Below are positions 1-64,000 of a stretch of 64,000 bases of DNA, piece by piece. The DNA is from Candidatus Omnitrophota bacterium (GTDB taxonomy: Bacteria; Omnitrophota; Gorgyraeia; 1-14-0-20-64-10), in contig JAHFFE010000008.1 in NCBI GenBank assembly GCA_023248155.1, positions 6,515 to 70,514 on the forward strand. Reading direction: 5' to 3'. The notes beneath the pieces were generated by a model. That model was not told where the DNA came from and did not search any database. It saw nothing but the letters and a program-made list of their open reading frames with translations. Both the position numbers and the translations under genes were made by a program. How positions within the stretch are numbered: the stretch's first letter is position 1; every line of letters begins with the position of its first letter.

Positions 1-3000
1 GCCAATCAAAACGGACAGGCTATACCGCTTTTTGCCGATCAATATGGTTTTGCGGTTGAAGGATCGGTCCGTCAGGTGGCCGTCCGGTTTGATGATCCGC
101 TCTCCGGCAAATCGCAAACCGAGAATGTTTATCTGCAATATAACCGCGATGCGAAGGGCGATTGGCAGATGGTTACCTACTGGGCCACGGACAAGGTTCG
201 TTGGGATGCCGGCCTGAAAGATAATGTGACCGGTCAGACCGTTGGCGGGTATCGCTATAACGAAACACCGCAAGAGCGCCAGCAGTTCGGAAAAACGCTG
301 GTTCGTGTTGATGGTCTGGTCCGGCGCGATGAAGCCGGCAACCTGAAAATTTTGGCGTTGGGCGGGCTCAATACCGAAAAACTGCCGGCGCTGTCTGTCT
401 TGACCAACAACGGTATGCGGCAATTTGAGGATGTTCGTGTCCGGTTCTATACCGATTCGACATTCCATGAAGTTTCGGCCGGGTCCAAGGTGGGTGGTGT
501 CGGTTATGAAGCGAAGGTCGATGGCAAATGGGTTCCTCTGCATCAGCTGGGTATTGTTCCCGAGGGAATTGATACCGACCGTTCCACGGTGCTGGCGCTG
601 GAATCAACCAAGATCTCTATTGCGGTAGACGCGCAAGGCAACTTCACGCTGGGTAAATCGACCGAGGGGCTTAAAGATCTTAACGGTAAGCCGTTGACCG
701 GTTCGTTAGTCGGCCACCATTCGGAAGGCAACTTTAACCTTTATGTTGGCAAGGGCGGCCAGGTCTTTTATCAGGGTGCCCGAGCAGCAGAAGGTTCTGT
801 CGGTTATCAGCGGGTGGTTCAGCCGTTCATCGCGCAGATTCAATCTCAGGGCAGTTATGGAACCGGTTACCCGGTGCAATATCTGCCGTCTGAAAATCTT
901 GAAGGCTATCGGGATCTGATTGCGCAAGGTTTGGGACTCACTACCGAGCAGATGACTGGACTCTACCCGCAAGGGAAAATTTCAGAAGCTTTCTCCAATC
1001 CGGTTATTTCGTTGGCCGACGCCAATATCCGCGTTACGGTCGATGGCGGCACTTATGGCCGCCAGTTGCCGGGCGAGGGTAACCATCTGGAAATGAACAC
1101 ACAGAATGGATCTTCATTCTTGTTAAGCGGCCAGTCGGGGTTGGATCTGGTTCTCGATCGAACAGAGCAAAGCGTGGGCGCCAACCGCTATACGATTTTG
1201 TCCGAATACAACGGAACAGAGGGTGCCACTGTTAAACTGGAAACGCCGTTGGTCATCCACGAATTTTCGGAGCAAATCCAGATTAACCCGAAGGCTGTCG
1301 CTGAGATTCGGAATTTATTTATTCGCGGCATGGAACGGTTCAAAGGTATGGCTGCCCCTGATTTTGTCAGCGCGATGAAGGACGAATTGCAGAATTCGGT
1401 CAGCCGCTTGACGGCCAGCGGCGTTACACAATCGGTTGAGCCGGTCTACCGCGTTGTTTCGCGGTTTGAACAGCCGGCGCAAGATCCATTGACCAGCCGC
1501 ATGGAATTAACACCGCTCAACGGCCGTATGGTTACGCCGGCCATCCAGGGTGATTCACTCAACCCGGCCTCGTCCATTTCCCTGATGGGAACCAATTACG
1601 CTGTTGGTTCCAAAATTGCGTTTGAAGGCCGGCCTGAGGGGCTGACATTGGCCACATTAGAGGAAGGCCGTGCCTGGAAATCGACCGTGGTTACTAATAC
1701 CGATTTCTTAAAGGCGGTTGGTCTTGAAAAGAACCAGGCGGTCGTAGTGATGCAGCACTATACCTCGGGTAATACGCGCGTGCCACAGGTATTGCGTTCT
1801 ATCAGCGTGGTCAATCCGTCTACCGGCAATAGCGAACTAATGAGCTATCGGTATGATCCAAAATCGGGCGCCGATGTTGGAAGCGGCCAGTTTAGCCTGC
1901 CATTGAACAGCACTCTGGAGTCGCTCCAGAAACAGTTCGGTTCTGTGGATGTTGATGGTTTCGATGCCGGTGCCGGGTTAGAAGTGGTTGGAATGACTGA
2001 TCTGCCGAAGATGACTGCCGTTGCTCTGCGCGAGCAAGGGCAAGAATTAACGCTCGGCATTCAGCGGCAAATGGCTCCGCAATCCGACCAGATGCTCCGG
2101 TTTACGGCTGGCATGGAAGCGGTTCTACCAGGATTGCTTGGCGAACTCGACCGGCAGGGTGTTTCTTTAGAGGCGTTCTTGGGTGCCACTGAGTACGGTC
2201 CAACCTATTCCGGCATGCTAAATCCTGTTTTAGCGGATGCGGCTGACGCTTCCTCCAACAGGGAATTGATCGGCATCGCGGTGCTGGCGCCGGAAGTTAC
2301 GCCGGTTGGCCGGCCGGTTCTGCAGCAAGCGCTGGTTCAACAGCTTTGGCTGGGCCGCAATGGTCAGATCGCTTATGACATCGTTAGCGGACGTGACACG
2401 GCGGTGGAATTGGTTCAATTCTTCGATCCGAAAACCGGCCAGCAGGGCATCGTCACGAACGATCGCACCGGCAACTCCATTTTCTTTGCCAAGGGAACCG
2501 AATGGATCATGCCGATGAAAGATACTCCTACCGTAGATATTGCATGGAAAGCCGAAGCGTTTAAGGTGGAAGGAATTTCTCTAGTGCTCGGCCAGCAAAC
2601 GGCCTGGTTGTTTGATACCAAGAATAACCGGTTTGCCCAGTTGGAAATTAATGGACAAAAAACACAGCCCGACAGTAATGGCTGGGCCCGCATTAATGAG
2701 GGCGATATCTATCAGCTCAGCCGCGACGACGATCCCCGCCGTTTGGAACGGCAGAAAGACGGATCGCTGGCTCCCACCATTGTCTCAACAAACACACTGC
2801 CACCTTCGATGCGCGCCGACACGCTTCCGGTGGCGGAAAAGATAACACCCGAACAACAGTTGGAGCAGTTGAAAGCTTCTGTGAAAAATGTCCGCGACCA
2901 GTTGGGTGAAGCGTTAGGTTCCGAGAGCGCTCCCGGAAAACTGCAAACCCAGACGCGCGAACAGGAAACCCGGCTTGCGCATCTGTATGGACAGACACAG

Positions 3001-6000
3001 GAGCCCGGTGTCCAGCAATCGCGCGACCAGAAACCGCCGGTTAAGCTGGAGGATAAACAGCTGGCTTTGTTGGTTGGTACGGCTGATGAATATGTGAAAC
3101 AGGTCGATGCTTTCCTGAAAGACGGCAAAGCGCTGTCGGAAGACAAAATGAAGGCGCTGTTGGCTTCCGGCAACACGCTGTTGGAGAAAACCAAAGAATA
3201 CCTTGGCAACAAAGATTTCCAGGAACAGTTCGCGGTACTGCAAAAAGCTTCAGGCCAGATGGACAAGCAGCTGACCAAACTCGAGCAGGACTGGAAAGAC
3301 GCCAAGATGTCTCCCGAGCAGAAACAATATCTGGGCGCTCAGCTGCGATTTATGACGGAACAGCAGGCCACGCAGGCGATCCTTTATAGCAAGGCCCAGC
3401 CGCTGGTTGCTTACCAGGAAATGTACCGCGCGGTTACCGAAATCCGGCAAGAACTGGGATTGCGGGGCGAAGGGTTTGCCACGCCGGTCGCCCTGCCCGA
3501 TTCGCTGGCAGAAATCGGTTCCCGGCTTGAAGTACAAGCGCGGGTTATGGATGGTCTGGAAGAACGCCTCCAGGGTTTGCCCATCGCCAAACAAACGGAG
3601 ATTCTGAACGGATTAACCGAACAAACCAAAGCGCTCAATGCCGATCTTGGCAAAGCGTTGGACGACAAAGGAATTCAGGAAAATCTGGGCAAACTGGCTT
3701 CTGATCTTGAAACGATCGTGCCAGATGTTCTTCTTCTTAAGGGCCGCGTCGACAGCTGGGTCAGTTTGGGCCGTCCGGCCAGCTTCACCGTGGACGGCGT
3801 TGATCTGCGTGTTGAGGCCGCGAGTATCGGCTCCAAGCTCGATTCATTGCGCCAGGCTTATCCGGTCACTCGACTGGGCGAACTGGTTGCCAATGTCCAA
3901 CGCAATGCCGGTGATCTTGCGGTCCAATGGAACGAAAAGAACACGCTGTTGGTTCCGATGCTGCAGCAGCAGGCCGCGCAAAGCGCATTCGAATCCAAAT
4001 ATAAGCAAGTAGCTGCTCCGTTGATGGCTATCTACGGCAAAGTCTACGAAGCGGTGGATCGCGTTTATGACAAACAGGCCGAAGGGTACATCCGACGAAT
4101 TGCCGAAAGCACGGCGATATTATTGGAAAAATCAGCAGGAATGGAAAGGGCAGAGGCCACTCTTCGATCGATTGATCAGGCGAAACTTGGAAGTGATCAG
4201 CCCGCTTTCCAGTCCAGTCAGGAAAAGAATCTTGCGCGAACCGCTGATGCGCTAAAACCGGAAATTGCCGTCCTGAAAAAAGAGATCCAGACTGAACAGG
4301 CCGCGTTGCACGCCATTCGAGTGGAACAGCATGCTGCGTGGGACAGAGATGCTCCTCAGCAGGTTCTTTATAAAATTGATGAGAATGGCGAAAAAGTCTA
4401 TTTACGAAAAGATATGGCTGCTACCAATGATGTTGCCAAGCGGACCAATGACACGGTTAATACGCGGGTTTTATACAGCATTCCGAATGAGAAGACGAAG
4501 TCCTGGTTAGAGCTGAATGCCGGCTCTTTAGCGGTCGGTTCCGCGGATGGGAAGATCGCTACGCGCTATGTTTTGCAGCCGGCCAAAATTGATCCGGCAA
4601 ACGAGAATACGGTCTTAGCTCCGGAACGGATGTTGCGCATGACCGATTACGATCCCTCTAAAGATCCACAGCAGCGTGTTCATGTTGAGGAATCGTTGGG
4701 TGAAATCCGGTACGACAGCAATAAAAACTCCAAAGAACTTCCATTTGTCGGAAGTTTCAAAGATCCGGAGAGAGCCGGTCGGAATATCCGGCTGCTTTCA
4801 GAAACGAAATTCCTGAATCCCAGAGAAGCTGTTCGGGTTGAGCGCTTCAGCGGAGAATCCATCTACGAGCAGGCGGCAATTCAGGGAATGGATAAAGAAT
4901 TACAGCAACAGTCGTTTATCGACATTAATAAAATTGACACGAACAAGAATAAATTCCTTGTCAACGCGCGCGCTACCTATATGCGCCTGGCGGAGAATGT
5001 TCCCGGATATGCTGATTTGCGGAACCGCGCCAATATCGCCCAGCAGGAAACCCGCCTCTATTCAAATATAACCGATAATCCTTACCGGGGTACGGTTTTG
5101 GCCAGTGACGCCTACGGCATTTCTCGCGAACGGATCACTCGTGCGGATGATTTTTACGAAGAAACTAAATTTGTTGGACCCGGCGCTACTGAATCGTATC
5201 GGATAGAAAAAGCAACCGGTTTGGCTGATGGAGCCACGCATGTTGCCAAGTATGTTTATACCTATTACGACGGAGAAAAAGCAGTCAGTAATTACATTCG
5301 CGGCTCAGAAACATTTATTAAGGCTCCGGACGGAATCCGTCGCGGAAGCGATGTCCATCCTGATCAGTATGTAACGCCGTTGAATCCGAAACCCGTTGAG
5401 TTGGCAATGATTAAAGCCGGCGACCCCAAGAAGGGGTACACGCTGGACCCGTATGGCACGAGCGCTATGAAAGATTTTGTCGCGGCGCCGGCCAACATTC
5501 CTTTTGGAGGCAGTGAAGGCCGTATCTTGGCGCAGGTCGCCGAGATGCCGCAGTTGAAATTCAAGAGCGAGGCCTCTTTGAAAGAGAATGGCGTAGAGAT
5601 CTATGAAGCGAGAACCAAAGTCGAAAAAGCCGAGCAATTAAAAGTCCGCGACACGGGATTCATGCAGATGGACAGCAGAGTTTATGGCGAATCGGGTGAT
5701 ACCACCGGCAATATCCAATTCGTGGTTCGGAAGGATGATTTCGGAAATCTTCATGTCGATACCAAGGAAAACTACGCGTTTGTAAAAGGCGTTTGGGTGA
5801 ATGCGCGTGTTTTGGCTGTGGGACCGGTGGCGACTTCTATCTGGAACGAAAAACGGTATAACCCCAACCATGTCCAGATTGAAGGCGGAGAGCGATTTAG
5901 CCCTGACCAGCTGAATGCGTCTTATTCACGAATTGAGATTAATAAGGCTGGAGACGCGGAAGAGCGCGTTTATTACGGCAGAACACTGCTCAATTCCGAA

Positions 6001-9000
6001 GAACAGAAATTGAACTATCCCGATAAACCGGACGAACAGGTGATTGCCGGAATTTATAACAAGTTGGATGGAAGCTTTACTGGTAATACCCGAATGATCG
6101 TTCCTTATTTTTCTGATCCGAAGGGCTTTGTTCCTTTCCAGATGCTGTATGGCGCTTTCCATGTCGATCAACTCGGGCGTTGGGCGGCCGGTCCGGATGG
6201 GAAGGTAGATACTTTCATGGGAAATATGACGCCCAACCAGTTTGCCTGGACAACGGCTGTATTTCGCGAGGCGCTTATTTTTGAAGTCGGCGGTTTAGCG
6301 ATGAAAGGTCCTACGCTTGGGGGAGGTATAGGCAGAGGTTATCAGACGGTTGTTGGATGGTCTGCTGGTGCTGCCAGCCGCCGTGCGATTGTAGGACTGG
6401 GAGAGCAAGCTTTTGTTCAAGGTGGTAAAGCATTGTCCGAAGCGGGTATTTTGGTGGGCCGTTCTGCTGCTGCGCAAGTCTATACGCGGGCCTATTCCAA
6501 CGCGGCTGCGCGGCTGTTGTTTAAACCGGTTGGCCAGACGGTGGCAACGCTGGCGGATGACTTGGCCGTAGCGACCGTATCGCGAATCTCGGCGCAGGTG
6601 AGTGTCCATGGCGCCGGGTATCTCTCCGCGAATATTATAGGCCGTACCGGTATGCAGATAGCGACACCGTTCCTGACCCGGCCGGCAATGTCATGGCAGG
6701 CGTTTAGAGAAGGCGCTGGTCAGTTCTTTAGCTCAGGGAAAAATGGATGGGTTTCTCCGGAAAATATAAAAACACTACTTATCCGGACGCCGTTAGATAT
6801 TCAATTCAGGATGAACCCCGCCTTTTCGCTGGCATCAAACCTGGGATTGCTGATTTCTGACCGGATGGGGACTCCGATGGTAAATCAGTATGGGTTGCCG
6901 ACCTCCAACGGATTTTTCTCTACTCATTTCGCTGCCGACCGGCATGGCAGCGAAAATCTCTTTACCGCTGAGAGCTGGAAAAATGCTGTTATGCTGACCC
7001 CGATTATGTTCGCGTCCCAGCCGATTTCCAGAGCGTTGGGCGGATTGATCGGGTTTAACCAGTTGGCTCAGCTTAAATCGGCAGCACATTCTTCAGTGAT
7101 TGCCCAGTATTCGGTCCTCTATATGGATATGAAAGTTCTTTTGCCGGCCGCCGAGGGCGTGATTGTTTCGGGATTGGAAACGGTGGGAATTCCTTCCAAA
7201 GTAGAGGTTTTTGGGTTCTCTTTCAGTCCGTCTGGTTTGATTGCTCAGGTGGTTTCTTTTGGTATCATTGCGCCGCAAATTACACCGAATGCCGGGAAAG
7301 CCGCGTCGGCAGAAGTTTTAAGAACCGAGTCGGCCGATGCCGCGGCGGGCGCTTCCAGAGCGTTGACCGATATCGCCGGCCGTGAAGCCAGAAACCAGCA
7401 GGCCGTACCGCCTGCGACCGAAACTTTGGCCGGAACAGGAGCCGTTCAAGAAACCGTGGCTCGGCAGGTGGATATGGCAGAGCAAACGCAGACGAGCCAG
7501 CAGACGCGGACTGTTGCGGAAACTGAAACACCCGAATTAATCAGACTCAGTGATACGGCGCGGGAGCAGGTACCGGATGCCGAAGGCACCTTGAACCGAT
7601 TGCTCGTTCTTCCGGTGACATCCGGAAGTTCTGCGACCGGAGCGGAATTAGCCGATGTGACAGGATCTTTGCGCGCTTATTCGGGAGAGGCACGCGCCGG
7701 CGCCGGCGATTCCACTTTCCGCGGCGCGCTGCGCCAGGGTGTGGAACATGCCATGGGGATGCTGCAGTCCTGGTTGACAGGCCGTTCTGAACCCGGTAAG
7801 GCGCCAACGGCTACCGAACAATTGGATCTTTTGACTGCCGTGGATAATTTAGCGCAGGCGGTTGAAGCGACAGGTCTTGGGCGAAAACTGGGCGACAAGC
7901 TGGGTGATCTGGCAGGGCAGGCGGCAGGGTTTAAGACTCCGGAATTAAATGCGCTGGCTCCGTCTGCCGCGGCTCCGGCCTCGATTAGAGCGCTTAATTT
8001 GGGTCAATCGTTGCCGCAGAATCTGCAAAACGCCGGTGTTGCTTCTTCACGGGTCGCCGTTGTCGCCGGAAAACTGGGCGAAGTGGTTGCTCGGGTTCCC
8101 GATCAGATCAGACGGATTTCAGGCAGCAGCCCTGAAACCGCGGCTGTAATTACAGTGGCGATAACCCGAAGCGTCGCTTCCTTGGCGCGCTTTGTGCCGG
8201 AAGGGGATGTTCGCTCCCGGCTGGTCCAGGCCCCCAGAGCGGCCGCTGCCGAAATGGCGAAAATAACGCCGCGGCAGGAAACGACCCCGCCAACCGTTAA
8301 AGTTGCCGCTGCTCCGGAGACAACTCCCGCGCAGCCGCAGACTGCGTCAACATCCGACGCGATTCAGATCCGTTCCGTTGAAAACGGAAAAGCGGAAGAG
8401 ATACGGATCAAGCTTGATTCAGACCGTTCGAATGTTTCCTCAGCGACCGATCTTTCCGGGCGGCTTACGCTGACAGTAGACACGAAAGGCAACCTGACCA
8501 TTTCCGCCGAAGGAGAATTGCCGGCCGAATTGCGTAACAGCCGTGTCACCCTCACGCAAGATGGTAAGCCGGTTAACTCAAACGGCCGCGAATTAAACGG
8601 TAAAGTAACGCTCGGGTCTTTGCTCGATAAACCAATTCAGGTCAATACCGATAAAGATTCCGTAAAGATCCGAATCAACAGCGGCAAAGAAGGAACTTTT
8701 GAGGAAACTGCTCAAAAAGCGGCGGATAAGACAGCTGAAACCGCGCGTCCGCGCGAGACCGAGCCGTCCGCTCGTCCGAAAGAATCGTCGTTCCGCGATC
8801 AGGTACGCGCTGTGTTTAACGAAGCCGGCCGCGATTCGGACCAGCAATCATTTGTTACGCAGCAGGATGTTGTTCACAGTACATTCGACGGTGTTCGATC
8901 CGAATTCAACCAGTTAATCGAGCAGGCCGCCAAAGCGGCCACGCCGGAAGCGCGGCAGGCGCTGCTGGAAAAGGCCGTTCAACGGCTGGATCAGATGATC

Positions 9001-12000
9001 ACCGTGGCCGAAGAAGCGCTGGGAGCCATCGGCCGTAAAGGACTCAACGCCGCCGAAACCGGCAAGCTGGTGAACCAGCTGTTTGAAGATGTTTCGAAGG
9101 GGTATGACTTGCTGGCCGATACCGCGCTGGCTGCGGCTGAAGCGCGCGGAGGGAACGCGTCCGGACTGGTGGCTTCGATGGGTCAGTCGTTCAGCCGGAT
9201 GGCCGATTTCGCGGGCAGCGCGGCGCGTCTTCTTCAGCAGGCCGGCGCGAAACCGAGTGAGCTGATCACGCTGATCGGAAAAACAGCGGAACGGCTCATG
9301 GGCGCCGATGGCAAGAGCGGTTCGTTTGGAAAACTGCTGGCAATTTACGATGCCGTTGTAAAAGACGCGAAGGCGACCGCTGCCCAGCGGACCGAAGCCG
9401 TTGTTGGAATTTCCACGGCTGAAGCCAGCCTGGGCCGGTATGTGGAGAGATCATTGCAGACGGCCAAAAATGCCGGAATCAAAGTCAATGCCGAAGCGCT
9501 CGGCAACATGTTCTATGAATCAACCAACGAATACACCAGCCGCATTGAGCAGTTGGATGTCAATAAGTTCGGTGAGTTAACCGCCAATCAGGCCGGTCAA
9601 CTGTTCGGCAATGAACTGGCCGCGATGGAATCGGCGCGCGACGCGTTTGCGGCGGTCCGTTCATCCGGAGGAAAAGTGAACCTTGGGCGGGATGGAAAAC
9701 TGTTCGGCAGAATGGCAACCGCTGTTAGCCGGCAGATCACCGCGGTATTTGCCCAGACGAAAGCCGGCTCCGAACAGTTCTTCGCCGCGGTCGAGGCGTC
9801 GTCGCGGTTGATGGAAGATACCCGGTCGCTGGAGCAGGCCAGATTGTTGGAGAAGGGTGCCGCCGGCGATTTAATCCGTTCTCAGATGAAGACGCTTTCT
9901 ACTGCGTTGGATAAATTGGCTGGAGGCAGTAACGAAATAGTTGCCGCCGGCCAGGAAGCTGAAACATTATTTGTTTGGTTTGAAGCGCTCGTCGGCAGCG
10001 ACGTTTGGTCCGGGTTGGATGCAAACCAGCGCGCTGTTATTCTTGGTTTCTCGATCGAAGCGCAAGCATCGTCTCAGCTGGCTGGTGTTCGCAGTGAGGA
10101 ACAGCATGCCCGCGCGGGTGCTATTTTCCCGCAGCAGGCTACTCGCGGCGCTGGAGCATTCCGCAGCCGGTTGCAGAATGAGGTTCGGAATCTATTCAGC
10201 GATCCCAACCTTTCTGCCGACAGCAAACTTGAGTTGGCTAACCGGGTTGACCGTACTGAGAAGGCGACCCGTTTTGACCGCGCGACCCTTCGCGCCAAGA
10301 ACCAGGCGCGCGCTCAGGCGGCCGATGTGTTTGCTGACCAGGCGCGCGACAATGCGGGAACCGCGGCCGGTACGGCAGCTGCCGTTAAATGGGCAATCGC
10401 TCGCCGGACGCCGGCCGCCGATCGCCTGTTGGAATCGACCGGCGCTACGCGGTCCGATAAATCGCGCGGTTCTCCGGAGGATCTGGCTTCTCGTGCTGCG
10501 CAAGCCAATACCCCCGAATCCCGCCGTGCTGTTTCCGAAATCTGGGCCTCATTAAAACAGGAACTTCGTCAGCGCTCCGACTTTACTTCTGAAAGAGAAC
10601 TGGATCTCGACAGCCGCCTCTCCGGCCGCGCTCCCGAAACTCCGCGCGAATCGCCGCAGGAATTAATCGCGAGAACGGCTCCCGCTCTGAACAAAGCGGC
10701 GCAGGCCAAGTTGCAGAAAGCTCCCGTGGAACCGGTTGAAGTGGTTCGCATCGATAAGGCGGGCCGCAACGCGCTGCCGGGCTTGAAAGAACTTCCCAGC
10801 GGAAAAGACAGAGACACAATCATTGAAAACAGGATCCAGTCGATGTCCGATCAAAAACGGCTGGAAACGCTGACCAAGCAGACTGAGATTGGCACCAAAG
10901 ACGGAACCCCTGTGCTCGCGCTGCAGGTTGTCGAGGGCGATCGCGGATTCTTAATCTCTCTGGATTCCCGCCTCTCCACCGGCGGCACGGTCCGTCAGCG
11001 CGTTGCCACTGAGCTTGTCCGCCGCGCTGAGGTACAGATCCTTAGCAAGAGCCAGTTAGAAACGGTCTTCCGCCAAATGCATGCGGACAATGCCTCCGGG
11101 AAAACGATAGAACTTCCCGGCGGAAAATCACTGCCGAATATTGCGGCGGTTCGCGAAGTGATTGATCAGGTGGTGGAAGGGCCGGTCCGTCGGGTCGTTG
11201 AGGGAGATGGTTTGCAGGCACTGTTTAAATCAGGCTCGGAAATCGACACGCTCTCTAAAAAGATTGGCGAGCAGCTTGACCAGAAATTGCCTGTGGTCGA
11301 GGCCACGATAGTCTTGAACGACCGGCCCACCGATGTTGTGATGACCAACGAACTGGCACGTGAGATAGTGAAAAAACTGTCCGAAATCCGGAAGCCGTTT
11401 TACGCGAAAGAAGCCGAATCGGCCGTGACAACGGTACTGGAAACGGTTGTGATTCCGGAGGGCGCGACACCGCAACAAAGAACCGCCGCGATTGTTTCCG
11501 CATTGACCGGCAAGATTATCGAGCCGATGAAAGCGGCCAAGCCGGATGCGACCAACGGACAGGATATCGTCGTTACGATCACCGCCGATGGAACGGCCCA
11601 TAAGGCTCCCCGCGCAGATTTTGTGAAAGCAATGGCCGGCACTATTGGCGCGGAAGTAGCCGAGCGATTGGCTTATGAAGGAAAATTGGATCAGCTTACT
11701 TCTGATCAGACGAAAGAACTGGTCGGCAAACTTTCTGATACCGTCCGGTCAGTTGAAGCTGAAACGCTCGATGGATTGCGCAAAGGATTATTTAATGACG
11801 AGCAGATCATCCTTAACGACGCGGCCGATAATGCCATCCGCGGTGCCATTGTTCCCGTACTGGCGTCCAGAGCTGAACAATTGGCGAGGGAAGAGTTAGG
11901 GCAGACCGATCGGATTAATTTCCATAAGCCGGCGGAAGGCAAAGATTCATTAACGGCTTTAAAGAATACCGAGACCCGGTTGCTGAATGAAACCGGCACT

Positions 12001-15000
12001 GCCCGCGGCAGCCGCGAACATGCGGTGATTCTGATTGATTCACTGCCGCGTTTATTCGAGCAGAGCCAGCGCAACGGTCTGGCGTTGTCCGGGAAAGCGC
12101 TGTCGGAAGATCTTTCGAAAGAAATTACTGCCTCGGCCGATTTTCATGGCCAGCTAGCCCGCGATGCTCGAACTCAATTGGTTAACAGTTCTGAAAACCA
12201 TACGGCGTTTGGCTCGAACGAGCAGGTCAGTTCGCAGATTGACCGCGGCTGGAATAATATTTCGATTGATCGGACCTCTCTGAAACAGGGACAAGTCGAT
12301 CATTTGACCAGTATTGTCCGGCTGGAAGCGGCCGGTTTGGTGCGCGACGCGCTGGAGCCGTTTGCCGTATCGGGAGCTACGCAGGATCAATTTAATAAGG
12401 CCGGTCTCACGCCCGCGTTTATCGAGCGGTTGGGCTATGACAGCGATGGTTTGAAACTGGAGAGCGGTAAGACGGCCTATGCTCCCGAAACCGTTCAGAC
12501 TGTTCGTGGAAAAGTGGATTCGGAAGCGCGTGTCCGCGTGCGGGCCGAACAAGTTCGGGACCTCAAAGGTTTCCCATCGATTCGGCCTGAGCAGTGGGCC
12601 GCGATCCGCAATATCGCCATGGGCGATAAATATTCCGTAGAAGCGCTCTCGACCGGCGGTGGGAAAAGCTCATTTGTTTCTCCGGTGCTGGCGGCTTTCA
12701 TTTATGACACCACCGGTGAGAAGGTCGTCGTGGTCTTCAGTGATGCCGGATTAATGAAGGCCGGTTATAACGATGCCGCCCGCGTATGGGGTGTCGGAAA
12801 ATATTCAGACAAGCCTGGGTTGACCACCAATGGAAAGAGCGACGGACCAAAATTCGACGTCTATCTCCACGAGACCGGACATATTCCTGAGCGGCTCGAT
12901 CCCGAGCTGGAAAGTGCCAATATCATCTACACGACGCTTGAAGGTCTCAAGTCGGCCTCGTTGGCCGAGAAACTGGGGACTTCTCCTAATGCGTTCGAGC
13001 CGTTCCGGCAGGCCAACTATCTGATTGACGAGTTCGACACGCTGAAGCTTGATCCCGATCTGCAGGGAACGCTGCCCGGCAGCGGCATTACGCTGGCTCA
13101 GTTTGGACATGTGCAGACCCAAGTGGAAACCGTGGTCCGTTATATCCGCGCCACCTACGGTGAATCCGCCGTGGAAAATTTCCGGGAAGGCAAAGGCGGT
13201 AATGGTCTGAGTAATTCCATCGAGCAGTCTCTTACCTATACGGAAACTGAACTGTCGCCAGAGCTTCGCATCGTTGCGAACAGGGGCGATATCCATGAAA
13301 TGTCTGCAATCGGTCTAGAAAGAACAGCCAATGGGAATTATCGCTATACGCCACGGCATGACCAGGTTCATTTCAGCCCTGAATTTAAAGAAGGTTTAGT
13401 GGAGTATCTGCGCGAGAAGAGCGTCAGCCTGGAGTTGAAATTCAATCAGGATACTCAGTTCAGCGATTTTGTCGATTCTCCCGAAGGCCAGCAGTGGATG
13501 GCCGCGGCCGATGAAGTAGCCCGCGCCGTGACGGCGATTCACGGCCGTGATTTCGCGACGGACGCGACGCTGGCCGATGGCACCATCAGCAGCCGCAGCC
13601 CGACGCGGCTGGTTCCGGTCCACGAGGCCAGCGGCGGTACGCAGACCCGCCAGCATTGGAGCAATCCGTATCAGGCGGCTGCCTATAACGAAGTTTTGTC
13701 CGGAGAATTCCTCAAGAGTTCGCCGCTGCCGGCCGGTGAAATCCAACTCGATCCAACCAGTACGCGCGTCAGCACGAACGATGTTTTGGCCGATATCCGT
13801 GCCGGGCATATTGCAGCCCGAGGTGAGAACGGAACGGGTCCGCAGCTTCGTATTCATGGTTATTCCGGAACCGGTATTCAGGGCGGCGGCGGTCGTTTGC
13901 TGGGTCGTCTCTTCGGTGTGACGGTGCCTGATGTTGAGGCGCGCGCGGAGAATCTGGGAAGCTTGGCCGCAGATCAGTTCACCGTTTTACGCGGTCCCGA
14001 TGCGATGCAACAGGCGCTTTCGCAGTCTGCGCGCGTCACGATTGATGTGACCACCGTGCTGGATTCGAAGATCAACGAGACTCTCTGGCGCAGTGAGAAT
14101 CAATCGTCTGCCCATGTTATTCGCGACGGCGAAGGCAATTTCTGGTATTTCGAAAAAGGTTCCAATCAGCCCCGGTCGATTGATTATGCCGACGCGCGCC
14201 TGCTGGCGCTCAATGACAATGTCCGGTTCTTTATTCATCGTGCCGGAAGCCGTGGTCTCGACCTGCCGATTCCGGAAGGCGCCGGCATCCGTGTTCTGGT
14301 CAGTGACAGCACCGGCCTCGACGCGCTGGAACAGGCGCTCGGCCGTTGGCGCGGTGAGTACAATCACCAGCTGTGGGGTGCCGACAACTACAAGCCTGGA
14401 ATCGGGCAAGTCCAAAAAAATCAGGTTGATCTCGTGATGATTGATTCACGGGAAACCGGGCCGAATACAATCTCCAAGGGTGAGTTGGAGAATATGGCGG
14501 TCCAGAACCAGAACCGGGCTGTTGATCCAACGGCCTTAGGCCAGCAGATTCAGACCACTTTCTCAACCCGCGCGCAGTGGCAGTTGGGCAAGATGTTGAC
14601 GATTGTGCAGGCCAGTCCTGGCAGCGAGGCATGGGCGGCTCCTCTGCGGCAGAAACTGAACGATTTGATGGAACATAATGCAGCGGCTGCCAATCATCAG
14701 CAGACCGGAACTGCTTTGCAGTCAGGCGAGCATCAGCTTGTCGAAGCAGTGCGCAACGGCCTGCGGGGTGAAGTTTCAGCCATGGCTGAGGTTCGTTCGT
14801 TGGAAGCTTCCGGTGAGTATGGCCCATTGCCTGCAGAGGCAAAGGCCATTCTGGAAGAAACGTTAAGCAACCGCGTTGCCGATTTTGAAACCGAAGGCCA
14901 TCTGCTGACCCGCAATGAATTGGGACAGATTGCCGCCGGTAAGGGATCTGAATTAACGGCAGACACGCAGGCTGTTTTAATCCGCGGCGGCTACGCGGAG

Positions 15001-18000
15001 AAGGCCGATGCCACCGGCGTTCTGCGATTGACCGAGAAAGGCCAGAGTTCTTTGACTGAACTGGATCGGGCAACGGCAACGGTTCCAATCGTGTCATCTC
15101 TCTCAGAAGCCAGAACCGTCAGCCAGGCAATCCGGTTCGTTCAGTCTGAAGTGGGCCGCGAAGAACTTCCACTGCTGGCGGGCCGTTCCGCACCCGACTC
15201 GGTTCGTACGCTGACATTGCGCGATAATTTGAACGGTCTTCTGGAAAGCGTCGGATTAACGGAAGGCGAGCGAACCAATTTCCTCAACAGTCCGGAACTG
15301 CAGCGGCTTCAGGACGGGCAGGGCCGCTTCATCGGCGAGTCCGGTCGTAATTTTGTCGAGACCTCAGAACAACTGGTTGCCGCTGTGCGGAATGATTCCG
15401 ACCGTGGAGCGCTTTCGACGGCGCTGACATCGCTGGGCCATTCCGATTGGGCCGCGATCGTGACAAATGGAACGCAGCCGGGTAACGGCCTCGCGCTGGC
15501 ACAGACGGCGCTCGGTTTGTCGTCCAGCCCGCTGACCGATCCGCAATCCGGCGGCGTTAAATTCCTAGTTAGCGTCGGGTATCAGCTGCAGTTAGAACAG
15601 ACCCCGGCATCGGTTCAGTTATCGCCGAGCGATTGGGCCCGTTTGCAGACTTCCTCGAATATGGGGCTTGAGCTGAACTCGCTTCTTGGTACCCGTACGA
15701 CGGTTGATCCGGCGCTGATGGCGCGCGCGCAGTCAGGTCAGGAAACCATCCAGCAGGTGCTGCCGATCCGCCAGCAGCTGCATCAGATAGAAAAAGAACT
15801 CGATTCCATTCAGGACAGCCGTATTGAAGAAGCCGTGAAAACTGGCCGCGATAACCCGGTCTCGGTGAAGCGGGGTGATAAGAATGATCCATTGCCGGCC
15901 AACCTGGTTTTGAAGGAAGCGGAATTGACGCGCCGCCGCGATCAGACTCAGACACAGTTGACCAAGGCCGAGAAACCGCTGGACAAAGGTCTTCTAACGG
16001 TGGCCGATCTGGTGACTACGCATGCCGGCGGAGATGTGGACAGAGCCGCATCACTGGCCGTTCGGTTTAACCCGGCGTTGCAGTCGTACTCGCATAGCCA
16101 GTTAACGCAGGCGCTGCGCCGCTTGACCCAGCCGGTCAGGGATAATGGTTTCGGTCTGCAAGGGCGGAGCATCTCGGTCTATGATCTCGACAACTACCTG
16201 CGCGACTCGCGTGAATTCCTGAAAACCGCTGCGCCTTCGCGCGGCCTGTTGTCTGAAGCTTTGACCGAGTTGGATAAAGCGATTGATTTGGAAAAAATAG
16301 AGGGAACCCGGACCAAGGATAAGTCGAAGTCGGAAGTCACCCTGCCGATTATTGAAGCGGCGGCCGCCGCGACGGTTGCCCGTTTATCGGCCGGCCGAGT
16401 TGAAAAAATGGCCGGAGAAAATGAAGACGTGCCCCTCTTGGATGGCGTTCCTCTGACCAACGAAAGGGTTACCCGCTTGTTAATGACCGCGGTTAATCCG
16501 ACTGCTTCCGACAATGATTTATCGGCGGCGGTGACGATCGGCTCTGTGGCAACCGATTTGTCTGAACAGCAAGTCGGCAGTTATCAGACTGATCCGTCCT
16601 TATTAAGAGCGCGCCAGCGCGCCGCACTCGAATCGGCCGCCCGGCGTGTTGCCTACCGCGATGTTTCGAACAAGGCCGAACAGCTGGTGGCCCGTTTTGA
16701 AGCACAGGATAAGTCGTTAACGCCGGCTGACCTGAAAATTATTTATACCGCCTTCGAAGCCCTTGAGAATAAAAAAGACAGGGGTGCCCTTGTGCAGATT
16801 GTCCGCGCGCAATTATCGCAAAACGAGCTTTCTGCCGGGCAGATAATCCAGCAGCATCCGGCGGAAGTTGTATCAGAATACCGCAGCGCGCTGTTGCGCG
16901 ATCCGCTCAGCCTGCTTCCGTCCATCAGCCTGGTTGCTTCGGTCGCGTCCCAGGAAAAGATCAACAATAATTCGTATGCGTCTCTGGCTGCCGGCCGGCG
17001 AACCTTGATCGATCGCCTCGATTCAGTCAACCGGTTGTTTAACCCGGACCTGCAGGAGTCTGCGGCGACCGGGTTGGTAGAGGAGCGGCTGGGTATCGTT
17101 TCTCTGACGGCCGCTTCCAATGTCTCGATCGAACAGTCGTTGCTGCACTTAAATCGCATGGTGGCCAACGGCCGGCAGGAATTCTCCGATCCGGCCGGAA
17201 TCTTTGTCCGGCTCAACCTGAAACTGACCCAGGCTTCTTCCTTGCGGATCGACGAGGCTCGTTCGGCCGCGGCGCGTGTGACGCATCTGTTAGAAAAAGG
17301 ATTGCGGCGTGAAGATTTGGTTCCGCAGATTACGGCTCAGGCCGTTGATCAGTTGCGCGCGAAGGTCGGTCTGCCGCCATTGAACCTAAACCAGGTCCAG
17401 CGCGTGGTCTATGACCGCTACCTGCCGTTTGTGGAACGGGAATTGGGCGGCGTTGCCAATCCGGCGGCCAGCCAGAAACAACTCTCTTCCTATGCGGTCA
17501 ATGAGCTCAAATCAATTTTGACCGATATGGGCAATCCGGTCGCGTCGAACATCGCCCAGCAAATTTCCGATATCACGATTTTGCAGCTGGTTCAGTTAAG
17601 CCATAACTTAAACCAGCAGGTCTTTATCCCGAACAACACGGCGATCGCGATCCATCCGGAAGGGATCACGGCCGGCGCGTTGTCCGATGTGAAAGACCGG
17701 AATATTAACGGCATCACCGTTTTTGATGTCTTGGTCGATCAACCGTTTGAAAATGTGATGGGCAGCACGCCGGGTGCCATGCATTTTGAAAATGTCGGCG
17801 TCGCTATGCCGGAAAAAGGATTCCGCGTTCTGGATGTCGTTTCGATGCTGCGCGCTGGCCAGGTGAATATTCAGGCGCAGAAGATTGCCCGCTTGCTTCG
17901 CGAGAGCGGAGATTCGGCCAGCCTTCAGGTCGCTAATCTGGTTATCAGCTGGGCGCAACAGATTGAAGCTCAGGTTGACCGCTCCCGCATTACGATTGAC

Positions 18001-21000
18001 GGCACCGCGCGGTCTTTGCAGAAAAATCAGCGGATTGAGGAAAGCTGGCACGCTTCCGACCGCGCTTCCGTCGGCCAGCTAGGTGATGTGGCCAGCCAGG
18101 GTTCTCAGGCCATTCCGGCTACTGTCGCGGCGATACTGCGTGAAGACGGCCGGCTAATTCAAGTGGTGGCTGGTTCCGCTGATCCGGCAGCGATGGCCGC
18201 GGCGCGCAGCCAGTTAACCGGAGATGATAATGGTTCCGTCTTCGAGTTGTCGGCGAAACTGGAACGGTTGCGCGCTTCCAGTGACATTAATGAGTTGGCG
18301 ATCGAATTTACCAACACCTTGATTCAGTGGGAAAACGACAGCGGTTTGTATGTGAAGGCGTTCGGCTGGGTTCTGCGGATGATGGACAGCAAGGGTGTTA
18401 CTCTGTCCGGTGCTACCGCTGATGAAGCGATGGCCGGGTTCCGCCGCGGCATGGCCGATATTCAGAACGATACCTTCTACCGCTATGATGAGCGGCTGGA
18501 GCGGCTCGATGGCGACCAGCAGCTGAAGATGCGCTTTATTGGACGGGATACCGCGCAGCAGAGATTCTTTGTTCAAGCATCGGCTGAAAATCGTGCCGCT
18601 TATGTTGCCACACAGCAGGCGCTGGCTCGTTCGGTCGACAGTTATTTAACCCGGGCCGGACTGGAAGAAGGTGGCGGTGAAGAACCGAAGCCGGAAGAAA
18701 TCGCCGCTGCCAAAGCCAAGGAAATCGATACCGCATGGAAACAGCTGACAGCAATTTCCAAAGATGTTCAGGCGCCGATCGTTATCTCAGCGAATATTCG
18801 TCAGGCTAACGGCATCGTGATGCCGGCTGAAGCGGTACTCATTGAGCAGGCAATGGCTCGCCGCGTGGATGCGGCTGTTCAGCGTTTAATCGAACGGATC
18901 AACGGTGCTGCCGTTATCCGCCGCATGAATGTTCAGGAAGCGGCGATGGATGCCGTTGAACGGCAGGTACCGGTCTTCCTGATGAATAACGGGCGGCCTG
19001 AGCGCGTGATGGGTATGGATCGCAGCGGTCTGCTCGTCACGATGGGCGTTGGAAAAGACCAGACGCTTCAGCAAATAACCGCCGATCCTGCTCTGCAGGA
19101 AGCCGATTTCCTGGTCGGTGTTTTCCAGCCGATTGCGTTGGGTGAGCCGGTGACGCTCAAGCGAGGCGGTGTCGATGAACAGGTCCGGTTCGAATTTGTT
19201 TCTAACGGCGCCACAGCTTCTTCTTGGGAAATGCTGGACAAAGACGGTATTACTGATGTCATCCGTTCGCTGGCAAGAGAACCCGGATCATTTGAACGGT
19301 TTGAAGCCAGTTGGAAAACCCAGCATGAGACACCTGGCACAATCCACGCGGTGGCCCGTGACTCTAAGGGCCGCATTGTCGCCTCCATCGTCACTTATCC
19401 CGACTCTGCGGAAGTACATCCGGGTGATTACGCGGCTGCTCAGCAGGCCGGAGCTTCTTATTTAGTCAGCCAGCCGGCTCTTTACATCAAATATTGGGCT
19501 GCTGCCGATGGTGATAAAAAAGTCAGCGGTGCCGGCGATGCGCTCAGAGCCGCGCTGTTAAAAGCTTTGAAGGAAGGGAAGGTTTCTTCAAAGGATCGCA
19601 AGCCGTATCAATTGGTTACCTTCCACGCCAGAGCCGAACAATTCGGACAAGAAGGAACAGCGGCTCCGTCTGTCTTCGATATTTTGTGGAAAGAAAAGCT
19701 TCAGTTATCTGCTGACTCATATGATCTGATTACTCAGAAGGGATATTACCAGGGGTCTCATGGCGAAAGCGTGGATGCTCACTACGCGATTATCAAAACA
19801 GATAAAATTTTCTCAGAACAAACACCGGTTCCGCCGATTCAGAAGAGCGGCGCCGAAGAAGCGGTTATTGAAGAATCGGTAATTAATGAATTCGCCGATG
19901 GCCTGTTAGGCCGCCAGCTGGACGCGGTCATCACCAGCCAGATTGATCAGTTAACGGCCGGTTCAGGACAGGAATTAAGAAAACTGCCGGAAATCCGCCG
20001 GTTATCGGTGACCGATGCTGATATGAACTCGGTGATGGAAGCGCTGAAAGATCCTCGCACGATCGAAGACTTAAACTGCGCCTGTGCGTCGGCGGTCAAC
20101 TACGCGCGCGCGATGGGCCAGCAAGTGACCGCGCCGGATATGGGCAATATTGTCCACCGGTTCGTCGGACTGATGGTCCGGCAGGCGCTGACCGACAACG
20201 GCAGTTCACTGACGCTCTATGAGCGGTTGGGCATGGGCGAGCGTCCGTCGATCCCGGTTCCATTTGAACTGATCCAGACGGTATTGGCCACGCCTGGCCT
20301 GATTGCCGCCGCGCCGCGCGGATTTGTAACGACGCTTTACCAGACCTCCGCGGTTCCGGCAGGGAAAACCGTGACGGTGATGGAACGGACCGAATCGGTT
20401 CCGGTTCCGTCGGCGATTTACAGCCGTTACGCCAGGGAAGGTTTTGTACTGGGGAATCGCAACGGTCCGTTTGTTGCTTATCTGGAAGGGCGCAACATTG
20501 GCGGGCATGCCGCGGTAGTTTCTGCGATGCCGGATGCCGTTACAATCAGCCCGGTGGCGCCGGTTAGCGTGCGCGGATTTATGGTTCGCGGTCCGGCCAT
20601 GTTTGCGATCAAAGACGGCGTTTTGTACGCTGACAGCAAACAGGTAACCGGTCTCGATCAGGCGTTGGCCACGGTTCAAACCAGCCGTTGGCAGAAGGTC
20701 GCGATGGCAGGAATTGGTGGGGCTCCCGGTACGGTCAAGGCTGTTGATGAGATGGCCACCGCGGTCATCGAAGCGGCGAATTCGAATACGAATTCGTCAT
20801 CGCCGGTTGAAGGGCTTCCGCCCGATAATAGAGTACTCTCGGGCAGTCTTAGCAAGGCGAAGAAGCGGCTTGCTCGGCAGGCTGTTGCAAAGAGTAGGTT
20901 TGAAACCTGGCTCAGCAAACTGGCCCGGATTGCCACGCTGGGTGAAGAGCTGGCAAAGTTCCAGGAAGGATTGAATGAATTAAACAAATTGGATGATGGG

Positions 21001-22710
21001 GAATTACCCGATCCAGAACTCCGGTATGACGGTCCTGAAGCGGTTCAAGACTATCTGGAGTCGTCTCTGAGATTGGGACGTTTGGCCGCGATGAGAGCTT
21101 ATGCCGAAGAGGCCAAAGTCAAAGATTTTGAAGCCTGGCTGGCACAGCAGCCGTCCATTGCCGATGCCGCGATTGATTACGCGCGGGAGGCTGCTAAGCG
21201 GGATATTTCAACCGATCGTCCTGTGGCCTGGACTCCCAACGCGCCGCTGCCAGTGGTAGTCGAACAGCCAGTACAGCCGGTGGTTACCCCGGCTGAGAAA
21301 GAAGTTTCCGATCCGAGCTGGCTGGTCAAAGAACTCAGCACGAATGGCGTGGGGGTTCTGACCGCTTCCGGAAAAGTGACGCCCGCCAGCGTTGAGCGGT
21401 TTATGGATCTTTCGCGTACGGTGATGGAAGAACGGTATGGCTGGCAGAACTCGCTCGAAAAAGAAGGTGCCCGTTATTGGTTAGATGAGAAGGGCGATGC
21501 GTTCCTGACCCGGCCTGACGGTAGTTCCTCTGTGGCGTGGGACTGCTTCGATGGCGCGGTGGCGATCGCCAAAGTGCTTGAGTCCGTGGGCTTGCAGCCG
21601 GAACTGCGCGTTGGCCAGACCAACGGCTTCACGCGCGACGTGTTCGTAGAAGTTGAGATTGACGGCCAGACGCTGCGCTTAAGCGCCGTTCCGTCGATGA
21701 AGGCCGTTGAGGTGGTTTCCAATGCGGCCGCGTCGCAGTGGCGCAATATCCAGCCGGTTCCATGGACGGTCGCCAATCAGATGGCGGCGGCGCGCGTTTC
21801 AGTAGTCGGTATGTCGCACATGCGCCCGATGGCGATTCAGGAGCAGAACGGCTCCTATCAACTAATTCTCGGCGGCGTGACGCGCAATAGTGCTGGAAAT
21901 TTGGATATTACCGTCGCTACGCAAAAAATCGGTCCAGATGGAACGGTTACTCCAGTGTCGTTGCACCGCGCCCGGAACATTTCAATCCGCGCGATGCAGG
22001 TTCAGGGCAATGGTTCTGAGTTGTCGGAAGCGCTCAAGAACGCTGGTACGCAGGACCTGCGCGGTGAACTGGAACAGGCGTTGAAGGGAACCGGCGCGAA
22101 CCTCTCGACGCAGGGGAATTCGGAAGGATTGAAAACGCTGGCCGACATGCTGCGTATTCCGGTTGCTCAGAAGCGGCCGGTCCGTTTGCCGGCCTCCGGC
22201 GAAACCGTTCCGCAGGATGCGATGGTTGCCGCGCTGCCGGGTTTTGTCCGCTGGCAGCAGTTTGCCCAGCAGATCCAGAATAACGATGTCGTGGTTCTTC
22301 CGGCGCAGCTGCTTGACCAGGTTGATTCGGCCACGCTCGACGCGCTCTCGGCGCTGCCGCCGGAACTCAAGTCGCGCGTGGTTTTGCTGGGGTCAGGGTG
22401 GCAGCAGCGGTTGGGTAATAAGACCGGCTTCCAATATGCGGCTGGTGCTGAAGAATTGGCAGCGCTGTTCGCCGGCCGGCCCGGCATCCGCGTTCAGGTG
22501 TTCGGCCTGAACCCGGTGGAAGATTCGTTCAAGGCGATCCGCGGCGCGCTCAGCGGCAAGGGAATCACGCTGGTTGTGGTCCGGTTGACCGGCTCTCTCG
22601 AGCAGTTCCTGCTGATGCTGGGCCGGGCACTGTTAACGCCGGAAGCGGTCACGCATACCGAAGCCCAGCGCCTTGCGCAGGAAGTCCGCTCGTTGGGCCG
22701 TCAGGCATAG
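1..22710 (+). CDS. Giant protein, 5'-partial (at least 7,569 aa inside the window, N-terminus lies upstream). Mostly alpha-helical/coiled-coil, with an embedded P-loop NTPase core and a C-terminal ~130 aa domain shared with the next five genes.
   Basis: The reading frame is open from base 1 to a TAG stop at 22708-22710, with no stop in 22.7 kb. Codon usage is uniform and the region is GC-rich. The track ORF 76..22710 begins at a GTG only because the window starts inside the gene. A Walker A motif (LSTGGGKSS, ~12651-12675) and a Walker B DEFD motif (13027-13038) sit within a helicase/SecA-like motif order. Long Ala/Leu/Glu/Gln-rich heptad-like stretches occur at ~2800-4400 and ~8800-10500. The C-terminal ~130 aa align with the C-termini of the following genes. 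Confidence 0.85.
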   Translation, partial: ANQNGQAIPLFADQYGFAVEGSVRQVAVRFDDPLSGKSQTENVYLQYNRDAKGDWQMVTYWATDKVRWDAGLKDNVTGQTVGGYRYNETPQERQQFGKTLVRVDGLVRRDEAGNLKILALGGLNTEKLPALSVLTNNGMRQFEDVRVRFYTDSTFHEVSAGSKVGGVGYEAKVDGKWVPLHQLGIVPEGIDTDRSTVLALESTKISIAVDAQGNFTLGKSTEGLKDLNGKPLTGSLVGHHSEGNFNLYVGKGGQVFYQGARAAEGSVGYQRVVQPFIAQIQSQGSYGTGYPVQYLPSENLEGYRDLIAQGLGLTTEQMTGLYPQGKISEAFSNPVISLADANIRVTVDGGTYGRQLPGEGNHLEMNTQNGSSFLLSGQSGLDLVLDRTEQSVGANRYTILSEYNGTEGATVKLETPLVIHEFSEQIQINPKAVAEIRNLFIRGMERFKGMAAPDFVSAMKDELQNSVSRLTASGVTQSVEPVYRVVSRFEQPAQDPLTSRMELTPLNGRMVTPAIQGDSLNPASSISLMGTNYAVGSKIAFEGRPEGLTLATLEEGRAWKSTVVTNTDFLKAVGLEKNQAVVVMQHYTSGNTRVPQVLRSISVVNPSTGNSELMSYRYDPKSGADVGSGQFSLPLNSTLESLQKQFGSVDVDGFDAGAGLEVVGMTDLPKMTAVALREQGQELTLGIQRQMAPQSDQMLRFTAGMEAVLPGLLGELDRQGVSLEAFLGATEYGPTYSGMLNPVLADAADASSNRELIGIAVLAPEVTPVGRPVLQQALVQQLWLGRNGQIAYDIVSGRDTAVELVQFFDPKTGQQGIVTNDRTGNSIFFAKGTEWIMPMKDTPTVDIAWKAEAFKVEGISLVLGQQTAWLFDTKNNRFAQLEINGQKTQPDSNGWARINEGDIYQLSRDDDPRRLERQKDGSLAPTIVSTNTLPPSMRADTLPVAEKITPEQQLEQLKASVKNVRDQLGEALGSESAPGKLQTQTREQETRLAHLYGQTQEPGVQQSRDQKPPVKLEDKQLALLVGTADEYVKQVDAFLKDGKALSEDKMKALLASGNTLLEKTKEYLGNKDFQEQFAVLQKASGQMDKQLTKLEQDWKDAKMSPEQKQYLGAQLRFMTEQQATQAILYSKAQPLVAYQEMYRAVTEIRQELGLRGEGFATPVALPDSLAEIGSRLEVQARVMDGLEERLQGLPIAKQTEILNGLTEQTKALNADLGKALDDKGIQENLGKLASDLETIVPDVLLLKGRVDSWVSLGRPASFTVDGVDLRVEAASIGSKLDSLRQAYPVTRLGELVANVQRNAGDLAVQWNEKNTLLVPMLQQQAAQSAFESKYKQVAAPLMAIYGKVYEAVDRVYDKQAEGYIRRIAESTAILLEKSAGMERAEATLRSIDQAKLGSDQPAFQSSQEKNLARTADALKPEIAVLKKEIQTEQAALHAIRVEQHAAWDRDAPQQVLYKIDENGEKVYLRKDMAATNDVAKRTNDTVNTRVLYSIPNEKTKSWLELNAGSLAVGSADGKIATRYVLQPAKIDPANENTVLAPERMLRMTDYDPSKDPQQRVHVEESLGEIRYDSNKNSKELPFVGSFKDPERAGRNIRLLSETKFLNPREAVRVERFSGESIYEQAAIQGMDKELQQQSFIDINKIDTNKNKFLVNARATYMRLAENVPGYADLRNRANIAQQETRLYSNITDNPYRGTVLASDAYGISRERITRADDFYEETKFVGPGATESYRIEKATGLADGATHVAKYVYTYYDGEKAVSNYIRGSETFIKAPDGIRRGSDVHPDQYVTPLNPKPVELAMIKAGDPKKGYTLDPYGTSAMKDFVAAPANIPFGGSEGRILAQVAEMPQLKFKSEASLKENGVEIYEARTKVEKAEQLKVRDTGFMQMDSRVYGESGDTTGNIQFVVRKDDFGNLHVDTKENYAFVKGVWVNARVLAVGPVATSIWNEKRYNPNHVQIEGGERFSPDQLNASYSRIEINKAGDAEERVYYGRTLLNSEEQKLNYPDKPDEQVIAGIYNKLDGSFTGNTRMIVPYFSDPKGFVPFQMLYGAFHVDQLGRWAAGPDGKVDTFMGNMTPNQFAWTTAVFREALIFEVGGLAMKGPTLGGGIGRGYQTVVGWSAGAASRRAIVGLGEQAFVQGGKALSEAGILVGRSAAAQVYTRAYSNAAARLLFKPVGQTVATLADDLAVATVSRISAQVSVHGAGYLSANIIGRTGMQIATPFLTRPAMSWQAFREGAGQFFSSGKNGWVSPENIKTLLIRTPLDIQFRMNPAFSLASNLGLLISDRMGTPMVNQYGLPTSNGFFSTHFAADRHGSENLFTAESWKNAVMLTPIMFASQPISRALGGLIGFNQLAQLKSAAHSSVIAQYSVLYMDMKVLLPAAEGVIVSGLETVGIPSKVEVFGFSFSPSGLIAQVVSFGIIAPQITPNAGKAASAEVLRTESADAAAGASRALTDIAGREARNQQAVPPATETLAGTGAVQETVARQVDMAEQTQTSQQTRTVAETETPELIRLSDTAREQVPDAEGTLNRLLVLPVTSGSSATGAELADVTGSLRAYSGEARAGAGDSTFRGALRQGVEHAMGMLQSWLTGRSEPGKAPTATEQLDLLTAVDNLAQAVEATGLGRKLGDKLGDLAGQAAGFKTPELNALAPSAAAPASIRALNLGQSLPQNLQNAGVASSRVAVVAGKLGEVVARVPDQIRRISGSSPETAAVITVAITRSVASLARFVPEGDVRSRLVQAPRAAAAEMAKITPRQETTPPTVKVAAAPETTPAQPQTASTSDAIQIRSVENGKAEEIRIKLDSDRSNVSSATDLSGRLTLTVDTKGNLTISAEGELPAELRNSRVTLTQDGKPVNSNGRELNGKVTLGSLLDKPIQVNTDKDSVKIRINSGKEGTFEETAQKAADKTAETARPRETEPSARPKESSFRDQVRAVFNEAGRDSDQQSFVTQQDVVHSTFDGVRSEFNQLIEQAAKAATPEARQALLEKAVQRLDQMITVAEEALGAIGRKGLNAAETGKLVNQLFEDVSKGYDLLADTALAAAEARGGNASGLVASMGQSFSRMADFAGSAARLLQQAGAKPSELITLIGKTAERLMGADGKSGSFGKLLAIYDAVVKDAKATAAQRTEAVVGISTAEASLGRYVERSLQTAKNAGIKVNAEALGNMFYESTNEYTSRIEQLDVNKFGELTANQAGQLFGNELAAMESARDAFAAVRSSGGKVNLGRDGKLFGRMATAVSRQITAVFAQTKAGSEQFFAAVEASSRLMEDTRSLEQARLLEKGAAGDLIRSQMKTLSTALDKLAGGSNEIVAAGQEAETLFVWFEALVGSDVWSGLDANQRAVILGFSIEAQASSQLAGVRSEEQHARAGAIFPQQATRGAGAFRSRLQNEVRNLFSDPNLSADSKLELANRVDRTEKATRFDRATLRAKNQARAQAADVFADQARDNAGTAAGTAAAVKWAIARRTPAADRLLESTGATRSDKSRGSPEDLASRAAQANTPESRRAVSEIWASLKQELRQRSDFTSERELDLDSRLSGRAPETPRESPQELIARTAPALNKAAQAKLQKAPVEPVEVVRIDKAGRNALPGLKELPSGKDRDTIIENRIQSMSDQKRLETLTKQTEIGTKDGTPVLALQVVEGDRGFLISLDSRLSTGGTVRQRVATELVRRAEVQILSKSQLETVFRQMHADNASGKTIELPGGKSLPNIAAVREVIDQVVEGPVRRVVEGDGLQALFKSGSEIDTLSKKIGEQLDQKLPVVEATIVLNDRPTDVVMTNELAREIVKKLSEIRKPFYAKEAESAVTTVLETVVIPEGATPQQRTAAIVSALTGKIIEPMKAAKPDATNGQDIVVTITADGTAHKAPRADFVKAMAGTIGAEVAERLAYEGKLDQLTSDQTKELVGKLSDTVRSVEAETLDGLRKGLFNDEQIILNDAADNAIRGAIVPVLASRAEQLAREELGQTDRINFHKPAEGKDSLTALKNTETRLLNETGTARGSREHAVILIDSLPRLFEQSQRNGLALSGKALSEDLSKEITASADFHGQLARDARTQLVNSSENHTAFGSNEQVSSQIDRGWNNISIDRTSLKQGQVDHLTSIVRLEAAGLVRDALEPFAVSGATQDQFNKAGLTPAFIERLGYDSDGLKLESGKTAYAPETVQTVRGKVDSEARVRVRAEQVRDLKGFPSIRPEQWAAIRNIAMGDKYSVEALSTGGGKSSFVSPVLAAFIYDTTGEKVVVVFSDAGLMKAGYNDAARVWGVGKYSDKPGLTTNGKSDGPKFDVYLHETGHIPERLDPELESANIIYTTLEGLKSASLAEKLGTSPNAFEPFRQANYLIDEFDTLKLDPDLQGTLPGSGITLAQFGHVQTQVETVVRYIRATYGESAVENFREGKGGNGLSNSIEQSLTYTETELSPELRIVANRGDIHEMSAIGLERTANGNYRYTPRHDQVHFSPEFKEGLVEYLREKSVSLELKFNQDTQFSDFVDSPEGQQWMAAADEVARAVTAIHGRDFATDATLADGTISSRSPTRLVPVHEASGGTQTRQHWSNPYQAAAYNEVLSGEFLKSSPLPAGEIQLDPTSTRVSTNDVLADIRAGHIAARGENGTGPQLRIHGYSGTGIQGGGGRLLGRLFGVTVPDVEARAENLGSLAADQFTVLRGPDAMQQALSQSARVTIDVTTVLDSKINETLWRSENQSSAHVIRDGEGNFWYFEKGSNQPRSIDYADARLLALNDNVRFFIHRAGSRGLDLPIPEGAGIRVLVSDSTGLDALEQALGRWRGEYNHQLWGADNYKPGIGQVQKNQVDLVMIDSRETGPNTISKGELENMAVQNQNRAVDPTALGQQIQTTFSTRAQWQLGKMLTIVQASPGSEAWAAPLRQKLNDLMEHNAAAANHQQTGTALQSGEHQLVEAVRNGLRGEVSAMAEVRSLEASGEYGPLPAEAKAILEETLSNRVADFETEGHLLTRNELGQIAAGKGSELTADTQAVLIRGGYAEKADATGVLRLTEKGQSSLTELDRATATVPIVSSLSEARTVSQAIRFVQSEVGREELPLLAGRSAPDSVRTLTLRDNLNGLLESVGLTEGERTNFLNSPELQRLQDGQGRFIGESGRNFVETSEQLVAAVRNDSDRGALSTALTSLGHSDWAAIVTNGTQPGNGLALAQTALGLSSSPLTDPQSGGVKFLVSVGYQLQLEQTPASVQLSPSDWARLQTSSNMGLELNSLLGTRTTVDPALMARAQSGQETIQQVLPIRQQLHQIEKELDSIQDSRIEEAVKTGRDNPVSVKRGDKNDPLPANLVLKEAELTRRRDQTQTQLTKAEKPLDKGLLTVADLVTTHAGGDVDRAASLAVRFNPALQSYSHSQLTQALRRLTQPVRDNGFGLQGRSISVYDLDNYLRDSREFLKTAAPSRGLLSEALTELDKAIDLEKIEGTRTKDKSKSEVTLPIIEAAAAATVARLSAGRVEKMAGENEDVPLLDGVPLTNERVTRLLMTAVNPTASDNDLSAAVTIGSVATDLSEQQVGSYQTDPSLLRARQRAALESAARRVAYRDVSNKAEQLVARFEAQDKSLTPADLKIIYTAFEALENKKDRGALVQIVRAQLSQNELSAGQIIQQHPAEVVSEYRSALLRDPLSLLPSISLVASVASQEKINNNSYASLAAGRRTLIDRLDSVNRLFNPDLQESAATGLVEERLGIVSLTAASNVSIEQSLLHLNRMVANGRQEFSDPAGIFVRLNLKLTQASSLRIDEARSAAARVTHLLEKGLRREDLVPQITAQAVDQLRAKVGLPPLNLNQVQRVVYDRYLPFVERELGGVANPAASQKQLSSYAVNELKSILTDMGNPVASNIAQQISDITILQLVQLSHNLNQQVFIPNNTAIAIHPEGITAGALSDVKDRNINGITVFDVLVDQPFENVMGSTPGAMHFENVGVAMPEKGFRVLDVVSMLRAGQVNIQAQKIARLLRESGDSASLQVANLVISWAQQIEAQVDRSRITIDGTARSLQKNQRIEESWHASDRASVGQLGDVASQGSQAIPATVAAILREDGRLIQVVAGSADPAAMAAARSQLTGDDNGSVFELSAKLERLRASSDINELAIEFTNTLIQWENDSGLYVKAFGWVLRMMDSKGVTLSGATADEAMAGFRRGMADIQNDTFYRYDERLERLDGDQQLKMRFIGRDTAQQRFFVQASAENRAAYVATQQALARSVDSYLTRAGLEEGGGEEPKPEEIAAAKAKEIDTAWKQLTAISKDVQAPIVISANIRQANGIVMPAEAVLIEQAMARRVDAAVQRLIERINGAAVIRRMNVQEAAMDAVERQVPVFLMNNGRPERVMGMDRSGLLVTMGVGKDQTLQQITADPALQEADFLVGVFQPIALGEPVTLKRGGVDEQVRFEFVSNGATASSWEMLDKDGITDVIRSLAREPGSFERFEASWKTQHETPGTIHAVARDSKGRIVASIVTYPDSAEVHPGDYAAAQQAGASYLVSQPALYIKYWAAADGDKKVSGAGDALRAALLKALKEGKVSSKDRKPYQLVTFHARAEQFGQEGTAAPSVFDILWKEKLQLSADSYDLITQKGYYQGSHGESVDAHYAIIKTDKIFSEQTPVPPIQKSGAEEAVIEESVINEFADGLLGRQLDAVITSQIDQLTAGSGQELRKLPEIRRLSVTDADMNSVMEALKDPRTIEDLNCACASAVNYARAMGQQVTAPDMGNIVHRFVGLMVRQALTDNGSSLTLYERLGMGERPSIPVPFELIQTVLATPGLIAAAPRGFVTTLYQTSAVPAGKTVTVMERTESVPVPSAIYSRYAREGFVLGNRNGPFVAYLEGRNIGGHAAVVSAMPDAVTISPVAPVSVRGFMVRGPAMFAIKDGVLYADSKQVTGLDQALATVQTSRWQKVAMAGIGGAPGTVKAVDEMATAVIEAANSNTNSSSPVEGLPPDNRVLSGSLSKAKKRLARQAVAKSRFETWLSKLARIATLGEELAKFQEGLNELNKLDDGELPDPELRYDGPEAVQDYLESSLRLGRLAAMRAYAEEAKVKDFEAWLAQQPSIADAAIDYAREAAKRDISTDRPVAWTPNAPLPVVVEQPVQPVVTPAEKEVSDPSWLVKELSTNGVGVLTASGKVTPASVERFMDLSRTVMEERYGWQNSLEKEGARYWLDEKGDAFLTRPDGSSSVAWDCFDGAVAIAKVLESVGLQPELRVGQTNGFTRDVFVEVEIDGQTLRLSAVPSMKAVEVVSNAAASQWRNIQPVPWTVANQMAAARVSVVGMSHMRPMAIQEQNGSYQLILGGVTRNSAGNLDITVATQKIGPDGTVTPVSLHRARNISIRAMQVQGNGSELSEALKNAGTQDLRGELEQALKGTGANLSTQGNSEGLKTLADMLRIPVAQKRPVRLPASGETVPQDAMVAALPGFVRWQQFAQQIQNNDVVVLPAQLLDQVDSATLDALSALPPELKSRVVLLGSGWQQRLGNKTGFQYAAGAEELAALFAGRPGIRVQVFGLNPVEDSFKAIRGALSGKGITLVVVRLTGSLEQFLLMLGRALLTPEAVTHTEAQRLAQEVRSLGRQA

Positions 22711-22791
22711 TCAGAAATAGCATAGAAGATTTTTACACAAAAACCGGTTCACGCATGGCATACTTAAAGTAGGTCAAGGGTAAAAACACCT

Positions 22792-22832
22792 TTCGCGGGG
22801 TCGCACCAGCTCTCCCCGCGGAAGTTTTTATT
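22792..22832 (+). terminator. Rho-independent terminator between the two giant genes.
   Basis: A 9-bp GC-rich stem (TTCGCGGGG...CCCCGCGGAA) with a 13-nt loop is followed by GTTTTTATT. It lies 82 nt after the stop of giant gene 1. Confidence 0.6.
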
Positions 22833-22898
22833 ACCCCTCTTTTTCAAGAGATAAGAACTTTTCGATAAAGCGGTTTAGTTGACCCAAAAGGGGGATTC

Positions 22899-25800
22899 AT
22901 GATCGTTCGCTTTAACCGGAAAACAGGGCAATCTTCCGAAGGAACTCCAGTTCCTGGCGAAGGCGTTTTACTTCCGGTCCAGCGCCCGCGGTTAAGACCG
23001 GTTCTGCGTTCGGTCGCGGCAGTCACGCTGGCGGCCTTCACGATCACTTCCATCGTTCCGTCCGTTTTCGCGCAAACCGTTCATTCGAAAGAAACACTGC
23101 GTCCGGTTCAAGAAGCGGAAGGCAATAATAAAGAAAAGGTTGGCGGCCTTGAAGAACGTCTGCGTGCTTCTGGTTCTGAACCGATTTCGGCTGATCCAGT
23201 ACTACTCACCCCGACTCCTTCAGTTTCAGCAGGCGGCCAAGGTGATGGACTCGCCACCACCACTAATTTCTGGGTTAACCGATCTGGAAGCCCTATTGCC
23301 GGGAAGGAAGAAGATTCCGCGGTCCGCGTTGATCGCCGCACTGCGCTGGCGGCAGGTTTATTGGGTACGGCAGCGGTAGCCACGGCGCTGACAGCGCCTG
23401 TTTCACTGCCGGCCCAGGATGTTACGCCACCTCAACCCAAGGTTGTTGCCGCTGCTCCGAAAGCTGCAGCGAAACCAGCCCCACGCCCTGTTCTTGTGGA
23501 ACAGATCACCAGTAATCTTGTCCAGAATGACAAGGGACAAATACAACTCGAAACCGTTTCTCGAGGGACACGGTCAGACCGGGTGATTGCTCCTCCTACG
23601 AAAGAGTCGCGCCATCCCATGATAGCTGCGGTCCAGGCCGTTAAAGCCACTTTGACCCGCGGTCAGGAGCTGGTCCGCTCGTTTCTCACGGGTCCTTCTG
23701 AAGTGATCCGCTGGTTCGCGGTCAAAAACCACGCGCGGTCGATTATTCCAAAAAATCATCCGAATGTCATTCTCTCTCTCAACGATTTCCGGCCGTTTAT
23801 TGATCAAGGCCCGGAGCGGGTTGCAGTGGTATTAAAAGCAATCGGTGCCGCGGCCAAAGCTCAGGGTTCCAAAGTATCGATCGCGCTGGATATTGGTGCT
23901 TTTGTCGATAACCGGGATTTCAGTGATTTGAAAACGCCGATCAGCGCTAACACCACCCGTGATTATCTGGTTCCATTTGTGACCGAAGCAAAACGGCAGG
24001 ACATCAAAGTGCTTCCTTACAGTTCCGACCGCGGCGTGATGCTGGATATCGGAAGTTACAAGCGCGAATTACAGGATGCCCTGCAAATGGGCTTTGACCG
24101 CGAAGCGATCGTGACCGACTGGGAATGGTGGGCGTCGCCTCCCGGTGTTGAGAATCTATGGGAAACACTAACGCTTAATAAACAGGATGACGCGAAGGCG
24201 CAACTGGCGCTTGAGTGGCTGAAAGCTCATCAGCAACTGCTTACCAGTGTGATTTCAGACAAAGAAATTCCGGTTACCGCCAAGCCCACTCAAATCTACG
24301 CATTGGTGAATCAGGATTTTGCGCAGGTGCTCATCAAGGCATTAGACGGTAAACCGTTGCCGTCACGGTTTCATTTGGTGGTGATGGCCTATAACACGCC
24401 TCGCGGCAAAGAGGCCGAGTTTGTTCAAGCAGCGCAGAAGTCTTCGGCCGACTTGACCGGCCAGAAAGCCAGCGGCTACGCGCTCAATTTTGAAAGGGAT
24501 GCCAGCCCGGATCAATCATTAAACGGTTTGGCTGTTGAAGGAAAAGTTGGTGAAACCGTTCAGCAGATTGCCGCGCAGGCCAAAACCGGCGGTGAACCGC
24601 TCTTTATGCATATTCCGTCGCATCGTGATCTGACCAGTTTAATGGAAACCGGCAAGATGGTGCCGGTGTTACCAGCCGATCAGGTTGAGCTGGCTCAAAC
24701 AACGGCTATTGCCTTGGGTAAGATGGTGCTCGGCGGCACACCCAAATCTCCCGAAATTATTCGCCGTTATTTACCAAGACCGGAAGATACCGCCACGGTG
24801 ACGAACCGAATTGCCGTGGAGCCGGTGACCCATGGTATTGGCTTTGGCACCACCGGTGTTGGTACTGTCGGGGCAGTCGGTCGCAATGTGGAAGCATGGA
24901 TGGGCAAGGGCGTCTGGTGGTTCCTGGATCCAGACACATTTATTTTGGGGCCGGAGGCCGGCTTGACCGTTTCTGCCATGAAAAAAATCGTCGGTACTCT
25001 GGTCAGGGGTGAATTGGAAACCGTCAGCATGGAATTGATCGTGACGCCGCTGGGTGAAGACGGCCGACCGTCGGGTCCGGCATTGCCGCCTATTTCAGTG
25101 ATGGGTGTTCCGGATCCGACCCGCGAACTCAAAGGGGCTCGTTACGACGCGCAATTGCGCGTTAAGCTGCGCCGGCCCGGCGAGCGCCTGGCGCAAAATC
25201 CTGAGAGCTGGCCGCTGATTAATGCCTCGATTGAGGCTGAAGTCGCTTTGGGCTATCCCGGCTACGGCCGCACGCCGCTGACCGTGTCGGAAGCGATCCA
25301 TATTCCTCCAGGGCGTGGCAATGAAACCGCTGAGGTGACGATTCCTCTGGGTGAAATTACTCCGACCATCAGCTTTTTTATTTTGCGCAGCCGCGATAGC
25401 CAGGAAAAAATCACCGGTTGGTATGGCCCCGTAAACCCGATGTATATGTCACAGTTCACCGATTATCTGCTCGACCAGAAATACAAAACGAAATGGGCTC
25501 ATCTGGAGACCGTCTGCGCCGATCCCAATACCAGTGCTCAGCTGTTGGCTGAAGCGACCGAAGAGATGAATCGGATGGGCGGGCATGTGACGGCGCTGCA
25601 GCTGGCGGTCGATCACCGGGGTGATCTGATGGTGCCGGTTTCAGTTGAAGAATACAAAGATGCCGCCTCCATGCGCGCACAATTTCAATCGCTGCGGGAG
25701 CATGGCGTAACCCATATTTCCGTGCGGGTTCCTGAGATCGAACAGAATGCCGATAAATATCTGGTTCAATACGCCGAAAAAGATATTTGGGGTGTCGATT

Positions 25801-28800
25801 ATAATGCGGCCCGGGACATCTTGGGAAGACAGGAACAGCAATTTTTGGAATTAATCCGTATTGCTCATGAAGCCGGGTTGAATGTCGGTTTGCAGCTTGA
25901 TGAAGCCGAGATTGACCGCCTCACCGATCCAAATCAGTCGGTTCGCGCAAAGGAGCGGTTGGAAAAGACCGGCTTGAAAGATCAATCGCACGGATTGGAA
26001 ATCATCCGGCTCATCGTCAAGGCCAACGAAGAGTTCCATTTCCAGCTTGATTTTTTTAACTTGAATCTTAAGAAGGGGTCCGGCGAAAGCCGTGTTCGTG
26101 CGGAGATACAAGCGGCCCGGGAACGGCGCGGCTCTCTGCAGTCCGATATGCAAAAGCTGATGGATATGCTCGATACATTGCTGGTTGAAACCGGAGACCG
26201 TGGTGGCCGTCCCACCGAATGGAACCAATATGCCACCCGTGTTTCAGTCAACAGCGTAACGCCTGATACCGCCCGTGAAATTTTGGAGACAAATCATACG
26301 GGTCTGGTTCAACGAGCCCAGCACCGTTATCCCCAGGCCTTGTTCCTGCAGGGAGGTTCTCTAAACGAAATCATTACCACGCTGAATCAGCGATTTCCGT
26401 CGCTGGTCAATTCTCAGGGTCAGGTCGATCCCCAATTACTGGAGGAGCTGATTCAAAGAATCAGGGTGCCTTCAACCACTGCTTTCCGCGCGGTCTCTGT
26501 TCCGGAAAATCGCATTGCTGAGGTACAACAGTGGGCTTCTACGCTGACCGACGAACAGATTCGCCAGTCTATCCAGAAGAAGGAAGATCGTGTCCGGTTT
26601 TTGCTTGCGGCCAGGGCCTGGGAAATTGGCATGGCTCAGGAACCGGTACTGGCGCGGTATCAAAATCCGATTGATCTGGCCTTTTTGGCAGCCCATGAAA
26701 TTCAGATGAACCGGTTGTTGACCGTCGGAGATACCCATCCGAAAGTAGTGATGCGGTCTTTGCCGACTCAGCAGATTACCGCCAGCGGCCAAGCGGTCAT
26801 TGAAGTGGAAATCAAGAACGAAGGCAATTTGCCGGCTCAATATATGACGATTCTCCATTTAATGGGTGAAACTCCTTCCGGGCGCCCTGCATGGCCGTTG
26901 GATGAGCCCCGTTTGGAGCGGTTTACGAAGGAAGTTATTTTAAAACCGGGCGAATCCCAGCGCGTACGGTTTGTCGTTGATGGAAATATCTTGCGCCAGG
27001 AAGGGCATGTCAACTTCCGCGTGCTGGCGCGCGATGTGAACACGCTCTTGCACAAGCCGGGCCAGGGCCTTGATATGGAAGAAGATGAAGAAGCGTTCGC
27101 CCGCGCCGAAGGAACTTTATATGTCACTCTGCCGCAGCGGTTGAAAGCGATCCCGGACCAAGCCCAGCGCGATGAAGCGATACTTGAAAATTCTTTCCAT
27201 GGGCTTCGACGGAGATTTGAGCGCGCGGAGGCACTGCGCCGCGAGCGGACCGGAGAATCATTTAATGATGCTGCCTATGCCCAGGGATACGGGGAGCGTT
27301 ATATGGAGTATATGGCCGTTTTTGCTCCGTATTACACAATGGGGATCAGAAAGGAAGGGACGGGATCCGGAACAATTCTTCGTTTGACATTCCAGCGCAC
27401 GGCCCAAACGCTTCAGGAACATTTGGAAGATGTGCGATCGGAGCAGCGGCAGCAATTGGAAACAATCGCTTTGCTTCCCGATCAGTCAGAACTTGCTACG
27501 GCCCGATGGCTGCGCAAAGGGCTCGAATATGGCATGAAAGCCGGTTTGGTGGCGTTGGCGATTGCGGCATTCAGAAATGTTCGCAGTTCCGCGCGTCGCG
27601 GGTATGAGGGTGCTGCTTTGGAGCAGTCGTTAAGTACAGGGGGTCTCGGGGATGGAACTCCCGTAGGCCGTTTCAGCCAATTTTTGGACATGAACACCGA
27701 ATGGTCCCATCGCGTTGAAGGAATGGGCGCACGCTGGACTCAGGATAGGGCTGGAAATCATCCGGAACAGGGGAAGGTGGCTCGCGCGATGCGCGCGACC
27801 GGCCGGTTTGTGATCGGCCTTCGCGATGATATTCAGGATCAAGCCATGCCGATCGTATCTCGTCAGCAAAGCCGTTTGGAGTGGATTCAGAAAATAGCTC
27901 CTAAGGTGGTTACCGGTGCTTTAGTCGTCATCGGTTCATTGGCGGCGTTGGGAGCCATCACGCTTCCCGCGGCCGGTATCGCGCTGGCTGTTCTTGTGGC
28001 CGCGGTTGTTCTGCTGGCGGTTCCGGTGATTGGACCCGTTCTTCAGCGGCTTATCTCGGTACTCTTTTTCCTTCCGCTTGATTTGGCCGCATGGGCTCCA
28101 GCTAATGGAGCGCTTCTCATACTGGGCCCGATTATTTTCTTCGCGATGGCTGCCATTGGCTTGTCCTTGATCGGCACCTTGTTGGGTGTCGCTGTAACCG
28201 TATTCTCCTGGCAGAGTATTGCAGTGGTTGCGTTAATATGGGCCGCGTTATGGCTCTACGATGGCGTTGGCCGAAGTCCTTACAGCGCGATCAGCTTTAC
28301 CTGGAGGATTGTGGGTGCTTTGGGAATCGGCGCCGTCGCGGCCGTCGTTGTTTTTGCGCTGACTTATATAATCTCGAACGCTTTGTTGTTCTGGTTTTTA
28401 GTCGGCGTTGTTTTCTTTTGGGCGGTTCGGGCTACCCATATTTTTACTTCCAGTCCGGCTCCGTTAATGGCCTATGCCGAATGGGTCTCTTCTTATCGGT
28501 TCCTGGTTCGGTGGGCAATTACCGGCCTGGTTATTTATGCCGGTGTTATGCTGGCGGCCGCCGCTTCGACGGTCATTATGCCGATATTACTAGGCGCGGT
28601 TCCGGTAACGGGTATTGCCGCTTTAGCAACTTCCGGTTTGGGTGTCATCAGCCTGTTGGTGATCGGAACGGTTTTACTGACCTATCTTCTGGGGTCGCAT
28701 TATCAACTTTATGGAACAGTTCCGTTCTTACGCAACCATCCCATTTTATTGTGGACGGCTCGTGTCGCGACAGCCGCGGCGCTGGCGGCAGCGATACCGT

Positions 28801-31800
28801 GGCTGTTGGGAGCGGTTCCGGCATTCTTTGCCTCGATGTTGCCGGCGTTTATGGCCGGGTTATTGTTGCCGGTTACTCCAACGGTCGGGACCTATGTGAT
28901 GGGTCTGGTTATTTTCGGCCGCGCGGCCGGATTAATCTGGAGAGGAATTGATTACGCGACTTTCAGCCGGCCGGCCAACCAGCCGATCAGTGTTACGATT
29001 TTACGCGCGTTGTTCCATGCCGTGGTGCTGGGTGTGGGTGCTGCCATGCTGCTCCCGCTGGGGCTTTTGGCCATCAAGGGAATCAGCATTGCCGGTGCCG
29101 GCTGGATTGTTTTCTGGTTGATGATCGTTCCTAGCGCGGCGCTCATCCTTGCGGCCCTTTGGGATTGGTCTGCCACGCCCCGTTATTGGCTGCAGGAGCA
29201 ATTTGAGCGGGAACGGGTTCAGCAAGCGCAACTGATCGGCGCGATTCAGGTCTTCGAAGGATCCGGCGCACAGCGGGTTTCTGCGGCTAATCTGCATCAG
29301 ATGGCTTTACCGCAACTGCGCGCGGAGTTTGCAACCATGGCCGCTCAGCCGGGGCAAAATCTTTCTGCCTCGGATCGTACCCGTTTGCTTTCCCGATTCC
29401 GTCTGCGCCAGTCGCCCGACCAGCTTCCGCTGGTGAATCCGGATCTGGTTGTTTTGCAGGCCGCCTGGGCCGATGCTGTAGCGGCTACGCATATTGACTG
29501 GCATCACGGCGTGCCGCAGCTTCCTTCATTTATTTCCGGAAATCAGGCCCCCACGCAGATTCAGCAGATGATTCAGCTGACGCCGGACCAACAGCGGGTA
29601 TTGAACTGGTATTATTGGCGGCATTTGGCCGAACGCGATGCCGATACCGAAGTGCGCCGGCTCAGCACCGAGCAAGGATCCGTCGTCGGATTGGCCGATC
29701 TGTCACTGGCCGATCAGGAACTGGCTGTGACGCCCTACTTCAACTGGTATATGAACCGATTCAAAGATACTATTCTTAACCAGGATGAAGGAACCACTCT
29801 GCGTACTTTGGGCGGCTTTTTGTGGACCTCTGATTTGCAGCATTTGGTTGGCCGGTTCCGCCAGGATGACAGTTTGGCAGTGGTTATGCCCGCGCTTATT
29901 TTGAGTTTGGAATACGCGATGGACGGTCCCTCGGTCATCGGCGGCGCGCAGATCCGTAACGCCAACAGAAATTATGGAGTATTCGGCGTGGTTGTTGTGA
30001 CCGTGGTGATGTGGGCCCAGGTCGCGTTGATGAACATTGCTGTTCCGCTGGGTTTTATCGCTTCGATGGTGAACCGATGGGGCCGGTCAAAGGTTCAGGG
30101 CGGCAATGTGCTGCATACGCTGCGTGCTTCCGCGGACGCCGGCATGGAAGGTTATCAAAAAGCGTTCTGGTATGTAATTTTAGTGCTGGGCCGCTGGCTG
30201 CAGGGTCTGCTCTTTACCTTGATGGAAGTGTATCTGGGCCGATGGGTCGGCCGGCGCGATCTTGAAGAGTATCAGGCCACCCGTGTTTTTGAAGGATCGG
30301 CTGATGGCGATGGAACACTCTCGAACCGGGTTCGTACACTTCTGCATGAAAACACACTTAATTCACTGGTCGAGGCGCATTACGCCGGTTTGATTGGCGA
30401 AGACAACTCACTATTCGATATGGGTCGGTTCGCGTTTCCTTCTCAAATGCGAAATGTTCCCTGGCAATTAAGAGGGGATGGTCCCGGCATTCAGGATGCC
30501 GAAGCGTTTGGTGACCGTTCCAACAACCAGCAACTGCCCGGTACCATTGAATGGCGTACCGAGGGCGGTATTGGCGGCGGACATGCCCGCGTGGCGGTCC
30601 GTTTTGAAATTATCGACAGCATCGATTTATCCGGCGCCGGATTAGAGGAAAGTAAAGTAGGTACCCAATCAAAACTGGTTTTGGAGCGGCTGGCTGACGG
30701 TACCGTTCGTATCCGTAAACAGGGTGAATCCCTGCGATATCTGGTCCGCTTAAATAAGGATCAGAAAGCGTCGCTGGATCAGCGGTTGGCGCAGAACAGC
30801 AATAACTGGAAAGCTACGGCCCGCTTTTTTGAAACCGAAAGAGATGCCGCCATTGATCAACTAAAAGCGCGGCAACGAGAGGTTAGGAATCTGGAAAGGG
30901 CAGGCGCTCCTGATATTCAAATCAGAATTGCCAAAGATGCGGTAGAAGCAGCTAACAAACAAGTGAAATTTGTCTCGCCTATTGCGGACGGTCTTATTTC
31001 GGAGAACGGCCGGTATCTCTATGCTTTTCAAGATGGATCTGTGACGCGTGTTTTTGTAAATGGACAAGATCAGGAAACGCTATTGACGAAAAACCGGCAA
31101 CGCCGACTTTCCACCGAGCCGGGTAAAGTCTATGTTCAAGCACCCACCGGACGCACCAAGGGTGAAAATGCCGGTGCTGGCCTTGCGTATGCCATCGGTT
31201 TGGTGGAGCCGCGCCTGCAATTAACGCGGGACGGCAATTCCTACCGCGTCAATCTGCCGTTTAGAACGATGGAGGAGGAGCTTTTCCCGGAATTGGGCGA
31301 GGCGCGGCATGAAATCCAGGATCATGGGGATCGCCAGCACGGCGTGCGCGCTCATCAGGGTGTTGAAGCGGCACGGGTTTTAAATCAGGAAAACGATGAG
31401 CGTCTGCGCAGGCATCGCGGCATCGAGTCGTCGATTTCCGCGCTTCCTCAAGGTGAGTTTGGGCATCACCAGGTGCGCGACCGTATCGGGCAACGCGGGC
31501 AATGGCTTTTAAACGCCGCGGCTACATTGCTGCGTTGGGAGCGCGATCGTGATCTTGATGAAAACAATTACCGGTCTGGGTTAAATCCGCTTCGCTGGAG
31601 TTTTAAGAAAATCGCGTTGTTAATCGTCCAGGTAGCAGCTTTCAGTGCCGTGCTTTGGCTGGTTTTGAACGGTATGGTTGCTTTAACCTCTCTTCAGGTG
31701 ATTGCCGGGGTATTGTTTGGCATCACGTTGCTGGCTACCCAGTTTAACTGGTGGTGGACGCTCAAAATTATTGCTGGTTTCACGGCGCTTTATTTCGCAT

Positions 31801-34800
31801 GGCCCTGGGGATTGGCAATGGCGATTACCGGGCCTACCTTTGCCGCCTTTTTGTGGGGCTACATCAAGCCGATCTCATTTATCGGAAATGTTCAGCATAA
31901 TCGTATTCAGGGTATGCGCGGGCATTACCAATCTGAGATGATCGAGTCGGCATTTGACCGGCTTGAAGCACGGATAGGCTTGGCGCAGATGGGCCCGGTG
32001 CTGGATGCTTCTCAACAGCAGTACGACGCTCAACTGCGTGACGGTTTGGCGCTGATCCAGCAGACCCCGGCACTGCAGACTTTGGCTGAACTCTATCACC
32101 GCGTGATTGGTCCGGAAGAGCTGACTGTTCAGCGGCCCTGGTGGAATCTACTGCGGTATATTCCAATCCCAGGATTTCCACGGCGCCCGATAACCAATAT
32201 ACCGTTTCTGCGGGGCGTAATGCAGGTGGAGCCCACTTTGCGGCGGGTTATCCGGCAGGTAGAAACAGGGCCTTCTGCAGGGCAGGAAGAGTCGGGCGGC
32301 CCAGGTAGTCGTACCGCGGCTCTTGCCGATATCGAACGGCTTTTGGTTCGCGAGATGCGCGATTTTTCGCCGGCTCAGCGGCGCGCTGTTTTTGAAGCGC
32401 TTCGCTGGAACACTGCGTTGCAATTCGCGGCGATTGGCAACCGGGCTATTTCCGATCAATATTCCCGCAGCCGTGATCCGGAAGTAACGCGCATGGGCGA
32501 TGTTAACTCACAGTTCGGCGTGGAAGGGCAGGATCGTTTAACCCGGTTGCAGGCCCAGCAGCAGTTACTGAACGGCCAGTTAATTCAAACGGCCTATCCA
32601 TTTGCGGGCAACCGCTCCTGGACGCGCAGTTCCGACGCGGCCATTTATGGCGGTATTCCGGCACCCTCTTTGACCTACAGTGGCTCATCCAATAATCTGT
32701 TGAATGCGCTGGCACGGGGCGCCCAAAATGGCGGTTTTATTATTGAACGAATGGCAATCAATTCGACGGCCAATGGGGATGTTCTTTATATCGATTCCGC
32801 TCTCTTGGCTAATGATTACGGAAATACAAGCGGCATTGACAAAGGCCGCGGCCTTTTAATTCTGGTCCATGAGGCGGGGCTTATTACCGACGAACAGTAT
32901 GAAACAATGTCCAGCCGTTTGAGCGATATTCAGTTTCAAGGCGGGAATGTGGGTGCCGCGCTTAACACATTTTTAAGAAATGGTTCTGATTTAGCGGGAA
33001 TTGTGGTGGTCGGCACTACCTGGACCTATAATCGCGACAGAGCAACCCAGTGGAAGCCGGAATTAAAGGTCTCCGGTGATTTTAAATATACAGCCCCGTC
33101 TGCCGGTGCAACAGAGCAGCAGAAGCAGGAACAGAAGATCAAAGACGAAGCAGCCCTCAATGAGATTTTTGATAAAGCGTCTCAATCAATTCGCCGGATT
33201 AATCCGCTGCGGGCCGCACTGGATCAGAAATCGGCCGGTCAGACGCTGTCCAATTATCTTCTGGAGAACACCTCGCTTCAGCCCGATCTTGAAGTTTTGC
33301 AGTCTGATTTGAACGCGCAGAGTGAAGAGCTGAATTCAGTAATCAACACCGAGATTTCCGCAGAACAGCTTAATCAATACTATGATGACCGGCAGGCGCG
33401 CGAGGGCGACCGGGAAGTTTTTCGGATCACAGCGCAGAATGTGAATTGGCGGGCGATCGGTTTTTCGGGCAATACGCTGCAGGAAGCGCTGGCCGAATTG
33501 CGGCAATCGATCGCGCACGATGGGACGATTTCTTTGACGCCGCGCCGCAATCTGCTGACCTGGGCAATGGATCTGTTTAATTTGCGAAATCAATCGTACA
33601 GCCGTGAAGTGGTACTGCTGCAGTTGTTGTTTGGCGCCAACCAAGATCAGCTGTTGATGCGCGGCGGCCGCGTGGTTGGTTTGCGCTGGAGCAACCTCGA
33701 CAGCCATTTTGATGCCTCGCAATGGCAGTTTGCCGTCGGACCGTATCTCTGGCCCGGCAGCACGATGGGACGCGTCGCTCTCTGGATGCGGCGCGGCAGA
33801 ATGCATCAGGCGCCGCCGATTCCATTTTTGGAAGCGGTCCGGTTGCTGGAAATGTCTCCCAACGCGGCGGTGGCTTCCGGCTTTAACCGGCTTCCGACCG
33901 ATGCGTTCAGTTTGCCTCAGTTGCTGACCGAGGACGGCCGGCATGGATCGCTGAACCGGTTAACACCGACGCTGAACCCGACGATGAACGCCTGGAATAT
34001 GCACAAAATTCCGTTTATGCAGCTTCAACTGTTGCTGCGCAAAGGGGACAAATCGACCCAGCGTGCCGTGCAATATTTTGCCGGTCTGGCGATTGAACAG
34101 TCATTTCAGCATTTGTTTGATCATCCGTTATTTGCCGGCGTTCACCCCGATTATTTAAATCATCTCTCCAATACGATGAGACAAACATTCGGTTTGCAGG
34201 CAGTCTTGCGCGATGAAGTTTCCACGGCCGGCGCGCATGGCGCCGGAACATTCTCTTACGGTCTGACCGGCTATACCGGCTCCCGCCTCTCCGGTATTCG
34301 GGTGGGGCCGTATCCGCCGGGGCATGTGGCGGCCTACTGGATTTATCGCGAATATCAGGCGCTTGACGAACAGTGGAATGGTTTATTTAATGCAACCACC
34401 CGCCAGCTGCAGCGCGAGGCTGTTTTTGCGCGTACCAACAGTCCGGTTCCGCCCGATTCCTCCGCCGATAGTGTCCCGTTGATTTATCAGGGAGATGTGG
34501 TGGATCCATGGACTGTCTTGGCAACGGCCGGGGCTCAAATCGAACAGACTCGGCGTGCTTCGCGCAGCCCGCATACGCCGGCTGAGAATCCGTTGTTGCT
34601 GGGTCCGTTGGTCAGTCCTGAAGGCCGTTCGAATGCCATTGAAGAAGCCGCGCGACAAGTCAGAGCATCGCTGGCGCAGCCGGTAACCGCGGCGACGGTT
34701 GGAACAATTCGTCTGGCTGAAGAACCGCCGCCAGCTCCTGTGGTTCCGATGACGGGTACTCTTCCGTCGGAATCCGGCCTGGAAGAGCAGACAGCCGTCC

Positions 34801-35396
34801 AGCTGTTTGTTCCGTCTACAGTCACCGCATTACCATCTGAGCTGGTAACAGTGACGGTGGCTCCTGAGACGGTGGCGGAATTGTCCACGAGCACAACCAT
34901 TACCACAGCGCCGTCCTCGACAAGCGTCACCGTGACGGCTCCGGTTGGAACTTTCCAGCCGGGACTGTTTGACAGCTTAAAAGCTTTGTCTGAAATTCGT
35001 GTCGCGGTGATTTCGGCCGAGACCGCGTTGAATTATCCGGAGTTGTCAGGTATTGCCGGAAAATTAAAGCAAATCCGAAACACGAATGCCTACCTGCTGG
35101 TTTTGCCGAATGATCCGAAGCAGTTGGAAGACGCGTTGATGGAACTGATGGAAAAATCCGAGGTCATTGTTCAAAGCTATGGCTCAGCGGACGATTTGTC
35201 GCTGAAAGATTTTAGAGATGCGGTTAGTCCGTTCTCCTCGATTCATTTAGGGAATCCTCAGCCGGTGAATGGCTCCTTCCCGATAGTGTTGAGCCAAATC
35301 TTGGGCGCTCTGGCCGGTATTGCTCCGGAATCGGTTACCGAAGCCGAGCTGGCTGGCGTCGAAGAAGCTGTTTTTGGTACGCTGACCAGCGCGTAA
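22899..35396 (+). CDS. Giant polytopic membrane protein (4,165 aa). N-terminal signal/anchor. Block of about 16 TM helices encoded at ~27900-29200. Second cluster of 4-5 TM helices at ~31600-31880. Large soluble domains on both sides. Shared C-terminal domain.
   Basis: ATG at 22899 is preceded by an AAGGGGGA RBS 5 nt upstream, and there is a single 12.5 kb ORF. The N-terminus LRSVAAVTLAAFTITSIVPSVFAQT is signal-peptide-like. Many 18-25 residue hydrophobic segments occur (VVTGALVVIGSLAALGAITLPAAGIALAVLVAAVVLLAVPVIG, and so on). The C-terminus (AVISAETALNYPELSG...) aligns with the C-termini of neighbouring genes. Confidence 0.85.
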   Translation: MIVRFNRKTGQSSEGTPVPGEGVLLPVQRPRLRPVLRSVAAVTLAAFTITSIVPSVFAQTVHSKETLRPVQEAEGNNKEKVGGLEERLRASGSEPISADPVLLTPTPSVSAGGQGDGLATTTNFWVNRSGSPIAGKEEDSAVRVDRRTALAAGLLGTAAVATALTAPVSLPAQDVTPPQPKVVAAAPKAAAKPAPRPVLVEQITSNLVQNDKGQIQLETVSRGTRSDRVIAPPTKESRHPMIAAVQAVKATLTRGQELVRSFLTGPSEVIRWFAVKNHARSIIPKNHPNVILSLNDFRPFIDQGPERVAVVLKAIGAAAKAQGSKVSIALDIGAFVDNRDFSDLKTPISANTTRDYLVPFVTEAKRQDIKVLPYSSDRGVMLDIGSYKRELQDALQMGFDREAIVTDWEWWASPPGVENLWETLTLNKQDDAKAQLALEWLKAHQQLLTSVISDKEIPVTAKPTQIYALVNQDFAQVLIKALDGKPLPSRFHLVVMAYNTPRGKEAEFVQAAQKSSADLTGQKASGYALNFERDASPDQSLNGLAVEGKVGETVQQIAAQAKTGGEPLFMHIPSHRDLTSLMETGKMVPVLPADQVELAQTTAIALGKMVLGGTPKSPEIIRRYLPRPEDTATVTNRIAVEPVTHGIGFGTTGVGTVGAVGRNVEAWMGKGVWWFLDPDTFILGPEAGLTVSAMKKIVGTLVRGELETVSMELIVTPLGEDGRPSGPALPPISVMGVPDPTRELKGARYDAQLRVKLRRPGERLAQNPESWPLINASIEAEVALGYPGYGRTPLTVSEAIHIPPGRGNETAEVTIPLGEITPTISFFILRSRDSQEKITGWYGPVNPMYMSQFTDYLLDQKYKTKWAHLETVCADPNTSAQLLAEATEEMNRMGGHVTALQLAVDHRGDLMVPVSVEEYKDAASMRAQFQSLREHGVTHISVRVPEIEQNADKYLVQYAEKDIWGVDYNAARDILGRQEQQFLELIRIAHEAGLNVGLQLDEAEIDRLTDPNQSVRAKERLEKTGLKDQSHGLEIIRLIVKANEEFHFQLDFFNLNLKKGSGESRVRAEIQAARERRGSLQSDMQKLMDMLDTLLVETGDRGGRPTEWNQYATRVSVNSVTPDTAREILETNHTGLVQRAQHRYPQALFLQGGSLNEIITTLNQRFPSLVNSQGQVDPQLLEELIQRIRVPSTTAFRAVSVPENRIAEVQQWASTLTDEQIRQSIQKKEDRVRFLLAARAWEIGMAQEPVLARYQNPIDLAFLAAHEIQMNRLLTVGDTHPKVVMRSLPTQQITASGQAVIEVEIKNEGNLPAQYMTILHLMGETPSGRPAWPLDEPRLERFTKEVILKPGESQRVRFVVDGNILRQEGHVNFRVLARDVNTLLHKPGQGLDMEEDEEAFARAEGTLYVTLPQRLKAIPDQAQRDEAILENSFHGLRRRFERAEALRRERTGESFNDAAYAQGYGERYMEYMAVFAPYYTMGIRKEGTGSGTILRLTFQRTAQTLQEHLEDVRSEQRQQLETIALLPDQSELATARWLRKGLEYGMKAGLVALAIAAFRNVRSSARRGYEGAALEQSLSTGGLGDGTPVGRFSQFLDMNTEWSHRVEGMGARWTQDRAGNHPEQGKVARAMRATGRFVIGLRDDIQDQAMPIVSRQQSRLEWIQKIAPKVVTGALVVIGSLAALGAITLPAAGIALAVLVAAVVLLAVPVIGPVLQRLISVLFFLPLDLAAWAPANGALLILGPIIFFAMAAIGLSLIGTLLGVAVTVFSWQSIAVVALIWAALWLYDGVGRSPYSAISFTWRIVGALGIGAVAAVVVFALTYIISNALLFWFLVGVVFFWAVRATHIFTSSPAPLMAYAEWVSSYRFLVRWAITGLVIYAGVMLAAAASTVIMPILLGAVPVTGIAALATSGLGVISLLVIGTVLLTYLLGSHYQLYGTVPFLRNHPILLWTARVATAAALAAAIPWLLGAVPAFFASMLPAFMAGLLLPVTPTVGTYVMGLVIFGRAAGLIWRGIDYATFSRPANQPISVTILRALFHAVVLGVGAAMLLPLGLLAIKGISIAGAGWIVFWLMIVPSAALILAALWDWSATPRYWLQEQFERERVQQAQLIGAIQVFEGSGAQRVSAANLHQMALPQLRAEFATMAAQPGQNLSASDRTRLLSRFRLRQSPDQLPLVNPDLVVLQAAWADAVAATHIDWHHGVPQLPSFISGNQAPTQIQQMIQLTPDQQRVLNWYYWRHLAERDADTEVRRLSTEQGSVVGLADLSLADQELAVTPYFNWYMNRFKDTILNQDEGTTLRTLGGFLWTSDLQHLVGRFRQDDSLAVVMPALILSLEYAMDGPSVIGGAQIRNANRNYGVFGVVVVTVVMWAQVALMNIAVPLGFIASMVNRWGRSKVQGGNVLHTLRASADAGMEGYQKAFWYVILVLGRWLQGLLFTLMEVYLGRWVGRRDLEEYQATRVFEGSADGDGTLSNRVRTLLHENTLNSLVEAHYAGLIGEDNSLFDMGRFAFPSQMRNVPWQLRGDGPGIQDAEAFGDRSNNQQLPGTIEWRTEGGIGGGHARVAVRFEIIDSIDLSGAGLEESKVGTQSKLVLERLADGTVRIRKQGESLRYLVRLNKDQKASLDQRLAQNSNNWKATARFFETERDAAIDQLKARQREVRNLERAGAPDIQIRIAKDAVEAANKQVKFVSPIADGLISENGRYLYAFQDGSVTRVFVNGQDQETLLTKNRQRRLSTEPGKVYVQAPTGRTKGENAGAGLAYAIGLVEPRLQLTRDGNSYRVNLPFRTMEEELFPELGEARHEIQDHGDRQHGVRAHQGVEAARVLNQENDERLRRHRGIESSISALPQGEFGHHQVRDRIGQRGQWLLNAAATLLRWERDRDLDENNYRSGLNPLRWSFKKIALLIVQVAAFSAVLWLVLNGMVALTSLQVIAGVLFGITLLATQFNWWWTLKIIAGFTALYFAWPWGLAMAITGPTFAAFLWGYIKPISFIGNVQHNRIQGMRGHYQSEMIESAFDRLEARIGLAQMGPVLDASQQQYDAQLRDGLALIQQTPALQTLAELYHRVIGPEELTVQRPWWNLLRYIPIPGFPRRPITNIPFLRGVMQVEPTLRRVIRQVETGPSAGQEESGGPGSRTAALADIERLLVREMRDFSPAQRRAVFEALRWNTALQFAAIGNRAISDQYSRSRDPEVTRMGDVNSQFGVEGQDRLTRLQAQQQLLNGQLIQTAYPFAGNRSWTRSSDAAIYGGIPAPSLTYSGSSNNLLNALARGAQNGGFIIERMAINSTANGDVLYIDSALLANDYGNTSGIDKGRGLLILVHEAGLITDEQYETMSSRLSDIQFQGGNVGAALNTFLRNGSDLAGIVVVGTTWTYNRDRATQWKPELKVSGDFKYTAPSAGATEQQKQEQKIKDEAALNEIFDKASQSIRRINPLRAALDQKSAGQTLSNYLLENTSLQPDLEVLQSDLNAQSEELNSVINTEISAEQLNQYYDDRQAREGDREVFRITAQNVNWRAIGFSGNTLQEALAELRQSIAHDGTISLTPRRNLLTWAMDLFNLRNQSYSREVVLLQLLFGANQDQLLMRGGRVVGLRWSNLDSHFDASQWQFAVGPYLWPGSTMGRVALWMRRGRMHQAPPIPFLEAVRLLEMSPNAAVASGFNRLPTDAFSLPQLLTEDGRHGSLNRLTPTLNPTMNAWNMHKIPFMQLQLLLRKGDKSTQRAVQYFAGLAIEQSFQHLFDHPLFAGVHPDYLNHLSNTMRQTFGLQAVLRDEVSTAGAHGAGTFSYGLTGYTGSRLSGIRVGPYPPGHVAAYWIYREYQALDEQWNGLFNATTRQLQREAVFARTNSPVPPDSSADSVPLIYQGDVVDPWTVLATAGAQIEQTRRASRSPHTPAENPLLLGPLVSPEGRSNAIEEAARQVRASLAQPVTAATVGTIRLAEEPPPAPVVPMTGTLPSESGLEEQTAVQLFVPSTVTALPSELVTVTVAPETVAELSTSTTITTAPSSTSVTVTAPVGTFQPGLFDSLKALSEIRVAVISAETALNYPELSGIAGKLKQIRNTNAYLLVLPNDPKQLEDALMELMEKSEVIVQSYGSADDLSLKDFRDAVSPFSSIHLGNPQPVNGSFPIVLSQILGALAGIAPESVTEAELAGVEEAVFGTLTSA

Positions 35397-35564
35397 AAAG
35401 AATTTTTCCTCAAAAAATTTTCCATCCGGTTTTTCTCGCCAGTTGTTTGCTTTCACGCTATAATAAATAAACAAGAACCTGACCCTCATCTCGTCGGCCA
35501 GGAGTACAATCGGCTGCCGGGGTGGGGGAATTTCTTCCGGCGCTTTTAAAACAGATTGCGATTG

Positions 35565-38500
35565 ATGACCTTAAACCGTTTTTTGCGGCAAACCGCCTTA
35601 TTATTACTGCTTTCATTTTTCGCGCAGTCTGGATTTCCTCAGCCGCTGCTTGAGCAGGCGTTACGCGTTCAAAATCCCGCACAGACGGATGTGGCTGCTC
35701 GCCTCAAGCAATCACTGGATGCCGGCGCCGAAGAAAAACCGGTAGATCCGGGGCAACCGGAGGCACCAAAAAGAATTGTTATTAACACTGGAAATCTTAA
35801 TATTCCCGTTTCACCCAATACCGAATTTGTCATTAATGCCGATAATGTAACTTTGGTTCCAGCAGGATCTTCTCAGCCGCCACAAGCTGCTCCACTACCG
35901 TCTGCGCTTCCCGTTGAACCGCCGCGCGCGCTTCCAGCCCCGGAGGCATCTTCCAGTTCAAAAACTGTCGAACCAAAAACTGTCATTCCCGATTCGATCG
36001 GGAATCCGGATCCTCGCTTGCGCGAGGATGACACGCCTCGAGAAACGGTTTCTCGGCCGTCCATTCCATCCGCGCGTTCGGCTCCAAGTTATTCTCCAAC
36101 GCGTCCGTTGAAACGACTCTTCTTAGTTGCGACCGGCAGTCTGTTGTTTATTACCGCACTGACGCTAGTCTTCTCAATCAATCAATCCGGCAAAAGCTGG
36201 AAGGAGTTTTTCTTTCCTTCGGTCACCCAGATTGTCCCAGAACAGATCGAATCGGATATCAACCCGCCGGAACAAATTGATTTCGTGCCGGCTGAATCGG
36301 CATCCGTTTTCCCGGACGAGGGAACATTTTCCGGTGATCGGAAAGTGATTCAGGCCACTTCCGAGCAGGCTGGGGGAGTCGCGCATAATCCGAACGAAAA
36401 ACTTTCGCCGACTGAATTTGAACAGCAGTTTTATGGACACCAGATCGCTCTTTTGCAGGGACTCGCCGACGCGCAAATTCCGCGCCAGCCGGATGTGCAG
36501 GGAATTTTTAGCCGGCTTCGGATCGCGTCGGTTCCCGGCGAAGATTCCGGACGCAACCGGATTAAAGCGGCGCTGGCCCGTGACCAGGCTGAGGTTGATC
36601 AGGCCGCCGCCGCAGTAATCAAAGTGTTGCAGCAGGAGCAGTTTACAAAAACGGCGTCCCGTTTTAACCGGGTTGAAATAACGCCGGCCACTTGGAAGCA
36701 ATACCAGCAAGCGCTCAACAGCTGGTTTGCCGCGCAGCAGCGTCAGCTCAAGCGACTGGTCGAGGTTCTTGCGGAATTTGTCGAGAAAGACAAGCAACTG
36801 CTTCCGGGAGATAATATCCTGCTGAGGGATTATTACCTTGATTTGACGGCGCACCGGCTGGCTGAAATCTCCGTTGAAGAGTTTCAGGAAAGCCGCCGCC
36901 TGCATGATCTAATGATCCGGCTGGGCGTCGAATTGCCGTTTTCAGCGCTGGAATTGCCGGAGGGACTCGGATATGGCCCCTCCATGGTGCCGGCCGGCCC
37001 GGTTCCACCCGATCAGCTTACCCCGGCCGTTGAACGGCCTGAGCTTCTGCAAAAAACATTGGGCTCCATGCATCTTTTGCTGGCGGCCCGCGTGAAGCGG
37101 ATTGAGGCCCGGCTCGCATTTCTTGACTGGGAGATCAAGGCATACCGTGAAATGATTGGCAAAGACCCCCAATCTAGAACCGCCGAATACGACCGTTGGA
37201 ACACGGAACTAAAAATCACATCCCGTCTTTCTTTAGTGGCTCAGCGCCGCCGGATTCTCGCCCAGCAAGATTACCTCGCTGTGACCGGATTCCTTTTACA
37301 AAACCAGGGGCAAACCCGGGTTGACTGGCAGGCCGCTCCGGCTGCCATAAAAAAATTCCGGGATCAATTGCGCAATGAAGGGAAACTTCCGGAGCAGGTT
37401 GCCTCTGTTTTTCAGGTTTTGTTTGAAAGGGCTCAGAGCCGTCTGCGTGATGCCGAAAAAATAGAATTCTACGAACGGGTTTTCTTTTATACCGGCGGCA
37501 CCCGGGATGCCGTTTGGCGTGACGCTTCCGGCAAGCGCGTTTTCGGTTCCTACGCGTTTACCGGCGGAATCGCATACCTCGATTGGAAAGTCCGACAAGA
37601 ACAGCGTAATCAGCAGCAGATTGAGCGTGATCAGGGTAAAGTCGCTGATCAATTTGAATTACGATTGGCCCTGCAGCGCCGGCAATTAGCCCAACTGGAG
37701 TATGAGCAGGCCGTTTCTGATTTTAGCATGGCCGGCCTGCGCCGTGTTTTGGGGATTCCGACCGGTGCTGGGTCGAGCGGATTAACCCGTGCCGCCCCAC
37801 TCGTGCGCGAGCCGGGCACCGTAGCTCTTTTTTCGGAGCTGGGTGATTTAGGTGAAGTTGCCGATGGGCTTGATTTGTCTGACCGGATGTTAACAGCCGC
37901 GGAACGGCAGACGCTGACCGTTTATGGACTGCCGCAAGATTTGCCTGAACCCGCCCGTAAAAAAGCGGCGGCAACGATGGTCGCGCAGTCGCAGAAAGCG
38001 GCGGCGATTGCCATTCGCGCGCTCTGGCAGCAGCGGATTTGGGCCGCGCAAGAGGCCGATATCGCCCGCCGGGTGGAACTGTCGGAGCTGGAAACTGCTT
38101 CTGATAAGTATCTGGACGCGGTCTATCAGGAAGAACTCAACAGCGTCCGCATATTTGAAATGCGCCGGCTGACTGCCGAGCTGTTGATGGAAGGGTCGTT
38201 AACGCTCAATCAACTGTTGGATTTGTTTAGAATACCGCTTGCCTATCGTCAGGACCCCGCTCATTCAAACCGGTGGTTTGTTTTTTCAAACGATGCTGAT
38301 CTTCTTGATTTCTTTGGTTTAAGCCGCTGGGATTTGAAAGCCAGGGTAGGCGCTTCTGATCCGGCAGAGTACCAGCGGTTGAGCCGGCTTCATGATGAGT
38401 CGGTTCAGCTGGCGATCGTGGCTGGCCGGTATACAAACGGCAATCGGATTGATGCCAAGGCGCATCAGACGGAAATTTTCGCGAAATATAAAGCAGGCAC

Positions 38501-39932
38501 CGGTTGGGATTGTGAAAAGAACAGCGCTGAGATTGCGGGACGGCAATGGATCGATGGTTCGATGACAGAACTGTTAAAGAATAACAACCTTCAGCTGGCA
38601 CAGGGGATGCCGTTGTTTCCGGCGAACCGGCCCGTTCCATCGGCGGTACCATCCGTGGAGGATCTGACCGGGCTGTCTTACCGGGGGATTCCGGAATCTC
38701 CGGGTTACGGCGGATCGGTTATTCTGGACGGCGCGAGCGTTTCGCTGACGGGCGGGACTTATCAACTGTCGATGGCCGGTATCGTTTCCGCCCTGCCTGT
38801 ACCGTTGCAGGATTATCAGGTTAAAGAACATCCGCTAGGTCAGCGGTGGGTTCCGCCGGAGCGGCTGCAGCGGGTTGTTGTCCATGACAGCAACAATCCT
38901 CTGGCCGCCGCGCCTTCGGAAACCGTTTTTGTGGTTCAGCAGGGGCCCGCCGGCAGTCCTTTCCTTGGCAACGGGAAGTACACCGTTGTCAGACCCGGTC
39001 TTTTACCGATCGATCCGCGCGTGGCCTCCGCGCCGGTTCCTGGCGTACGTGCTTCATGGGACCCTCAAGCGAAACAATGGATTCTGCCGGATCGGGTTGA
39101 AGATCGCCAGGTGATCTATTTTTATCCGGTACGCGAATTACAGGTCTTGTTTGAAAACGGCAAGTGGATTCCCCGAGTGAATTTAATAGGAATTATTCCA
39201 CAGATGGTTTCGTGGGAAGAGGCGGGCCGGTTGGCTCAAAACCCTGAGAGGGCTTTGGGGCCGAACCGGACCGTTTTGAAAGTGGGAGATTACGTAAGAG
39301 ATCCTCAAACCGGAAAACGATATGTTTCTTCGAATGGGCAGGGAGGTTTTTTCCAATATCAGTTGACGATTCACCGATATTTGAATTCGCAGGGAGCCGC
39401 CGAGCAGGAGATCGATTTTGTTTCTGAGGCTATTCGCGATACGGATCCTCCGATTGCTCTGAAGCCCGAGAGGTTATCTTCCGGTTCGGGACTGGAAGAA
39501 TTTTTAGGACGGCGGATTGCCGAAGCGCCCGGGTTTCAAGCGGTTGTGATTTCTGCCGAGACAGCGGCCGATTGCCCAGAGCTGGCCGGCGCTGAAGAGA
39601 ATACTTATCAATGGGGGAATCTGCAGCTGATAGTTTTGTCGGAGGAGCCTGCTCAATGGTCTTCCGTAATCACCGGATGGTTATCGCAGCCGAACCTAAA
39701 TTTGACGCTTTACGGTCGTGCCGGCGATCAGTCTCTCTCAGTACTTGGACAGATGCTGGCTGGTGCCGAAGAATCGATTGCGATCCAGGGACCGTACCCA
39801 CCGACGGGACAGAGCTTTTCAACCCTCTTTAAGATGATTCTGGCAAATTTGGCTGGCCTGGAAGAAGCAACTATTTCTGATGCTGATTTGAACCAGGCCG
39901 CAGAGCTGCTCGGATTAGGTAAATACGTATAA
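35565..39932 (+). CDS. Large secreted/anchored coiled-coil protein, paralog A (~1,455 aa). Signal peptide, TM anchor, Pro-rich spacer, conserved N-module, beta-rich C-domain, shared C-terminal domain.
   Basis: The ORF runs 35556..39932; the ATG at 35565 gives MTLNRFLRQTALLLLLSFFAQSGFPQP (signal peptide). A second hydrophobic segment is LFLVATGSLLFITALTLVFSI. The module WKQYQQALNSWFAAQQRQ... is shared with the genes at 40086 and 46417. The C-domain VDPRVASAPVPGVRASWDP...YFYPVRELQVLFENGKWIPRVNL is ~55% identical to that of the 46417 gene. Confidence 0.8.
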   Translation: MTLNRFLRQTALLLLLSFFAQSGFPQPLLEQALRVQNPAQTDVAARLKQSLDAGAEEKPVDPGQPEAPKRIVINTGNLNIPVSPNTEFVINADNVTLVPAGSSQPPQAAPLPSALPVEPPRALPAPEASSSSKTVEPKTVIPDSIGNPDPRLREDDTPRETVSRPSIPSARSAPSYSPTRPLKRLFLVATGSLLFITALTLVFSINQSGKSWKEFFFPSVTQIVPEQIESDINPPEQIDFVPAESASVFPDEGTFSGDRKVIQATSEQAGGVAHNPNEKLSPTEFEQQFYGHQIALLQGLADAQIPRQPDVQGIFSRLRIASVPGEDSGRNRIKAALARDQAEVDQAAAAVIKVLQQEQFTKTASRFNRVEITPATWKQYQQALNSWFAAQQRQLKRLVEVLAEFVEKDKQLLPGDNILLRDYYLDLTAHRLAEISVEEFQESRRLHDLMIRLGVELPFSALELPEGLGYGPSMVPAGPVPPDQLTPAVERPELLQKTLGSMHLLLAARVKRIEARLAFLDWEIKAYREMIGKDPQSRTAEYDRWNTELKITSRLSLVAQRRRILAQQDYLAVTGFLLQNQGQTRVDWQAAPAAIKKFRDQLRNEGKLPEQVASVFQVLFERAQSRLRDAEKIEFYERVFFYTGGTRDAVWRDASGKRVFGSYAFTGGIAYLDWKVRQEQRNQQQIERDQGKVADQFELRLALQRRQLAQLEYEQAVSDFSMAGLRRVLGIPTGAGSSGLTRAAPLVREPGTVALFSELGDLGEVADGLDLSDRMLTAAERQTLTVYGLPQDLPEPARKKAAATMVAQSQKAAAIAIRALWQQRIWAAQEADIARRVELSELETASDKYLDAVYQEELNSVRIFEMRRLTAELLMEGSLTLNQLLDLFRIPLAYRQDPAHSNRWFVFSNDADLLDFFGLSRWDLKARVGASDPAEYQRLSRLHDESVQLAIVAGRYTNGNRIDAKAHQTEIFAKYKAGTGWDCEKNSAEIAGRQWIDGSMTELLKNNNLQLAQGMPLFPANRPVPSAVPSVEDLTGLSYRGIPESPGYGGSVILDGASVSLTGGTYQLSMAGIVSALPVPLQDYQVKEHPLGQRWVPPERLQRVVVHDSNNPLAAAPSETVFVVQQGPAGSPFLGNGKYTVVRPGLLPIDPRVASAPVPGVRASWDPQAKQWILPDRVEDRQVIYFYPVRELQVLFENGKWIPRVNLIGIIPQMVSWEEAGRLAQNPERALGPNRTVLKVGDYVRDPQTGKRYVSSNGQGGFFQYQLTIHRYLNSQGAAEQEIDFVSEAIRDTDPPIALKPERLSSGSGLEEFLGRRIAEAPGFQAVVISAETAADCPELAGAEENTYQWGNLQLIVLSEEPAQWSSVITGWLSQPNLNLTLYGRAGDQSLSVLGQMLAGAEESIAIQGPYPPTGQSFSTLFKMILANLAGLEEATISDADLNQAAELLGLGKYV

Positions 39933-40085
39933 AGTCAGATAATTTTTTAATGATATTTTTGAGGCAAAAGCCATCGGTCTATGGCATACTTACACTAGAG
40001 CGATTGAATAAAAAGTTTCGTGGCGGAAGAACGGGTTTCGCCGCGAGATTTTTATTTAGCTCCCTTTTTTCAAAGATCAAAATAG

Positions 40086-43000
40086 ATGAAGAAAATCAGA
40101 TTTCGTCAAACCATCGCGATTGGGCTGCTGATGGCGTTCTCCGTTTCATCGGTGACGCCGGGAGGGGCGGCCGTATCCTCCAGCCGCGCCGACACGCTGC
40201 GCGCGCTGAATGTTTCCGAAGCGGATAACTCTGGTTTGGAAGAATCCCTTAAACGTCCTGATTTTTTGGCGTCGGCGGAGCCGTCCGTCCGTCCAGCCAG
40301 TCTGCCTGGTGCCCAGACAAATCCACCGCAGCGCCGCCGGTGGCCTTTAGTCGTAGCCAGCCTTTTGGCTGTTTCTTTCTTATTTCCCTCTCTGATCGGT
40401 CCTGAAAAGAAAGATCAAAATCCTAAAGTACAACCTCCACCTCCGATCACTCAGCGGGTTGCACGGAAACTCCGTGTGCCGCCGCCCATTCCCGATCGTC
40501 CATTGCCTCCCATCCCTGAGATTGATAAAGAAGATGCTCCTTTGCGTGATTTGCAGGCAGGAATTCTCGAGATTCTCGCCCGTTTCTCAGAACCGGGCGG
40601 AGTGCTTCGCCAGCAGGAAAGAGACCGGACCGAAAAACTATTCGATAAGGGCGCAGTCGGAAAAAACCAGGAACTATTCGCAAACTTCAATACGCTTCGT
40701 GATCGTGTTTTTGTCAGACAAGCCGCTGCCATCCGGATTCTGGAAGAATATATTACCGGTGATGAGAAAACACGGAACAATCTTTGGGACGATTATAAAG
40801 CGGCCATTGATGCCTGGTTTGACGCGCAGCAGGATGAACTCGAAGCGCGGGTTGATCTGACTTCCTATTTGCTTGACCAGGCGCGTAGTTTACATGCCAA
40901 GGGAGTAATTGGCGAACAAGACCTTATTAAAAAAGAAGTAGCTCACGACAGCGCCAGACTGATGGTGCGGGAGTTTTCACTTTACCGTCGATTTTTTGTG
41001 AATTTGAGAAAAATCGGGGTGGCATTGCCGTTTCCAAAAACCCAGCTGCCGGCGGCCGGCGGCAATTTCGTTCCTCAACTGGTTCCGCCAATCCCCAATG
41101 GCGAGCCGTCGCTTTCAGTGTTGGAAAAGCAGGAAATCCTTCTGGAATCGTACGATCTTATACAGGAACTTTTAACGCTCTACCAGGACCGTTTGCGACA
41201 GGGGCAGAAAATCAGGATCGATCATTTGCGCCGCATCGTCGCTCTGCGTGAAAAAAAAGTGGCCACTCAAATAGAGTTAGATCGCGCCCATTTCTTGAAT
41301 CAGCAGGCCGCATTAATGGAAATTCAGATCCGCCGTTTGGAAGACCAGAGGCAGTTTGTCGAGGCCTATAAAATTCTGGTGACGACCGAAGGCCTGGATC
41401 AGCTGCCGTTGAAATATCTGAATCATCCGCTGGTGCGCCGTGCTACCGGCGAAATTGCACTTGAATTGGGTTATGCCAAATCGGCTGGTGAGGCGCTGGA
41501 GTTTGATCCGTCCATAATTCTTTCTGTCATAGGGGACTTAAACCCAATTCGCACACTGATCTTTTTAAATGCGCAGCAAGATTTAACAACGGCCGTGTTG
41601 AAAGAAGCGGATGGTTTGGTTGAAACACTGCAGCTGCCTGAGGGCGCCGGGAGCAGGATGGGATTGGTTGCCTATACCGGAGCCGTGCTGCGGTCCTCAC
41701 TGGTTGCCAATCGCCGATTGCCAAATACCATTACAATACGGGAAATTCTAACTCAGCAGCATCAATACGATCAGGCGAAACTGCAACAGGAAGCCGGCCA
41801 ACTTGTCCGCCAGCAGATTTTACTCCGGATCAAACTGGGGCTTCCAGTCGGCGATGTCGAATCGACGCTTTCTCCGGAGGGCCGCCGTACGCTGGAGTTT
41901 TCTTCAAACGGTGTTCTACAGCCCGGATCTTTGAAAGATTTTGATGAAACGGATGATTTGACTCCCGAGATCGGGCAGGACAATCGCGCGCGCTTACTCG
42001 AGATCGGACAGCTTGTCAGAACGGCATTCGGCACAAGAGATCGGCTTACTCCGTTGCAGATCCGCCAATCGAGCGATGAACTACTGGATGCGGAACAGCG
42101 TCTTATGGCGGTGCGGATTCGCAGTCTTGCCCGGCAGAAAGAGTTAAATTCGGTGCTGACTGCCCAAGTCAGGGAAGGCGTGAAAACTGGCGCCCTCAAT
42201 AAAAGAGAATTGGCCGATGCCGAAGCATGGGAAGAACAGTCACGCGTGGGAGATGCTGAATCGGCCCGTTTGTTGGTTGATTTATTGAGCCGTAAACAGC
42301 TTTCTCGTGAGCAATTGGCGCAACTGCTGGATGTTGCTCCGTCAAAATTAGCCGGTCGTATTCCGGCCGGTGCCAAAGAAGTGATTGAGCGATTGAATGG
42401 CCCTGACTGGTTTGCTCCGGCCGCCGTGATTGGTCCGGAAAATCTCGACGAGTACCCGCTATGGAGAGCCGAGCATAACCGTCTGGTGAATGACGAACGG
42501 CAGATTTTACGGGATGCGCAAGCCAGCCGCACCACGGAGTTGAGTAAGCGTCTTGATCAAGAGAAGGCACTGGTTAAAACAAGGACTTCCACCCTGCAAT
42601 CTGAAGAAGCAGCCCAACATGATTTGACTCAGGGGGGAATGCAGCTGAATTTGCTCGGACGGTCTCGCGAGATGGATGAATGGCTTCGGGATCACGGGAT
42701 CGATCTTCCCAGTCCGATTGATCCGCGGCCTGCCGGATTACCGACGATAGATGATTTAAGAAATGGTTTACGCGGCCGCAACTTACCGCTTCAGCCGGAA
42801 GCTCCATTCTATGTTGCGATTCCCGGCCAGGCCGATAGTAAAGCGCTCAGTGCCGGATTTTATGCGCCCGATGCGGTTGTTTTTCTGTCCGGGCCTCCAA
42901 AAACCTCTCCCGATCATATTCGGGCGCCTGTTTTTGGCGTGGATGACTGGAATGTGCTGAAAGAATTTTTTACGGGTGCTTCAATCACCGATTCAAATGC

Positions 43001-44315
43001 CAACGGTGAGCCGCGGCTCCGGTTAGGCCGTGTTACGGTGAATCAGGTGAATCCCTCTACCGATTTTGATCGGGGCAACGGACGGGCTGTTATCCATCTG
43101 GATGGGTATGAGTTGGTGAGGCGTCCGGCGCAGTTTGCTCCGGGGTTGCTATCGAGTTTGGCGGAAGCGTGGAATCCCCAGCTGGTTCCGGAAGAAAAAG
43201 TAGAAGATCGAAAAATGGTGGTTGGTTATTATGTGCGGGTTGTCGAAATTGGTGATGACGGCGTCGAACGGAAAAGAGTGGTGGGGGTCCTTCCGGCGGA
43301 AATGTCATGGACTCAGGGGGGACGATTGTCTGAGAAAATGTCATTACCCAATCAAAATCCGAATTCATTCCCCAATTATCTTAAAGAAGTTGCTCCAAGG
43401 CACTACGGGTGGATTACGCCGATTGACAGCTTGTTGTCTGATCCGGCGACTGGCGAGCCGCTGGTTTTCAGAAAGGAAGGCAATGAGTTTGTCTATTTGA
43501 GAGTTCGTCTTTATCAGCGGGACCTGGCTGACGGCACCATTGAAGACGAGCTTGGTTTTGATGAAGAGCCGGTGGTTGTTCCGGAGGAGGAAGAAGAAAA
43601 TCTACAACTGCCGGTGCCGGTCGCGCCGCCGGTTAACCCGGCTCCTCAACAACCGAATGCTGCCGCGCCTGTTTTACCGCTGCCGGAGCCGGCTGTCCGC
43701 GAGGTGAAACTGCTTCTGACTCAGCTTCCGTCCGGCGATTTTGCCGTCCATACCTATGCAGGAACCTATCGGATGGATGGCTTATCCATCGGGCAGGCCC
43801 CTAGCAATGCTTTTGATGAATGGCTGGCAAACCACTCCTCTGACGGGGCTCTTCTTGCGAAAGAGCCGTTGAATTTGCTTCCGATCGAGCTGTCATCCAA
43901 CGAACAGATTTTTATTGAAAGCGGATTGATGGCGGAAGCAGACCGAGTTGCTTTGTCGCGGCAATTGGCGATGTCCGGCATCACCAATGTCAACATTCAT
44001 TGGGTCGGCAGCAACCAGGATGAGGTTAGCGCTGTCTCCGATACCGTTCTCGCGCTTCGCCAGACTGGAACGCCGGTTGTGATGATGGTCAGCCCGGCGT
44101 ACCAAGGTGCGCTCGAACGGATGTTTGGTATCGGGGGTATTCATAAAGAACTTCGGCCGACGATCGGTATTGTGAGCGGCCTTGCCAATACAAGGGTTGT
44201 TTTGATGGCGTTGTTGACCAATATGGCGTTTCTTTCCCGCTTAACGGTTTTTGACGGTGTTTCATCCGGTCTTGAAGAGAACGCCACGGCGTCTGTTTTC
44301 CAATTCATGGCGTAA
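40086..44315 (+). CDS. Large secreted/anchored coiled-coil protein, paralog B (1,409 aa). Signal peptide, TM anchor, Pro-rich spacer, conserved N-module, shared-type C-terminus.
   Basis: ATG at 40086 gives MKKIRFRQTIAIGLLMAFSVSSVTPGGAAV (signal). A hydrophobic anchor WPLVVASLLAVSFLFPSLIG follows. There is a Pro-rich stretch, PPPPITQRVARKLRVPPPIPDRPLPPIPE. The N-module WDDYKAAIDAWFDAQQDELEARV...IGVALPFP is paralogous to the genes at 35565 and 46417. A long coiled-coil region is present. Confidence 0.8.
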   Translation: MKKIRFRQTIAIGLLMAFSVSSVTPGGAAVSSSRADTLRALNVSEADNSGLEESLKRPDFLASAEPSVRPASLPGAQTNPPQRRRWPLVVASLLAVSFLFPSLIGPEKKDQNPKVQPPPPITQRVARKLRVPPPIPDRPLPPIPEIDKEDAPLRDLQAGILEILARFSEPGGVLRQQERDRTEKLFDKGAVGKNQELFANFNTLRDRVFVRQAAAIRILEEYITGDEKTRNNLWDDYKAAIDAWFDAQQDELEARVDLTSYLLDQARSLHAKGVIGEQDLIKKEVAHDSARLMVREFSLYRRFFVNLRKIGVALPFPKTQLPAAGGNFVPQLVPPIPNGEPSLSVLEKQEILLESYDLIQELLTLYQDRLRQGQKIRIDHLRRIVALREKKVATQIELDRAHFLNQQAALMEIQIRRLEDQRQFVEAYKILVTTEGLDQLPLKYLNHPLVRRATGEIALELGYAKSAGEALEFDPSIILSVIGDLNPIRTLIFLNAQQDLTTAVLKEADGLVETLQLPEGAGSRMGLVAYTGAVLRSSLVANRRLPNTITIREILTQQHQYDQAKLQQEAGQLVRQQILLRIKLGLPVGDVESTLSPEGRRTLEFSSNGVLQPGSLKDFDETDDLTPEIGQDNRARLLEIGQLVRTAFGTRDRLTPLQIRQSSDELLDAEQRLMAVRIRSLARQKELNSVLTAQVREGVKTGALNKRELADAEAWEEQSRVGDAESARLLVDLLSRKQLSREQLAQLLDVAPSKLAGRIPAGAKEVIERLNGPDWFAPAAVIGPENLDEYPLWRAEHNRLVNDERQILRDAQASRTTELSKRLDQEKALVKTRTSTLQSEEAAQHDLTQGGMQLNLLGRSREMDEWLRDHGIDLPSPIDPRPAGLPTIDDLRNGLRGRNLPLQPEAPFYVAIPGQADSKALSAGFYAPDAVVFLSGPPKTSPDHIRAPVFGVDDWNVLKEFFTGASITDSNANGEPRLRLGRVTVNQVNPSTDFDRGNGRAVIHLDGYELVRRPAQFAPGLLSSLAEAWNPQLVPEEKVEDRKMVVGYYVRVVEIGDDGVERKRVVGVLPAEMSWTQGGRLSEKMSLPNQNPNSFPNYLKEVAPRHYGWITPIDSLLSDPATGEPLVFRKEGNEFVYLRVRLYQRDLADGTIEDELGFDEEPVVVPEEEEENLQLPVPVAPPVNPAPQQPNAAAPVLPLPEPAVREVKLLLTQLPSGDFAVHTYAGTYRMDGLSIGQAPSNAFDEWLANHSSDGALLAKEPLNLLPIELSSNEQIFIESGLMAEADRVALSRQLAMSGITNVNIHWVGSNQDEVSAVSDTVLALRQTGTPVVMMVSPAYQGALERMFGIGGIHKELRPTIGIVSGLANTRVVLMALLTNMAFLSRLTVFDGVSSGLEENATASVFQFMA

Positions 44316-44325
44316 ACGCGCTAAA

Positions 44326-46401
44326 ATGGGCGACATGATCAGAAAAACAATTACGGCGATAGTTGCCGGGTCGATGGCGCTGGTTTCTTCAGCGCCGGCA
44401 TCTCTTTTTATCAATTCTGCTCAGCCAGTTTGTCTGCGTTCCCTCCAGGGCGGTGAATCATTTAGAGTTATTTCGGGTATGGAAGAAAAACTAACTGCTC
44501 AAACAGTTACCGGTGCTTCCGATTCCGGAGCGCTCGATCGGCGTACTGTGCTTAAGGCAGGTGCTCTCAGCATAGGCGCTTCCATTCTAAAGTGGGCTCG
44601 ATTATTGCCCGACGATGCCATTTTTGGACAGGAGGGGAAAGCGGTGCAACCTAAAGGCGCTCTGTCTTTGCTGGCCAAAGAATTGGGTGGTAGAAGCGAT
44701 CTTTCGATCATTGTTTGGGATCCATCCAGCATCGGGGGACTTCCCGGTTTTTTTGATCGGGCAGTTCAGGCCGGCGTGACCCGCGTCTGGGTCAGCGGAT
44801 TCCGGTTCAATCAGATGGACAATGCCCGCCAGAAAGCTTTTTTTAATCAGGCTCGCGTTTCCGGCCTGCGCTCCATCGGGTTCATTGACGGTAATTACGA
44901 TTGGGCTAACAATCCCGCGTTTGTAAAATCACATTACGAAAAACTGATTGTCACACTAACCCAGTTTCACAATGATAAATTATTGGGTCGTCTCAAAATC
45001 GTGTTTGCGGCCGATATTGAGCCTTGGACCGGGCCCAATGGAAAGAATTGGAATGGTGATTTCAAGCCGTCGACCGACTTGGTTTGTAACTGCGTTATTC
45101 CGGAAATCAGCGGATTTGCTCAAAGAACAGGCCGTGTTGATAGAACAAATCTGATTACGCTCGTTATGCCATTCTGGTCTCAGAATGGTACGAAGCTGGA
45201 TAATGACCTCGTGGTTAAAGGAGTTGAAGATCTACCCAATACCACGCTGGCTCTGATGAGTTACCGGAATTCCGCTCTTGAAATCGAAAGTGTTCTTAAT
45301 GACACGCGAAGTCGTTTAAGAACAACACCGGCACGGGATCTCCGCTGGGCGTTCGGAGGAGAGACGCTTCCACCCGGTGAAGTAGGCGGGCAGCACGTCA
45401 CTTTTCACGGAAGATTAAAACGGGTTCCTCTGGAACTGTTGCGTGTGATCCGCCGGCTTTCGGAGAGTGAGCGTAAACAGTTGGATGAGGTTTTTATTCA
45501 TTTTGCAAGTCCTGTTGCCGCCGATAAAGCGATTAAGGAATGGCTGGAGAGTCCTGCTGAGGAACCGGCAAAAGGAAAAGATTTTTCAGTCAGAGGCGGC
45601 CAGGCAAAGATATCCAAAGATGGTTCGCGTCTGGAATTTCAAATGGATCTGGGCGATTTGGCCGATCAATCGTTAGTCGCTGTGGCACTGGTGAGAACCG
45701 ACACCTGGTATCCTCAACCGTATGATAATGCAAGCGCCCAGGTACCGGTGCAGGTGGATAAGGACGGTGTTGGCAATGTGGTCGTGTTTGCGGCCGACCG
45801 GAGCTCGTTTGTCGGAGAACAAACGAAAGGCCGCGCCGTGATCATTCTGACACCCACTGATTTTCAAGCTGTAGTAAAAGACAGACTCAACCCCGCACGG
45901 TTAGAACTCCGCGCTCAGAAAATCATCGTATTCGATAAAGAGGGAAAAGCCTCGGTTGTTAATCGGTTGCCTCGCGGCGGTCTGGAAGAATCGATCCGGC
46001 TTCCGGCGCATGCGACCGATGAACGCGTTATTATTTTGACGCCGGACACCGCTGTCGTCGGCCTGGAACTGCTGCGCGGATTTCGTCCCGAGGCAGGCGA
46101 GAAAATCCCGGTGGCGGTGATTGTGCGCAACGCGGTTCAACATTCCCAATTGCTTGATTTATTGGAGGCCCAGTCGATTCAGCTGCAGTTTCCGGTCGTT
46201 GACCTTTCTGAGACGGGCCAAAATCTTGGGGAGGCCATCGTTGCGCTTCAGGAAGATGCCTGGATTGCCTCTCTCAATCCGTTAGTGATCGACACGATGG
46301 CCGCGTTCCGCCAGCTGGGCACATTCCTCGGTATTCCTGAACTGGACCAGCGCCTGCTGGACAAATGGCTGGACGAACAGGGAGTCGCTTCCGCGGCGTA
46401 A
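44326..46401 (+). CDS. Secreted protein (~691 aa from ATG 44326; alternative start 44479 gives a Tat-type leader). Its C-terminal ~110 aa are nearly identical to the C-terminus of the 46417 gene.
   Basis: The track ORF 44251..46401 overlaps the upstream gene, so an internal ATG is the likely start. ATG 44326 gives MGDMIRKTITAIVAGSMALVSSAPASLF (signal-like). The downstream MEEKLTAQTVTGASDSGALDRRTVLKAGALSIGASIL is a textbook twin-arginine leader if translation starts at 44479. The C-terminal PLVIDTMAAFRQLGTFLGIPELDQRLL is shared with the next gene. Confidence 0.7.
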   Translation: MGDMIRKTITAIVAGSMALVSSAPASLFINSAQPVCLRSLQGGESFRVISGMEEKLTAQTVTGASDSGALDRRTVLKAGALSIGASILKWARLLPDDAIFGQEGKAVQPKGALSLLAKELGGRSDLSIIVWDPSSIGGLPGFFDRAVQAGVTRVWVSGFRFNQMDNARQKAFFNQARVSGLRSIGFIDGNYDWANNPAFVKSHYEKLIVTLTQFHNDKLLGRLKIVFAADIEPWTGPNGKNWNGDFKPSTDLVCNCVIPEISGFAQRTGRVDRTNLITLVMPFWSQNGTKLDNDLVVKGVEDLPNTTLALMSYRNSALEIESVLNDTRSRLRTTPARDLRWAFGGETLPPGEVGGQHVTFHGRLKRVPLELLRVIRRLSESERKQLDEVFIHFASPVAADKAIKEWLESPAEEPAKGKDFSVRGGQAKISKDGSRLEFQMDLGDLADQSLVAVALVRTDTWYPQPYDNASAQVPVQVDKDGVGNVVVFAADRSSFVGEQTKGRAVIILTPTDFQAVVKDRLNPARLELRAQKIIVFDKEGKASVVNRLPRGGLEESIRLPAHATDERVIILTPDTAVVGLELLRGFRPEAGEKIPVAVIVRNAVQHSQLLDLLEAQSIQLQFPVVDLSETGQNLGEAIVALQEDAWIASLNPLVIDTMAAFRQLGTFLGIPELDQRLLDKWLDEQGVASAA

Positions 46402-46416
46402 TGTGGTGATAATCCT

Positions 46417-49400
46417 ATGAAAAAACAATCAGTTTTTTATCCTCGAAAAGTAATCGCTTTTTTTATTTTTTTGGTATTTCTTTCAACCAGCGTCGGAGTC
46501 AACCCATCGTCCAAAAATTTCCCGGATGTTTCGCCTGACGCGCTGCGAGCCGTTAGCGGCGCGGAGTCGGCGGCTCAGCCGGGACTTGAAGAGTCTCTGA
46601 AAGAATCCGCCGGCCTATCTCGCAGCGGATGGTCGCTTAATTGGCTGGCCGGTATTACATTTGCGTTAACGGCAGCGTTGGATTGGGGCGAACCGGTGGC
46701 TGCCCAACAGGCGCAGCCGTCCCCGTTCGTAGCGACCCTCGATAATTTTCCGTCCGGCCCGGAATACAGTCGTTCCTCTGAAACCTTGAACCGTTATTTG
46801 AAAACCCTGGTGCCGGAACTGCCAGGGCCGGTCATTCTGACGCCGGGCGCCACGGTCCGTATCATCGCTATTCATGAGACTAAAGACCAAACAGGAGAAA
46901 TCGACGGCGCCTATGTGACGCTGACGCCTTCGAAGGAAACGATTGTGGTGCGCGCCGGTGACAACCGCTGGCTGGTTCCCGCCGGTGTTTCGTTAAAAGT
47001 CCATATCGACCGCAGGAAAAAAGAAACGCGCGTTTACCGTGAATCGGAAGTCACACGGCTGGCGGTTGAATTATCTGACATTGCCGGGCTTTCTGATCTG
47101 ATGGACCGTTTTGATGTGGAGGGGCCGGTCGTTGGCGCAACGCGGTTTAAATCCAGCGGAAAACTGGTGATGGGAGGAATTATTTATCGCGACGGGGGCG
47201 TTCGCCATTGGAATATTGTGCCGATTGATCCGGGATCTTCCGTTACGGTGATCGCGCCCGATGGCACGGAATCGACGGTGCCGGCCTTAAAACCGTTGCG
47301 TTTGATTATTCAAGACGGACAAGCGCGCATTGATCCGAAACAGCAATACAGTTCGGTGCGAAAGCCGGCATTTTTGCCGCCGGCGGTAACAGGCCGCTTC
47401 GATGCGGTGCCGGTGGTCGAAAACCCGAGCCCGATCGTCCGATCGAGCCGTGCTGCTCAGCCGGTTCCGGCTGCTTCGGTCCGCCGTTTCATTCCGCCGA
47501 AATTGGATCCGGAACTTCCGAAAATTCCGGAGCTGCAACTGGTAGCGGCGATTCCATCCAGTGTGACGGCCCGGCCGGCCGCAGATTCTCAATTCACGGA
47601 CTCTCGCAAAAAAGAGCCGGCTCCAATGCCGATGCCGGCCGATCTGCCGCGGACGGCTCCGGTCATAGCAGCAGACCGCGTCCGTGTCCGGCAAAATCCG
47701 CGCAATCCGGATCTGTCTCCGAATGTTGGACGGAACGATTCGGGTCCCGGCCCGTCCTCTCCGGATATTGCCGTGAAAGATAGAACACCGGTTCCTCCAG
47801 CAGAGGCATCGCCGGTTGCGTTGGCTCCAATTGCAGCGGGGGAGGCTCCCGTTCGCCGTGTTGCACCGGTTCCTCCTGTGGATCTCCCGGTTCCGCCACC
47901 CTCCGTCGTAGCCGGTGGTAATTCTCTGGTCCGTTTGGATCGTTTGCCGCGCGAGCCGGCGGTTTCACCGGTGCCCGCTCGCTCGATTCCAGAAAGTGAG
48001 TTATTTTCGGAGAGTCTTAATTTCGCGGATCGATCGCCGGTGATTGACGCTCCTCAGCCACATCCGAAATTGGCCGAACCGCCGGTAGGTGTCGTTAATA
48101 CCACACGTCGCCGAGCCCCGGCGTCAAAGCCGGCGGAAGAGTTAATCTCTCCGGTGCCATTGTCAGAGCCACTTTCAGCGGAATCGACTGTTGAATTACG
48201 CAAGATTGAAGGGGATATCCTTAACAGCATGGCGCGATTACACCAGTGGGCCGTCGATGCTCTCAACAATCATGCGGCCCGCGTGGCCGAACAGCGGCAA
48301 AAGAAAGCAGGCACCCCGGCGGATAGAAACATTGCCGATTTCAACACGCTGAAAGCCGATGTCGATGCGGCAATGGGACGTGTTATTCTTGTCCTGCGCG
48401 ATTATGTCAGGGCCGATGGCCCGGCGCGCGCCGGTTTTTGGAACCGGTATCAACAGGCAGTCCAGAATTGGTTTGACGCGCGCGAGCGGCAGGTTGGCGC
48501 TTATCTGGAACTGGCCGATGATTTATTACAGCGCGATCGTCAGTCGGCTTCCAACCAAGGCAATACCAGCACGCGTGACCTAGAGCGGTCGCAGGCTGCC
48601 AGCGAAATTGCCGGATTCACGCTTCTGGAATTAACCGCCTTCCGTAATCTGTACGACGACCTCATTGAGCTGGGTGTTCCGGTTCCGTTCCTGAACGCGG
48701 CTATGCCCGATGAAATTGGTTACACGCCCTATTCCGTTCCGGTCATTCCCAGTTTGCAAAAGCCGGCAGCCGCGGCCGACCGTGCCCGTTTTTTAGAGAA
48801 GGCCTTCAATCAAATCGCCGAAATTTTACGGCTGAACAGTCAAAAACTGGGTGTTGATATCCGATTGCGTCTATCGGAATACCAGCGGTTTAAAAACAAT
48901 TTCTATTCCACTCCGCGGGGAGGCACGTTACCTCAAGGCACGAGCAGGGAAGAGATGAACTATGCCAGTTTTCTCAGGGATGAGGCGATTTTTCAGCGGG
49001 CCCAACAGCAGCGCCTTTCGGCTCAAATCAATTTTGTTGAAGCATTACAAGTTTTGTCGCAGACGCAGGGGCAGCCGTTTTTGCCGGCTGACAATGAACA
49101 GGTGCGTGCGGTTGTGGCCAACTATGCCGTTGAACATGGATACCCTCCTGACATTGGTCAGGAGGTGGTTATTTCGGTGGTTGGTTTAAGAACGGTGCGC
49201 GACACGATCTTTATCTCCGCCCAGGAACGGCTTTCGCGGGCGATCTCGGATGAAATGGCGGCGCGGGTTGTTCTGTCTCAAAAATTAATCGTCTACCTCC
49301 AGGATGACTTCAAACGGATGGTTCATGCCAACCTACGTGTTCCCGGCGCCTACCCTGCCTGGGACATTTTCGTTGCCGAATATAAACTCCGGCAGGCTCG

Positions 49401-51615
49401 GCAACAACTCGCGATCACTCAACTTGCGCAGGAAAACGATACGGTCAGAGCTCAGCTTGGTTTACCGCGCAGTAATATTGAGCTGGCTGTGCCGCCAGCA
49501 GTGCGCAGTATTCTGGAAACCAATAGACAGTCGCTTCTGCCGGGTTCTTCCATCACGGAATCAACGGATAGTTTTAAAGAATGGATTAAAGGGGCTGATG
49601 CCAGCGTTTTATCGCCGTTGGATACCGCAGAGAACCTTGCGGCCACTTTTCTGGGATTGGTAAATCCTCCGTCAGAGCCCAAGGCGGATGATTTGGTTCG
49701 CCGGCAGGCCGAAAACGAGCGGAAGATGCTCGAGGCCAAAATCAAGATGCTTGAAAACGAAAACTGGCTGGCCAAGGCGTTGGCCTCTATCCGTGAATCA
49801 ACCGAAGCAACCCATCCCGGATCTGTAACGAAGCCGGAATTGGAAGATGCCCGTAACTGGCGCGCGCAAATTGAACTGAGAAACGCGGAAATAGCCGTAA
49901 TTCGTGCCGATATCGTCCGGCTAGAACCTGGGTTGGATCCGGTCCGGTATGCCGAGCTAAGAGGGGAGTACAATCGGCTCGTTTTAGAGCGGTTGCGTGT
50001 TGCCAGCCGAGTTAATAGAGAGCGGATGGATGTTCTTGATGGCCGCTTGAAGATTGAGGGAATTCTGGAATTGAATGCCGAAGCCTGGAGGAGGTTTGAC
50101 GCCGCTTACGCGGCGGGTACTCCGCAACCTCTTAACCAGATTTTAGGACAACTCAGGAATGCGGGAGCTGTCCGCCGCACTGATTCCATTGACAGAGCGA
50201 TTCAAAGCTGGGGACAGACAAACGATTATGGCAAGCTGTTAGAACAAGCGCTCGCGCGTAATGAAGAACTGGTTCAACGGGGCGCTTCGCTCGATGCTCA
50301 CTCGTCTCGGCCGGCCTTGCCGACGCTTGAAACGGTTCTTTTCGATAATAGTAGTAAGTCGCAAACCTATCCGGATAACCGTTCCGAGGTTTTCACGGTC
50401 ACTTTGGGCAAAGGGGGAGTTCCTCAGCCGCTGCAGATTGCCGGCCCTTTCCGTATGGACGCGCTGGTTATTCCGTCCTATGTTTCTCCGCGTGTCGAGC
50501 CCTATCAGAATGCGCATGATGATCTTCGTCCCCGGGACTGGCAAGCTCCGCGCGATTCACTCGAGAAAGTCGATCTTCTTGACTCGACTGCGCCCACCGC
50601 ATCCGGCCGGTTCGGCGCCGGGTCTTTCTTCCGTTACCGGCAAACGCCCGCTCTTTCTTCCGAAAACACGACCGGCCTGTCGACATTCCTGAGGCCGGGT
50701 GTATTACGCGTCGATCCACGGGTGGCCTCTATGCCGGTTCCGGGCGTTCGCGCTTCATGGGATCCTAATAAGAAACAATGGACTTTGCCTGACAAGGCTG
50801 AAGACCGCCAGGTCGTTTATTTTTATCCGGTGCGTAAATTAGATATTGTGTTTGAAAATGGGAAATGGGTTCCCCGGGTAAATTTATTTGGAATTGTTCC
50901 TCAGCCTGTTTCGTGGAGAGAAGCGGGTCAACTGGCAGAAACACCCCAACGGACTTTAGGTCCGAACCGGAGCGTTTCGAGAGTGGGAGAATATGTAACC
51001 GATCCATTGACGGGGGATCCCTATGTTTCTTTTAATGTGGAGGGTGGTTTTTCCAGATACCGTATTAATGTGACCTCGTATCAAACCCCTGAAGGAAAAG
51101 TTGAGCAGGAGTTCAGTTTTATTTCCGAGACTATTGGCGATACCGATGCGCCGCGTTCTGCCATAATTGGAACCGCGGCCGCCGCATCCGGACAGGAAGA
51201 ATCGATTGTACTTCCGGCCGGCGCGACCAACGGCAATATAATTATTTTCACGCCAGAGACGGTCGAGGCTGGGGTTGAACTGATGCTGAATCGGTTTCGC
51301 TTGGCGGCCGGAGAGAAAATTCCGGTGGCCGTGATCGTGAGCGACGCCGTTCAGCATTCCCATGTTTTGGATTTACTGGAAGGCCAACCTGTTGAATTAC
51401 TGTTTCCAATCATGGACCTTTCCGTGACTGGAGATAGCCTGAAAGAGGCGATTGATGCGCTTGCGGCAGATGCCGAAAGTTACTCGCTAAAACCGCTGGT
51501 CATCGACACGATGGCCGCGTTCCGCCAGCTGGGCACATTCCTCGGTATTCCGGAACTGGACCAGCGTTTGCTGAACGAATGGCTGGATCAGCAGGGAGTT
51601 GTTTCCCAGGCATAA
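46417..51615 (+). CDS. Large secreted/anchored coiled-coil protein, paralog C (1,732 aa). Signal peptide, TM anchor, long Pro-rich low-complexity stalk, conserved N-module, beta-rich C-domain, shared C-terminal domain.
   Basis: ATG at 46417 gives MKKQSVFYPRKVIAFFIFLVFLSTSVGV (signal). An anchor WSLNWLAGITFALTAALDW follows. A Pro-rich stretch is encoded at ~47400-48160. The N-module WNRYQQAVQNWFDARERQV...LGVPVPF and the C-domain VDPRVASMPVPGVRASWDP...YFYPVRKLDIVFENGKWVPRVNL are paralogous to the 35565 gene. The last ~120 aa match the 44326 gene. Confidence 0.85.
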   Translation: MKKQSVFYPRKVIAFFIFLVFLSTSVGVNPSSKNFPDVSPDALRAVSGAESAAQPGLEESLKESAGLSRSGWSLNWLAGITFALTAALDWGEPVAAQQAQPSPFVATLDNFPSGPEYSRSSETLNRYLKTLVPELPGPVILTPGATVRIIAIHETKDQTGEIDGAYVTLTPSKETIVVRAGDNRWLVPAGVSLKVHIDRRKKETRVYRESEVTRLAVELSDIAGLSDLMDRFDVEGPVVGATRFKSSGKLVMGGIIYRDGGVRHWNIVPIDPGSSVTVIAPDGTESTVPALKPLRLIIQDGQARIDPKQQYSSVRKPAFLPPAVTGRFDAVPVVENPSPIVRSSRAAQPVPAASVRRFIPPKLDPELPKIPELQLVAAIPSSVTARPAADSQFTDSRKKEPAPMPMPADLPRTAPVIAADRVRVRQNPRNPDLSPNVGRNDSGPGPSSPDIAVKDRTPVPPAEASPVALAPIAAGEAPVRRVAPVPPVDLPVPPPSVVAGGNSLVRLDRLPREPAVSPVPARSIPESELFSESLNFADRSPVIDAPQPHPKLAEPPVGVVNTTRRRAPASKPAEELISPVPLSEPLSAESTVELRKIEGDILNSMARLHQWAVDALNNHAARVAEQRQKKAGTPADRNIADFNTLKADVDAAMGRVILVLRDYVRADGPARAGFWNRYQQAVQNWFDARERQVGAYLELADDLLQRDRQSASNQGNTSTRDLERSQAASEIAGFTLLELTAFRNLYDDLIELGVPVPFLNAAMPDEIGYTPYSVPVIPSLQKPAAAADRARFLEKAFNQIAEILRLNSQKLGVDIRLRLSEYQRFKNNFYSTPRGGTLPQGTSREEMNYASFLRDEAIFQRAQQQRLSAQINFVEALQVLSQTQGQPFLPADNEQVRAVVANYAVEHGYPPDIGQEVVISVVGLRTVRDTIFISAQERLSRAISDEMAARVVLSQKLIVYLQDDFKRMVHANLRVPGAYPAWDIFVAEYKLRQARQQLAITQLAQENDTVRAQLGLPRSNIELAVPPAVRSILETNRQSLLPGSSITESTDSFKEWIKGADASVLSPLDTAENLAATFLGLVNPPSEPKADDLVRRQAENERKMLEAKIKMLENENWLAKALASIRESTEATHPGSVTKPELEDARNWRAQIELRNAEIAVIRADIVRLEPGLDPVRYAELRGEYNRLVLERLRVASRVNRERMDVLDGRLKIEGILELNAEAWRRFDAAYAAGTPQPLNQILGQLRNAGAVRRTDSIDRAIQSWGQTNDYGKLLEQALARNEELVQRGASLDAHSSRPALPTLETVLFDNSSKSQTYPDNRSEVFTVTLGKGGVPQPLQIAGPFRMDALVIPSYVSPRVEPYQNAHDDLRPRDWQAPRDSLEKVDLLDSTAPTASGRFGAGSFFRYRQTPALSSENTTGLSTFLRPGVLRVDPRVASMPVPGVRASWDPNKKQWTLPDKAEDRQVVYFYPVRKLDIVFENGKWVPRVNLFGIVPQPVSWREAGQLAETPQRTLGPNRSVSRVGEYVTDPLTGDPYVSFNVEGGFSRYRINVTSYQTPEGKVEQEFSFISETIGDTDAPRSAIIGTAAAASGQEESIVLPAGATNGNIIIFTPETVEAGVELMLNRFRLAAGEKIPVAVIVSDAVQHSHVLDLLEGQPVELLFPIMDLSVTGDSLKEAIDALAADAESYSLKPLVIDTMAAFRQLGTFLGIPELDQRLLNEWLDQQGVVSQA

Positions 51616-51668
51616 TCGTTTGTTTAAAGTGCGTTTAGTCCTTGTTTTTGAGATAAAATAGTAATGGA

Positions 51669-54122
51669 ATGCCTAACAAACGGTTTTTTATCGGCCTGAT
51701 TATTTTGGGAGCCGCGGCGCTGACGGTGTCGGCTGCTTCGGCCGCGGAGCCTGATTTTTGGTCCCGCTTGAAACAGGCGGTCCGTTCGACCGTTTCCCCT
51801 CAAAAAACCGAACAGAAAAAGCCCGAAACAGTTGTCCCGGCGCCGCCCGCTCCGATTGTAAAAAAACCGGCGGTCCGCGAACCGCCTCCCAAAATGCTCG
51901 TTGACGATTTTGAAATCGGCGAAACGCACGGCATTTTCAAGGAACGCAAGAACCGCATCGACGCGTTCCAGGGCACCTGGGCCAAGCCGCCTTCCTACGC
52001 GCTGATCACGAAAGTTCCCGATACGCGGCCCGGCTATTCCGGCAACTCACTGCGCATTGAATTCAACAAGCAGGGCGGCTGGTGCGGCTGGTACACGCTG
52101 CTCAACGGCATCGATGTTTCCGGCTGCAACGCGCTGACGTTCTGGGTCAAGGGCGAGCATGGCGGCGAACGGTTCGACATCGGTCTTTCCGACGACCGGA
52201 TGCAGGAGATGGAGGTCGATTCCATTTATCTGGGCGCCGTAAATACCTATCTGCCCGACGGCGTGACGACCGAATGGCAAAAAGTACGCGTGCCGCTGGA
52301 GGCGATCCGCTCCGAAATAAATTTAAAGAAGATGGGCTGTCTGGTTTTCTGGTTCCGCTATGAGAGCCACAGCGCCATTCAGATCGACGATATCGGCTTT
52401 GATAATGATCCCGAGGTTGAACGGATTCAGAAGGAAAATACTCCGCGCGCCGAACCCGATCCGCGCGCGCCGCGTGCTCTCTGGGTATGGAAGTATGACC
52501 TGGTCAACCAGCCGCAAGTGCGCGCCGACTGGTTCCCGTTTTTTGAACAGACGGCGATCCGAACGATTTACCTCTACATGGGCGAGGAGCCGGTCAGCCA
52601 CTGGCCTTCTGACCAGCAGAAAAATCTGGCACAGTTTTTGAAAGAGGCCCACGCCCGCAAATTGGAAGTGCACGCACTGCAGGGCAACCCGCTCTGGGCC
52701 TTAAAAACGATGCACCCGAAAGTGATCGCCTGGATCAGCGGGTTCCTCGATTTTAACGCCGCGCACTCGCCGGAAGAACGGATCGACGGCATCCATATGG
52801 ACATTGAGCCGTACCTCACCCAGGAATGGGAAACCGGCGACCGCGACCGCCTGAAAAAAGAGTTTCTGGAACTGCTCGATCTCTGCCGCCAGTTGATTGA
52901 CAAAAAAGCGGTGGCCACCGACCGCCCCTGGGCCGTCGGGCCGATGGCCAAAAAACCGTTTGTGATGGGGCTGGCCATTCCGCTGTTTTATGATCAGGAA
53001 CCGGAAATGGAAGAAAAACTGCTCAGCTACCTCGATTATGCCGCGCTGATGGATTATTACGATTCGTCCCGCGACATCATTGCCGAGGGTTGGCCGCACA
53101 TTAAGCGCGCTCAAAAAGCCGGCGTTCAGATGGTTGTCGGCGTCGAGACGCAGGACCTGGTCCAGATGAACCAGGGCAAGCGCCGCAACACTTTTTTTGA
53201 AGAAGGCTGGGAAGAGATGGAACGCGACATCGCCCGGACGATCGGCGCGTTCGCCGGTAATCCCAGTTTTGCCGGCATCGCGGTCCATTGCGATTACTCC
53301 TACCGCAGCCTCCAGCGCGGCCGCAATGTTCCGACGCACGAACGGTCCGGGAAAATTCCGCGTATTGCCGCCGATCTGGGCAATAAAAAAATTTCCATCG
53401 ATGGAGATCTGTCCGAATGGGCCGACGCGAAATGGATGAAAGTCGACCAGCGCGAGCAGGTGGTTTACGGCGTCGGCGCTTGGGGCTGGGCGCAGGATAT
53501 GTCGTACAAGGCGGCCGTCCGCTGGGAACCGAAAGCGCTGTTTTTGGCGCTGGATGTGACCGACAACCAGGTTGTTCAGGAGAAAGCGGATAAAGATCTT
53601 TGGGAGGGGGACCATTTCGAGCTCTGGCTTGACGCCGATCTTTATGAGGATTACAGCGAAGCCGTTAACTCCGCCGATGATTTCCAGATCGGCATCAGTC
53701 CGGGTAATTTTAAAAATCTGCCGCCCCAGGTCTATGTCTGGGTGCCGTCCGTTTCACCTGAATCGGCCGCGCTCGTGCAGATTGCCGCCAAGCCGAAATC
53801 GCCCGACGCAAAAAACAAATCGGGCGGCTATACCATCGAACTGCGCATCCCGGTTGCGTTCTTATTCCAGAATATCCAGAAGCGCGTCGGTGTCGATCCG
53901 GGTGAGGTGAGCGCGCCGCGCGGCGTTACGCTCGAGTCAATGGTGCTGAATATCGGCTGTTTGGAGGCCGGCGAGTTGAAGCCCGGTTTCAAACTCGGCA
54001 TGATGATTGACGGGTCCGACACCGATAATCCATCCCAGCCGCAGAAATGTCTGCTCTCCACTTCGGTGGAACGGCAGTGGGGAGACCCGACTACGTTTAA
54101 CATTGTGGAGCTGGAAGAATGA
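51669..54122 (+). CDS. Secreted multidomain carbohydrate-active-like protein (817 aa). Signal peptide, ~110-aa beta-sandwich (CBM-like) module, glycoside-hydrolase-like TIM barrel (DGIHxD motif), CBM9-like domain.
   Basis: The N-terminus MPNKRFFIGLIILGAAALTVSAASAAEP is a signal peptide. The module GGWCGWYTLLNG...LTFWVKGEHGGERFDIGLSDD...YLPDGVTTEWQKVRVPLEAI is paralogous to modules in the next three genes. ALWVWKYD...IYLY...LEVHALQGNPLW...DGIHMDIEPY is paralogous to the 56626 gene and resembles GHL/YngK-type TIM barrels. DGDLSEWADAKW...LWEGDHFELWLDAD matches the CBM9-like family pattern. Confidence 0.7.
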   Translation: MPNKRFFIGLIILGAAALTVSAASAAEPDFWSRLKQAVRSTVSPQKTEQKKPETVVPAPPAPIVKKPAVREPPPKMLVDDFEIGETHGIFKERKNRIDAFQGTWAKPPSYALITKVPDTRPGYSGNSLRIEFNKQGGWCGWYTLLNGIDVSGCNALTFWVKGEHGGERFDIGLSDDRMQEMEVDSIYLGAVNTYLPDGVTTEWQKVRVPLEAIRSEINLKKMGCLVFWFRYESHSAIQIDDIGFDNDPEVERIQKENTPRAEPDPRAPRALWVWKYDLVNQPQVRADWFPFFEQTAIRTIYLYMGEEPVSHWPSDQQKNLAQFLKEAHARKLEVHALQGNPLWALKTMHPKVIAWISGFLDFNAAHSPEERIDGIHMDIEPYLTQEWETGDRDRLKKEFLELLDLCRQLIDKKAVATDRPWAVGPMAKKPFVMGLAIPLFYDQEPEMEEKLLSYLDYAALMDYYDSSRDIIAEGWPHIKRAQKAGVQMVVGVETQDLVQMNQGKRRNTFFEEGWEEMERDIARTIGAFAGNPSFAGIAVHCDYSYRSLQRGRNVPTHERSGKIPRIAADLGNKKISIDGDLSEWADAKWMKVDQREQVVYGVGAWGWAQDMSYKAAVRWEPKALFLALDVTDNQVVQEKADKDLWEGDHFELWLDADLYEDYSEAVNSADDFQIGISPGNFKNLPPQVYVWVPSVSPESAALVQIAAKPKSPDAKNKSGGYTIELRIPVAFLFQNIQKRVGVDPGEVSAPRGVTLESMVLNIGCLEAGELKPGFKLGMMIDGSDTDNPSQPQKCLLSTSVERQWGDPTTFNIVELEE

Positions 54123-55315
54123 ACAAGCAGTCATTGCGCAATGACATGTTCTTCGTTCTCGTTTTATGCTTAATGCTGTGCGCCACCCCTGTTTTTGCCG
54201 CCGAGGTCTCCGTTAGAGACGTCCCGGCATTCCCGGAGGGTACCGCCATTCTTCCGATTGAACAACCGCGCATGCAGCGCGGCCGGTTTGGCGCCTATGC
54301 GATGAGTCCCTCAAAAATGGGTATTTTCCCGGACTTCAAAATAGCAAAACGGCCGGGGTCGTCGGTGGAACCGATGTATGTCCGCTTTCGCAAAGAACCG
54401 GGGCCCTCTTTTTGCGGTTCTTACTGGATTATTGCCGGCGATTTGCGCAAATACGCCACGCTGACCTTCTGGATCCGCGGCGAGCGCGGCGGCGAGAATT
54501 TTGAAATCGGCCTCAATGACTTAATCGCCAGCCGCCGCGAAGATGCGATCATGGGAGGCTCCATTTACCGGTATCTTCCGGGCGGCATCACCAAAGAATG
54601 GCAGCAGGTGAAAATTCCGCTCGAAGATTTTTTCGGCGCCGATTTTTCCCGCATACACAGCCTTGTTTTTTCGTTCTCTGATCCGGGGGAGGGAGCGCTC
54701 TGGATCGACGGCTTTGTTTTCCATGAAGAAGCGCTGGTCCAGCGGGAGGACGAAATCATCCGATCGGGCGAACTGCTGCTGGACAACTTCGACCACAGTG
54801 ATTTGAACCTGCTGGGCCGCAAAACCAACGCTTACAAAAAAACACCGTCGTTTTGCGCGGCCAGCCGTGTTGAGAAACCGCGCCGTGGAAACCAGGGCCG
54901 CTCGTTGCGCCTCGATTATGATAAGCAGTCGACCGGGTGGGCCGGTTATTTTTCGCTGTTTAACCAGATTGACGGCGCTTATTACGATTTAAGCCAATTT
55001 AAGGAGATCCGTTTCTGGGTCCGCGGCGCGCGCGGTAAGGAGGTTTTTGATGTCGGCATGGCCGACCGTTCCTGGTTGACTATTGGTGATTCGGTCAAAT
55101 GTGGTACAATAGATAAATACTTAAAAAAAGGCGTCACAAAAGATTGGCAGGAAGTAGTAATTCCGTTTAAAGATTTTGGCAAATTAGATTGGTCACAAAT
55201 GGGTTCTTTTGTGGTAAATTTCTCTAGGCCGGCAAAAGGAACCCTTTTTGTGGATGATGTCCGGGTGATTCGGAAATCGGACGAAGAACTGCTGAAGGAG
55301 TGGGATAAACAATGA
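54119..55315 (+). CDS. Secreted protein with two tandem beta-sandwich (CBM-like) modules (398 aa).
   Basis: There is an ATGA overlap with the upstream stop. The signal peptide is MNKQSLRNDMFFVLVLCLMLCATPVFAAEV. There are two copies of the FW(I/V)RG..G.E.F.IG(L/M).D ... YL..G.TK.WQ.V.IP motif (CGSYWIIAG...FWIRGERGGENFEIGLND and WAGYFSLFN...FWVRGARGKEVFDVGMAD). Confidence 0.75.
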   Translation: MNKQSLRNDMFFVLVLCLMLCATPVFAAEVSVRDVPAFPEGTAILPIEQPRMQRGRFGAYAMSPSKMGIFPDFKIAKRPGSSVEPMYVRFRKEPGPSFCGSYWIIAGDLRKYATLTFWIRGERGGENFEIGLNDLIASRREDAIMGGSIYRYLPGGITKEWQQVKIPLEDFFGADFSRIHSLVFSFSDPGEGALWIDGFVFHEEALVQREDEIIRSGELLLDNFDHSDLNLLGRKTNAYKKTPSFCAASRVEKPRRGNQGRSLRLDYDKQSTGWAGYFSLFNQIDGAYYDLSQFKEIRFWVRGARGKEVFDVGMADRSWLTIGDSVKCGTIDKYLKKGVTKDWQEVVIPFKDFGKLDWSQMGSFVVNFSRPAKGTLFVDDVRVIRKSDEELLKEWDKQ

Positions 55316-55923
55316 AAATAAAGCGGGTCCTGGTTTTGGTTCTGGTTCTTTTTTTTCTGTCGGGACCTCTTCGCGCGTCGGCCGACTCCGTTTTGGTGGA
55401 TGATTTCGAGCAGGAAGCGGCTAATAAGGTAGGCGGGCGCACCAACAGCTATGTGATGGCGCCCTCGCGCGTGCTGGCGCTGCGCGTCACCGAGAACGCG
55501 CACGGCGGCAAAAAAGCGCTGGTGCTCAAATACGATAAGAAGGGCACCGGCGGTCCGTACGATTCCGGCGGGTGGTGTGGTTATTACACCATGCTGAAAG
55601 TCGGTTCGCGTTATTACGACGCTTCCGGCGCGAAAGCGATTTCGTTCTGGGTGCGCGGCGACCGGGAAGACGAAAATTTCGTGATTGGCCTTTCCGACAA
55701 ACATTGGGATGAGCTGGGTGATTCGGTCAAATCAGAGCCGGTGGTGCAGTATCTTCCGGCCGGAAAGATCACCAAAGAGTGGCAGAAAGCGACGGTTCCG
55801 CTCAGCGCGTTTATGCTGGAAGCCAAGGAACTGGCCTCGATCGCGATCTGTTTTGAAGGATCGATTTATCCCGGCGGTGAATCGCGGGGAACGGTGTACA
55901 TCGACGACTTGATGTTGGAGTAG
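55312..55923 (+). CDS. Secreted single beta-sandwich (CBM-like) module protein (203 aa).
   Basis: There is an ATGA overlap with the upstream gene. The signal peptide is MKIKRVLVLVLVLFFLSGPLRASA. GGWCGYYTMLKVGSRYYDASGAKAISFWVRGDREDENFVIGLSDKHWDELGDSVKSE...YLPAGKITKEWQKATVPLSAF is a clear paralog of the next gene. Confidence 0.8.
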   Translation: MKIKRVLVLVLVLFFLSGPLRASADSVLVDDFEQEAANKVGGRTNSYVMAPSRVLALRVTENAHGGKKALVLKYDKKGTGGPYDSGGWCGYYTMLKVGSRYYDASGAKAISFWVRGDREDENFVIGLSDKHWDELGDSVKSEPVVQYLPAGKITKEWQKATVPLSAFMLEAKELASIAICFEGSIYPGGESRGTVYIDDLMLE

Positions 55924-55966
55924 GGGTTATGGCATATTTAGAGTGGGTCAAGAGGAGGGAACTAAA

Positions 55967-56629
55967 ATGAAGAAAATGATTTGGGCAGTTTCTCTGCTGG
56001 TGCTGACGATGACCGCTTCCGCGTTCGCCGCTCCGGTGCTGGTGGACGATTTCGATCACGAAGATGGAGCCAAGAACTCGCTGGGCAACCGTGCCAATGT
56101 GTTCATAAAAGCTCCGTCCAAGGCAATGGTCACCGCCCGCAAGGAAACGGTGCAGGGCAAGCCGACGCAGGTGTTGATGCTTAAGTATGACAAGCGCAAC
56201 AGCGGCGGCCCGTTTGATTCGGGTGGGTGGTGCGGTTATTACACGCTGCTGAAGTCGGCCGCCGCGCTGGTGGCTCCGACGCCGCAGAATCCGAACCCGC
56301 CTGCCGGTACCGACAAGTACCTCGATGCCAGCGGGTTCAAGGATCTCAGCTTCTGGGTCCGCGGTGAGAAGGGCGATGAGAATTTCGTCGTCGGTGTTTC
56401 TGACCGGCAGTGGGACAAGCTGGGTGATTCGGTCAAGTCCGAGGAGATCGGCAAATATCTGCCGGCCGGCAAATTGACCAAGGATTGGCAAAAGGCGACC
56501 ATTCCGCTGAGTGAGTTCTTCATCGATCACTCGCAGTTGGCCGCGGTCTCCATCGTGTTTGAAGGAGACCTGTTTCCTGAAACCGGACACCAGGGTACGA
56601 TCTACATCGATAACGTCGAGCTCGAGTGA
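55967..56629 (+). CDS. Secreted single beta-sandwich (CBM-like) module protein (~220 aa).
   Basis: The track ORF starts at GTG 55943; ATG 55967 is preferred because it sits 7 nt after AGGAGGG and gives MKKMIWAVSLLVLTMTASAFAAPV (signal). GGWCGYYTLLKS...LSFWVRGEKGDENFVVGVSDRQWDKLGDSVKSEEIGKYLPAGKLTKDWQKATIPLSEF is ~60% identical to the 55312 protein. Confidence 0.8.
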   Translation: MKKMIWAVSLLVLTMTASAFAAPVLVDDFDHEDGAKNSLGNRANVFIKAPSKAMVTARKETVQGKPTQVLMLKYDKRNSGGPFDSGGWCGYYTLLKSAAALVAPTPQNPNPPAGTDKYLDASGFKDLSFWVRGEKGDENFVVGVSDRQWDKLGDSVKSEEIGKYLPAGKLTKDWQKATIPLSEFFIDHSQLAAVSIVFEGDLFPETGHQGTIYIDNVELE

Positions 56630-57606
56630 ATCGTTCTTTAAGAACGGGGGGTTTCTGGTTTAAGAGAGCCCTGACGGCCGTTGTGCTGTCAGGGCTTTTT
56701 TCTTTGTTTGGCATCGGCGCGGTGGGGCCGTCCTTCGTTGGCGCCGAGGAATCCTCCGAGGCCGATGCTGCCGCGGCGCCGAAAGTCAGCGCGATCTGGG
56801 TCTGGGACGCGCGCATCGTGGTGGTCGACGCGGCGCGCGCGGGTCTGCTGGCGTTTTGCCGAAAGCACAAGGTGAATATGATTTATCTTTCGGCGTACGA
56901 TCTGCGTCCGCCGATGGATGAATCGTACCGCACGTTCAACGTCGACGCGCACCGAAACGGAATTACCGTGCAGGCGCTGGCCGGCGATCCGCGCTGGGGA
57001 AAAACGCAGTATCACCATATTCCGATGCAGTGGATCGAATCGGTGCTTCAGTTTAACCGCCAATCCAACCCGCAGCAGCGCTTCGACGGCATTCACGCCG
57101 ACGTCGAGCCCTACTTGCTCTCAAAGAGTTGGAAAGAACAGCCGGCCGCTCTGCTGGGCGGGTACCTCGACCTGCAGTCCAAAGTGATGGGTCAGGTGCG
57201 CGGGCAGGGCGTTTCCTACGGCGTCGATATTCCGTTCTGGTTTGATGATGACACCAATTACCGCATTGAATGGCAGAGCCAGATCAAAACACCGACTCAG
57301 CATATCCTCGACACCGTCGACTCGATTACCGTGATGGCCTACCGCAATTTCGCGGAAGGCGACGATGGCACGGTTCACCTGGTTGCGCTGGAGCTGGAGT
57401 ACGGCGACAAGGTCGGCAAGAAAGTGATCATCGGCCAGGAAACTCAGCCCGACATGTTCCCGGCCTATATTTCTTTCGGCGGTACCTCTTATAAAAAACT
57501 GGTTGAGGAACTGGCCAAGATTGAAGGGGCTGTCGGCGGACGTTCCAGTTTCGGCGGTTTCGCGATCCACCATTACGACAGTTACCGGAAACTCTGCGGT
57601 GAATGA
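56626..57606 (+). CDS. Secreted glycoside-hydrolase-like TIM-barrel protein (326 aa), paralog of the central domain of the 817-aa protein.
   Basis: There is an ATGA overlap with the upstream gene. The N-terminal hydrophobic signal/anchor is ALTAVVLSGLFSLFGIGAVG. AIWVWDARIVV...MIYLSAYD...ALAGDPRWGKTQYHH...FDGIHADVEPYLL aligns with ALWVWKYDLV...IYLY...ALQGNPLWALKTMH...IDGIHMDIEPYL of the 51669 gene. Confidence 0.7.
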   Translation: MNRSLRTGGFWFKRALTAVVLSGLFSLFGIGAVGPSFVGAEESSEADAAAAPKVSAIWVWDARIVVVDAARAGLLAFCRKHKVNMIYLSAYDLRPPMDESYRTFNVDAHRNGITVQALAGDPRWGKTQYHHIPMQWIESVLQFNRQSNPQQRFDGIHADVEPYLLSKSWKEQPAALLGGYLDLQSKVMGQVRGQGVSYGVDIPFWFDDDTNYRIEWQSQIKTPTQHILDTVDSITVMAYRNFAEGDDGTVHLVALELEYGDKVGKKVIIGQETQPDMFPAYISFGGTSYKKLVEELAKIEGAVGGRSSFGGFAIHHYDSYRKLCGE

Positions 57607-57607
57607 G

Positions 57608-58597
57608 ATGAGCAGACACGCCCAGCCACGGGTCCTGCCGCTCGGGGACACTCTCCGCCGTCCGTGCTCGCTTCGCTGCGCGCGTGGCGGCAGAGGCCTC
57701 TCCCGCCCGCGTCACCCCTGGCTTGGGGCTTCGTTGTTTCTTTTTCTTGGTTTTTTTCTGGCTCTTCCGTTGGCGCACGCTGATGTAGTTTACGATGCTC
57801 AGGGCAACAGCATGACCGGCCTTGTGGTTGAAGAACACCGCGACCGTATTCTATTCAACACCGAGCAGGGAGAAAAAACGGTGTTGCGCACGCAGATCGC
57901 CGATATTTTCTATTCCGAACCGGAACGCAACCAGTTTTACCTCGGCAATCAGGCCATTCAGGACGGCGATTACAATTCGGCGCGTGTTTTTTTTATGAAA
58001 GCGCTGCAAATCAACCCGCAATTTTCCGAAGCCGGCGATGCGCTGCAGCGGCTGAAAGACCTTCAGGAAAAAGGAACGCTGTCGCTGGCCGACGCTAATC
58101 CGGTTCGGCTGCTGGAGACCCTCTGGGGCGTCCAACTGCAGGAGGGCGGCACCGGCGCGGTGGTCTTCGCGGTGGAGTCCGGCTCGTTCGGCGATCGGAT
58201 CGGGTTAAAAGCCGGCGACCGTTTAATCGCTTATTGGGGAGAGTCTCTGCTGTATCTGCCGGCCCAGGAAGTGGCGTCGGCCATGCTGGGGAGCGCCGGA
58301 ACAACACTGAAGCTGACGCTTCAGCGCCGCCTGGTGCTTGATCCGGAGCCGGAGCTTGCGATTCCCTGGCCCGGCATGAAGGTCGACATTACGCGGTTGG
58401 GATGGACGGTGCTTTCGATCGATTCCGTCGGGCCGTCGGTGAAAGCCGGGTTTTTAGCCGGCGACCGGATCGTCAAGGTGGATGGCCAGTCAACGCGGTA
58501 TATGCCGCTTTCCAAAATTAATGGGACTATTCAGTCGGCCAAAATCCGCGGTATGAGCGCTTTTATCGAGCGGGATTTAACGGTGGTACGGGAATAA
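57608..58597 (+). CDS. TPR-containing protein with two PDZ domains, N-terminal signal/anchor (~329 aa).
   Basis: The track ORF 57503.. overlaps the upstream gene, while ATG 57608 immediately follows the upstream TGA. LGASLFLFLGFFLALPLAHA is signal-like. A TPR-like helix pair is present (YLGNQAIQDGDYNSARVFFMKALQINPQFSEAGDALQRLK). There are two PDZ signatures (GLKAGDRLIAYWGE and GFLAGDRIVKVDGQ). Confidence 0.65.
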   Translation: MSRHAQPRVLPLGDTLRRPCSLRCARGGRGLSRPRHPWLGASLFLFLGFFLALPLAHADVVYDAQGNSMTGLVVEEHRDRILFNTEQGEKTVLRTQIADIFYSEPERNQFYLGNQAIQDGDYNSARVFFMKALQINPQFSEAGDALQRLKDLQEKGTLSLADANPVRLLETLWGVQLQEGGTGAVVFAVESGSFGDRIGLKAGDRLIAYWGESLLYLPAQEVASAMLGSAGTTLKLTLQRRLVLDPEPELAIPWPGMKVDITRLGWTVLSIDSVGPSVKAGFLAGDRIVKVDGQSTRYMPLSKINGTIQSAKIRGMSAFIERDLTVVRE

Positions 58598-58613
58598 ATG
58601 AGGAGCCTAATTC

Positions 58614-59183
58614 ATGTCCGCCAAATTTAAACGAACGCATTACATCAACGATATCGGGCTTCAATTCCGGTATATGGGCGCTACACTGCTGGTTCTGGTT
58701 TTATTTCTTGCGATCGCGATGGCCGTGGTTTATTTCACCGGCTGGACCGAGCTGGTTCAGCGGCTCTCGGCCATTTATCCGCAGGGGCGCCTGGTCGAAA
58801 TTCTTCAGAAGATCTATCTGCGCCTGTTCGCCGGATTTCTGCTGCTGGTACCGGTGGTGATCATTCTCACGCTCTACCTGTCGCACACGATCGCCGGTCC
58901 GCTGGTGCGGATCAAGCGGTATCTGCGGCTGATGGCCAAGGGTGATTTTGATCTGGCTCCGATCGTGCTTCGTCCCGGAGACGAGTTGAAAGATGTCGCC
59001 GAACTGGTCAACGAAGTGACCGCTAAAATGGGGCCTCGTTCGCAGGAACGAAAGCGGTTGGTGGAATCGCTGAAGGAGACCGCGCAAGCATTGCGCGCCG
59101 ACCTGCAGAAGCTTCCATCGGCGGGGCAGGAGATCCAGCGCAAAATCAATACCCTCAACGATATGCTGAAGATGCTCGAATGA
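58614..59183 (+). CDS. Small membrane protein with two TM helices followed by a HAMP-like linker (189 aa).
   Basis: A GAGGAG RBS lies 9 nt upstream. The two TM helices are LLVLVLFLAIAMAVVYFTGW and FAGFLLLVPVVIILTLYL. Then SHTIAGPLVRIKRYLRLMAKGDFDLAPIVLRPGDELKDVAELVNEV has the HAMP amphipathic pattern. The C-terminus is helical. Confidence 0.6.
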   Translation: MSAKFKRTHYINDIGLQFRYMGATLLVLVLFLAIAMAVVYFTGWTELVQRLSAIYPQGRLVEILQKIYLRLFAGFLLLVPVVIILTLYLSHTIAGPLVRIKRYLRLMAKGDFDLAPIVLRPGDELKDVAELVNEVTAKMGPRSQERKRLVESLKETAQALRADLQKLPSAGQEIQRKINTLNDMLKMLE

Positions 59184-59722
59184 AAAAGAAAATCGCACTG
59201 CTTCTGCTGATGGCGGTTGTCTTTCCGTATTCCGTTGCTGTTGCCGTGCAGTCCCGGGAAGAGGCGAAAGATACCGATTCGGACGGAAAACCCGATGAAT
59301 GGCGCATTTATGATGGGGAAACGCTGGTCCGCATCGAGCGCGACCGCAACCATGACGGCCACCGGGAAGTGGTGGTTTTTATGGAGGGCGGCAAGCCGGT
59401 CCGCTCCGAAGTCGACCGCAACGGAGACGGCAATCCGGACCTGGTCCGGTTTCTTAAGGCCGGCATGCCGGAACGGGAGCAGGCCGACCAGAATTTTGAC
59501 GGAAAACCGGATGCCTGGATCTTCTATAAGGAAGGGATCAAAGACCTATTGATCATGGATAAGAATTTTGACGGCCGGCCGGATGCCTGGTTTTATTACG
59601 GCCAGGCCGGTCTGAAGCTGGTCGCCGGAAAGATCGACGAAAATTTTGACGGAAAAATTGACCGTTCGTTTGGCGCTCTGCCGGCCGACGAATCCCGAAA
59701 GCCCTGGGCAAGCCAGCCATAG
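59180..59722 (+). CDS. Secreted Ca-binding repeat protein (180 aa) with six DxDxDG/TSP3-like repeats.
   Basis: There is an ATGA overlap with the upstream gene. The signal peptide is MKKKIALLLLMAVVFPYSVAVAVQS. The repeats are DTDSDGKPDEW, DRNHDGHREV, DRNGDGNPDL, DQNFDGKPDAW, DKNFDGRPDAW and DENFDGKIDRSF, spaced at ~22 aa. Confidence 0.65.
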   Translation: MKKKIALLLLMAVVFPYSVAVAVQSREEAKDTDSDGKPDEWRIYDGETLVRIERDRNHDGHREVVVFMEGGKPVRSEVDRNGDGNPDLVRFLKAGMPEREQADQNFDGKPDAWIFYKEGIKDLLIMDKNFDGRPDAWFYYGQAGLKLVAGKIDENFDGKIDRSFGALPADESRKPWASQP

Positions 59723-59725
59723 GTA

Positions 59726-59754
59726 TTGACCCTGTTTCCTTGGAGTGATAAAAT
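59726..59754 (+). promoter_or_regulatory. sigma70-type promoter for nagB (TTGACC, 17 nt, TAAAAT).
   Basis: TTGACC lies at 59726-59731. A 17-nt spacer follows, then TAAAAT at 59749-59754. This sits ~58 nt upstream of the nagB ATG, and an AGGAGG RBS is at 59796-59801. Confidence 0.55.
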
Positions 59755-59811
59755 AGCCTTTCTCTCGTAACAACATCTTTGAATTACACATAACAGGAGG
59801 AGTATTTTCCA

Positions 59812-60579
59812 ATGGAAGTTGTAATTAAGTCGTCTGCTGAAGAAATGTCAAAATTATCCGCGGAATTGATCGCCGATGTGGTCCGCCACAAGCCGCGCGC
59901 GATTTTGGGCCTGGCCACCGGTTCGACGCCGCTGGGAACCTACAAGGAACTGATCCGCCTTCACAAAGAAGAAGGACTGGACTTTTCCCGCGTCAGCACC
60001 TTCAACCTCGACGAGTATGTCGGGTTGACGCACGATCATCCGCAGAGCTACCACTACTTCATGTGGGAGAACCTCTTTAAGCATATCAACATCAATCCGA
60101 AGAATGTCCATATTCCGGACGGCACCTCGAAGGATGTTCCGGGCTTCTGCCGCTGGTACGAAGAGCAGATCGTCAAGGCCGGCGGACTCGATGTCCAGTT
60201 GCTCGGCATTGGCAGCAACGGACATATCGCGTTCAACGAGCCCGGCTCGTCCCTCGGATCCCGCACGCGCGTCAAGACGCTCGATGAAGGAACCCGCAAG
60301 GACAACGCCCGGTTCTTCAAGACCATGGAAGAAGTACCCAAATACGCGATCACGATGGGAATCGGCACGATCATGGATTCCCGTCAGTTGATTCTTTTGG
60401 CCACCGGCGCTGGCAAGGCCGACGCGATCGCGAAGACCTGCGAAGGTCCGATCACCGCGTTGGTTCCGGCGACGATTGTTCAGCTCCACCCGAAAGCGAC
60501 TATTGTCGTGGACAAACCGGCTTCGACGAAATTGACCCGGGAATACCCGGCCGAGCCGAGCGTCCTGGTTTTGTCGTAA
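59812..60579 (+). CDS. nagB: Glucosamine-6-phosphate deaminase (255 aa).
   Basis: An AGGAGG RBS is present. The protein carries the hallmark NagB motifs LGLATGSTPLGTYKELI, FNLDEYVGL and LLGIGSNGHIAFNEPGSS, and its length is typical of the family. Confidence 0.9.
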   Translation: MEVVIKSSAEEMSKLSAELIADVVRHKPRAILGLATGSTPLGTYKELIRLHKEEGLDFSRVSTFNLDEYVGLTHDHPQSYHYFMWENLFKHININPKNVHIPDGTSKDVPGFCRWYEEQIVKAGGLDVQLLGIGSNGHIAFNEPGSSLGSRTRVKTLDEGTRKDNARFFKTMEEVPKYAITMGIGTIMDSRQLILLATGAGKADAIAKTCEGPITALVPATIVQLHPKATIVVDKPASTKLTREYPAEPSVLVLS

Positions 60580-60598
60580 GGGAAGGGAGAACAATCCG

Positions 60599-62548
60599 AT
60601 GGCGGTTCCCAACCACGATTTAATCAAGGCGGTTGAGACGGCCCGATCGGCTTCAGAACTGGTGAAGGGAACGAAGGCCGCGAAAGCGGCCTTCGCCCTT
60701 TTATCGGCGAAGCCGGCGGACCTGAAAAAAGCGGGTTACTCCGCATTGACCGCAGCACAGTTAAAAACGCTCAAGGCACAGGGCAACACGGCCGATGACT
60801 GGAAGAAAGTTTTCGCCGGCGCCAAGTTCGATGCCAAGCGCGTTTCCCGCTGCCATTTTTCCGGCACGGTTTTATTGTCGGCTTCGGCCGGCACCGTCGA
60901 AGTGGAGGGGGTTTCTTTCCCGACCGGTCTTTCGCACACCACACTGGTGGATTGTGTCGTCGGCAAAGACGCGTTTGTCCGCAATGTCCGCTTAATCAAC
61001 CGCACGGTGATCGGCGAAGGCGCCGTGTTGTTTGATCTGGGCACCGTCACCAAGGGCAAATCCGATTCGTTCGGCAATGGTTCCGAGATTTTAATCGCGA
61101 TTGAAACGGGCGGGCGCGAGGTTCCGGTTTTCGCGGAACTGACCGTGGATGACGCCTGGCAGCTCTGCCGCAGCCGCTCCAACAAGGCGCTGGTCGATGG
61201 ATATACGGCCGCCGTCGCTGCGTATGTCAAAACAGTTTCAGCGCCGTGCAATGTGATCTCCGCGAAAGCGAAGGTTCTGCACACGCCGTCCTTAAAAGAT
61301 GTTTTCCTCGGCGAAGCGGCCATTGTGAATGCCGCCCAGCAGGTGGAGAATGTCACCGTTCTGTCCAATTCCGATGAGAAGACCGAGATCTCCCACGGCG
61401 CGATCGTCAAGTCGAGCGTGCTGCAGTGGGGATCTGAAGTTACCAGCGGCGCGCTGGTCGACACTTCTTTTCTGACCGAGCATTCCCATGTGGAGCGGGG
61501 CGGGTTTGTCACGCATTCCATTCTGGGACCGAATACCGGTGTGGCCGAAGGCGAAGTCACCAGCGCGTTGCTGGGGCCCTTTGTCGGATTCCATCACCAG
61601 TCGCTGTTGATCGCCGCGCTCTGGCCGGAAGGCAAGGGCAACGTCGGTTACGGCGCCAATGTCGGTTCCAACCATACGGCGAAAGCCCCCGACCAGGAAA
61701 TTTGGCCGGGCGAGGGAACCTTCTTCGGTCTGGGTGTGAACATCAAGTATCCGTCCGATTTGACGCAATCGCCGTACACGATTATTGCCAGCGGTGTCGC
61801 GATGCTTCCGCAGAAAGTCGAATTTCCATTCTCGTTGATCAACACGTCGGCGGGGCACACCCCCGGGATTTCACCGGCCTACAACGAGATCATGCCGGCC
61901 TGGGTGCTCTCGGACAATGTGTATATGGTCAAGCGCAACGAAGGCAAGTACGCGAAGCGCAACAAGGCGAAGCGTTCGAAGTTCGATTTCGAAGTGTTCC
62001 GCCCCGAGATCATCGATATGATGGTCGACGCGCGCAAGCGGCTTTCCGCGGTCAGCGGCAAGGAAGTTTACACGGCCAAAGATGTGGCAGGCTTGGGCAA
62101 GAACTACATGTCCGAGTACAGCCGCAAGAAGGCAGTGGAGACCTACTCGTTCTACATCCGCTATTACGCGGCTCTGGGCTTCAAGCGCGAAGCGGCCAAG
62201 TTGGTGTCTGAGAAAAAGGCTGAGAAGATCAAGCGGCTTTTGCAGACGCCGTGCGACTGCCTGCGCTGGGAGCATGAGCGCAAGTTGCTGGCTTCCGAGT
62301 TTTCCGGGAAATCCGAAAAAGAGATTCTGCAGTTCTTGCTGGAGGCGCAGGACAAGATTGCCGCCCAGGTGCAGAGCTCCAAAGAGAAGGACGACAACCG
62401 CGGCGCCGAGGTAATCGAGGATTACACGGCCGCCCACAAGCCGGCCAAAGACGACTCGTTCGTCAAGGAGACTTGGACCGTGACCGCGAAGATGAAAGAG
62501 GAGATCAACTCTCTGATGAATCGCGTGGAGCAGGTGGCTGTCAGTTAA
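60599..62548 (+). CDS. Hypothetical protein with left-handed beta-helix/hexapeptide-like repeats and a helical C-terminal region (649 aa).
   Basis: A GGGAAGGGAGA RBS is present. Repeated short beta-strand hexad patterns occur (VEVEGVSFPTGLSHTTLVDCVVGKDAFVRNVRLINRTVIGEGAVLFDLGTV and VLSNSDEKTEISHGAIVKSSVLQWGSEVTSGALVDTSFL...). The architecture resembles DUF4954-type proteins, but I recognise no specific family from sequence alone. Confidence 0.5.
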   Translation: MAVPNHDLIKAVETARSASELVKGTKAAKAAFALLSAKPADLKKAGYSALTAAQLKTLKAQGNTADDWKKVFAGAKFDAKRVSRCHFSGTVLLSASAGTVEVEGVSFPTGLSHTTLVDCVVGKDAFVRNVRLINRTVIGEGAVLFDLGTVTKGKSDSFGNGSEILIAIETGGREVPVFAELTVDDAWQLCRSRSNKALVDGYTAAVAAYVKTVSAPCNVISAKAKVLHTPSLKDVFLGEAAIVNAAQQVENVTVLSNSDEKTEISHGAIVKSSVLQWGSEVTSGALVDTSFLTEHSHVERGGFVTHSILGPNTGVAEGEVTSALLGPFVGFHHQSLLIAALWPEGKGNVGYGANVGSNHTAKAPDQEIWPGEGTFFGLGVNIKYPSDLTQSPYTIIASGVAMLPQKVEFPFSLINTSAGHTPGISPAYNEIMPAWVLSDNVYMVKRNEGKYAKRNKAKRSKFDFEVFRPEIIDMMVDARKRLSAVSGKEVYTAKDVAGLGKNYMSEYSRKKAVETYSFYIRYYAALGFKREAAKLVSEKKAEKIKRLLQTPCDCLRWEHERKLLASEFSGKSEKEILQFLLEAQDKIAAQVQSSKEKDDNRGAEVIEDYTAAHKPAKDDSFVKETWTVTAKMKEEINSLMNRVEQVAVS

Positions 62549-62558
62549 TTCAAATGTC

Positions 62559-62621
62559 ATCCCCGCGAAAGCGGGGATCTCATAGGCGGGGATGGCGAAA
62601 GCTGTCCCCGCCTTTTTCTTT
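62559..62621 (+). terminator. Tandem-hairpin rho-independent terminator after the 649-aa gene.
   Basis: ATCCCCGC-GAAA-GCGGGGAT is a perfect 8-bp stem with a GNRA loop. GGCGGGGA-TGGCGAAAGCTG-TCCCCGCC is a second stem, followed by TTTTTCTTT. The gene's stop is at 62546-62548. Confidence 0.7.
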
Positions 62622-63118
62622 CCACTTACTTAAGTTAGCGAGTCGGCCCGGCTCGGTTGTTCGGGAGCCCAAAGGGGTGTTGCTCCCGCATCGTTCGTCT
62701 CGCTCCACCGTGCTCGCCTCACTCCGGGTATCGCCCTCACTCGTCCCGCCAAAGAACTCTGGCGGGACACCATGGCCGTTCGGGCTCTTCACGGTGCGGA
62801 GAGCAAACCCCTTCGTGGCTCTCACTCTAACTCAACGGTTGTATGACTAAGAGGCGGGCCGGGATATGGGGCAAGTGGACCTTGGCGGAGGCCGAATCGA
62901 ATTGTTCTTCGGCAAGGCCGGAGACAGAGCGACGGAATTGGGTGGCAATTCCTAGCGTGTCCACGGCTCCCATACCCGGCCTGACTCGAAACACGCCTTG
63001 CCTGACGGAAGCGTGAACGCAGAGAGGCAACACCCCTTTGCGGCGATCAAGCAAGATTGAATTGGTGGACTGACTCGATAATTAGGAGAGAGTTTTAGTG
63101 TTGCAAGCAGTGCAGGTG

Positions 63119-63619
63119 TTATTTAAAAAATCTTGTAAATAAATAGACAAAAATAAAAAATACAATGCCCATCCAAAAATACTCTGACCATCGAAAGTCA
63201 AAAAGTATCCAAGAATTGCTCTCGAACATTTTCCCTTTACAATAGGATTCAATTTCAAATTTCGCATTTTGAAAAGCCGAACTATTCCCAGAAAAGAAAG
63301 GATCTATGATGAGCCACCAGTTATCATTTGGATACAAGAGTGTTCGGCTATCCAAACAGACACTCTTATCCAGGCATCTTAGTCTCAGTTTATAAAAACG
63401 TTGACGAACTCCAGCAGGTACAAAGGGTTCTATTTGGCGCAATTCAATTTGCACCACATCTTCCCACCGTGTAAATTTTCCATTATGGGTAAAACCATCG
63501 TTTCGTAAACGTATTTTTTCTATAAAAAATAAAAGTCCTAGAAAACGCTCACCTAAAATAGTTTCATGATCCATGATGTTCTTTTTTGGTAAGGCCGAAG
63601 GCAGATCGAAAGAATCCAT
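63119..63619 (-). CDS. Small hypothetical protein (166 aa) with a C-terminal TM helix, encoded in an anomalously AT-rich ~500 bp island.
   Basis: The ORF is on the - strand. Local GC is ~30% against ~57% for the rest of the window. The C-terminus YFWMGIVFFIFVYLFTRFFK is hydrophobic. I recognise no family. Confidence 0.4.
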   Translation of the reverse strand: MDSFDLPSALPKKNIMDHETILGERFLGLLFFIEKIRLRNDGFTHNGKFTRWEDVVQIELRQIEPFVPAGVRQRFYKLRLRCLDKSVCLDSRTLLYPNDNWWLIIDPFFSGNSSAFQNAKFEIESYCKGKMFESNSWILFDFRWSEYFWMGIVFFIFVYLFTRFFK

Positions 63620-63632
63620 TAGGAGGGAGGGG

Positions 63633-64000
63633 CTATTTCCACTGGGCCGTGAGCTGCGTCCAGATGCGGACTTCTTCGCTGTTCACATCGGCCGTTTCGG
63701 AGTCTGCATCCCAGCGGTATTCGCCGGAGACATCGAATTTCCATTGCTTAAAGATTTCATAGCCCATCGTCAGCCGGCTGACAACCAGGTGATGGTTCTC
63801 AAGGTCATTGGAAAGGTTGGTCAGGTGATAGTTCGCGCTCGGCGTGATCGTGAGCCGGCGCGTTTTCTTCCAGGTATGCAGCGTGTACGGCCAGAAAAAC
63901 CCGGCATCGTACGCGCTTCCGGTGTGTGCCGCGAGGTTCGGCGTTCCTTCACGGTTGGCCCAGCGCCCCTTAAAGTAAGTGTAGCCCAGCGTTAAGTTGG
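63633..64000 (-). CDS. 3' end of a - strand gene (partial, continues beyond the window) encoding a beta-strand-rich C-terminus, possibly an outer-membrane beta-barrel protein.
   Basis: The - strand frame is open to the window edge and ends with TAG (complement of 63633-63635). The translation ...NYHLTNLSNDLENHHLVVSRLTMGYEIFKQWKFDVSGEYRWDADSETADVNSEEVRIWTQLTAQWK has alternating hydrophobic/polar residues with an aromatic at the penultimate position. The track shows no ORF here because no in-window Met exists. Confidence 0.4.
   Translation of the reverse strand, partial: NLTLGYTYFKGRWANREGTPNLAAHTGSAYDAGFFWPYTLHTWKKTRRLTITPSANYHLTNLSNDLENHHLVVSRLTMGYEIFKQWKFDVSGEYRWDADSETADVNSEEVRIWTQLTAQWK

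Follow-up and report, generated by a model that had tools for sequence, protein, structure and literature searches.

The window, a 64,000-nucleotide stretch of a contig from Candidatus Omnitrophota, contains six co-directional genes (A to F; + strand, as for all coordinates given here) that end at positions 22710, 35396, 39932, 44315, 46401 and 51615, as in the preliminary description, and belong to a gene array with gaps of -4 to 188 nt. Gene A (76-22710) encodes at least 7544 aa, its 5' end lying beyond the window, and its product has no Pfam match, no TM segment and no internal repeat. The products of A to F are domain-less, nearly cysteine-free and built to one common plan, in which an N-terminal leader is followed by a body, a Pro/Ser/Thr-rich tether and a C-terminal cassette. 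In all six, the cassette consists of 130 to 175 aa of alternating strand and helix, set off by a Pro/Ser/Thr/Val-rich linker. The body of A is giant and soluble, that of B is polytopic, those of C, D and F are paralogues, and that of E is unique. No family match to A to F was found across 17,024 aa in Pfam, NCBIfam or PDB sequences, and none in the literature searched; the same architecture was found again in approximately six other assemblies, one of which is labelled Omnitrophota.

The C-termini had been described as alignable in all six proteins. They do form a genuine class of module, which divides by sequence into three or four types (A; B/C; D; E/F), but homology of the C-terminal domains (CTDs) can be proved from sequence for only two pairs, B with C and E with F. 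Smith-Waterman scores of the six CTDs against shuffles gave z=16.9 for B-C and z=73 for E-F, marginal values for C-F (3.1) and A-C (2.8), and values near 0 for the remaining pairs; by BLASTP, B and C are 31% identical over 121 aa (E 4e-7) and E and F 68% identical over 142 aa. The B module (34776-35393, ending LTSA) begins with a junction GLEE (34776-34787) and a Thr/Val/Ser-rich linker, followed by the folded B/C-type alpha/beta domain (34962-35393) with a GVEE (35355-35366). The CTD of C (39489-39929; 147 aa, ending GKYV) has four GxEE motifs, located 147, 114, 56 and 25 residues before its C-terminal end; the orthologue P0003 keeps all four, and L010C keeps three, with AGIEE in place of the fourth. 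The E/F-type CTDs of E (45979-46398; 140 aa, ending ASAA) and F (51190-51612; 141 aa, ending VSQA) start with GLEE and GQEE, respectively.

Addition of homologues from other assemblies shifts this picture only slightly. Alignment by hhalign gave P=0.046 over 126 colinear columns for B/C versus E/F and P=0.004-0.026 for B/C versus A, and an HMM built from nine B/C sequences ranked the last 200 aa of A as the top non-member among 200 chunks (E=0.0059; runner-up 0.78) and the C-terminal region of A again as the top non-member among 2417 six-frame pieces (E=0.088). These comparisons suggest a weak link between the B/C type and the A-type module (approximately 165 aa, 22213-22707, ending GRQA), which includes a first strand DVVVLPAQ (22285-22308) and a GAEE (22444-22455) and resembles the CTD of P0007 (BLASTP 40% over 35 aa, E 0.002; Smith-Waterman z 5.1). 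The D-type region (43788-44312, ending FQFMA) is preceded by a Pro-rich linker, begins its alternating hydrophobic-strand/helix pattern at EQIFIES (43902-43922) and carries a GLEE (44268-44279) 15 residues before its last; neither Smith-Waterman nor the B/C HMM relates it significantly to any other type, and hhalign with the added homologues finds nothing. At the level of sequence, homology between the types lies at or below the limit of detection, and none is demonstrable for D.

The proteins bearing these modules were described as otherwise unrelated. This does not hold for C, D and F: their bodies are paralogous (BLASTP E 1.7e-52 for D-F and 2.7e-21 for C-D) and carry three CTD types. Bodies of this family have a B/C-type CTD in C, P0003 and P0006, the E/F type in F, the D type in D and the A type in P0007; P0006 occupies the position of F beside G/H/I-like genes, yet bears a B/C-type CTD. 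The similarity between the bodies of C and F (49%) stops a few residues beyond the junction GLEE (GQEE in F). The CTDs behave as autonomous cassettes that can be exchanged between different bodies, in this locus as well as between genomes, and such swapping between homologous bodies is the pattern expected from a shared targeting or docking module.

Stronger than the CTD alignment are three signatures that escaped the preliminary description: a GLEE motif, a common leader and a terminal Ala or Val. GLEE occurs 11 times in A to F (0.56 expected) and G[LMQAV]EE 20 times (2.0 expected; maximum of 8 in 2000 shuffles), with 15 of the 20 in 1870 terminal residues, compared to 0 to 2 in 8836 control residues. 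The motif follows the N-terminal signal-like helix, marks the junction of linker and CTD (the cassettes of B, C, E and F begin with it), and recurs near the C-terminus, where B, C and D have a further GxEE 13 to 25 residues from the end. It is kept in relatives of only 23-32% identity and its codons vary, so that the constraint acts on the protein. All 15 family members end in Ala or Val, compared with 2 of 26 control proteins (Fisher p=2e-9).

The leaders of B to F comprise a signal-peptide-like helix, [AT]LRx(V/L/I), GLEE 8 to 17 residues further on, and a second hydrophobic segment usually preceded by RR or KR; in a five-protein alignment, the L-R and G-L-E-E columns are invariant. After the helix, the leader of B (22899-23414) has TLRPV (23094-23108), GLEE (23145-23156) and a segment beginning DRRTALAAGLL (23331-23414); that of C (35556-36179) has ALRVQ (35658-35672), GAEE (35724-35735) and a KR-preceded TM-like segment (36108-36179); that of D (40086-40397), which the D orthologues from L008 and L010 retain, has TLRAL (40194-40208), GLEE (40233-40244) and an RRR-preceded segment (40329-40397); that of E (44326-44598; ATG at 44326) has CLRSL (44431-44445), GMEE (44476-44487) and a segment beginning DRRTVLKAGAL (44536-44598); and that of F (46417-46686) has ALRAV (46540-46554), GLEE (46582-46593) and its second segment at 46618-46686. 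Together, the motif, leader and terminal residue lend further weight to the notion that one pathway would handle all these proteins.

Structure prediction, at good confidence, gives the B/C-type CTD a generic three-layer alpha/beta fold (AF2 model of C: pLDDT 82.8, pTM 0.80) with no close relative in the PDB. In AlphaFold models of the B/C and E/F types (pLDDT 59-89 for the E/F region), beta1, beta2, the next helix and beta3 each lie as far from the GLEE motif in one type as in the other, and the E/F type is predicted to have the same beta1-alpha-beta2-alpha-beta3 spacing. Three GxEE copies of the B/C model occupy helix-to-strand loops, so some copies may be structural rather than recognition elements.

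The suggestion of a shared sorting or docking module survives in the exchangeable cassettes and common signatures, though neither in homology of all six nor in the proposed likeness to T9SS CTDs or T1SS signals, every testable feature of which fails. T9SS CTDs are beta-sandwiches, whereas an alpha/beta fold is predicted for the B/C-type cassette, and no HMM matched; the RTX repeats of T1SS signals were not found, and N-terminal signal-like helices are present. No transporter genes were detected by Pfam in the 12 kb downstream of the locus. The topology of the cassettes relative to the inner membrane is ambiguous: the second hydrophobic segment is TM-grade in C and D, and in P0007 a hydrophobic segment and then RSRH immediately precede the CTD, which would place that CTD in the cytoplasm.

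Tentatively, the modules may be exchangeable docking or sorting cassettes of a putative, undescribed address or docking system. The preferred reading, to which we give rather less than even weight, is that each cassette folds on its own and serves as a docking or anchoring domain. The cassettes would gather the various bodies in a single envelope-associated assembly, or alternatively pass them to one common handling machine, and the features recognized would be three: the acidic GLEE peptides found in leaders, linkers and tails, the small-hydrophobic residue at the free C-terminus, and the cassette itself. A plausible candidate receptor, which might bind the C-terminal tails, is a membrane-anchored or secreted protein (57608-58597; Pfam TPR, PDZ_6 and PDZ_2) with a TPR and two PDZ domains and no protease domain, whose gene belongs to the array and lies 6 kb downstream; such a gene is not seen beside the solitary homologue P0007. 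Among NCBIfam families, the PDZ domains of the candidate receptor come nearest to the PDZ domains of C-terminal processing peptidases, and they resemble those of tail-specific proteases.

The forward strand of the window carries an unbroken gene array, with intergenic gaps of -4 to 188 nt, that begins with the genes of six large proteins, here called A to F. Protein A (76-22710) has at least 7544 residues, its 5' end lying beyond the window, while B (22899-35396) has 4165 residues, C (35556-39932) has 1458, D (40086-44315) has 1409 and F (46417-51615) has 1732; an ORF check of the window reproduced the six gene ends of the preliminary description. The start of E (44326-46401, +) is uncertain: the longest ORF begins with TTG at 44251 and has 65 nt in common with the end of D, ENA places the start at the ATG at 44326, and another gene caller places it at the Met of a GMEE sequence (P0005). 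On the 3' side of F follow five consecutive secreted proteins, G to K (51669-57606, +), of which G to J have CBM30/CBM9/CBM11-like domains, then a protein with TPR and two PDZ domains (57608-58597, +), a HAMP protein and others. A to F have nine cysteines and zero Pfam domains in a total of 17,024 residues; NCBIfam and PDB sequence searches with them were also empty, and their isolated C-terminal domains had no Pfam match even at E<=10. Internal repeats were sought in A and B and none were found, and the window as a whole gave no result in Rfam or tandem-repeat scans. A, on an NCBI contig of 77.5 kb, has no repeat, transmembrane segment or Pfam/NCBIfam match in its at least 7544 residues and contains only three cysteines. 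In the middle of B, residues 1693-2949 (27975-31745, +) form a polytopic block of at least 12 hydrophobic segments in three clusters, the rest of B being soluble. K and the middle of G have in common an unannotated domain of approximately 280 residues (26% identity, E 1.7e-21); a resemblance of the E body to K and to the middle of G, noticed by eye, was dropped as not significant (z 2.7 and 0.9).

The preliminary description held that one related C-terminal domain terminates all six proteins. When the last 170 residues were compared pairwise and scored against shuffles, B-C (z 16.9) and E-F (z 73) were the only significant pairs, whereas C-F (3.1) and A-C (2.8) were marginal, the other pairs were noise and D was unmatched; BLASTP agrees, with 31% identity over 121 residues for B-C (E 4e-7) and 68% over 142 residues for E-F. 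The C-terminal modules (130-175 residues, here called cassettes) are thus of three or four sequence types (A, B/C, D and E/F). With relatives from other assemblies added, the B/C group grows to nine members (pairwise z 8-100) and the E/F group to three, and A pairs with the cassette of P0007, a homologous protein described below (z 5.1; BLASTP 40% over 35 residues, E 0.002), in a match that spans strand 1, helix 1 and strand 2 (...PPEL[KS][SR]RVV...). The links between groups are weak: hhalign aligns B/C with A at P=0.004-0.026 over approximately 135 colinear columns and with E/F at P=0.046 over 126 columns, and detects no similarity of the D cassette to the other types. The best non-member for the B/C HMM among 200 chunks of all locus proteins is the last 200 residues of A (E 0.0059, the next 0.78), and the same region again ranks first among 2417 six-frame pieces (E 0.088). 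Treated as a single family, the six cassettes are clearly joined as B with C and E with F, weakly as A with B/C, and as B/C with E/F by the P of 0.046 together with matching predicted spacing, D being joined to nothing. The bodies, which had been taken to be otherwise unrelated, are not: those of C, D and F are paralogues (D-F E 1.7e-52, C-D E 2.7e-21, C-F identity up to 49%). The earlier observation is thus partly confirmed, the feature being real and richer than was described, and its function is one that we infer. Two family members have weak, independent matches to coiled-coil models of periplasmic-adaptor (MFP) proteins in corresponding regions (D residues 236-295 at 40791-40970, +, and P0007 residues 225-275; RND_mfp E 0.039, MdtN E 0.035), and an MFP-like hairpin may be part of the C/D/F body.

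The B/C cassette is modeled by AlphaFold2 (pLDDT 82.8, pTM 0.80) as a three-layer alpha/beta domain of approximately 145 residues, in which a helix that starts from an acidic GLEE motif is followed by beta1, a short helix, a beta hairpin ending in beta2, a helix, beta3, a helix, beta4 and two helices. The full-length model of E is poor (pLDDT 45) and unusable beyond the cassette, which is itself moderately confident (pLDDT 59-89) and alpha/beta. Counted in residues from GLEE, the E/F and B/C models place beta1 at +16 to +20 and +16 to +21, beta2 at +45 to +49 in both, the next helix at +52 to +64 and +54 to +65, and beta3 at +68 to +75 and +70 to +75, respectively. Because the element spacing agrees between the models, B, C, E and F very probably have a common predicted fold, and A probably has the same; D has by eye an alternating pattern of strands and helices. 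A sequence S/T-x-[ED]-T after strand 1 is conserved in the cassettes. Upstream of its cassette, E has an extra strand-helix-strand unit (45745-45880, +; RAVIILTPTDFQAVV...KIIVFD) that resembles the start of its own cassette (RVIILTPDTAVVG) and may be a partial cassette duplication.

The sequence GLEE occurs 11 times against 0.56 expected, and the looser form G[LMQAV]EE (GxEE) 20 times where 2.0 would be expected, none of 2000 shuffles having more than eight. Fifteen of the 20 lie in 1870 terminal residues and five in 15,154 body residues; in 8836 control residues of ordinary proteins from the window and from locus L003 of another assembly, GLEE is absent and two loose matches occur. Different copies of GLEE are encoded by different codons (CTT and GCC among them), so the constraint acts on the protein, and a DNA-level element or alternative start codon was dropped as an explanation for the same reason. 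One copy comes 50-83 residues after the N-terminus in B to F; another marks the junction of linker and cassette in B, C, E and F, 206, 147, 140 and 141 residues from the end, respectively; and in B, C and D a GxEE lies 13-25 residues from the C-terminus. The cassette of C contains two further copies inside, and of its four copies all are kept in P0003, the C orthologue, and three in the C orthologue of locus L010, while their counterparts at locus L007 are all perfect GLEE (AGLEEL, TGLEER, VGLEEY, AGLEEG). The motif is placed in flexible linkers rich in Pro, Ser, Thr and Gly at module boundaries, and is kept where the flanking sequence is down to approximately 20% identity. Internal copies of GxEE are found in low-complexity linkers of A (residues 1160, 6195 and 6592) and B (2581 and 3128); a SAGQEE site lies about equally far from the end in B and its orthologue, and in the MAFFT alignment the internal sites of these two proteins fall in different columns. 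Literature text searches returned nothing on the GLEE motif or the accession numbers.

The N-terminal copy of GLEE belongs to a leader that is common to B to F, P0003, P0006 (a homologous protein in the position of F), P0007, a 1080-residue coiled-coil protein of locus L007 and the orthologues of D. The leader consists of a signal-peptide-like helix, the sequence [ATSC]LRx[VLIQ] and GLEE, the spacing of the last two being 8-17 residues in B to F and 0-25 in the relatives; an alignment of five proteins shows no variation in the L, R and G-L-E-E columns. Next comes a second hydrophobic segment, before which RR or KR usually stands (DRRTALAAG in B, DRRTVLKAG in E, QRRRWPL in D, TRRDFLKG in P0007). 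A twin-arginine (Tat) signal peptide is N-terminal and combines S/T-R-R-x-F-L-K, a moderately hydrophobic h-region and AxA. The Tat model TIGR01409 scores residues 58-83 of P0007 at 16.0 bits against a cut-off of 16.7, and the RR segments of P0007, B and E are all located 60-145 residues into the protein, with another hydrophobic helix ahead of them. In the C lineage the second segment is of transmembrane grade, with an approximate insertion energy of -2.1 to 0.4. The secreted neighbors G to J have plain signal peptides from which the leader motifs are absent. In P0007, a Gly/Ala-rich hydrophobic segment and then RSRH stand immediately before the cassette, forming a probable transmembrane segment between body and cassette.

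At the other end, the final residue is Ala (11) or Val (4) in all 15 family members, compared to two of 26 control proteins (Fisher p=2e-9, or p=3e-7 with orthologues collapsed), and position -2 is often S or T. PDZ domains of the Prc/Ctp type read small hydrophobic C-termini. The TPR-2xPDZ protein encoded at 57608-58597 lacks a protease domain and carries a signal or anchor sequence, and its PDZ domains are most like those of C-terminal processing peptidases; it is a candidate receptor for the Ala/Val tails.

The cassettes stand behind tethers rich in Pro, Ser, Thr and Val, and homologous bodies end in different cassettes: those of C and P0006 are of the B/C type, that of F is of the E/F type, that of D is of its own type and that of P0007 is of the A type, while the L007 coiled-coil protein has a fifth type behind the sequence VASGLEEPT. 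Residues 1066-1317 of C (38751-39506, +) are 49% identical to residues 1342-1597 of F (50440-51207, +), and the segment stops at C 1317 and F 1597, a few residues beyond the junction motif; yet residues 1201-1300 of C have only 24% identity to its own orthologues (P0003 and L010). This comparison indicates that C and F have swapped sequence, in a paralogue exchange that ends at the GLEE junction. The cassettes of E and F are identical at 96 of 141 residues, with different codons at 36 of the 96 and one run of 16 identical codons, a pattern that points to an old paralogous pair that has undergone some gene conversion.

An exhaustive HMMER search of 1.84 billion cluster representatives with a C/D/F profile yielded seven matches: F, D, E and four proteins from other assemblies. 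These four are P0003; P0004, a fragment that ends in a cassette of the E/F type; P0006 (1657 residues), which occupies the position of F in a syntenic locus, is followed by G/H/I-like CBM genes and ends in a B/C-type cassette; and P0007 (1297 residues), the product of a solitary gene of GCA_023818695.1 recorded as 'hypothetical protein [Candidatus Omnitrophica bacterium]'. Orthologues of B, C and D are present at each of loci L008 and L010. The sole locus from a GTDB scan, L007, is on a contig labeled Planctomycetia, where the 1080-residue coiled-coil protein comes after the terminal part of a protein whose cassette is of the B/C type. P0012 is an additional fragment, and a profile of six cassette sequences retrieved two fragments. 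A word-indexed protein search was insensitive here, the C cassette matching nothing, C itself included, and full-length F matching F only; JGI metagenome and viral scans gave no further members. With few relatives found and these scans empty, the family is real but very rare in public data. The gene after that of P0007 (L003 13939-15084) encodes a lipoprotein-like protein of 381 residues that has an HVHSxxSDG (PHP-like) motif and for which no Pfam match is recorded.

Diverse bodies keep conserved termini at 23-32% overall identity, which argues for a common handling or assembly function of the termini rather than chance. The sorting, secretion or docking signal proposed in the preliminary description is partly supported: the same termini are present on diverse bodies, and the features of T9SS and T1SS that were tested are absent. 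The tentatively favored reading is that the cassettes would be exchangeable docking or anchoring units, and that recognition would act through the GLEE peptides and the free terminal Ala/Val. It is a more doubtful proposition that leader, GLEE junctions and Ala/Val-ended cassettes would constitute an unrecognized sorting or assembly pathway of Omnitrophota-like bacteria, in which an undescribed enzyme or receptor would read GLEE and the free C-terminus and so build a multi-megadalton surface apparatus. Of the rivals, ranked here by confidence, the foremost is itself rather unlikely: leader and cassette would direct export and attachment by a dedicated machine, and GLEE would be the site of cutting or transfer, by the logic of T9SS or of sortases and exosortases. 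Such a cleavable signal would account for a motif that sits at boundaries in flexible linkers and outlasts its flanks, for the conserved extreme C-terminus, for the same termini on very different bodies and for the near absence of cysteine, as in many substrates exported unfolded; but no transporter, sortase-like enzyme or protease was found in the window downstream of the locus, four divergent cassette types at one locus are hard to square with one receptor, the folded B/C domain also contains GxEE, and the probable transmembrane segment of P0007 lies between body and cassette.

It is unlikely that the termini have no common function, the likeness of B to C and of E to F being due to duplication, gene conversion and recombination within the locus, the other C-termini being unrelated domains of a generic alpha/beta fold, and GLEE being a linker idiom of the lineage or microhomology at recombination junctions. 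Only two pairs are significantly similar, the fold is generic, and both the 16 consecutive identical codons of E-F and the C-F exchange fit recombination; however, E-F is not a recent copy throughout, the codons of GLEE vary, and proteins of other assemblies with 23-32% identity still have GLEE, the LR motif and the terminal Ala/Val, a persistence that needs purifying selection on the protein. Less probable again is maturation of giant precursors by cutting at GLEE, with the cassette as prodomain or intramolecular chaperone. Proteolytic processing has been proposed for Omnitrophota giants (10.1101/2023.11.21.568195), and the internal GxEE sites of A and B lie in low-complexity linkers, SAGQEE recurring in the B orthologue; yet five motifs in 15,154 body residues are too few to dice a protein of 7,500 residues, the internal sites do not align between B and its orthologue, and no peptidase domain was found in the proteins or nearby. 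The least probable rival makes the cassette a Rossmann-type regulatory domain that binds a ligand or nucleotide at the cytoplasmic end of membrane-anchored giants, many Omnitrophota giants being predicted to be mostly cytoplasmic (10.64898/2026.06.07.730766). The alpha/beta fold is of the Rossmann/flavodoxin class, S/T-x-[ED]-T is conserved behind strand 1, and P0007 has its hydrophobic segment and RSRH before the cassette; against this, a glycine-rich or P-loop motif is absent, nucleotide-binding families are unmatched, the linkers are extracellular in style, the N-termini are signal-like and the operon partners are secreted CBM proteins.

The T9SS likeness that had been suggested lies in a folded C-terminal domain, divergent and of more than one type, on different large secreted proteins (Por_Secre_tail, types A and B); but those are beta-sandwiches of 70-100 residues in Bacteroidota, whereas these are alpha/beta domains of 130-150 residues in an Omnitrophota-like lineage, the T9SS HMMs (TIGR04183/PF18962 and TIGR04131) match neither A to F in Pfam/NCBIfam nor the isolated cassettes even at E<=10, and there are no PorU, PorV or SprA genes within the 64 kb. 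T1SS was the other comparison suggested. Giant T1SS adhesins of the LapA/RTX type have an N-terminal retention module cut by LapG, and resemble these proteins in being huge, cysteine-poor surface proteins with a short N-terminal motif and a C-terminal signal; but T1SS substrates have RTX repeats (GGxGxD) and no N-terminal signal peptide, whereas B to F have signal-like helices and no HemolysinCabind match, and no ABC, MFP or outer-membrane factor (TolC) genes are present in the 12 kb downstream. Cellulosomal dockerins and cohesins and the docking domains of PKS/NRPS are likewise small terminal modules on flexible linkers, swappable among catalytic bodies and of several specificities, and carbohydrate-binding modules are encoded next door; dockerins, unlike these cassettes, have duplicated calcium-binding F-hand segments and match PF00404, their fold differs, and no cohesin-like receptor was identified here. 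The signals of sortase, exosortase and rhombosortase (LPXTG, PEP-CTERM, GlyGly-CTERM) similarly combine a short motif near the C-terminus with an N-terminal signal peptide, and are lineage-restricted and were found by comparative genomics; but they end in motif, transmembrane helix and basic tail, whereas here the end is Ala/Val, GLEE is also N-terminal and internal, and the last 25 residues have no hydrophobic segment except strand-like stretches that belong to the cassettes of A and D. Tail recognition by Prc/Tsp, Ctp and DegS is similar in the small hydrophobic last residue, the frequent S/T at -2 and the Ctp-like PDZ protein of the array, but the putative PDZ partner has no protease domain. 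The Omnitrophota giants ('Archaeovorins', Dockerin-type) are similar in lineage, very large genes and carbohydrate-binding neighbors, but are Pfam-rich, with C39/S8 peptidases, SecA-like domains and glycan-acting enzymes (10.1101/2023.11.21.568195), of which A to F have none; a shared terminal signature is not described in this giant-protein literature (10.1101/2023.11.21.568195, 10.64898/2026.06.07.730766). The logic, by analogy, would be that of T9SS C-terminal domains, dockerins, sortase-type signals and LapA adhesins, with every defining feature tested for being absent. This absence, together with the silence of the literature, points to a terminal tag or cassette on co-encoded large envelope proteins, drawn from undescribed sequence families.

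Giant proteins are the hallmark of Omnitrophota, and most of their sequence cannot be annotated. Leader, GLEE, cassette and terminal Ala/Val form a compact, searchable signature that links six proteins and recurs in related assemblies, and that offers two handles, motifs for mutation or use as bait and a hunt for the machinery by phylogenetic co-occurrence. A true sorting or docking system would be a new entry beside the sortase, exosortase, T9SS and cohesin-dockerin pathways that depend on terminal tags, and would explain how more than 17,000 residues are assembled into a surface structure. K, which has no cassette, contains a loose copy of GLEE (VGAEES) just behind its signal peptide. Farther downstream, a secreted protein of 180 residues (59180-59722, +), which has no Pfam match, consists of six D-x-[ND]-x-DG-x-x-D repeats that look like calcium-binding loops, with an aromatic strand after each.

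Follow-up and report, generated by a model that had tools for sequence, protein, structure and literature searches.

A 12-nt box that recurs in the 64,000-nt stretch of Omnitrophota DNA analyzed here (the window) is real, but largely an ordinary regulatory element. We judge the chances somewhat better than even that it is a sigma-70-type extended -10 promoter (TGg-CATAyT), with a terminator inside the next leader acting as an attenuator or 5′ stabilizer. The putative promoter would comprise T-15 G-14 G-13, the hexamer C-12 A-11 T-10 A/G-9 C/T-8 T-7, and then T-6 and A/C-5, and transcription would start 7 nt farther along at a purine after T, that is, at approximately 22771, 39997, and 55945.

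Exactly three matches to ATGGCATAYTTA were present, at 22755-22766, 39981-39992, and 55929-55940, all on the forward strand and ending in ...ACTTA in copies 1 and 2 and ...ATTTA in copy 3. All were intergenic, in the O1|O2 (188 nt), O3|O4 (153 nt), and O9|O10 (43 nt) spacers, and our exact-match search reproduced the coordinates, strand, placement, and T/C position given in an earlier note on this DNA. The likeness it described between the flanks of copies 1 and 3 was also real (AAGTAGGTCAAGGG versus GAGTGGGTCAAGAGG), with transitions making up nearly all differences in the 33 nt that begin with the box. Its statement that the recurrence is far beyond chance was borne out for intergenic DNA and overstated when applied to the entire window. 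No match to ATGGCATAYTTA appeared in 100 dinucleotide shuffles, and in intergenic DNA alone (1,696 nt) a triple of two exact 12-mers plus one with a single mismatch arose in 0.1% of 2,000 spacer shuffles (chance probability ~0.001); the significance of the box stems from all three copies falling within these 1,696 nt. Across the whole window, however, 498 12-mers occurred at least twice versus ~215 in shuffles, and by our own estimate ~30 such triples are expected by chance. The pattern TGN[TC]ATA[ACT]T was found four times on the forward strand, with three of the four in intergenic DNA, which makes up 2.6% of the window.

We compared nine natural instances of the box, namely copies 1-3 and those of L068, L159, L003, L004, L160, and L090. 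Copies 1 and 2, L068, and L090 carried ATGGCATACTTA, copy 3 carried ATGGCATATTTA, and L159, the copy-2 ortholog, carried GTGGCATACTTC. The copy-3 orthologs in three close relatives (L003, L004, and L160) read GTGGCATGTTTA, such that the full 12-mer is not constant and the constant core is TGGCATnnTT. Only positions -16, -9, -8, and -5 varied, while T-15, G-14, A-11, T-10, and T-7 were invariant in all nine instances, as were G-13, C-12, and T-6. The invariant positions are those that an extended -10 promoter needs, and the variable ones are those at which it is tolerant. Moreover, a T(-1)/purine(+1) step was located 7 nt downstream in five instances (copies 1-3, L068, and L159). In copy 1, the TG is at 22756-22757, followed by G and the hexamer CATACT (22759-22764); in copy 2, the TG is at 39982-39983 and CATACT at 39985-39990; and in copy 3 the hexamer is CATATT (55933-55938). 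The predicted starts are A 22771 and A 39997, each preceded by T, and G 55945. Copy 3 has no hairpin, and the O10 start codon (ATG 55967), with its ribosome-binding site GGAGGG (55954-55959), follows 26 nt after the box. Weighing against the promoter reading, L007, a relative at the family level, had no box at the site orthologous to copy 3.

Copies 1 and 2 belong to modules of ~150 nt that share a layout of box, 23-25 nt, GC hairpin, U-tract, and A/U-rich leader, with the box 44-48 nt past the stop codon and constituting the most conserved block. Module 1 (O1|O2, 22711-22860, forward strand) consists of an A/T-rich stretch with CAAAAACC, the box, hairpin, U-tract, and CTTTTTCAAGAGAT, and a GGGGGA ribosome-binding site precedes the O2 start at 22899. 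Module 2 (O3|O4, 39933-40085, forward strand) aligned with module 1, L068, and L159, with TGGCATACTT the longest invariant block of this four-way alignment, and is followed by the O4 ATG at 40086, which has no Shine-Dalgarno sequence. The two spacers aligned over their full length, with a local score of 37 versus 16 ± 2 in shuffles (maximum 27), and the score was still 30 with the 12-mer masked. Neither this alignment nor the copy-2 hairpin and U-tract appeared in the earlier note. An nhmmer search of the 64-kb window recovered no full module beyond these two. In L068 and L159, two other lineages in which the flanking O3 proteins are 68% and 56% identical, respectively, the module was kept at the orthologous position. 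The module 2 core (39955-40085) was 91% identical to L068, versus 69-84% for adjoining coding DNA, and the box-to-hairpin stretch was identical throughout; the whole module 2 spacer was 74% identical to that of L159.

A strong hairpin with a U-tract does follow copy 1 (22778-22836, forward strand), as had been noted, and comprises a GC core (22790-22800/22814-22824) within extended arms (22778-22800/22814-22836), with the U-tract TTTTTATTA (22825-22833) inside the extended 3′ arm, a dG of ~-29 kcal/mol, and z = -5. The module 2 hairpin (40016-40058, forward strand) has arms at 40016-40028/40036-40048, a loop at 40029-40035, and the U-tract TTTTTATTTA at 40049-40058. Covariance across the homologous loci indicated that the hairpin is under selection: in four sequences, 10 pairs were 100% paired, two pairs were compensatory, and three changes were one-sided, and the U-tract was retained in L159 despite loss of the upstream A-tract. 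In copies 1 and 2, the predicted start lies 19 nt from the GC stem and 7-10 nt from the A/U-extended stem, and folding exposed no alternative antiterminator fold in this short leader. A conserved signal peptide begins at the O4 ATG, 27 nt past the end of the U-tract; the interval contains no -10 candidate having T at -7, so that all O4 transcripts must cross the hairpin. The idea that copy 1 may be an attenuator is reasonable and extends to copy 2, the regulation of read-through being its predicted part. A site placed just before a strong terminator would mostly yield a ~60-nt RNA, a point that counts against a promoter.

Upstream of the copy-3 hexamer by 18 nt, inside the O9 3′ end, is a -35-like TTGATG (55909-55914, forward strand). 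At this site the relatives carry TTAATG, spaced by 16 nt, and the -35-like hexamer is therefore probably not essential. Against the promoter reading, copies 1 and 2 had no -35 element at 16-18 nt, with TTTACA, TTGAGG, and TTGACG hexamers located 20-21 nt from CATACT. Other promoters in spacers of the clade were of the form TGnTAnAAT, including TGGTATAAT, found three times in L069 and L070 at 35-45 nt ahead of an ATG, TTGACG-18-TGGTAAAAAT in L005, TTGACG-N-TGTTATACA in L007, and an extended promoter, TTGACC-17-(TGa)TAAAAT, in a spacer at 59726-59755 of the window. A like layout of promoter and hairpin was seen in the O2|O3 spacer (35436-35528, forward strand), where TCGCCA-17-TATAAT (35436-35464) is followed, 18 nt after the canonical TATAAT box, by a hairpin (~35483-35528) and then AATTTCTTCC; it was kept in L068 with an altered inner stem sequence and absent in L159, which has a 16-nt spacer. 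In L090, another Omnitrophota genome, TTGAAA-17-(TGG)CATACT occupies a divergent spacer and thus cannot be a 3′-UTR element, while in L074, a Lentisphaerae genome, the box ends 47 nt ahead of the ATG of a signal-peptide gene. The L090 and L074 matches came from a 596-Gb scan in which part of the flank was forced; it gave 32 matches, one from Omnitrophota, so that chance is possible. A sigma-54 promoter was rejected. Of the three readings put forward in the earlier note, the extended -10 is favored by the invariant TG, A-11, and T-7, the T/purine step, and the TGnTAnAAT of the clade, whereas an operator and a leader or processing element are less favored.

A housekeeping promoter needs no C-12 or G-13, and the invariance of G-13, C-12, and T-6 hence points to ancestry or to an extra constraint, the latter putatively a special sigma factor or an overlapping operator. 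We regard as rather unlikely the specific proposal that the box is read by an alternative or group-2 sigma factor (-10 preference GGCATAYTTA), or by a cluster-specific regulator with an operator overlapping the -10, under which the three transcription units would be coregulated; it overlaps the extended -10 promoter reading and is not exclusive of it. Sigma-70 does not require the three extra invariant positions, and the box deviates from TGnTAnAAT identically each time. However, shared module ancestry could account for these positions, the scanned window ORFs included neither a sigma factor gene nor one for a DNA-binding protein, and the box was outside any conserved repeat, whether inverted or direct, with the GCCAT...ATGGC of copy 2 being lost in L068. 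As an analogy only, GGCATACTTAA in copy 1 agrees at 9 of 11 positions with KCTAYRCTTAA, the sigma-S -10 consensus of E. coli, as quoted from Weber et al. (2005) in PMC5650638, through ATACTTAA with its C at -8 and the TAA after the hexamer. The hallmark C-13/T-12 is, however, G/C in the box. RpoS is a proteobacterial factor.

The position of copies 1 and 2 between a stop codon and a canonical terminator, the identity of the box-to-hairpin stretch in copy 2 and L068, and the mostly transitional differences between copies 1 and 3 would also suit an RNA-level protein-binding or processing site in the 3′ tail of the upstream giant gene, where box and hairpin define or stabilize the 3′ end and downstream genes are reached only via terminator read-through. 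This appears improbable, since copy 3 has no hairpin and lies just ahead of a start codon, the L090 box has no same-strand gene upstream, the small local hairpin at the box (UGGC..GUCA) is missing from copy 2 and the copy-3 orthologs, and O1, O3, and O9, the proteins encoded upstream, have unrelated ends; identity with an Rfam family was rejected, as no family matched. Less probable still is a tiny leader ORF of five codons (MAYLx*), [A/G]TG GCA TAY TTN NNN TAG (MAYLK, MAYLH, MAYLQ, MAYFR), the translation of which on read-through transcripts of the upstream gene would modulate the following terminator by ribosome-mediated attenuation. All instances have an ATG or GTG start, an in-frame TAG stands at codon 6 in every one of the four modules compared, codon 5 being variable, and the C/T difference is the third position of a Tyr codon; in copy 3, GGAG is located 8 nt upstream of the ORF ATG, and the 13 codons end in an ATGA over the O10 start, making translational coupling possible. 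Yet copies 1 and 2, L068, and L159 lack a Shine-Dalgarno sequence before the ATG/GTG, and the copy-3 orthologs change frame and length (MACLFAG*, MACLFVV*) and replace Tyr with Cys. The wobble position of GCA never varies and other Leu codons are never used, such that the constraint looks nucleotide-level rather than peptide-level. The stop is ~20 nt ahead of the GC stem, where a ribosome has no alternative fold to switch, and the conserved TAG is equally explained as T(-1) A(+1) G(+2) of the start site. The already disfavored idea of a functionless inherited spacer, from paralog duplication or gene conversion, or of a small repeat element, ranks as the least probable. It accords with the paralogy of O3, O4, and O6, the N-terminal leader shared by O2 and O4, the presence of only two full modules, and the missing copy-3 box in L007, but not with a core and spacer better kept than adjoining coding DNA, the compensatory hairpin changes, or an identical box between genes that are not alignable at the nucleotide level around copies 1, 2, and 3. 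Terminal inverted repeats and target duplications were absent, and a MITE was rejected.

Extended -10 (TGn) sigma-70 promoters include E. coli galP1, and the TRTGnTATAAT type is common in Gram-positive bacteria. The box shares with them TG at -15/-14, invariant A-11 and T-7, a dispensable -35, a pyrimidine/purine start 7 nt downstream, and a same-strand gene thereafter, but this predicted promoter differs in having C rather than T at -12 and invariant G-13 and T-6, and in that two copies are upstream, not downstream, of the terminator of the preceding gene. Leader attenuators and phage lambda PR'-tR' with Q antitermination likewise place an intrinsic terminator close after a promoter, giving a short RNA by default and requiring read-through for a very long downstream transcript. 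The modules differ in that the leader before the stem is just ~7-19 nt and offers no antiterminator fold as an alternative, that they match no known RNA family, that no antiterminator protein was identified, and that the hairpin serves the upstream gene too. Akin to the ops/RfaH and LoaP-type elements of long operons, the box is a short (12-nt) same-strand element ahead of unusually long transcription units, but ops sits well past the promoter, within the transcribed leader, the box is unrelated to GGCGGTAGnnTG, and no NusG paralog was seen in the window. REP/BIME and Neisseria Correia elements resemble the modules as repeated ~150-nt intergenic units with a strong hairpin and promoter-like box; unlike them, the modules have no terminal inverted repeats or target-site duplication, exist as two full copies only, and, instead of being scattered, occupy an orthologous position in each of three lineages.

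From the observed sequence features, conservation, and geometry, we infer promoter activity, start sites, termination, and read-through regulation. The three boxes would restart transcription in a gene cluster of this uncultivated Omnitrophota bacterium that runs in one direction and encodes giant secreted proteins and CBM-domain proteins, serving O2, the O4-O9 block, and O10 onward. What is unusual is that two copies lie shortly before a strong terminator hairpin, which the mRNA of the downstream gene must cross. The hairpin and U-tract would end the transcript of the upstream giant gene while necessarily being inside the 5′ leader of the downstream gene, such that expression of O2 and O4 would depend on read-through. 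The same hairpin could act as an attenuator, either constitutive or controlled by a factor, or may be a 5′ stem-loop that stabilizes a very long mRNA.

Exact matches to the recurring 12-mer ATGGCATAYTTA, hereafter the box, were present exactly three times in the window, on the + strand only, at positions 22755, 39981 and 55929 (copies 1, 2 and 3). The recurrence described in the earlier note is therefore real: the three exact copies are intergenic and on the same strand, and 100 dinucleotide shuffles contained no exact match (0/100). Specifically, with the successive + strand ORFs of the window numbered O1 to O10, copy 1 lies in the spacer between O1 and O2 (O1|O2), copy 2 in O3|O4 and copy 3 in O9|O10, all within intergenic DNA that totals only 1,696 nt. 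The accompanying claim that three such 12-mers are far beyond chance holds for copies confined to these spacers, where only 0.1% of 2,000 spacer shuffles gave a pair of identical 12-mers and another differing from it by at most one mismatch. It does not hold for the window as a whole, in which repeated 12-mers are common and the raw argument from three 12-mers is consequently weak. When up to two mismatches were allowed, 9 sites were found against 4.7 ± 2.1 expected, which is not a clear enrichment, and the extra sites were scattered and mostly in coding sequence. The patterns named for a survey of the box across Omnitrophota are TGGCATNNTT and TGNTANNNT.

Over the first 62.5 kb of the window, every ORF of annotated size is on the + strand. 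O1 extends past the 5′ edge and spans more than 7,500 codons up to its end at 22710; it is followed by O2 (22899-35396, 4,165 aa), O3 (35565-39932), O4 (40086-44315), O5 and O6, and then by O7 to O10, which are CBM9/CBM11/CBM30-domain genes. A 77.5-kb NCBI contig and ENA assembly ERZ27280021 both contain the same DNA, and the closest named relatives of a DUF4954 protein encoded nearby are from Candidatus Omnitrophica (61-66% identity). The genes around the box copies are not simply duplicated: the ends of O1, O3 and O9 are unrelated, as are O2, O4 and O10, save for a short signal-peptide/GLEE leader common to O2 and O4, the N-termini of which are 32% identical over 53 aa. This leader, a signal peptide then xLRxx...E...(S)G[LM]EE.L, was observed in O2 (22899-23170), O4 (40086-40260) and O6 (46417-46600), and in weaker form in O3 and O5. 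Additionally, SGLEE or GLEE was located near the C-termini of O2 (residue 3960), O3 (1312 and 1434), O4 (1395) and O5 (577), and twice in O1, and the motif may serve these proteins as a common signal for sorting or processing.

The spacers of copies 1 and 2 are related over their whole length, with a local alignment score of 37 against 16 ± 2 in shuffles (maximum 27), and a score of 30 when the 12-mer was masked. We refer to them as modules 1 and 2. Both have the same order, beginning with the stop codon of the upstream gene, AGTCAGA, an A/T-rich stretch with CAAAAnCC, 8-10 nt and the box, and continuing with 23-25 nt, a GC-rich hairpin, TTTTTATT(T)A, CYCTTTTTTCAARAGAT and the start codon of the downstream gene. 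Copy 3 retains only the box and about 20 nt downstream (79% identity to copy 1 over 33 nt), and leads straight into the O10 ribosome-binding site. Across the window and related loci, a profile HMM of the module recovered no copy beyond the two full ones. A MITE or REP-like repeat was rejected, as the modules are without terminal inverted repeats, only the terminator arms were found as inverted repeats, and there are just two full copies. DNA uptake sequences of the DUS/USS type occur about once per kb genome-wide on both strands, and the box, with three copies in 64 kb on one strand, was not assigned to that class. Rfam returned nothing at gathering score over the whole window and only noise for the modules at E <= 10, and a small hairpin around the box (UGGC..GUCA) was not conserved.

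Searches with the C-terminal 1,000 residues of O3 against 1.84 billion representatives gave five matches, which led to four related loci, L068, L069, L070 and L159. The O3 orthologue of L068, a Logan contig, is 68% identical, and its O3|O4 spacer has the exact box and an unchanged stem with an altered loop; this comparison covered a 10-kb flank, with the module-1 site outside it. In L159, a JGI contig with an O3 orthologue 56% identical to that of the window, the module is recognisable at 74% identity across the spacer: the box reads GTGGCATACTTC, the TAG, stem and U-tract are kept, and the upstream A-tract is lost. The longest invariant block in the four-way alignment of modules 1 and 2, L068 and L159 is TGGCATACTT. 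At the copy-3 site, the close relatives L003, L004 and L160 have GTGGCATGTTTA, with variable flanks and an upstream spacer 2 nt shorter, while a family-level relative (L007) has no box there. Searches for the downstream proteins were empty: no O4 homologue besides itself among 5.8 billion proteins, none in a scan of GTDB genomes, and no homologue of the O2 N-terminus in a protein search.

Within O4, the first ~190 nt, from signal peptide to GLEE (40086-40275, against 14459-14650 of L068), are 78% identical at the nucleotide level, and identity falls to about 35%, with indels, over the next ~110 nt, an abrupt boundary from conserved to hypervariable sequence. The contigs L160 and L068 both come from Logan SRR22388058. 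Identity to the window is at least 90% for O7-O9 of L160 and only 68% for O3 of L068. If the two contigs represent one organism, this suggests that the large secreted proteins evolve much faster than the CBM genes, or are exchanged more.

Patterns comprising the box and its partly conserved flank were scanned more broadly. A 17-letter pattern gave 60 random-looking matches in viral contigs. A 23-letter pattern gave 32 in GTDB genomes, among which L090 (Omnitrophota) and perhaps L074 (Lentisphaerae) looked meaningful, and 56 in JGI metagenomes, random-looking except for L141, which matches L090 in flanking sequence. Because the matches were mostly random, the extended motif is not a widespread element. 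In L074 a signal-peptide gene starts 47 nt past the end of the box. In L090 the box appears between divergent genes as TTGAAA-17-(TGG)CATACT, and a GGA-rich region of ~100 nt with a terminator comes after it. Within this stretch (3085-3210 of GTDB JBAZQO010000003.1), the ~100-nt unit follows the promoter-like site and closes with a clean terminator; its 5′ part is single-stranded, with many GGA and GGAACAAG repeats, and the unit also contains AAGGAGGG (fold z = -3.7). It looks like a small RNA and is reminiscent of GGA-repeat protein-sponge RNAs; it has no Rfam match, and permissive E-values gave only noise for the region.

Among the options that the earlier note had offered, an extended -10-like promoter is the one best supported by comparison, and on balance we lean toward it, with start sites predicted at about 22771, 39997 and 55945. 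An extended -10 sigma-70 promoter needs TG at -15/-14, A-11 and T-7, and is most tolerant at -9 and -8. If CATAYT is the -10 hexamer, variation among nine natural instances of the box (copies 1-3, L068, L159, L003, L004, L160 and L090) is confined to -16 (A/G), -9 (A/G), -8 (C/T) and -5 (A/C), and T-15, G-14, G-13, C-12, A-11, T-10, T-7 and T-6 are invariant. TGG thus precedes the hexamer in 9/9, and the hexamers seen are CATACT, CATATT and CATGTT, all with A-11 and T-7, and with C rather than T at -12. The box ends 132, 93 and 26 nt from the ATG of O2, O4 and O10, respectively, distances within the 20-150 nt sought for a same-strand intergenic promoter, and three of the four + strand matches to TGN[TC]ATA[ACT]T in the window are intergenic. 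Moreover, a T followed by a purine, the usual start-site context, lies 7 nt past T-7 in copies 1 to 3, L068 and L159. Other spacers of the clade have the same TGn style, with TGGTATAAT three times in L069 and L070, TTGACG-18-TGGTAAAAAT in L005 and TTGACG-N-TGTTATACA in L007. Candidate -35 hexamers at the box (TTTACA, TTGAGG and TTGACG) were rejected, being 20-21 nt from CATACT and so too far for sigma-70; pairing them at 17-18 nt makes the -10 TGGCAT, which is without A-11.

The same conservation was weighed against other readings of the box. It could be a five-codon mini-ORF, [A/G]TG GCA TAY TTN NNN TAG, as the ATG/GTG and in-frame TAG are kept in four module copies, but copies 1 and 2, L068 and L159 have no Shine-Dalgarno sequence, the GCA and TTA codons show zero synonymous variation, such that the constraint is at the nucleotide rather than the codon level, and the frame is lost in the copy-3 orthologues. 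An RNA-level 3′-UTR or processing element is at odds with copy 3 and with L090. That the module is spacer sequence inherited neutrally is contradicted by its being conserved better than the adjoining coding DNA (91% identity in the spacer core between L068 and the window, against 69-84% in the flanking coding sequence) and by the compensatory stem changes. Recognition by a special sigma factor or an overlapping operator is compatible with the promoter reading, and such specific recognition would account for the invariant G-13, C-12 and T-6. The sigma-54 promoter, TGGCAC-N5-TTGCW, has GC at -12, ten bases past the GG of TGGCA; here that dinucleotide is GT (copy 1), CT (copy 2), GT (copy 3) or TT (L090), and because it is GC in no copy, a sigma-54 reading of TGGCA fails. 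The ATACTTAA part of the box shows a likeness, by analogy only, to the E. coli sigma-S -10 consensus quoted in PMC5650638, KCTAYRCTTAA.

The module hairpins are GC-rich stem-loops 3′ of a same-strand gene, with 11-13 bp in the stem (dG about -29 kcal/mol, z about -5) and the U-tracts TTTTTATTA and TTTTTATTTA directly after it. They show all the features of intrinsic terminators and resemble the unambiguous terminators after the DUF4954 gene. A simple terminator scanner missed both, probably owing to its stem and loop limits. The covariance analysis across homologous loci that the earlier note had proposed bore out the structure: ten stem pairs are 100% paired in modules 1 and 2, L068 and L159, with two compensatory and three one-sided changes, against 38-70% when partner columns were slid, and the U-tract is kept in L068 and L159. 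Positioned downstream of O1 and O3, the hairpin should end the transcripts of both. It is also part of the O4 leader. The O4 ATG, which opens a signal peptide conserved in three lineages, is 27 nt past the U-tract, and this interval offers only TATTTA and TATTTG, without T at -7 or a -35; with no usable -10 there, every O4 transcript must cross the hairpin, wherever it started.

What appears to be conserved is an unusual design, in which a predicted promoter sits directly before the terminator of the preceding gene. If the box is a promoter, the GC stem would start 19 nt past the predicted start (the A/U-extended stem 7-10 nt past), transcription would by default yield an RNA of ~60 nt, and expression of O2 and O4 would need read-through. 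The suggestion that copy 1 precedes an attenuator is reasonable on these grounds and applies to copies 1 and 2. A classical RNA-switch attenuator is unlikely, since minimum-energy and centroid folds of the leader gave the terminator alone, with no alternative antiterminator fold, and no Rfam family was matched. Possible roles of the hairpin include constitutive partial termination, protein-dependent antitermination and 5′ stabilisation of very long mRNAs. We consider it improbable, but worth stating, that the module is a processive-antitermination gate ahead of giant genes. In such a gate, a constitutive box promoter would run into the immediate intrinsic terminator and yield a ~60-nt abortive RNA, and RNA polymerase would have to be modified at the box, or close to it, in order to pass and then transcribe 12-16 kb without a premature stop. 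A Q-like or RfaH/LoaP-like protein, or some other factor, could make this modification; it might be loaded during a sigma-dependent pause on a -10-like stretch, TAAAAA or ATAAAA, that starts 13-15 nt past the predicted transcription start.

Other spacers of the cluster have promoter-like sites as well. O2|O3 contains TCGCCA-17-TATAAT (35436-35464), and follows the order of the modules, with TATAAT, 18 nt, a long hairpin and a U-rich tail (35436-35528). In L068 (9860-9975) this box and the outer stem (CCCTCA...TGAGGG) are kept and the inner stem differs, suggesting that the hairpin covaries; in L159 the spacer is 16 nt and the whole layout is absent. The 10-mer GATAAAATAG is found in two further spacers, at 51652-51661 and at 59747-59756, the latter within TTGACC-17-(TGa)TAAAAT (59726-59755). 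At 51652, only 10 nt separate the end of TAAAAT from the O7 ATG, and the resulting mRNA would be almost leaderless; L160 retains GATAAAAT at this site. Inside O8, about 200 nt ahead of the O9 start, TGTGGTACAAT (55100-55110) comes close to a perfect extended -10. It is kept in L003 and L004, and could be an internal promoter or coding sequence alone. Finally, a 570-nt GC-rich non-coding stretch between convergent genes (62549-63118) has two terminator-like hairpins at its start and only a sub-threshold Rfam match to FtrB (31 bits against 66 needed, E = 0.005); together with an adjacent 166-aa ORF, it is absent from the syntenic site of L007 and L005.

To our knowledge, nothing is known experimentally of transcription signals in Omnitrophota, an uncultivated phylum. 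The group is noted for giant genes (giant-gene preprint), and that preprint, when searched, made no mention of promoters, terminators, operons or intergenic regions. Both box and hairpin belong to known kinds of signal, and they add a new example from a phylum with none described. The locus offers a concrete promoter box, predicted starts and a conserved type of spacer, promoter first and terminator second, as a mark of the operon boundaries between its 4-22 kb genes. Its importance is moderate to low unless the promoter-before-terminator design gates giant-gene transcription, and if it does not, TGn-extended -10 boxes and canonical intrinsic terminators still help to define transcription units in annotation. 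If the hairpin does gate expression, it would reveal how the transcription of extremely long mRNAs is limited or licensed in cells, and the module would be a dedicated transcription-control device for the giant genes of Omnitrophota.

Follow-up and report, generated by a model that had tools for sequence, protein, structure and literature searches.

Planctomycetota and Omnitrophota are marked out by their giant genes, almost none of which has a function attached to it. Giant proteins for which tens to hundreds of transmembrane (TM) helices are predicted have been reported as a common feature of Omnitrophota (bioRxiv 10.1101/2023.11.21.568195; 10.64898/2026.06.07.730766), and giant genes are likewise reported to be typical of Planctomycetes (PMC5177795). 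Here we describe a locus in which a membrane giant (B) is encoded next to an even larger soluble giant (A), within the window, that is, the whole stretch of 64,000 nucleotides that was analyzed. In view of the above reports, the preliminary description of this DNA overstated the case when it called a polytopic membrane protein of this size exceptional.

The Omnitrophota giants ('archaeovorins' and related proteins) resemble B in that they are very long ORFs with many predicted TM helices separating mostly unannotatable soluble regions, and their loci resemble that of B in having carbohydrate-related genes nearby and in diverging rapidly. However, we detected no sequence relationship, and the Omnitrophota proteins are 10–147 kaa long, compared with 4 kaa for B. 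The SecA-like giants carry SecA_DEAD/SecA preprotein-binding domains, whereas B, which is also TM-rich, gave no SecA-related or peptidase Pfam match. Furthermore, T2SS/type IV pilus genes do not flank B in the window, and the sole named relative of B, a further fragment of its family, comes from an 'uncultured Planctomycetia' MAG. The planctomycete giant genes (PMC5177795), which probably belong to the same phylum as this locus, are clustered, as A and B are, with presumed surface or structural roles; however, they contain recognizable adhesion or carbohydrate-binding InterPro domains, and A and B have none. No polytopic planctomycete giant with the leader of B has been described in the literature searched. 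As a module, the locus is compact, conserved and open to testing, and it combines a membrane giant, a larger soluble giant and CBM-like secreted proteins (Table 1).

Table 1. Features of the locus (positions are those of the window; aa numbers of segments refer to B)
Feature	Position	Strand	Remarks
Giant A	1..22710	+	at least 7,544 aa; frame open from base 1, 5' end beyond the window; soluble
Hairpin and U-tract between A and B	22790..22833	+	GC-rich; resembles an intrinsic terminator/attenuator
Gene B	22899..35396	+	4,165 aa
H1, signal-like hydrophobic helix	23001..23072	+	aa 35-58; basic stretch before, P-x-x-x-A-like c-region at end
Leader motif	23094..23162	+	aa 66-88; TLRxxQ, 11 residues, GLEExL
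H2, Tat-like segment	23331..23414	+	aa 145-172; DRRTALAAGLLGTAAVATALTAPVSLPA
N-terminal soluble region	23415..27503	+	aa 173-1535; possibly TIM-barrel-like alpha/beta modules plus beta-sandwich
Weak hydrophobic segment and loop with HPEQGK	27516..27899	+	segment aa 1547-1558, then conserved loop of ~110 aa
Main TM block	27900..29165	+	aa 1668-2089; about 13-16 helices
Conserved middle domain	29496..30578	+	aa 2200-2560; helices aa 2358-2391 and 2423-2444
Insertion specific to B	30609..31100	+	about aa 2571-2734; internal AGLEE at nt 30639-30650
Second TM cluster	31608..31868	+	aa 2904-2990; 3-4 helices, 2 in homologues
Most conserved family domain	33561..34568	+	aa 3555-3890; SGFNRLPTDA, NAxNxHK, LRKxD, GAGTxSYG
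C-terminal module	34995..35351	+	~120 aa; common to the C-termini of neighbour C and P0004
C, D, E, F	35556..51615	+	paralogous; 690-1,730 aa; same leader as B
G-N	51669..59722	+	G-K CBM-like; L PDZ+TPR; M HAMP-like; N FG-GAP/Lsa25.6-like
Gene O, nagB	59812..60579	+	glucosamine-6-phosphate deaminase; TIGR00502 323.9 bits, cut-off 236.9

Gene B and its family

Gene B is a single open frame, and its ATG start is preceded by AAAAGGGGGATTC, which is good as a Shine-Dalgarno-like site. In L010, an independent assembly from ENA, the gene occurs as well, one SNP apart over 30.9 kb, and the protein encoded there (P0005) is a 1-aa variant of B. In addition, B is collinear from end to end with three homologues (P0002, P0003 and P0004). 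Because the frame is intact, the L010 copy agrees and the three homologues are collinear, we concluded that the gene is unsplit and is not an assembly artefact. The ORF of 4,165 aa given in the preliminary description therefore holds, and the splitting by sequencing errors that it had named as a risk is excluded by the L010 copy and the full-length collinearity.

The hairpin between A and B had a computed RNA folding energy of –21.9 kcal/mol (z = –5.6 compared with shuffles). A scan for promoter and terminator consensus sequences yielded the same counts as in shuffles; the hairpin is absent from its matches because of its loop size.

A HMMER scan of 1.84 billion proteins returned only three full-length relatives of B (3,792–5,275 aa, about 30% identity), and among about 15e9 proteins the family comprises eight sequences in four clusters. 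When genome and metagenome contigs were scanned with single sequences, no relatives emerged; these were found by profile-derived patterns alone. No Pfam or NCBIfam family matched any part of the whole protein at E ≤ 1, and sequence and profile searches with every region of B gave nothing significant in the PDB. PADLOC gave no match for B or C–F, and plasmid, phage and viral collections contained no relatives of B; an origin as a defence system or mobile element is therefore not supported. The family of B is very rare and evolves fast, and no current domain library detects it.

The first half of the family layout consists of the leader, an N-region of ~1,400 aa, a TM helix, the HPEQGK loop and the TM block; the second half consists of the MPALILS/AVPLGF domain, a TM pair, the SGFNRLPTDA domain and the C-terminal module. 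Both marks by which we recognize the family, namely this full-length collinear layout and an A-type giant upstream, were found.

Membrane segments and the question of a channel

Manual parsing of the hydropathy profile divided the main TM block into 15 helices, with loops mostly of 1–2 residues and a longest internal loop of 21 aa, in agreement with the at least 15–16 consecutive short-loop helices that had been noticed at ~27900–29200. We also applied the Hessa insertion scale to 19-residue windows with a threshold of ΔG ≤ 1 kcal/mol. Eleven windows of B passed, nine in aa 1671–2088 and two in aa 2905–2945, compared with none in A (7,544 aa) and a mean of 0.66 in shuffles of B. A lenient cut-off gave 13 helices in the main block. 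The AT skew across 28001–30000, the region of the main block, was –0.29. A second cluster, previously placed at ~31600–31880 with 4–5 helices, was confirmed in position, but the number of its helices was reduced to about 3–4. The spacings given earlier also hold (1,667 aa before the main block, 814 aa between the clusters and 1,175 aa after them), and four hydrophobic helices can be added to that account (aa 35–58, 145–172, 2358–2391 and 2423–2444). The segment ahead of the HPEQGK loop, likewise missing from the earlier account, is only weakly hydrophobic in B and a clear TM helix in the homologues; in the loop itself, E1623, Q1624, G1625 and K1626 are invariant among the B homologues.

The main block occurs in all B homologues, but with indels and a differing helix count (8–13 across orthologues by one uniform criterion), and is conserved less than the soluble parts of B. 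Its 1–2-aa loops contain few conserved polar residues, and no conserved acidic residues were found in its short loops. Alignment of its two halves with hhalign (probability 0.0) revealed no internal repeat or duplication, and no Walker A or other NTPase motif was found in B or its homologues. The poor conservation, varying helix count, absence of a repeat, minimal loops and absence of an NTPase motif therefore argue for an anchor or platform rather than a channel. The better-conserved first half of the block could still form a channel despite the variable helix number.

Among known transporters, RND/MmpL proteins, ABC-2 permeases and LptFG resemble B in having a multi-helix membrane domain plus large extramembrane domains. 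However, RND/MmpL proteins have two large extracytoplasmic loops within a 12-TM domain, whereas the large domains of B lie outside a block whose loops measure 1–21 aa; in contrast to all three groups, B has no 6+6 repeat by sequence alignment, no partner ATPase and no fixed helix number. The RND/MmpL assignment was rejected (no match to ACR_tran, MMPL, Sterol-sensing or any other HMM, and no 6+6 repeat in the aligned halves), as were the ABC-2 and LptFG permeases (no HMM match, no Walker A in B or its homologues, and no ATPase family among the window ORFs scanned). The only match of the block profile to PDB sequences was SLC45A4 (E = 0.4, 72 residues), and an AlphaFold2 model of aa 1640–2560 built from four sequences reached a pLDDT of 35.9, too low for matches to known folds to carry meaning. 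As to the earlier proposal of a channel or platform, the platform (or anchor) part is thus compatible with everything seen, but the channel or transporter part is disfavored by the family searches and the variable helices.

A leader common to B and its neighbours

H1 is conserved in all B homologues, with A40, A41, T43, F47, T50, P54 and A58 invariant, and such sequence conservation is atypical of a plain Sec signal peptide. By eye, H1 of B–F and of the homologues consists of a basic n-region, an h-region of ~20 aa and a P-x-G-x-A-x-A-like end. In the leader motif that follows, T66, R68, Q71, G83, L84, E85, E86 and L88 are invariant among the B homologues. The same motif stands at the N-termini of D, E and F and, as a variant, of C; every B homologue carries it too, as do the genes downstream of B homologues in loci L008 and L009. 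The common order is a signal-like helix, TLRxLQ, (A/S)GLEE and then a second helix of the RR/Tat-like type, and GLEE occurs about 20–30 times more often than expected from shuffles.

The putative second helix of B (H2) is internal, behind a conserved pre-region of ~100 aa, and reads DRRTAL, an A/G/T-rich helix and LPA-Q. Its equivalent in P0002 is SRRSFLK, which scored 18.5 bits with Pfam TAT_signal, below the cut-off of 22.7. Basic-plus-hydrophobic segments matching H2 are found in C, D and E, and a weaker one in F. In dual Sec/Tat polytopic proteins, such as the actinobacterial Rieske protein Sco2149, the RR motif stays in the cytoplasm because the Sec-inserted helices are even in number. 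B resembles these membrane proteins in having an internal twin-arginine motif before a later hydrophobic segment; however, only one hydrophobic segment (H1) lies ahead of the RR motif in B, where theirs are even in number, and its Tat-like segment is putative. The arrangement of H1 followed by an RR-bearing H2 is not reconcilable with one simple topology.

Another comparison is offered by the ESPR-type leader, which has the layout n1-h1-n2-h2-c. As in the ESPR of autotransporters and two-partner secretion proteins (PMC2805444), the leader of B is bipartite, has two hydrophobic segments and precedes unusually large, putatively exported proteins. Its sequence is unrelated, however, and the Pfam ESPR model found no match in B; in the leader of B and its neighbours, a spacer of 30–130 aa with the conserved TLRxLQ and GLEE motifs separates the two hydrophobic segments, and there is no β-barrel translocator. 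The cluster-specific leader motif could serve in a genome-wide search for all clients. Should it truly direct sorting or processing, it would constitute a new targeting signal in PVC bacteria and an entry point to the insertion or export of proteins of 4,000–9,000 residues.

Soluble domains, locus context and possible roles

The profile of the N-region gave weak PDB matches to the Fn3-like C-terminal domain of eight GH3 β-glucosidases (E 0.02–2.5) and to Octarellin/IMPDH TIM barrels (E 0.1–1.4). These matches are mutually consistent but weak, and thus suggestive only. The first of the putative α/β modules contains a conserved D-x-E-(P)-W motif (consensus ITDxEPW). The middle domain, the best-matching stretch in the exhaustive protein search, is marked by the motifs MPALILS, AVPLGFxASMxNR, DAGxxGY and GRWLxG. 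The most conserved family domain shows 40–50% identity among homologues, compared with about 30% overall, and has no PDB or Pfam relative; its AlphaFold2 model (four sequences) had a pLDDT of 36.4. The C-terminal modules of B and C are 31% identical (blastp, E 4e-7 to 5e-11), and a second variant is common to P0002, P0003 and the A-like protein of L006, with weak hhalign matches across the variants. A single C-terminal module for all of A–F was rejected, as only pairwise sub-groups emerged and the cross-group hhalign probability was ≤ 22%. P0003 ends in PP2C phosphatase domains, which point to a C-terminus in the cytoplasm and perhaps to a role in signalling.

Giant A, which reaches at least 8,782 aa elsewhere, gave no Pfam match, no TM windows and only insignificant ApoE-like helical matches in the PDB. 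A-type proteins are 26–31% identical over up to 2,600 aa. In all four loci (this one, L006, L008 and L009), an A homologue lies immediately upstream of B, and the downstream genes are the same in a related contig; what had been called a putative system is a conserved multi-gene module. C–F are absent from the related contig L006 and gave no Pfam or PADLOC matches, and no B domains recur as repeats inside A or C–F. G–K are five signal-peptide proteins with CBM30/CBM9/CBM11-like β-sandwich domains, L is a PDZ+TPR protein, M a small HAMP-like membrane protein and N a small FG-GAP/Lsa25.6-like protein; choice-of-anchor-J-like domains also occur among the neighbours. The order of G–N is the same in L006 and L004, at 40–60% identity. 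The conserved 3' flank of the module is formed by nagB, which is 82% identical to its counterpart in L006 and is likewise present in L004.

We tentatively favor the explanation that B is a membrane-embedded subunit of a lineage-restricted giant-protein envelope module, probably from Planctomycetia, in which the TM block acts as an anchor or platform and not as a channel. The leader-bearing proteins would take one common export or processing route and, together with A, would build a structure of the cell envelope or surface, possibly one that binds or processes glycans. The block of 13–16 helices would form a broad membrane anchor or assembly platform that holds large soluble domains at the membrane, rather than a solute channel of fixed geometry, and the family-specific function would reside in the soluble domains aa 2200–2560 and 3555–3890. 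The CBM30/9/11-like and choice-of-anchor-J-like neighbours and nagB support a glycan or surface context. A contains three Cys residues in 7,544 aa, and A–F together nine in about 17,000 aa, compared with about 1% Cys in G, H and P; such depletion is typical of exported or surface proteins and speaks for this explanation. Against it stand the PP2C domains of P0003, the arrangement of H1 and H2, the low pLDDT (about 36) of both AlphaFold2 models and the lack of secretion-system or pilus genes in the window. The idea of 'glycan capture' itself draws on the weak CBM-type matches in the neighbours.

A bolder explanation, which we consider unlikely, is that A, B and the leader proteins represent an undescribed protein-sorting or assembly system, probably in Planctomycetia. 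The leader and a C-terminal docking module would mark its clients, and B, as the membrane platform or even as the translocon, would assemble a giant structure of the envelope; the molecularly uncharacterized fibre or crateriform apparatus of planctomycetes is a candidate for this structure.

Still less probable, in our estimation, is a role of B in the inner membrane as the translocon or channel through which a new, dedicated route would secrete A and C–F. The strictly conserved adjacency of A and B, the large helix bundle and the cluster-specific leader, which could act as a recognition signal, are in line with such a role, and the window contains no other candidate membrane machine. The near-absence of Cys in A–F would also be compatible with export in an unfolded state. 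However, B bears the same leader as its presumed substrates, its TM block is its least conserved part and varies in helix count, and neither B nor its homologues contain an energizing domain or motif; scans of the other window ORFs detected no ATPase family. Nor does B resemble any translocon family, and no outer-membrane component was identified.

Equally doubtful is a membrane-bound enzyme that acts in the metabolism of peptidoglycan or of envelope polysaccharides and in which the N-terminal TIM-barrel-like modules and the conserved C-terminal domain would be catalytic and the block would tether B or bind lipid-linked substrates. The mutual consistency of the TIM-barrel and GH3 Fn3-like matches, the D-x-E-(P)-W motif, the CBM-like neighbours and the downstream nagB all point in this direction. 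However, no match has an E-value as low as 0.01 or reaches a curated threshold, GT-C, Wzy and glycoside-hydrolase families gave no match, and conserved acidic residues are missing from the short loops of the block.

We assign a similarly low probability to A and B being fast-evolving surface interaction proteins, analogous to the Omnitrophota giants, through which the cell adheres to particles, hosts or prey, with the block as a passive anchor and no shared assembly with G–N. A and B are only about 27–31% identical between two organisms that share 82% identity in nagB and 40–60% in G–N, and such divergence is typical of exposed, arms-race proteins; giant TM-rich proteins beside carbohydrate-active genes provide a precedent. 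Nevertheless, no Ig, cadherin, dockerin, β-helix or other adhesin-type repeats or domains were detected, a large part of B is predicted to be situated between TM segments and not to form one long ectodomain, and the gene order with G–N is conserved. If B is a mere fast-evolving anchor, the reading as a novel transporter is removed, and a library-invisible family is documented.

Finally, although the B sequence comes from metagenomes only, an artefact, be it a chimeric assembly or a pseudogene in decay whose frame happens to be open, is extremely improbable and already effectively refuted by the agreement with L010 (two independent assemblies concordant to one SNP across 30.9 kb) and by homologue collinearity, with open frames in all three collinear homologues (3,792–5,275 aa) and motifs kept along the whole length of B.

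Integrity and hydrophobic segments of B

Gene B encodes a real giant polytopic protein. It is a single uninterrupted frame of 4,165 codons with an ATG start codon and AAAAGGGGGATTC directly ahead. An independent ENA assembly from the same sample contains B with one change, V1817I, which is the sole difference from the window across the 30.9 kb overlap. The frame treated as one ORF in the preliminary description is thus not split, and an artefact is effectively excluded.

That description had also claimed a block of at least 15–16 hydrophobic helices and a second cluster of 4–5. The main block parsed as 15 helices with loops mostly of 1–2 residues (maximum 21), and the second cluster was recovered with 3–4 helices. 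We counted non-overlapping 19-residue windows with ΔG ≤ 1 kcal/mol on the Hessa 'biological' scale, and found 11 in B (9 in the main block and 2 at aa 2905–2945), compared with 0 in the neighboring giant A (7,544 residues) and a mean of 0.66 in shuffled B. The main block is visible at the DNA level (AT skew –0.29). Hydropathy, the Hessa windows and the mapping of the second cluster show that the earlier numbers were right; what had been missed were a signal-like helix (H1), a Tat-like RR helix (RR-H2), two hydrophobic helices within a conserved domain and a weak segment whose counterpart in the homologues is a clear TM helix (see table).

Coordinates of features in the window and in related loci (L006, L008 and L009, which carry B homologues)
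Feature	Gene or locus	Residues (aa)	Nucleotides	Strand	Remark
Giant frame	A		1–22710		open from window base 1
Hairpin and U-tract	A–B gap		22790–22833
Open frame	B		22899–35396	+
Paralogous proteins	C, D, E, F		35556–51615		690–1,730 aa, no domain match
nagB, then DUF4954/left-handed beta-helix protein			59812–62548		after module; nagB above NCBIfam cut-off
Small ORF	L006		9885–10004		39 aa
Small ORF	L009		9685–9915		76 aa
P0003	L009		10001–25828
Leader	B		23094–23162
Leader, variant	C		about 35650–35730
Leader	D		40197–
Leader	E		44434–
Leader	F		46543–
Leader	L008		14490–
Leader	L009		25936–
H1, signal-like helix	B	35–58
RR-H2, Tat-like helix	B	145–172	23331–23414
Tat-like RR segment	C	~185–210
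Tat-like RR segment	D	~82–105
Tat-like RR segment	E	~96–118
Weak segment	B	1547–1558
Main hydrophobic block	B	1668–2089	27900–29165	+	Kyte-Doolittle and charge-free-run analysis
Helices in conserved domain	B	2358–2391; 2423–2444
Second hydrophobic cluster	B	2904–2990	31608–31868	+
B-specific insertion	B	~2571–2734	30609–31100
B-specific insertion	B	3347–3380	32937–33038
Extra GLEE	B		30639–30650; 34776–34787
Extra GLEE	A	1160; 6195
Extra GLEE	C	1312; 1434
Extra GLEE	D	1395
Extra GLEE	E	577
Alpha/beta C-terminal module	A		22300–22707		small
Alpha/beta C-terminal module	B		34995–35351		small
Alpha/beta C-terminal module	C		39534–39890		small
Alpha/beta C-terminal module	E		45976–46398		small
Alpha/beta C-terminal module	F		51187–51612		small

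A rare family with a variable helix block

An exhaustive HMMER scan of 1.84 billion cluster representatives, with B aa 1641–2840 as the query, yielded B's own cluster and only three more, P0002 (3,875 aa), P0003 (5,275 aa) and P0004 (3,792 aa), which align end to end with B at about 30% identity. These 4 clusters correspond to 8 sequences among about 15 billion. Pattern scans based on a profile of the best-conserved domain covered 185,579 species-representative genomes and added a single fragment, which comes from an 'uncultured Planctomycetia bacterium' MAG (4.9-kb contig); the same pattern scans of the metagenome collection returned only P0003 and P0004 again, and the plasmid, phage and viral collections contained no relatives. 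The family is new, extremely rare and fast-evolving, and constitutes a well-defined dark family.

Conservation is highest at aa 3555–3890 (40–50%; motifs SGFNRLPTDA, NAxNxHK, LRKxD and GAGTxSYG), followed by aa 2290–2450 (MPALILS, AVPLGFxASMxNR, DAGxxGY and GRWLxG), and falls to its minimum in the second half of the TM block, with up to about 40% gaps. The block sits at the same place in all four family proteins with an aligned length of 363–461 residues, and a uniform lenient criterion gave 13 helices in B, 13 in P0002, 11 in P0003 and 8 in P0004. Its few invariant positions are mostly Gly/Pro/Trp, plus Q1716, N1736 and R1803, and hhalign detected no similarity between its two halves. P0002–P0004 carry an extra two-helix hairpin before the C-terminal conserved domain, which B and the Planctomycetia fragment lack, and two insertions in B occur in no homologue. 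Such plasticity would be expected for an anchor or scaffold, and not for a transporter core of fixed geometry; the first ~230 residues, which are the better-conserved part of the block, may still have a function.

Searches against known families were negative. Neither hmmscan of the whole of B against Pfam and NCBIfam (E ≤ 1, except two noise matches), a PADLOC scan, nor phmmer against all PDB sequences (E ≤ 1) gave a match, and region-by-region profiles of the four family members found nothing significant in the PDB. In the N-terminal region, the same ~60 residues were matched by the Fn3-like C-terminal domain of eight GH3 beta-glucosidases (E 0.02–2.5), and aa ~930–1060 by a designed TIM barrel and IMPDH (E 0.1–1.4; profile versus PDB); these matches fit a sequence in which beta and alpha elements seem to alternate, but do not establish membership. 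All family members lack Walker A, HExxH and similar motifs. AlphaFold2 models from the four-sequence alignments were not usable (mean pLDDT 35.9 for aa 1640–2560 and 36.4 for aa 3555–3890).

The preliminary description had proposed a channel or platform, and it is the platform that we tentatively favor: B might be the membrane-embedded anchor or platform of an envelope or surface assembly specific to its lineage, in which the helix block would provide the anchoring and the conserved soluble domains would perform the specific work. The channel was not supported. Membership of RND/MmpL and of ABC-2/LptFG failed on every criterion tested. Three other readings of B are each unlikely: a dedicated translocon, a membrane-bound glycan enzyme and a stand-alone surface interaction protein. 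Functionally, the closest described counterparts are the TM-rich giants of Omnitrophota and, in Planctomycetes, uncharacterized giant genes, which share a general style with B but no detectable homology, and B is without a SecA-like domain. B would belong with the giant membrane-anchored envelope proteins found in giant-gene clusters, a known kind.

Genomic neighborhood

Directly 5΄ of B lies A (at least 7,544 aa), for which neither TM windows nor relatives in Pfam or the PDB were found. A homologous giant ORF precedes every B homologue: in L006 it spans at least 8,782 aa and seems to be truncated where the contig ends (31% identity over about 2,600 aa); in L009 it has at least 4,939 aa and in L008 at least 859 aa. 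The pairing of B with a giant A is obligate. The A–B gap contains a strong hairpin with a U-tract (–21.9 kcal/mol, z = –5.6), which may be a terminator or attenuator within the module. Small ORFs lie between the A-like and B-like genes of L006 and L009; in the window there is none, and the hairpin occupies that place.

B is followed by the four paralogues C–F, in which C and F share 49% identity over 256 aa, and E and F share 68% (141 aa). Next come G–K, five proteins that have signal peptides and CBM30/CBM9/CBM11-like domains (two also with weak choice-of-anchor-J matches), L (PDZ+TPR), M (small, HAMP-like, membrane) and N (small, FG-GAP/Lsa25.6-like). On the 68-kb L006 contig the genes are arranged alike, as A-B-G-H-I-J-K-L-M-N-(epimerase)-nagB, except that B is followed directly by G. 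C–F are an insertion or expansion specific to the window organism. B and the CBM-like secreted proteins form a conserved module. Identity between the window and L006 is 82% for nagB and 40–60% for G–N, compared with 27–31% for A and B (49% for the best domain of B), indicating that the two giants evolve much faster than their surroundings. The product of nagB is glucosamine-6-phosphate deaminase, and this amino-sugar context may be related to the CBM-like proteins.

N-terminal leader and other shared features

The most original element of the finding is a leader common to all large proteins in the cluster: B, D, E and F, all B homologues and, in variant form, C align at their N-termini. A basic stretch is followed by a ~20-residue hydrophobic helix with a P-x-G-x-A-x-A-like end, then by (T/A)LRxxQ about 8–10 residues later and, after a further 8–15 mostly acidic residues, by (A/S)GLEExL. 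When the window and related loci were scanned in six frames with a regular expression, this arrangement was found only at the N-termini of the aligned proteins and of the genes that come immediately 3΄ of B homologues in two loci, L008 and L009; these genes have no BLAST similarity to C–F. None of the sorting signals described in Pfam or NCBIfam matched the leader, which is possibly a new targeting signal. Its closest parallel is the bipartite extended signal peptide carried by very large autotransporters and TPS proteins (PMC2805444), from which it differs in sequence and spacing.

In each protein a second segment, 30–130 residues past the leader, comprises basic residues and an A/G/T-rich hydrophobic helix with an A-x-A/Q-like end (B, DRRTALAAGLLG; E, DRRTVLKAGA; P0002, SRRSFLKVAG; D, QRRRWPLVV). 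That of P0002 contains a near-consensus SRRSFLK with a sub-threshold match to Pfam TAT_signal. If H1 were a cleaved Sec signal, the RR motif would lie outside; if RR-H2 were the export signal, the conserved H1–GLEE region would have to stay cytoplasmic. We could not bring both signals into a single topology.

GLEE occurs in 2–5 copies per giant protein against 0.03–0.3 expected, and in none of G–P. Internal and C-terminal copies lie in linkers of A–F and the B homologues, 20–30 fold over the shuffle expectation. Such copies might serve in processing or docking; any connection with L, the PDZ/TPR protein encoded alongside, is purely speculative.

At the other end, the last ~120 residues of B resemble the C-termini of C (E 5e-11) and P0004 (1e-7) in a small database, those of P0002 and P0003 resemble that of the L006 A-like giant (6e-8 and 3e-5), the module of A falls with those of other A-like proteins, and E pairs with F. 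The modules are shared within these sub-groups; profile–profile links between them are weak. In P0003 the C-terminus is extended by ~1,400 aa that include long coiled coils and a pair of PP2C phosphatase domains, which argues for a cytoplasmic C-terminus of this protein and hints at a signaling link.

Cysteine is extremely depleted in A–F (window 1–51615): only 9 of about 17,000 residues are Cys, and D and F have none; the content of G, H and P is about 0.9–1.3%. Cysteine is about 1% in the neighboring secreted CBM-like proteins and housekeeping genes.

Follow-up and report, generated by a model that had tools for sequence, protein, structure and literature searches.

Giant-gene loci of Omnitrophota are among the least understood regions of bacterial genomes, and published surveys describe their products as sequence-unique and mostly unannotated. 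Omnitrophota giant proteins are poorly conserved and have been proposed to act as surface, adhesion or predation factors (PMC10066038; bioRxiv 10.1101/2023.11.21.568195). The question raised by the locus studied here is what three large genes (A, B and C), lying between two giant genes (G1 and G2) and an operon of carbohydrate-binding and other proteins (E-F-H-I-J-K), contribute to such a region. The window, meaning the whole 64,000-nt stretch of DNA that was analysed, comes from a Candidatus Omnitrophota bacterium (GCA_023248155.1, contig JAHFFE010000008.1, positions 6,515-70,514 of the forward strand); its features are listed in Table 1.

Table 1. Features of the window, with positions counted from its first nucleotide
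Feature	Position	Strand	Remarks
Giant gene G1	76-22710	+	7544 aa; GLEE motifs; last residue Ala
Giant gene G2	22899-35396	+	4165 aa; leader as in A, B and C; ~19 hydrophobic segments
G2 C-terminal cassette, type 1	34986-35372	+	Common to G2 and A
Gene A	35565-39932	+	1455 aa from ATG; ORF opens at TTG 35556; stalk-family paralogue
A anchor segment	36114-36176	+	Hydrophobic, LFLVATGSLLFITALTLVF, after Pro-rich stretch; Kyte-Doolittle scans
A core module	36426-39452	+	Helical region, then beta-rich domain
A motifs W..Y..A...WF.A and LGVELPF	36690-36941	+	Within helical region of A core
A beta-rich putative head patch, C type	38991-39452	+	Recombination tract; 75% nt identity to 50692-50991
A C-terminal alpha/beta domain, cassette type 1	39522-39929	+	Preceded by SGLEE; end LAGLEEATISD...KYV; iterated HMM
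Gene B	40086-44315	+	1409 aa; stalk-family paralogue; leader TLR...SGLEESL
B anchor	40344-40400	+	Preceded by RRR
B core	40542-43592	+	After Pro-rich spacer (31% Pro); type 3 C-terminal cassette beyond
Gene D	44326-46401	+	691 aa; leader with GMEE; Tat-like RR segment; C-terminal cassette as in C
Gene C	46417-51615	+	1732 aa; stalk-family paralogue; leader ALR...PGLEESL
C core	48196-51153	+	After long Pro-rich and beta insert (20% Pro)
C putative head patch	50692-51153	+	Within C core
C C-terminal cassette, type 2	51187-51612	+	
Operon E-F-H-I-J-K	51669-58597	+	Pfam; paralogy among these genes
E			CBM30, TIM-like middle domain, CBM9
F, H, I			CBM30/CBM11-like
J			Paralogue of E middle domain
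K			TM, TPR, two PDZ domains

Paralogy and predicted structure of A, B and C

The three genes A, B and C are real, lie in the same orientation and are probably co-transcribed; gaps of 10-15 nt separate B, D and C, the gap between C and E is 53 nt, and no intrinsic terminators were found in the plus-strand intergenic gaps. For A, a start at the ATG (35565) is more likely than at TTG 35556, since the A orthologue (P0003, 66% identity) begins MTIKQF. The initial annotation proposed that the three genes are paralogous, and BLASTP bears this out: A and B are 23% identical across 1033 aa (E 2e-22), B and C are 24% identical across 1073 aa (E 2e-53), and A and C match in two segments (49% over 256 aa, E 2e-67; 27% over 251 aa, E 4e-18). 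Outside the Pro-rich regions the proteins are collinear for ~1000 aa, with the family HMM matching residues 291-1299 of A. Similarity confined to low-complexity regions had been named as the outcome that would count against this family, and such an origin was ruled out, since the matches survive SEG filtering and composition adjustment, and the real core pairs score 65, 191 and 239 bits while shuffled cores reach at most 25 bits. The similarity sits in the cores (5.5-6.1% Pro) and not in the spacers (20-31% Pro).

Several shared features had also been described for the three proteins. The motif W-x2-Y-x2-A-x3-WF-x-A, followed by LGV-x-LPF, was found where the initial annotation had placed it and forms conserved columns in the three-way alignment. 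The shared signal, transmembrane anchor and Pro-rich spacer hold in general, but the second hydrophobic segment, clear in A and B, is weak in C in Kyte-Doolittle scans. Long shared coiled coils could not be established: AlphaFold2 predicts helices of 30-45 residues, with pLDDT of 70-89 over the first ~400-440 residues of the core and low confidence beyond. The monomer model packs these helices antiparallel (pTM 0.52), and the two models obtained have mean pLDDT of 58.7 and 52.4, the distal helices and head being of low confidence; the second alignment of the structure work left out four locus-derived rows. Foldseek comparison of the models with the PDB gave no match at E<1e-3, and internal repeats in the helical units were not accepted (best hhalign probability 60%).

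Identity among A, B and C is 22-31%, compared to 15-21% with members elsewhere, the A-C figure being inflated by a swapped patch described below. With the three proteins mutually closest, the expansion in situ that had been suggested is plausible as a tandem expansion; the duplications are old, with identity outside the patch of ~25%. The A orthologue P0003 follows a giant gene with the C-terminal domain of G2 and precedes a gene with the leader of B.

Recombination of the putative head domain and exchangeable C-terminal cassettes

The initial annotation treated the beta-rich domain as an extra feature of A and C. This distinction does not hold, as B has a divergent version (BLASTP, three-way alignment), and comparison of the sequences identifies the strong A-C match as a recombination patch on a domain common to all members. 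The window as a whole has just two DNA repeats of 300 nt, and one of them (38991-39290 versus 50692-50991, 75% nucleotide identity) underlies this match. Moreover, A is 66-84% identical to its orthologue P0003 elsewhere, but this falls to 20-40% in the putative head patch, where identity of A to C rises to 70-74%. As judged from such alignments the stalk family is fast-evolving; protein E of the window is 64% identical to that of locus L006, while the stalk proteins of the two loci are less than 25% identical.

The C-terminal domains belong to at least four dissimilar types and, by the same kind of comparison, are exchangeable cassettes common to A-C, G2 and D. Iterated HMM searches found the type 1 cassette of A in G2, P0003, P0004 and the giants of three loci (L009, L030 and L032), and the cassettes of D and C are 68% identical over 142 aa, their DNA aligning without a mismatch for 50 nt. 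D is not a member of the stalk family, as the family HMM gave no match, and a stalk module in G1 or G2 was likewise ruled out because the same HMM was without a match in either. In G1, no Pfam match and no hydrophobic segment were found.

A rare family within Omnitrophota

As delimited by sequence searches, the stalk proteins are a new, very rare family without known relatives, confined to a narrow group within Candidatus Omnitrophota. The initial annotation had called the family lineage-specific, and the relatives indeed all come from Candidatus Omnitrophota loci. A search of 1.84 billion cluster representatives with a profile built from the aligned cores of the three paralogues (A1) returned only 7 members, comprising the A, B and C types and four others; P0003 and P0004 were found in this way. 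In a ~940-position profile, A, B and C match positions 1-940 at E<1e-260, and further members are found in L002, L005 (three), L006 (two), L021 and L023. The features that define the family, namely W..Y..A...W, the LG-x-LP and VPP-x-P linkers and the beta-rich domain, are all found in A, B and C.

Searches beyond this group gave little. Pfam and NCBIfam returned no match above cut-offs for A, B or C, profile searches of the PDB with the core and cassette returned nothing below E 0.02, and back-translated pattern scans from the A/B/C alignment found no match in GTDB genomes or JGI metagenomes; the 8-sequence alignment held no stretch conserved enough for a pattern scan. Word-index searches, which covered 8000 candidates and were probably swamped by unrelated proteins, were uninformative: with full-length C, with the core alignment of eight sequences or with the C-terminal cassette as query, the matches listed were self or four fragments. 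It was by way of E, the conserved neighbour, that relatives could be located; homologues of E occur in Omnitrophota MAGs. Family members adjoin giant genes or sit directly upstream of E homologues (P0004 contig, L005, L006, L021/L036 and L023/L031), and in L005 and L006 the whole stalk module is built into giant proteins as their C-terminal part. The operon gene order E-K is kept in more than 15 Omnitrophota loci. P0005, in contrast, lies alone among housekeeping genes, so linkage to giant or CBM genes is not obligatory.

The published Archaeovorin/dockerin-type giants (West-Roberts et al. 2023, bioRxiv 10.1101/2023.11.21.568195; Seymour et al. 2023, PMC10066038) resemble A, B and C in phylum and locus type, in low conservation, in scarcity of Pfam domains and in membrane anchoring. 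However, they exceed 30 kaa, compared to 1.4-1.7 kaa for A, B and C and 1.4-7.5 kaa when G1 and G2 are included. No Pfam domain, and no SecA-DEAD, C39, dockerin, TSP3 or enzyme domain, was found in A, B, C, G1 or G2. In addition, the genes downstream of A, B and C form a CBM30/CBM9/PDZ operon, while published giants have pilZ or T2SS genes.

Possible roles at the cell surface

There are several potential explanations for the role of these proteins. The one preferred here, tentatively, is that A, B and C are membrane-anchored helical stalks with a fast-evolving head, accessory to a surface apparatus of giant and carbohydrate-binding proteins. We infer the extracytoplasmic location, the stalk and head roles and the partnership with neighbouring genes from sequence. 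In order from the N-terminus, each protein has a signal-like leader (h-region, [AT]LR, GLEE), a second hydrophobic segment that is the putative anchor and has Arg residues before it, a spacer that is rich in Pro and differs in length between members, long alpha-helices predicted across ~750 aa and interrupted by LG-x-LP ... VPP-x-P linkers, a beta-rich domain of ~250 aa and an alpha/beta C-terminal cassette of ~140 aa. The anchor would keep the protein in the cytoplasmic membrane, the spacer and helices would form an extended stalk, and the beta-rich domain would be the distal head, exchanged by recombination and diverging fastest; the C-terminal cassette, of types common to G2 and D, may mediate docking, sorting or assembly. 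Stalk proteins would thereby work with the giants and the carbohydrate-binding/GH-like operon of these host-dependent bacteria, most plausibly where the cell touches a partner cell or a polysaccharide surface.

The same plan of anchor, long helical stalk and variable distal binding domain is found in fibrillar adhesins and phage tail fibres (e.g., streptococcal M-like proteins and trimeric autotransporters), and in fibres with exchangeable tips recombination likewise swaps the distal domain between paralogues. Unlike these, A, B and C carry an additional alpha/beta cassette after the head; no LPXTG, YadA anchor, SLH or collagen-like element was found in them in Pfam or NCBIfam, and no homology to such fibres was detected. 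If the proposed roles are true, they would offer handles on the cell 'coat' or contact apparatus, on host-contacting parts and on a dedicated sorting route; if they fail, a new family with clear intralocus recombination is still documented. The locus in either case gains a parts list: a ~1000-aa stalk module, free or fused to giants, with exchangeable head and cassettes, leader and terminal motifs, and a CBM/GH-like/PDZ operon.

A second explanation, possible though doubtful, is that an undescribed pathway sorts or processes A, B, C, D, G1 and G2 alike as its cargo, with the leader as a mark, GLEE at the joints between modules as possible cleavage or recognition sites, an Ala/Val C-terminus read by K, and the stalk as one type of body among others. 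The leader pattern [AT]LR...GLEE is kept by ~20 independent proteins encoded at more than 10 loci, and GLEE occurs 11 times compared to 0.63 expected; a DNA-level repeat was ruled out, as the codons vary, and a literature search for 'GLEE motif' found no papers. The last residue is A or V in all six large proteins of the window (A, B and C end in ...KYV, ...FMA and ...SQA) but E or Q in E-K, and nearly all relatives end in A or V. In L048, conservation is confined to the leader and C-terminal domain, and the bodies are different. K is a conserved member of the operon, and its PDZ domains are nearest to those of C-terminal processing peptidases; however, these matches fall far under the family cut-offs (~30 versus more than 200 bits), no protease or sortase-like enzyme was identified at the locus, and the dissimilarity of the C-terminal domain types also counts against such a pathway. 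The leader, recurrent GLEE and Ala/Val C-termini are a hint of an undescribed sorting system, one of sequence pattern only, and such a system would be compatible with the stalk explanation and would not exclude it.

A more elaborate proposal, which we regard as unlikely, is that a bipartite leader (signal-like segment, [AT]LR, GLEE and RR-anchor) marks the giants, stalks and D as cargo, that GLEE is the site of division or recognition, that the Ala/Val cassette is captured by K, and that the A, B and C stalks form a scaffold showing recombining heads on the coat of episymbiotic nanobacteria. The Tat motif [ST]-R-R-x-F-L-K with AxA is perfect in the relative P0005 (TRRDFLKG...ANA) and partial in D and G2, with RRRW in B. 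Its position is not N-terminal, as the Tat-like segments follow a leader of 50-140 aa with its own hydrophobic segment.

It is improbable that the stalk proteins work across the envelope as analogues of HlyD/RND, TolC or TonB/TolA, acting as adaptors or conduits in the export or energising of the giants and touching an outer component with a distal domain, even though an anchor, Pro-rich spacer and long helices fit such proteins and the genes adjoin giant proteins needing export. TonB and TolA share with A, B and C the N-terminal anchor, a Pro-rich spacer (31% Pro in B), an extended region (helical in TolA) and a globular C-terminal domain, but A, B and C are 4-6 times longer, have an extra N-terminal leader and are multi-copy and hypervariable; no TonB_C (PF03544) or TolA domain was found in them at E<=0.1 in Pfam or NCBIfam, and no ExbBD or TolQR genes in the window. 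HlyD/RND adaptors and the TolC family are membrane-anchored with long antiparallel helical hairpins, as AlphaFold2 predicts in A, B and C, but the domain order differs, A, B and C having helices first, then beta. The faint RND_mfp match (TIGR01730; B only, residues 236-295, E 0.039, 12.9 bits versus a cut-off of 94.9) and the TolC/OprN chains among the Foldseek matches (E 0.5-0.9, TM-scores 0.05-0.14) amount to noise, and Pfam found neither HlyD nor OEP (PF02321) domains. In addition, machine parts are normally conserved and single-copy, whereas the stalk family outpaces its neighbours in divergence, occurs in 1-3 copies, exchanges domains and is even found as a C-terminal fusion to giants.

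The orientation of the stalk in the membrane bears on these explanations. Most members have Arg or Lys before the anchor, an arrangement that favours an outward-facing stalk under the positive-inside rule; however, a Sec-signal-like segment precedes the Tat-like or anchor segment, so leader and stalk cannot both fit simple rules and the topology is ambiguous. Taken literally, a cleaved Sec-like signal with a second, stop-transfer segment would return the chain to the cytoplasm and make the helices a submembrane scaffold for multi-pass giants, and published Omnitrophota giants do carry enzyme domains that are typically cytoplasmic (bioRxiv 10.64898/2026.06.07.730766), but this is very improbable given the Arg clusters before the second segment with AxA-like sites after it in P0004 and P0005 (a typical N-in export signal), the Pro-rich, TonB-like spacer, and a recombining, fast-evolving head and secreted CBM neighbours that fit exposure. 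With an exposed stalk preferred, the position of the cassette may still vary: some relatives, which also lend the cytoplasmic scaffold some support, have an additional transmembrane segment between head and C-terminal cassette that A, B and C lack, and the side of the membrane on which the cassette lies would then differ from member to member.

Paralogy and rarity of the stalk family

The proposal of the initial annotation that A, B and C, three stalk-like proteins, are paralogous was borne out. A matches B (E 2e-22, 23% identity across 1033 aa), B matches C (E 2e-53, 24% across 1073 aa), and A matches C in two segments (E 2e-67, 49% across 256 aa; E 4e-18, 27% across 251 aa). These matches persist under SEG masking and composition adjustment, and the real pairs of cores (the conserved ~1000-aa stalk modules) score 65, 191 and 239 bits, compared to at most 25 bits for shuffled cores (30 residue shuffles per core). 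Since proline makes up 5.5-6.1% of the aligned cores and 20-31% of the spacers, which do not align, low complexity fails as an explanation of the similarity. The motifs singled out earlier lie where they had been placed and form conserved columns in the three-way alignment. In hydrophobicity scans, each of the three proteins has a signal-like segment at its N-terminus, and another strongly hydrophobic segment follows at aa 185-203 of A and aa 87-105 of B. The observation was confirmed with three corrections: the anchor said to be shared is weak in C; the beta-rich domain (head) ascribed to A and C is also present in B, in a divergent form; and the long coiled coils were not demonstrated.

Neither A, B, C and the intervening D nor the giants G1 and G2 upstream of A (11.7 kaa together) matched any Pfam or NCBIfam model above noise, and profile searches of PDB sequences were empty. 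An exhaustive HMMER search of 1.84 billion cluster representatives with a profile built from the three cores (alignment A1) returned seven proteins, three of which stand for A, B and C; P0004 (1657 aa) was found at E 1e-19, and P0005 to P0007 were weak matches with the complete architecture common to all three. GTDB species genomes and JGI metagenomes, scanned with back-translated patterns, yielded no further member. An iterated local profile over all fetched loci converged at ~14 distinct stalk-module proteins: A, B and C, P0003 to P0007, a 2005-aa protein (L021/L036), a 1556-aa protein (L023/L031), a fragment (L046), the C-terminal part of a giant in L005 (at least 4997 aa) and in L006 (at least 5257 aa), and a further L005 protein of at least 2288 aa. 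A profile check found the module absent from G1, G2 and D. By these comparisons, the stalk module is a ~1000-aa cassette C-terminal to a predicted membrane-anchoring region, with an N-terminal extension of ~150 aa to several thousand aa before it. The searches show a family that is real, rare, modular in build and restricted to Omnitrophota, and that is, judged by its sequences, unlike any known family.

Exchange of heads, bodies and C-terminal cassettes

P0003 is an orthologue of A, and in its own contig it has flanks like those of A: a giant gene precedes it, and the gene that follows carries B's leader. Outside A residues 1150-1300, A and P0003 share 66-84% identity per 50-aa block; within these residues identity falls to 20-40%, in exactly the blocks where A-C identity rises from ~22% to 70-74%. 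This reciprocal pattern shows that recombination inside the locus has exchanged the head of A or C. The 64-kb window has only two DNA repeats of 300 nt: the head tract (75% DNA identity) and the 3' ends of D and C, whose last 142 aa are 68% identical. By the second repeat, C or D has likewise exchanged its C-terminal domain inside the locus, and a 50-nt perfect run in the DNA of this repeat indicates recent gene conversion between otherwise unrelated genes.

At least four types of C-terminal domain were distinguished. Beyond the window genes, type 1 occurs in P0003, P0004 and the giants of L009, L030 and L032, type 3 in the stalk proteins of L021 and L023, and type 4 in the L005 and L006 giants, P0006 and the L021 upstream protein. 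Adjacent genes often carry the same type (G2-A, D-C, L005 giant-P0006). At the P0003 locus (L048 1-16056), what the upstream giant has in common with G2 is limited to its C-terminal ~215 aa (48% identity) plus a single weak stretch, and the downstream gene has only a 67-aa leader (73% identity) in common with B. Bodies are replaced between conserved leaders and C-terminal cassettes (~140-aa alpha/beta domains). The alignments show stalk proteins that diverge fast relative to their neighbours and whose distal domains recombine.

The gene array and its conserved operon

A single long + strand array fills the window. Intergenic distances are 10-15 nt for B/D/C and 53 nt for C/E, and neighbouring ORFs from E to K overlap. 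No site resembling an intrinsic terminator was found in the + strand intergenic gaps of the array, and the top sigma-70-like site of the region (10/12 matches) lies directly upstream of A. This layout fits co-transcription of the array and is not proof of it.

Features of the array, by window position
Feature	Position	Strand	Length (aa)	Leader	GLEE motif	Last two residues	C-terminal type
G1	76-22710	+	7544		3553, 18658	QA	
G2	22899-35396	+	4165	22899-23200	23145, 30639, 34776	SA	1
Sigma-70-like site	35436-35464						
A	35565-39932	+		35565-35720	39489, 39855	YV	1
Head tract of A	38991-39290						
B	40086-44315	+		40086-40260	40233, 44268	MA	3
D	44326-46401	+		44326-44560	45979	AA	2
3' repeat of D	45976-46401						
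C	46417-51615	+		46417-46600	46582	QA	2
Head tract of C	50692-50991						
3' repeat of C	51187-51615						
E-F-H-I-J-K	51669-58597	+					
K	57503-58597	+					
Small ORF	59180-59722						

E, which combines CBM30, a TIM-like middle domain and CBM9, was used as a handle to find related loci because it is far better conserved than the stalk proteins (64% identity, window versus L006); the CBM assignments of E, F, H and I rest on Pfam. Its homologues lie in Candidatus Omnitrophota MAGs and 27 metagenome loci, and a few of the MAGs carry the depositor labels Planctomycetia, Verrucomicrobia or Lentisphaeria. The order E-F-H-I-J-K is repeated in more than 15 Omnitrophota loci (within L007-L039 and the window), and the upstream side of E is occupied by large hypervariable proteins in every locus. 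Across these loci, the linkage of the stalk family with giant proteins and with a predicted carbohydrate-binding operon is conserved; P0005 is exceptional, standing alone amid housekeeping genes. The middle domain of E matches PDB chain 10yv_A (putative GH97) at E 1.6e-5; J is paralogous to this domain.

In L030, L032 and L044, homologues of G2 (identity up to 49% over 290 aa) immediately precede an E-type gene or are one gene removed from it, which makes A-B-D-C look like a variable insert separating the E-K operon from a G2-type giant. G2 has ~19 hydrophobic segments, most within aa 1666-2090. G1, whose putative GTG start (76) is near the window edge, has no signal peptide and no hydrophobic 19-mers above threshold, in contrast to the abundant TM helices of Omnitrophota giants in the literature. 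Shortly after the operon comes a small ORF whose N-terminus is signal-like and which contains ~6 repeats of a calcium-binding-like motif, D-x-N-x-D-G-x-x-D (NFDGKPD, NGDGNPD and similar).

Shared leader and possible roles

Some 20 independent large proteins encoded at these loci (outside the window in L005, L007, L009, L016, L020-L023 and L035) begin alike. A K/R-rich n-region precedes an h-region, often ending AxA, which passes at once into [AT]-L-R, and most of the proteins have [SAG]-G-L-E-E-x-L 10-15 residues later. The leader matches no Pfam or NCBIfam model. G1, G2, A, B, C and D together contain 11 copies of GLEE (0.63 expected), with codons that differ between copies. The motif, a possible recognition or processing site, is located within leaders, at the boundary preceding the C-terminal cassette or ~25 residues short of the C-terminus. 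The leader is followed by a second hydrophobic segment, ahead of which lies RR or RRR and, in P0005, a perfect Tat consensus, TRRDFLKG. The C-terminal residue is Ala or Val in all six large window proteins, and likewise in nearly all relatives, and Glu or Gln in E to K. K, the final gene of the operon, encodes a membrane protein (TM, TPR and two PDZ domains) whose PDZ domains are closest to those of C-terminal processing peptidases, at scores far below family cut-offs; the peptidase domain is absent. On these features, the proteins may follow a common route of sorting or assembly; the more far-reaching reading, a dedicated leader/GLEE/PDZ sorting system, is unlikely.

In the AlphaFold2 model of the B core (8-sequence alignment; pTM 0.52, mean pLDDT 58.7), residues 30-440 form helices of 30-45 residues (pLDDT 70-89) separated by conserved LG-x-LP ... 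VPP-x-P linkers, and the remaining helices and beta-rich ~270 aa have low confidence. In a second model, the C head is poorly predicted (pLDDT 50-66) and the last ~100 residues of C form, fairly confidently, an alternating beta-alpha domain (pLDDT 70-80). Neither model had a Foldseek match in the PDB with E<1e-3. Homologous internal repeats in the helical region were tested and were unconvincing.

There are several potential roles for A, B and C. A membrane-anchored stalk with a diversifying head is the likeliest, if tentative, reading: the anchor with its flanking Arg residues and the Pro-rich, TonB-like spacer would point the helical region, acting as the stalk, away from the cytoplasmic membrane, the beta-rich domain would be the exposed, diversifying head, and the C-terminal cassette would dock the protein to a common partner. 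This agrees with proposals in three reports that Omnitrophota giants make up a cell coat and act in attaching to partner cells or degrading them (PMC10066038; bioRxiv 10.1101/2023.11.21.568195; bioRxiv 10.64898/2026.06.07.730766); the searched sections of these reports contain no description of the stalk family or of the leader and GLEE motifs. The initial interpretation, an in situ expansion consistent with a heteromeric periplasm-spanning or surface structure, is partly supported. The shared leader and GLEE motif would also suit cargo of a new sorting pathway, a somewhat unlikely role that is compatible with the stalk reading. An export adaptor or conduit is a more doubtful proposition, the TolC-like chains in the Foldseek list reaching only E 0.5-0.9 and TM-scores of 0.05-0.14, and a cytoplasmic scaffold is improbable. 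On the stalk reading, this new family would combine a well-known plan (anchor, spacer, stalk, head) with surroundings that are unfamiliar and little understood.

P0005 (L002), the L005 giant and the L005 downstream protein have an extra transmembrane segment between head and C-terminal cassette, followed by an Arg-rich stretch and GLEE, which A, B and C do not have; the cassette would therefore lie on differing sides of the membrane across members.
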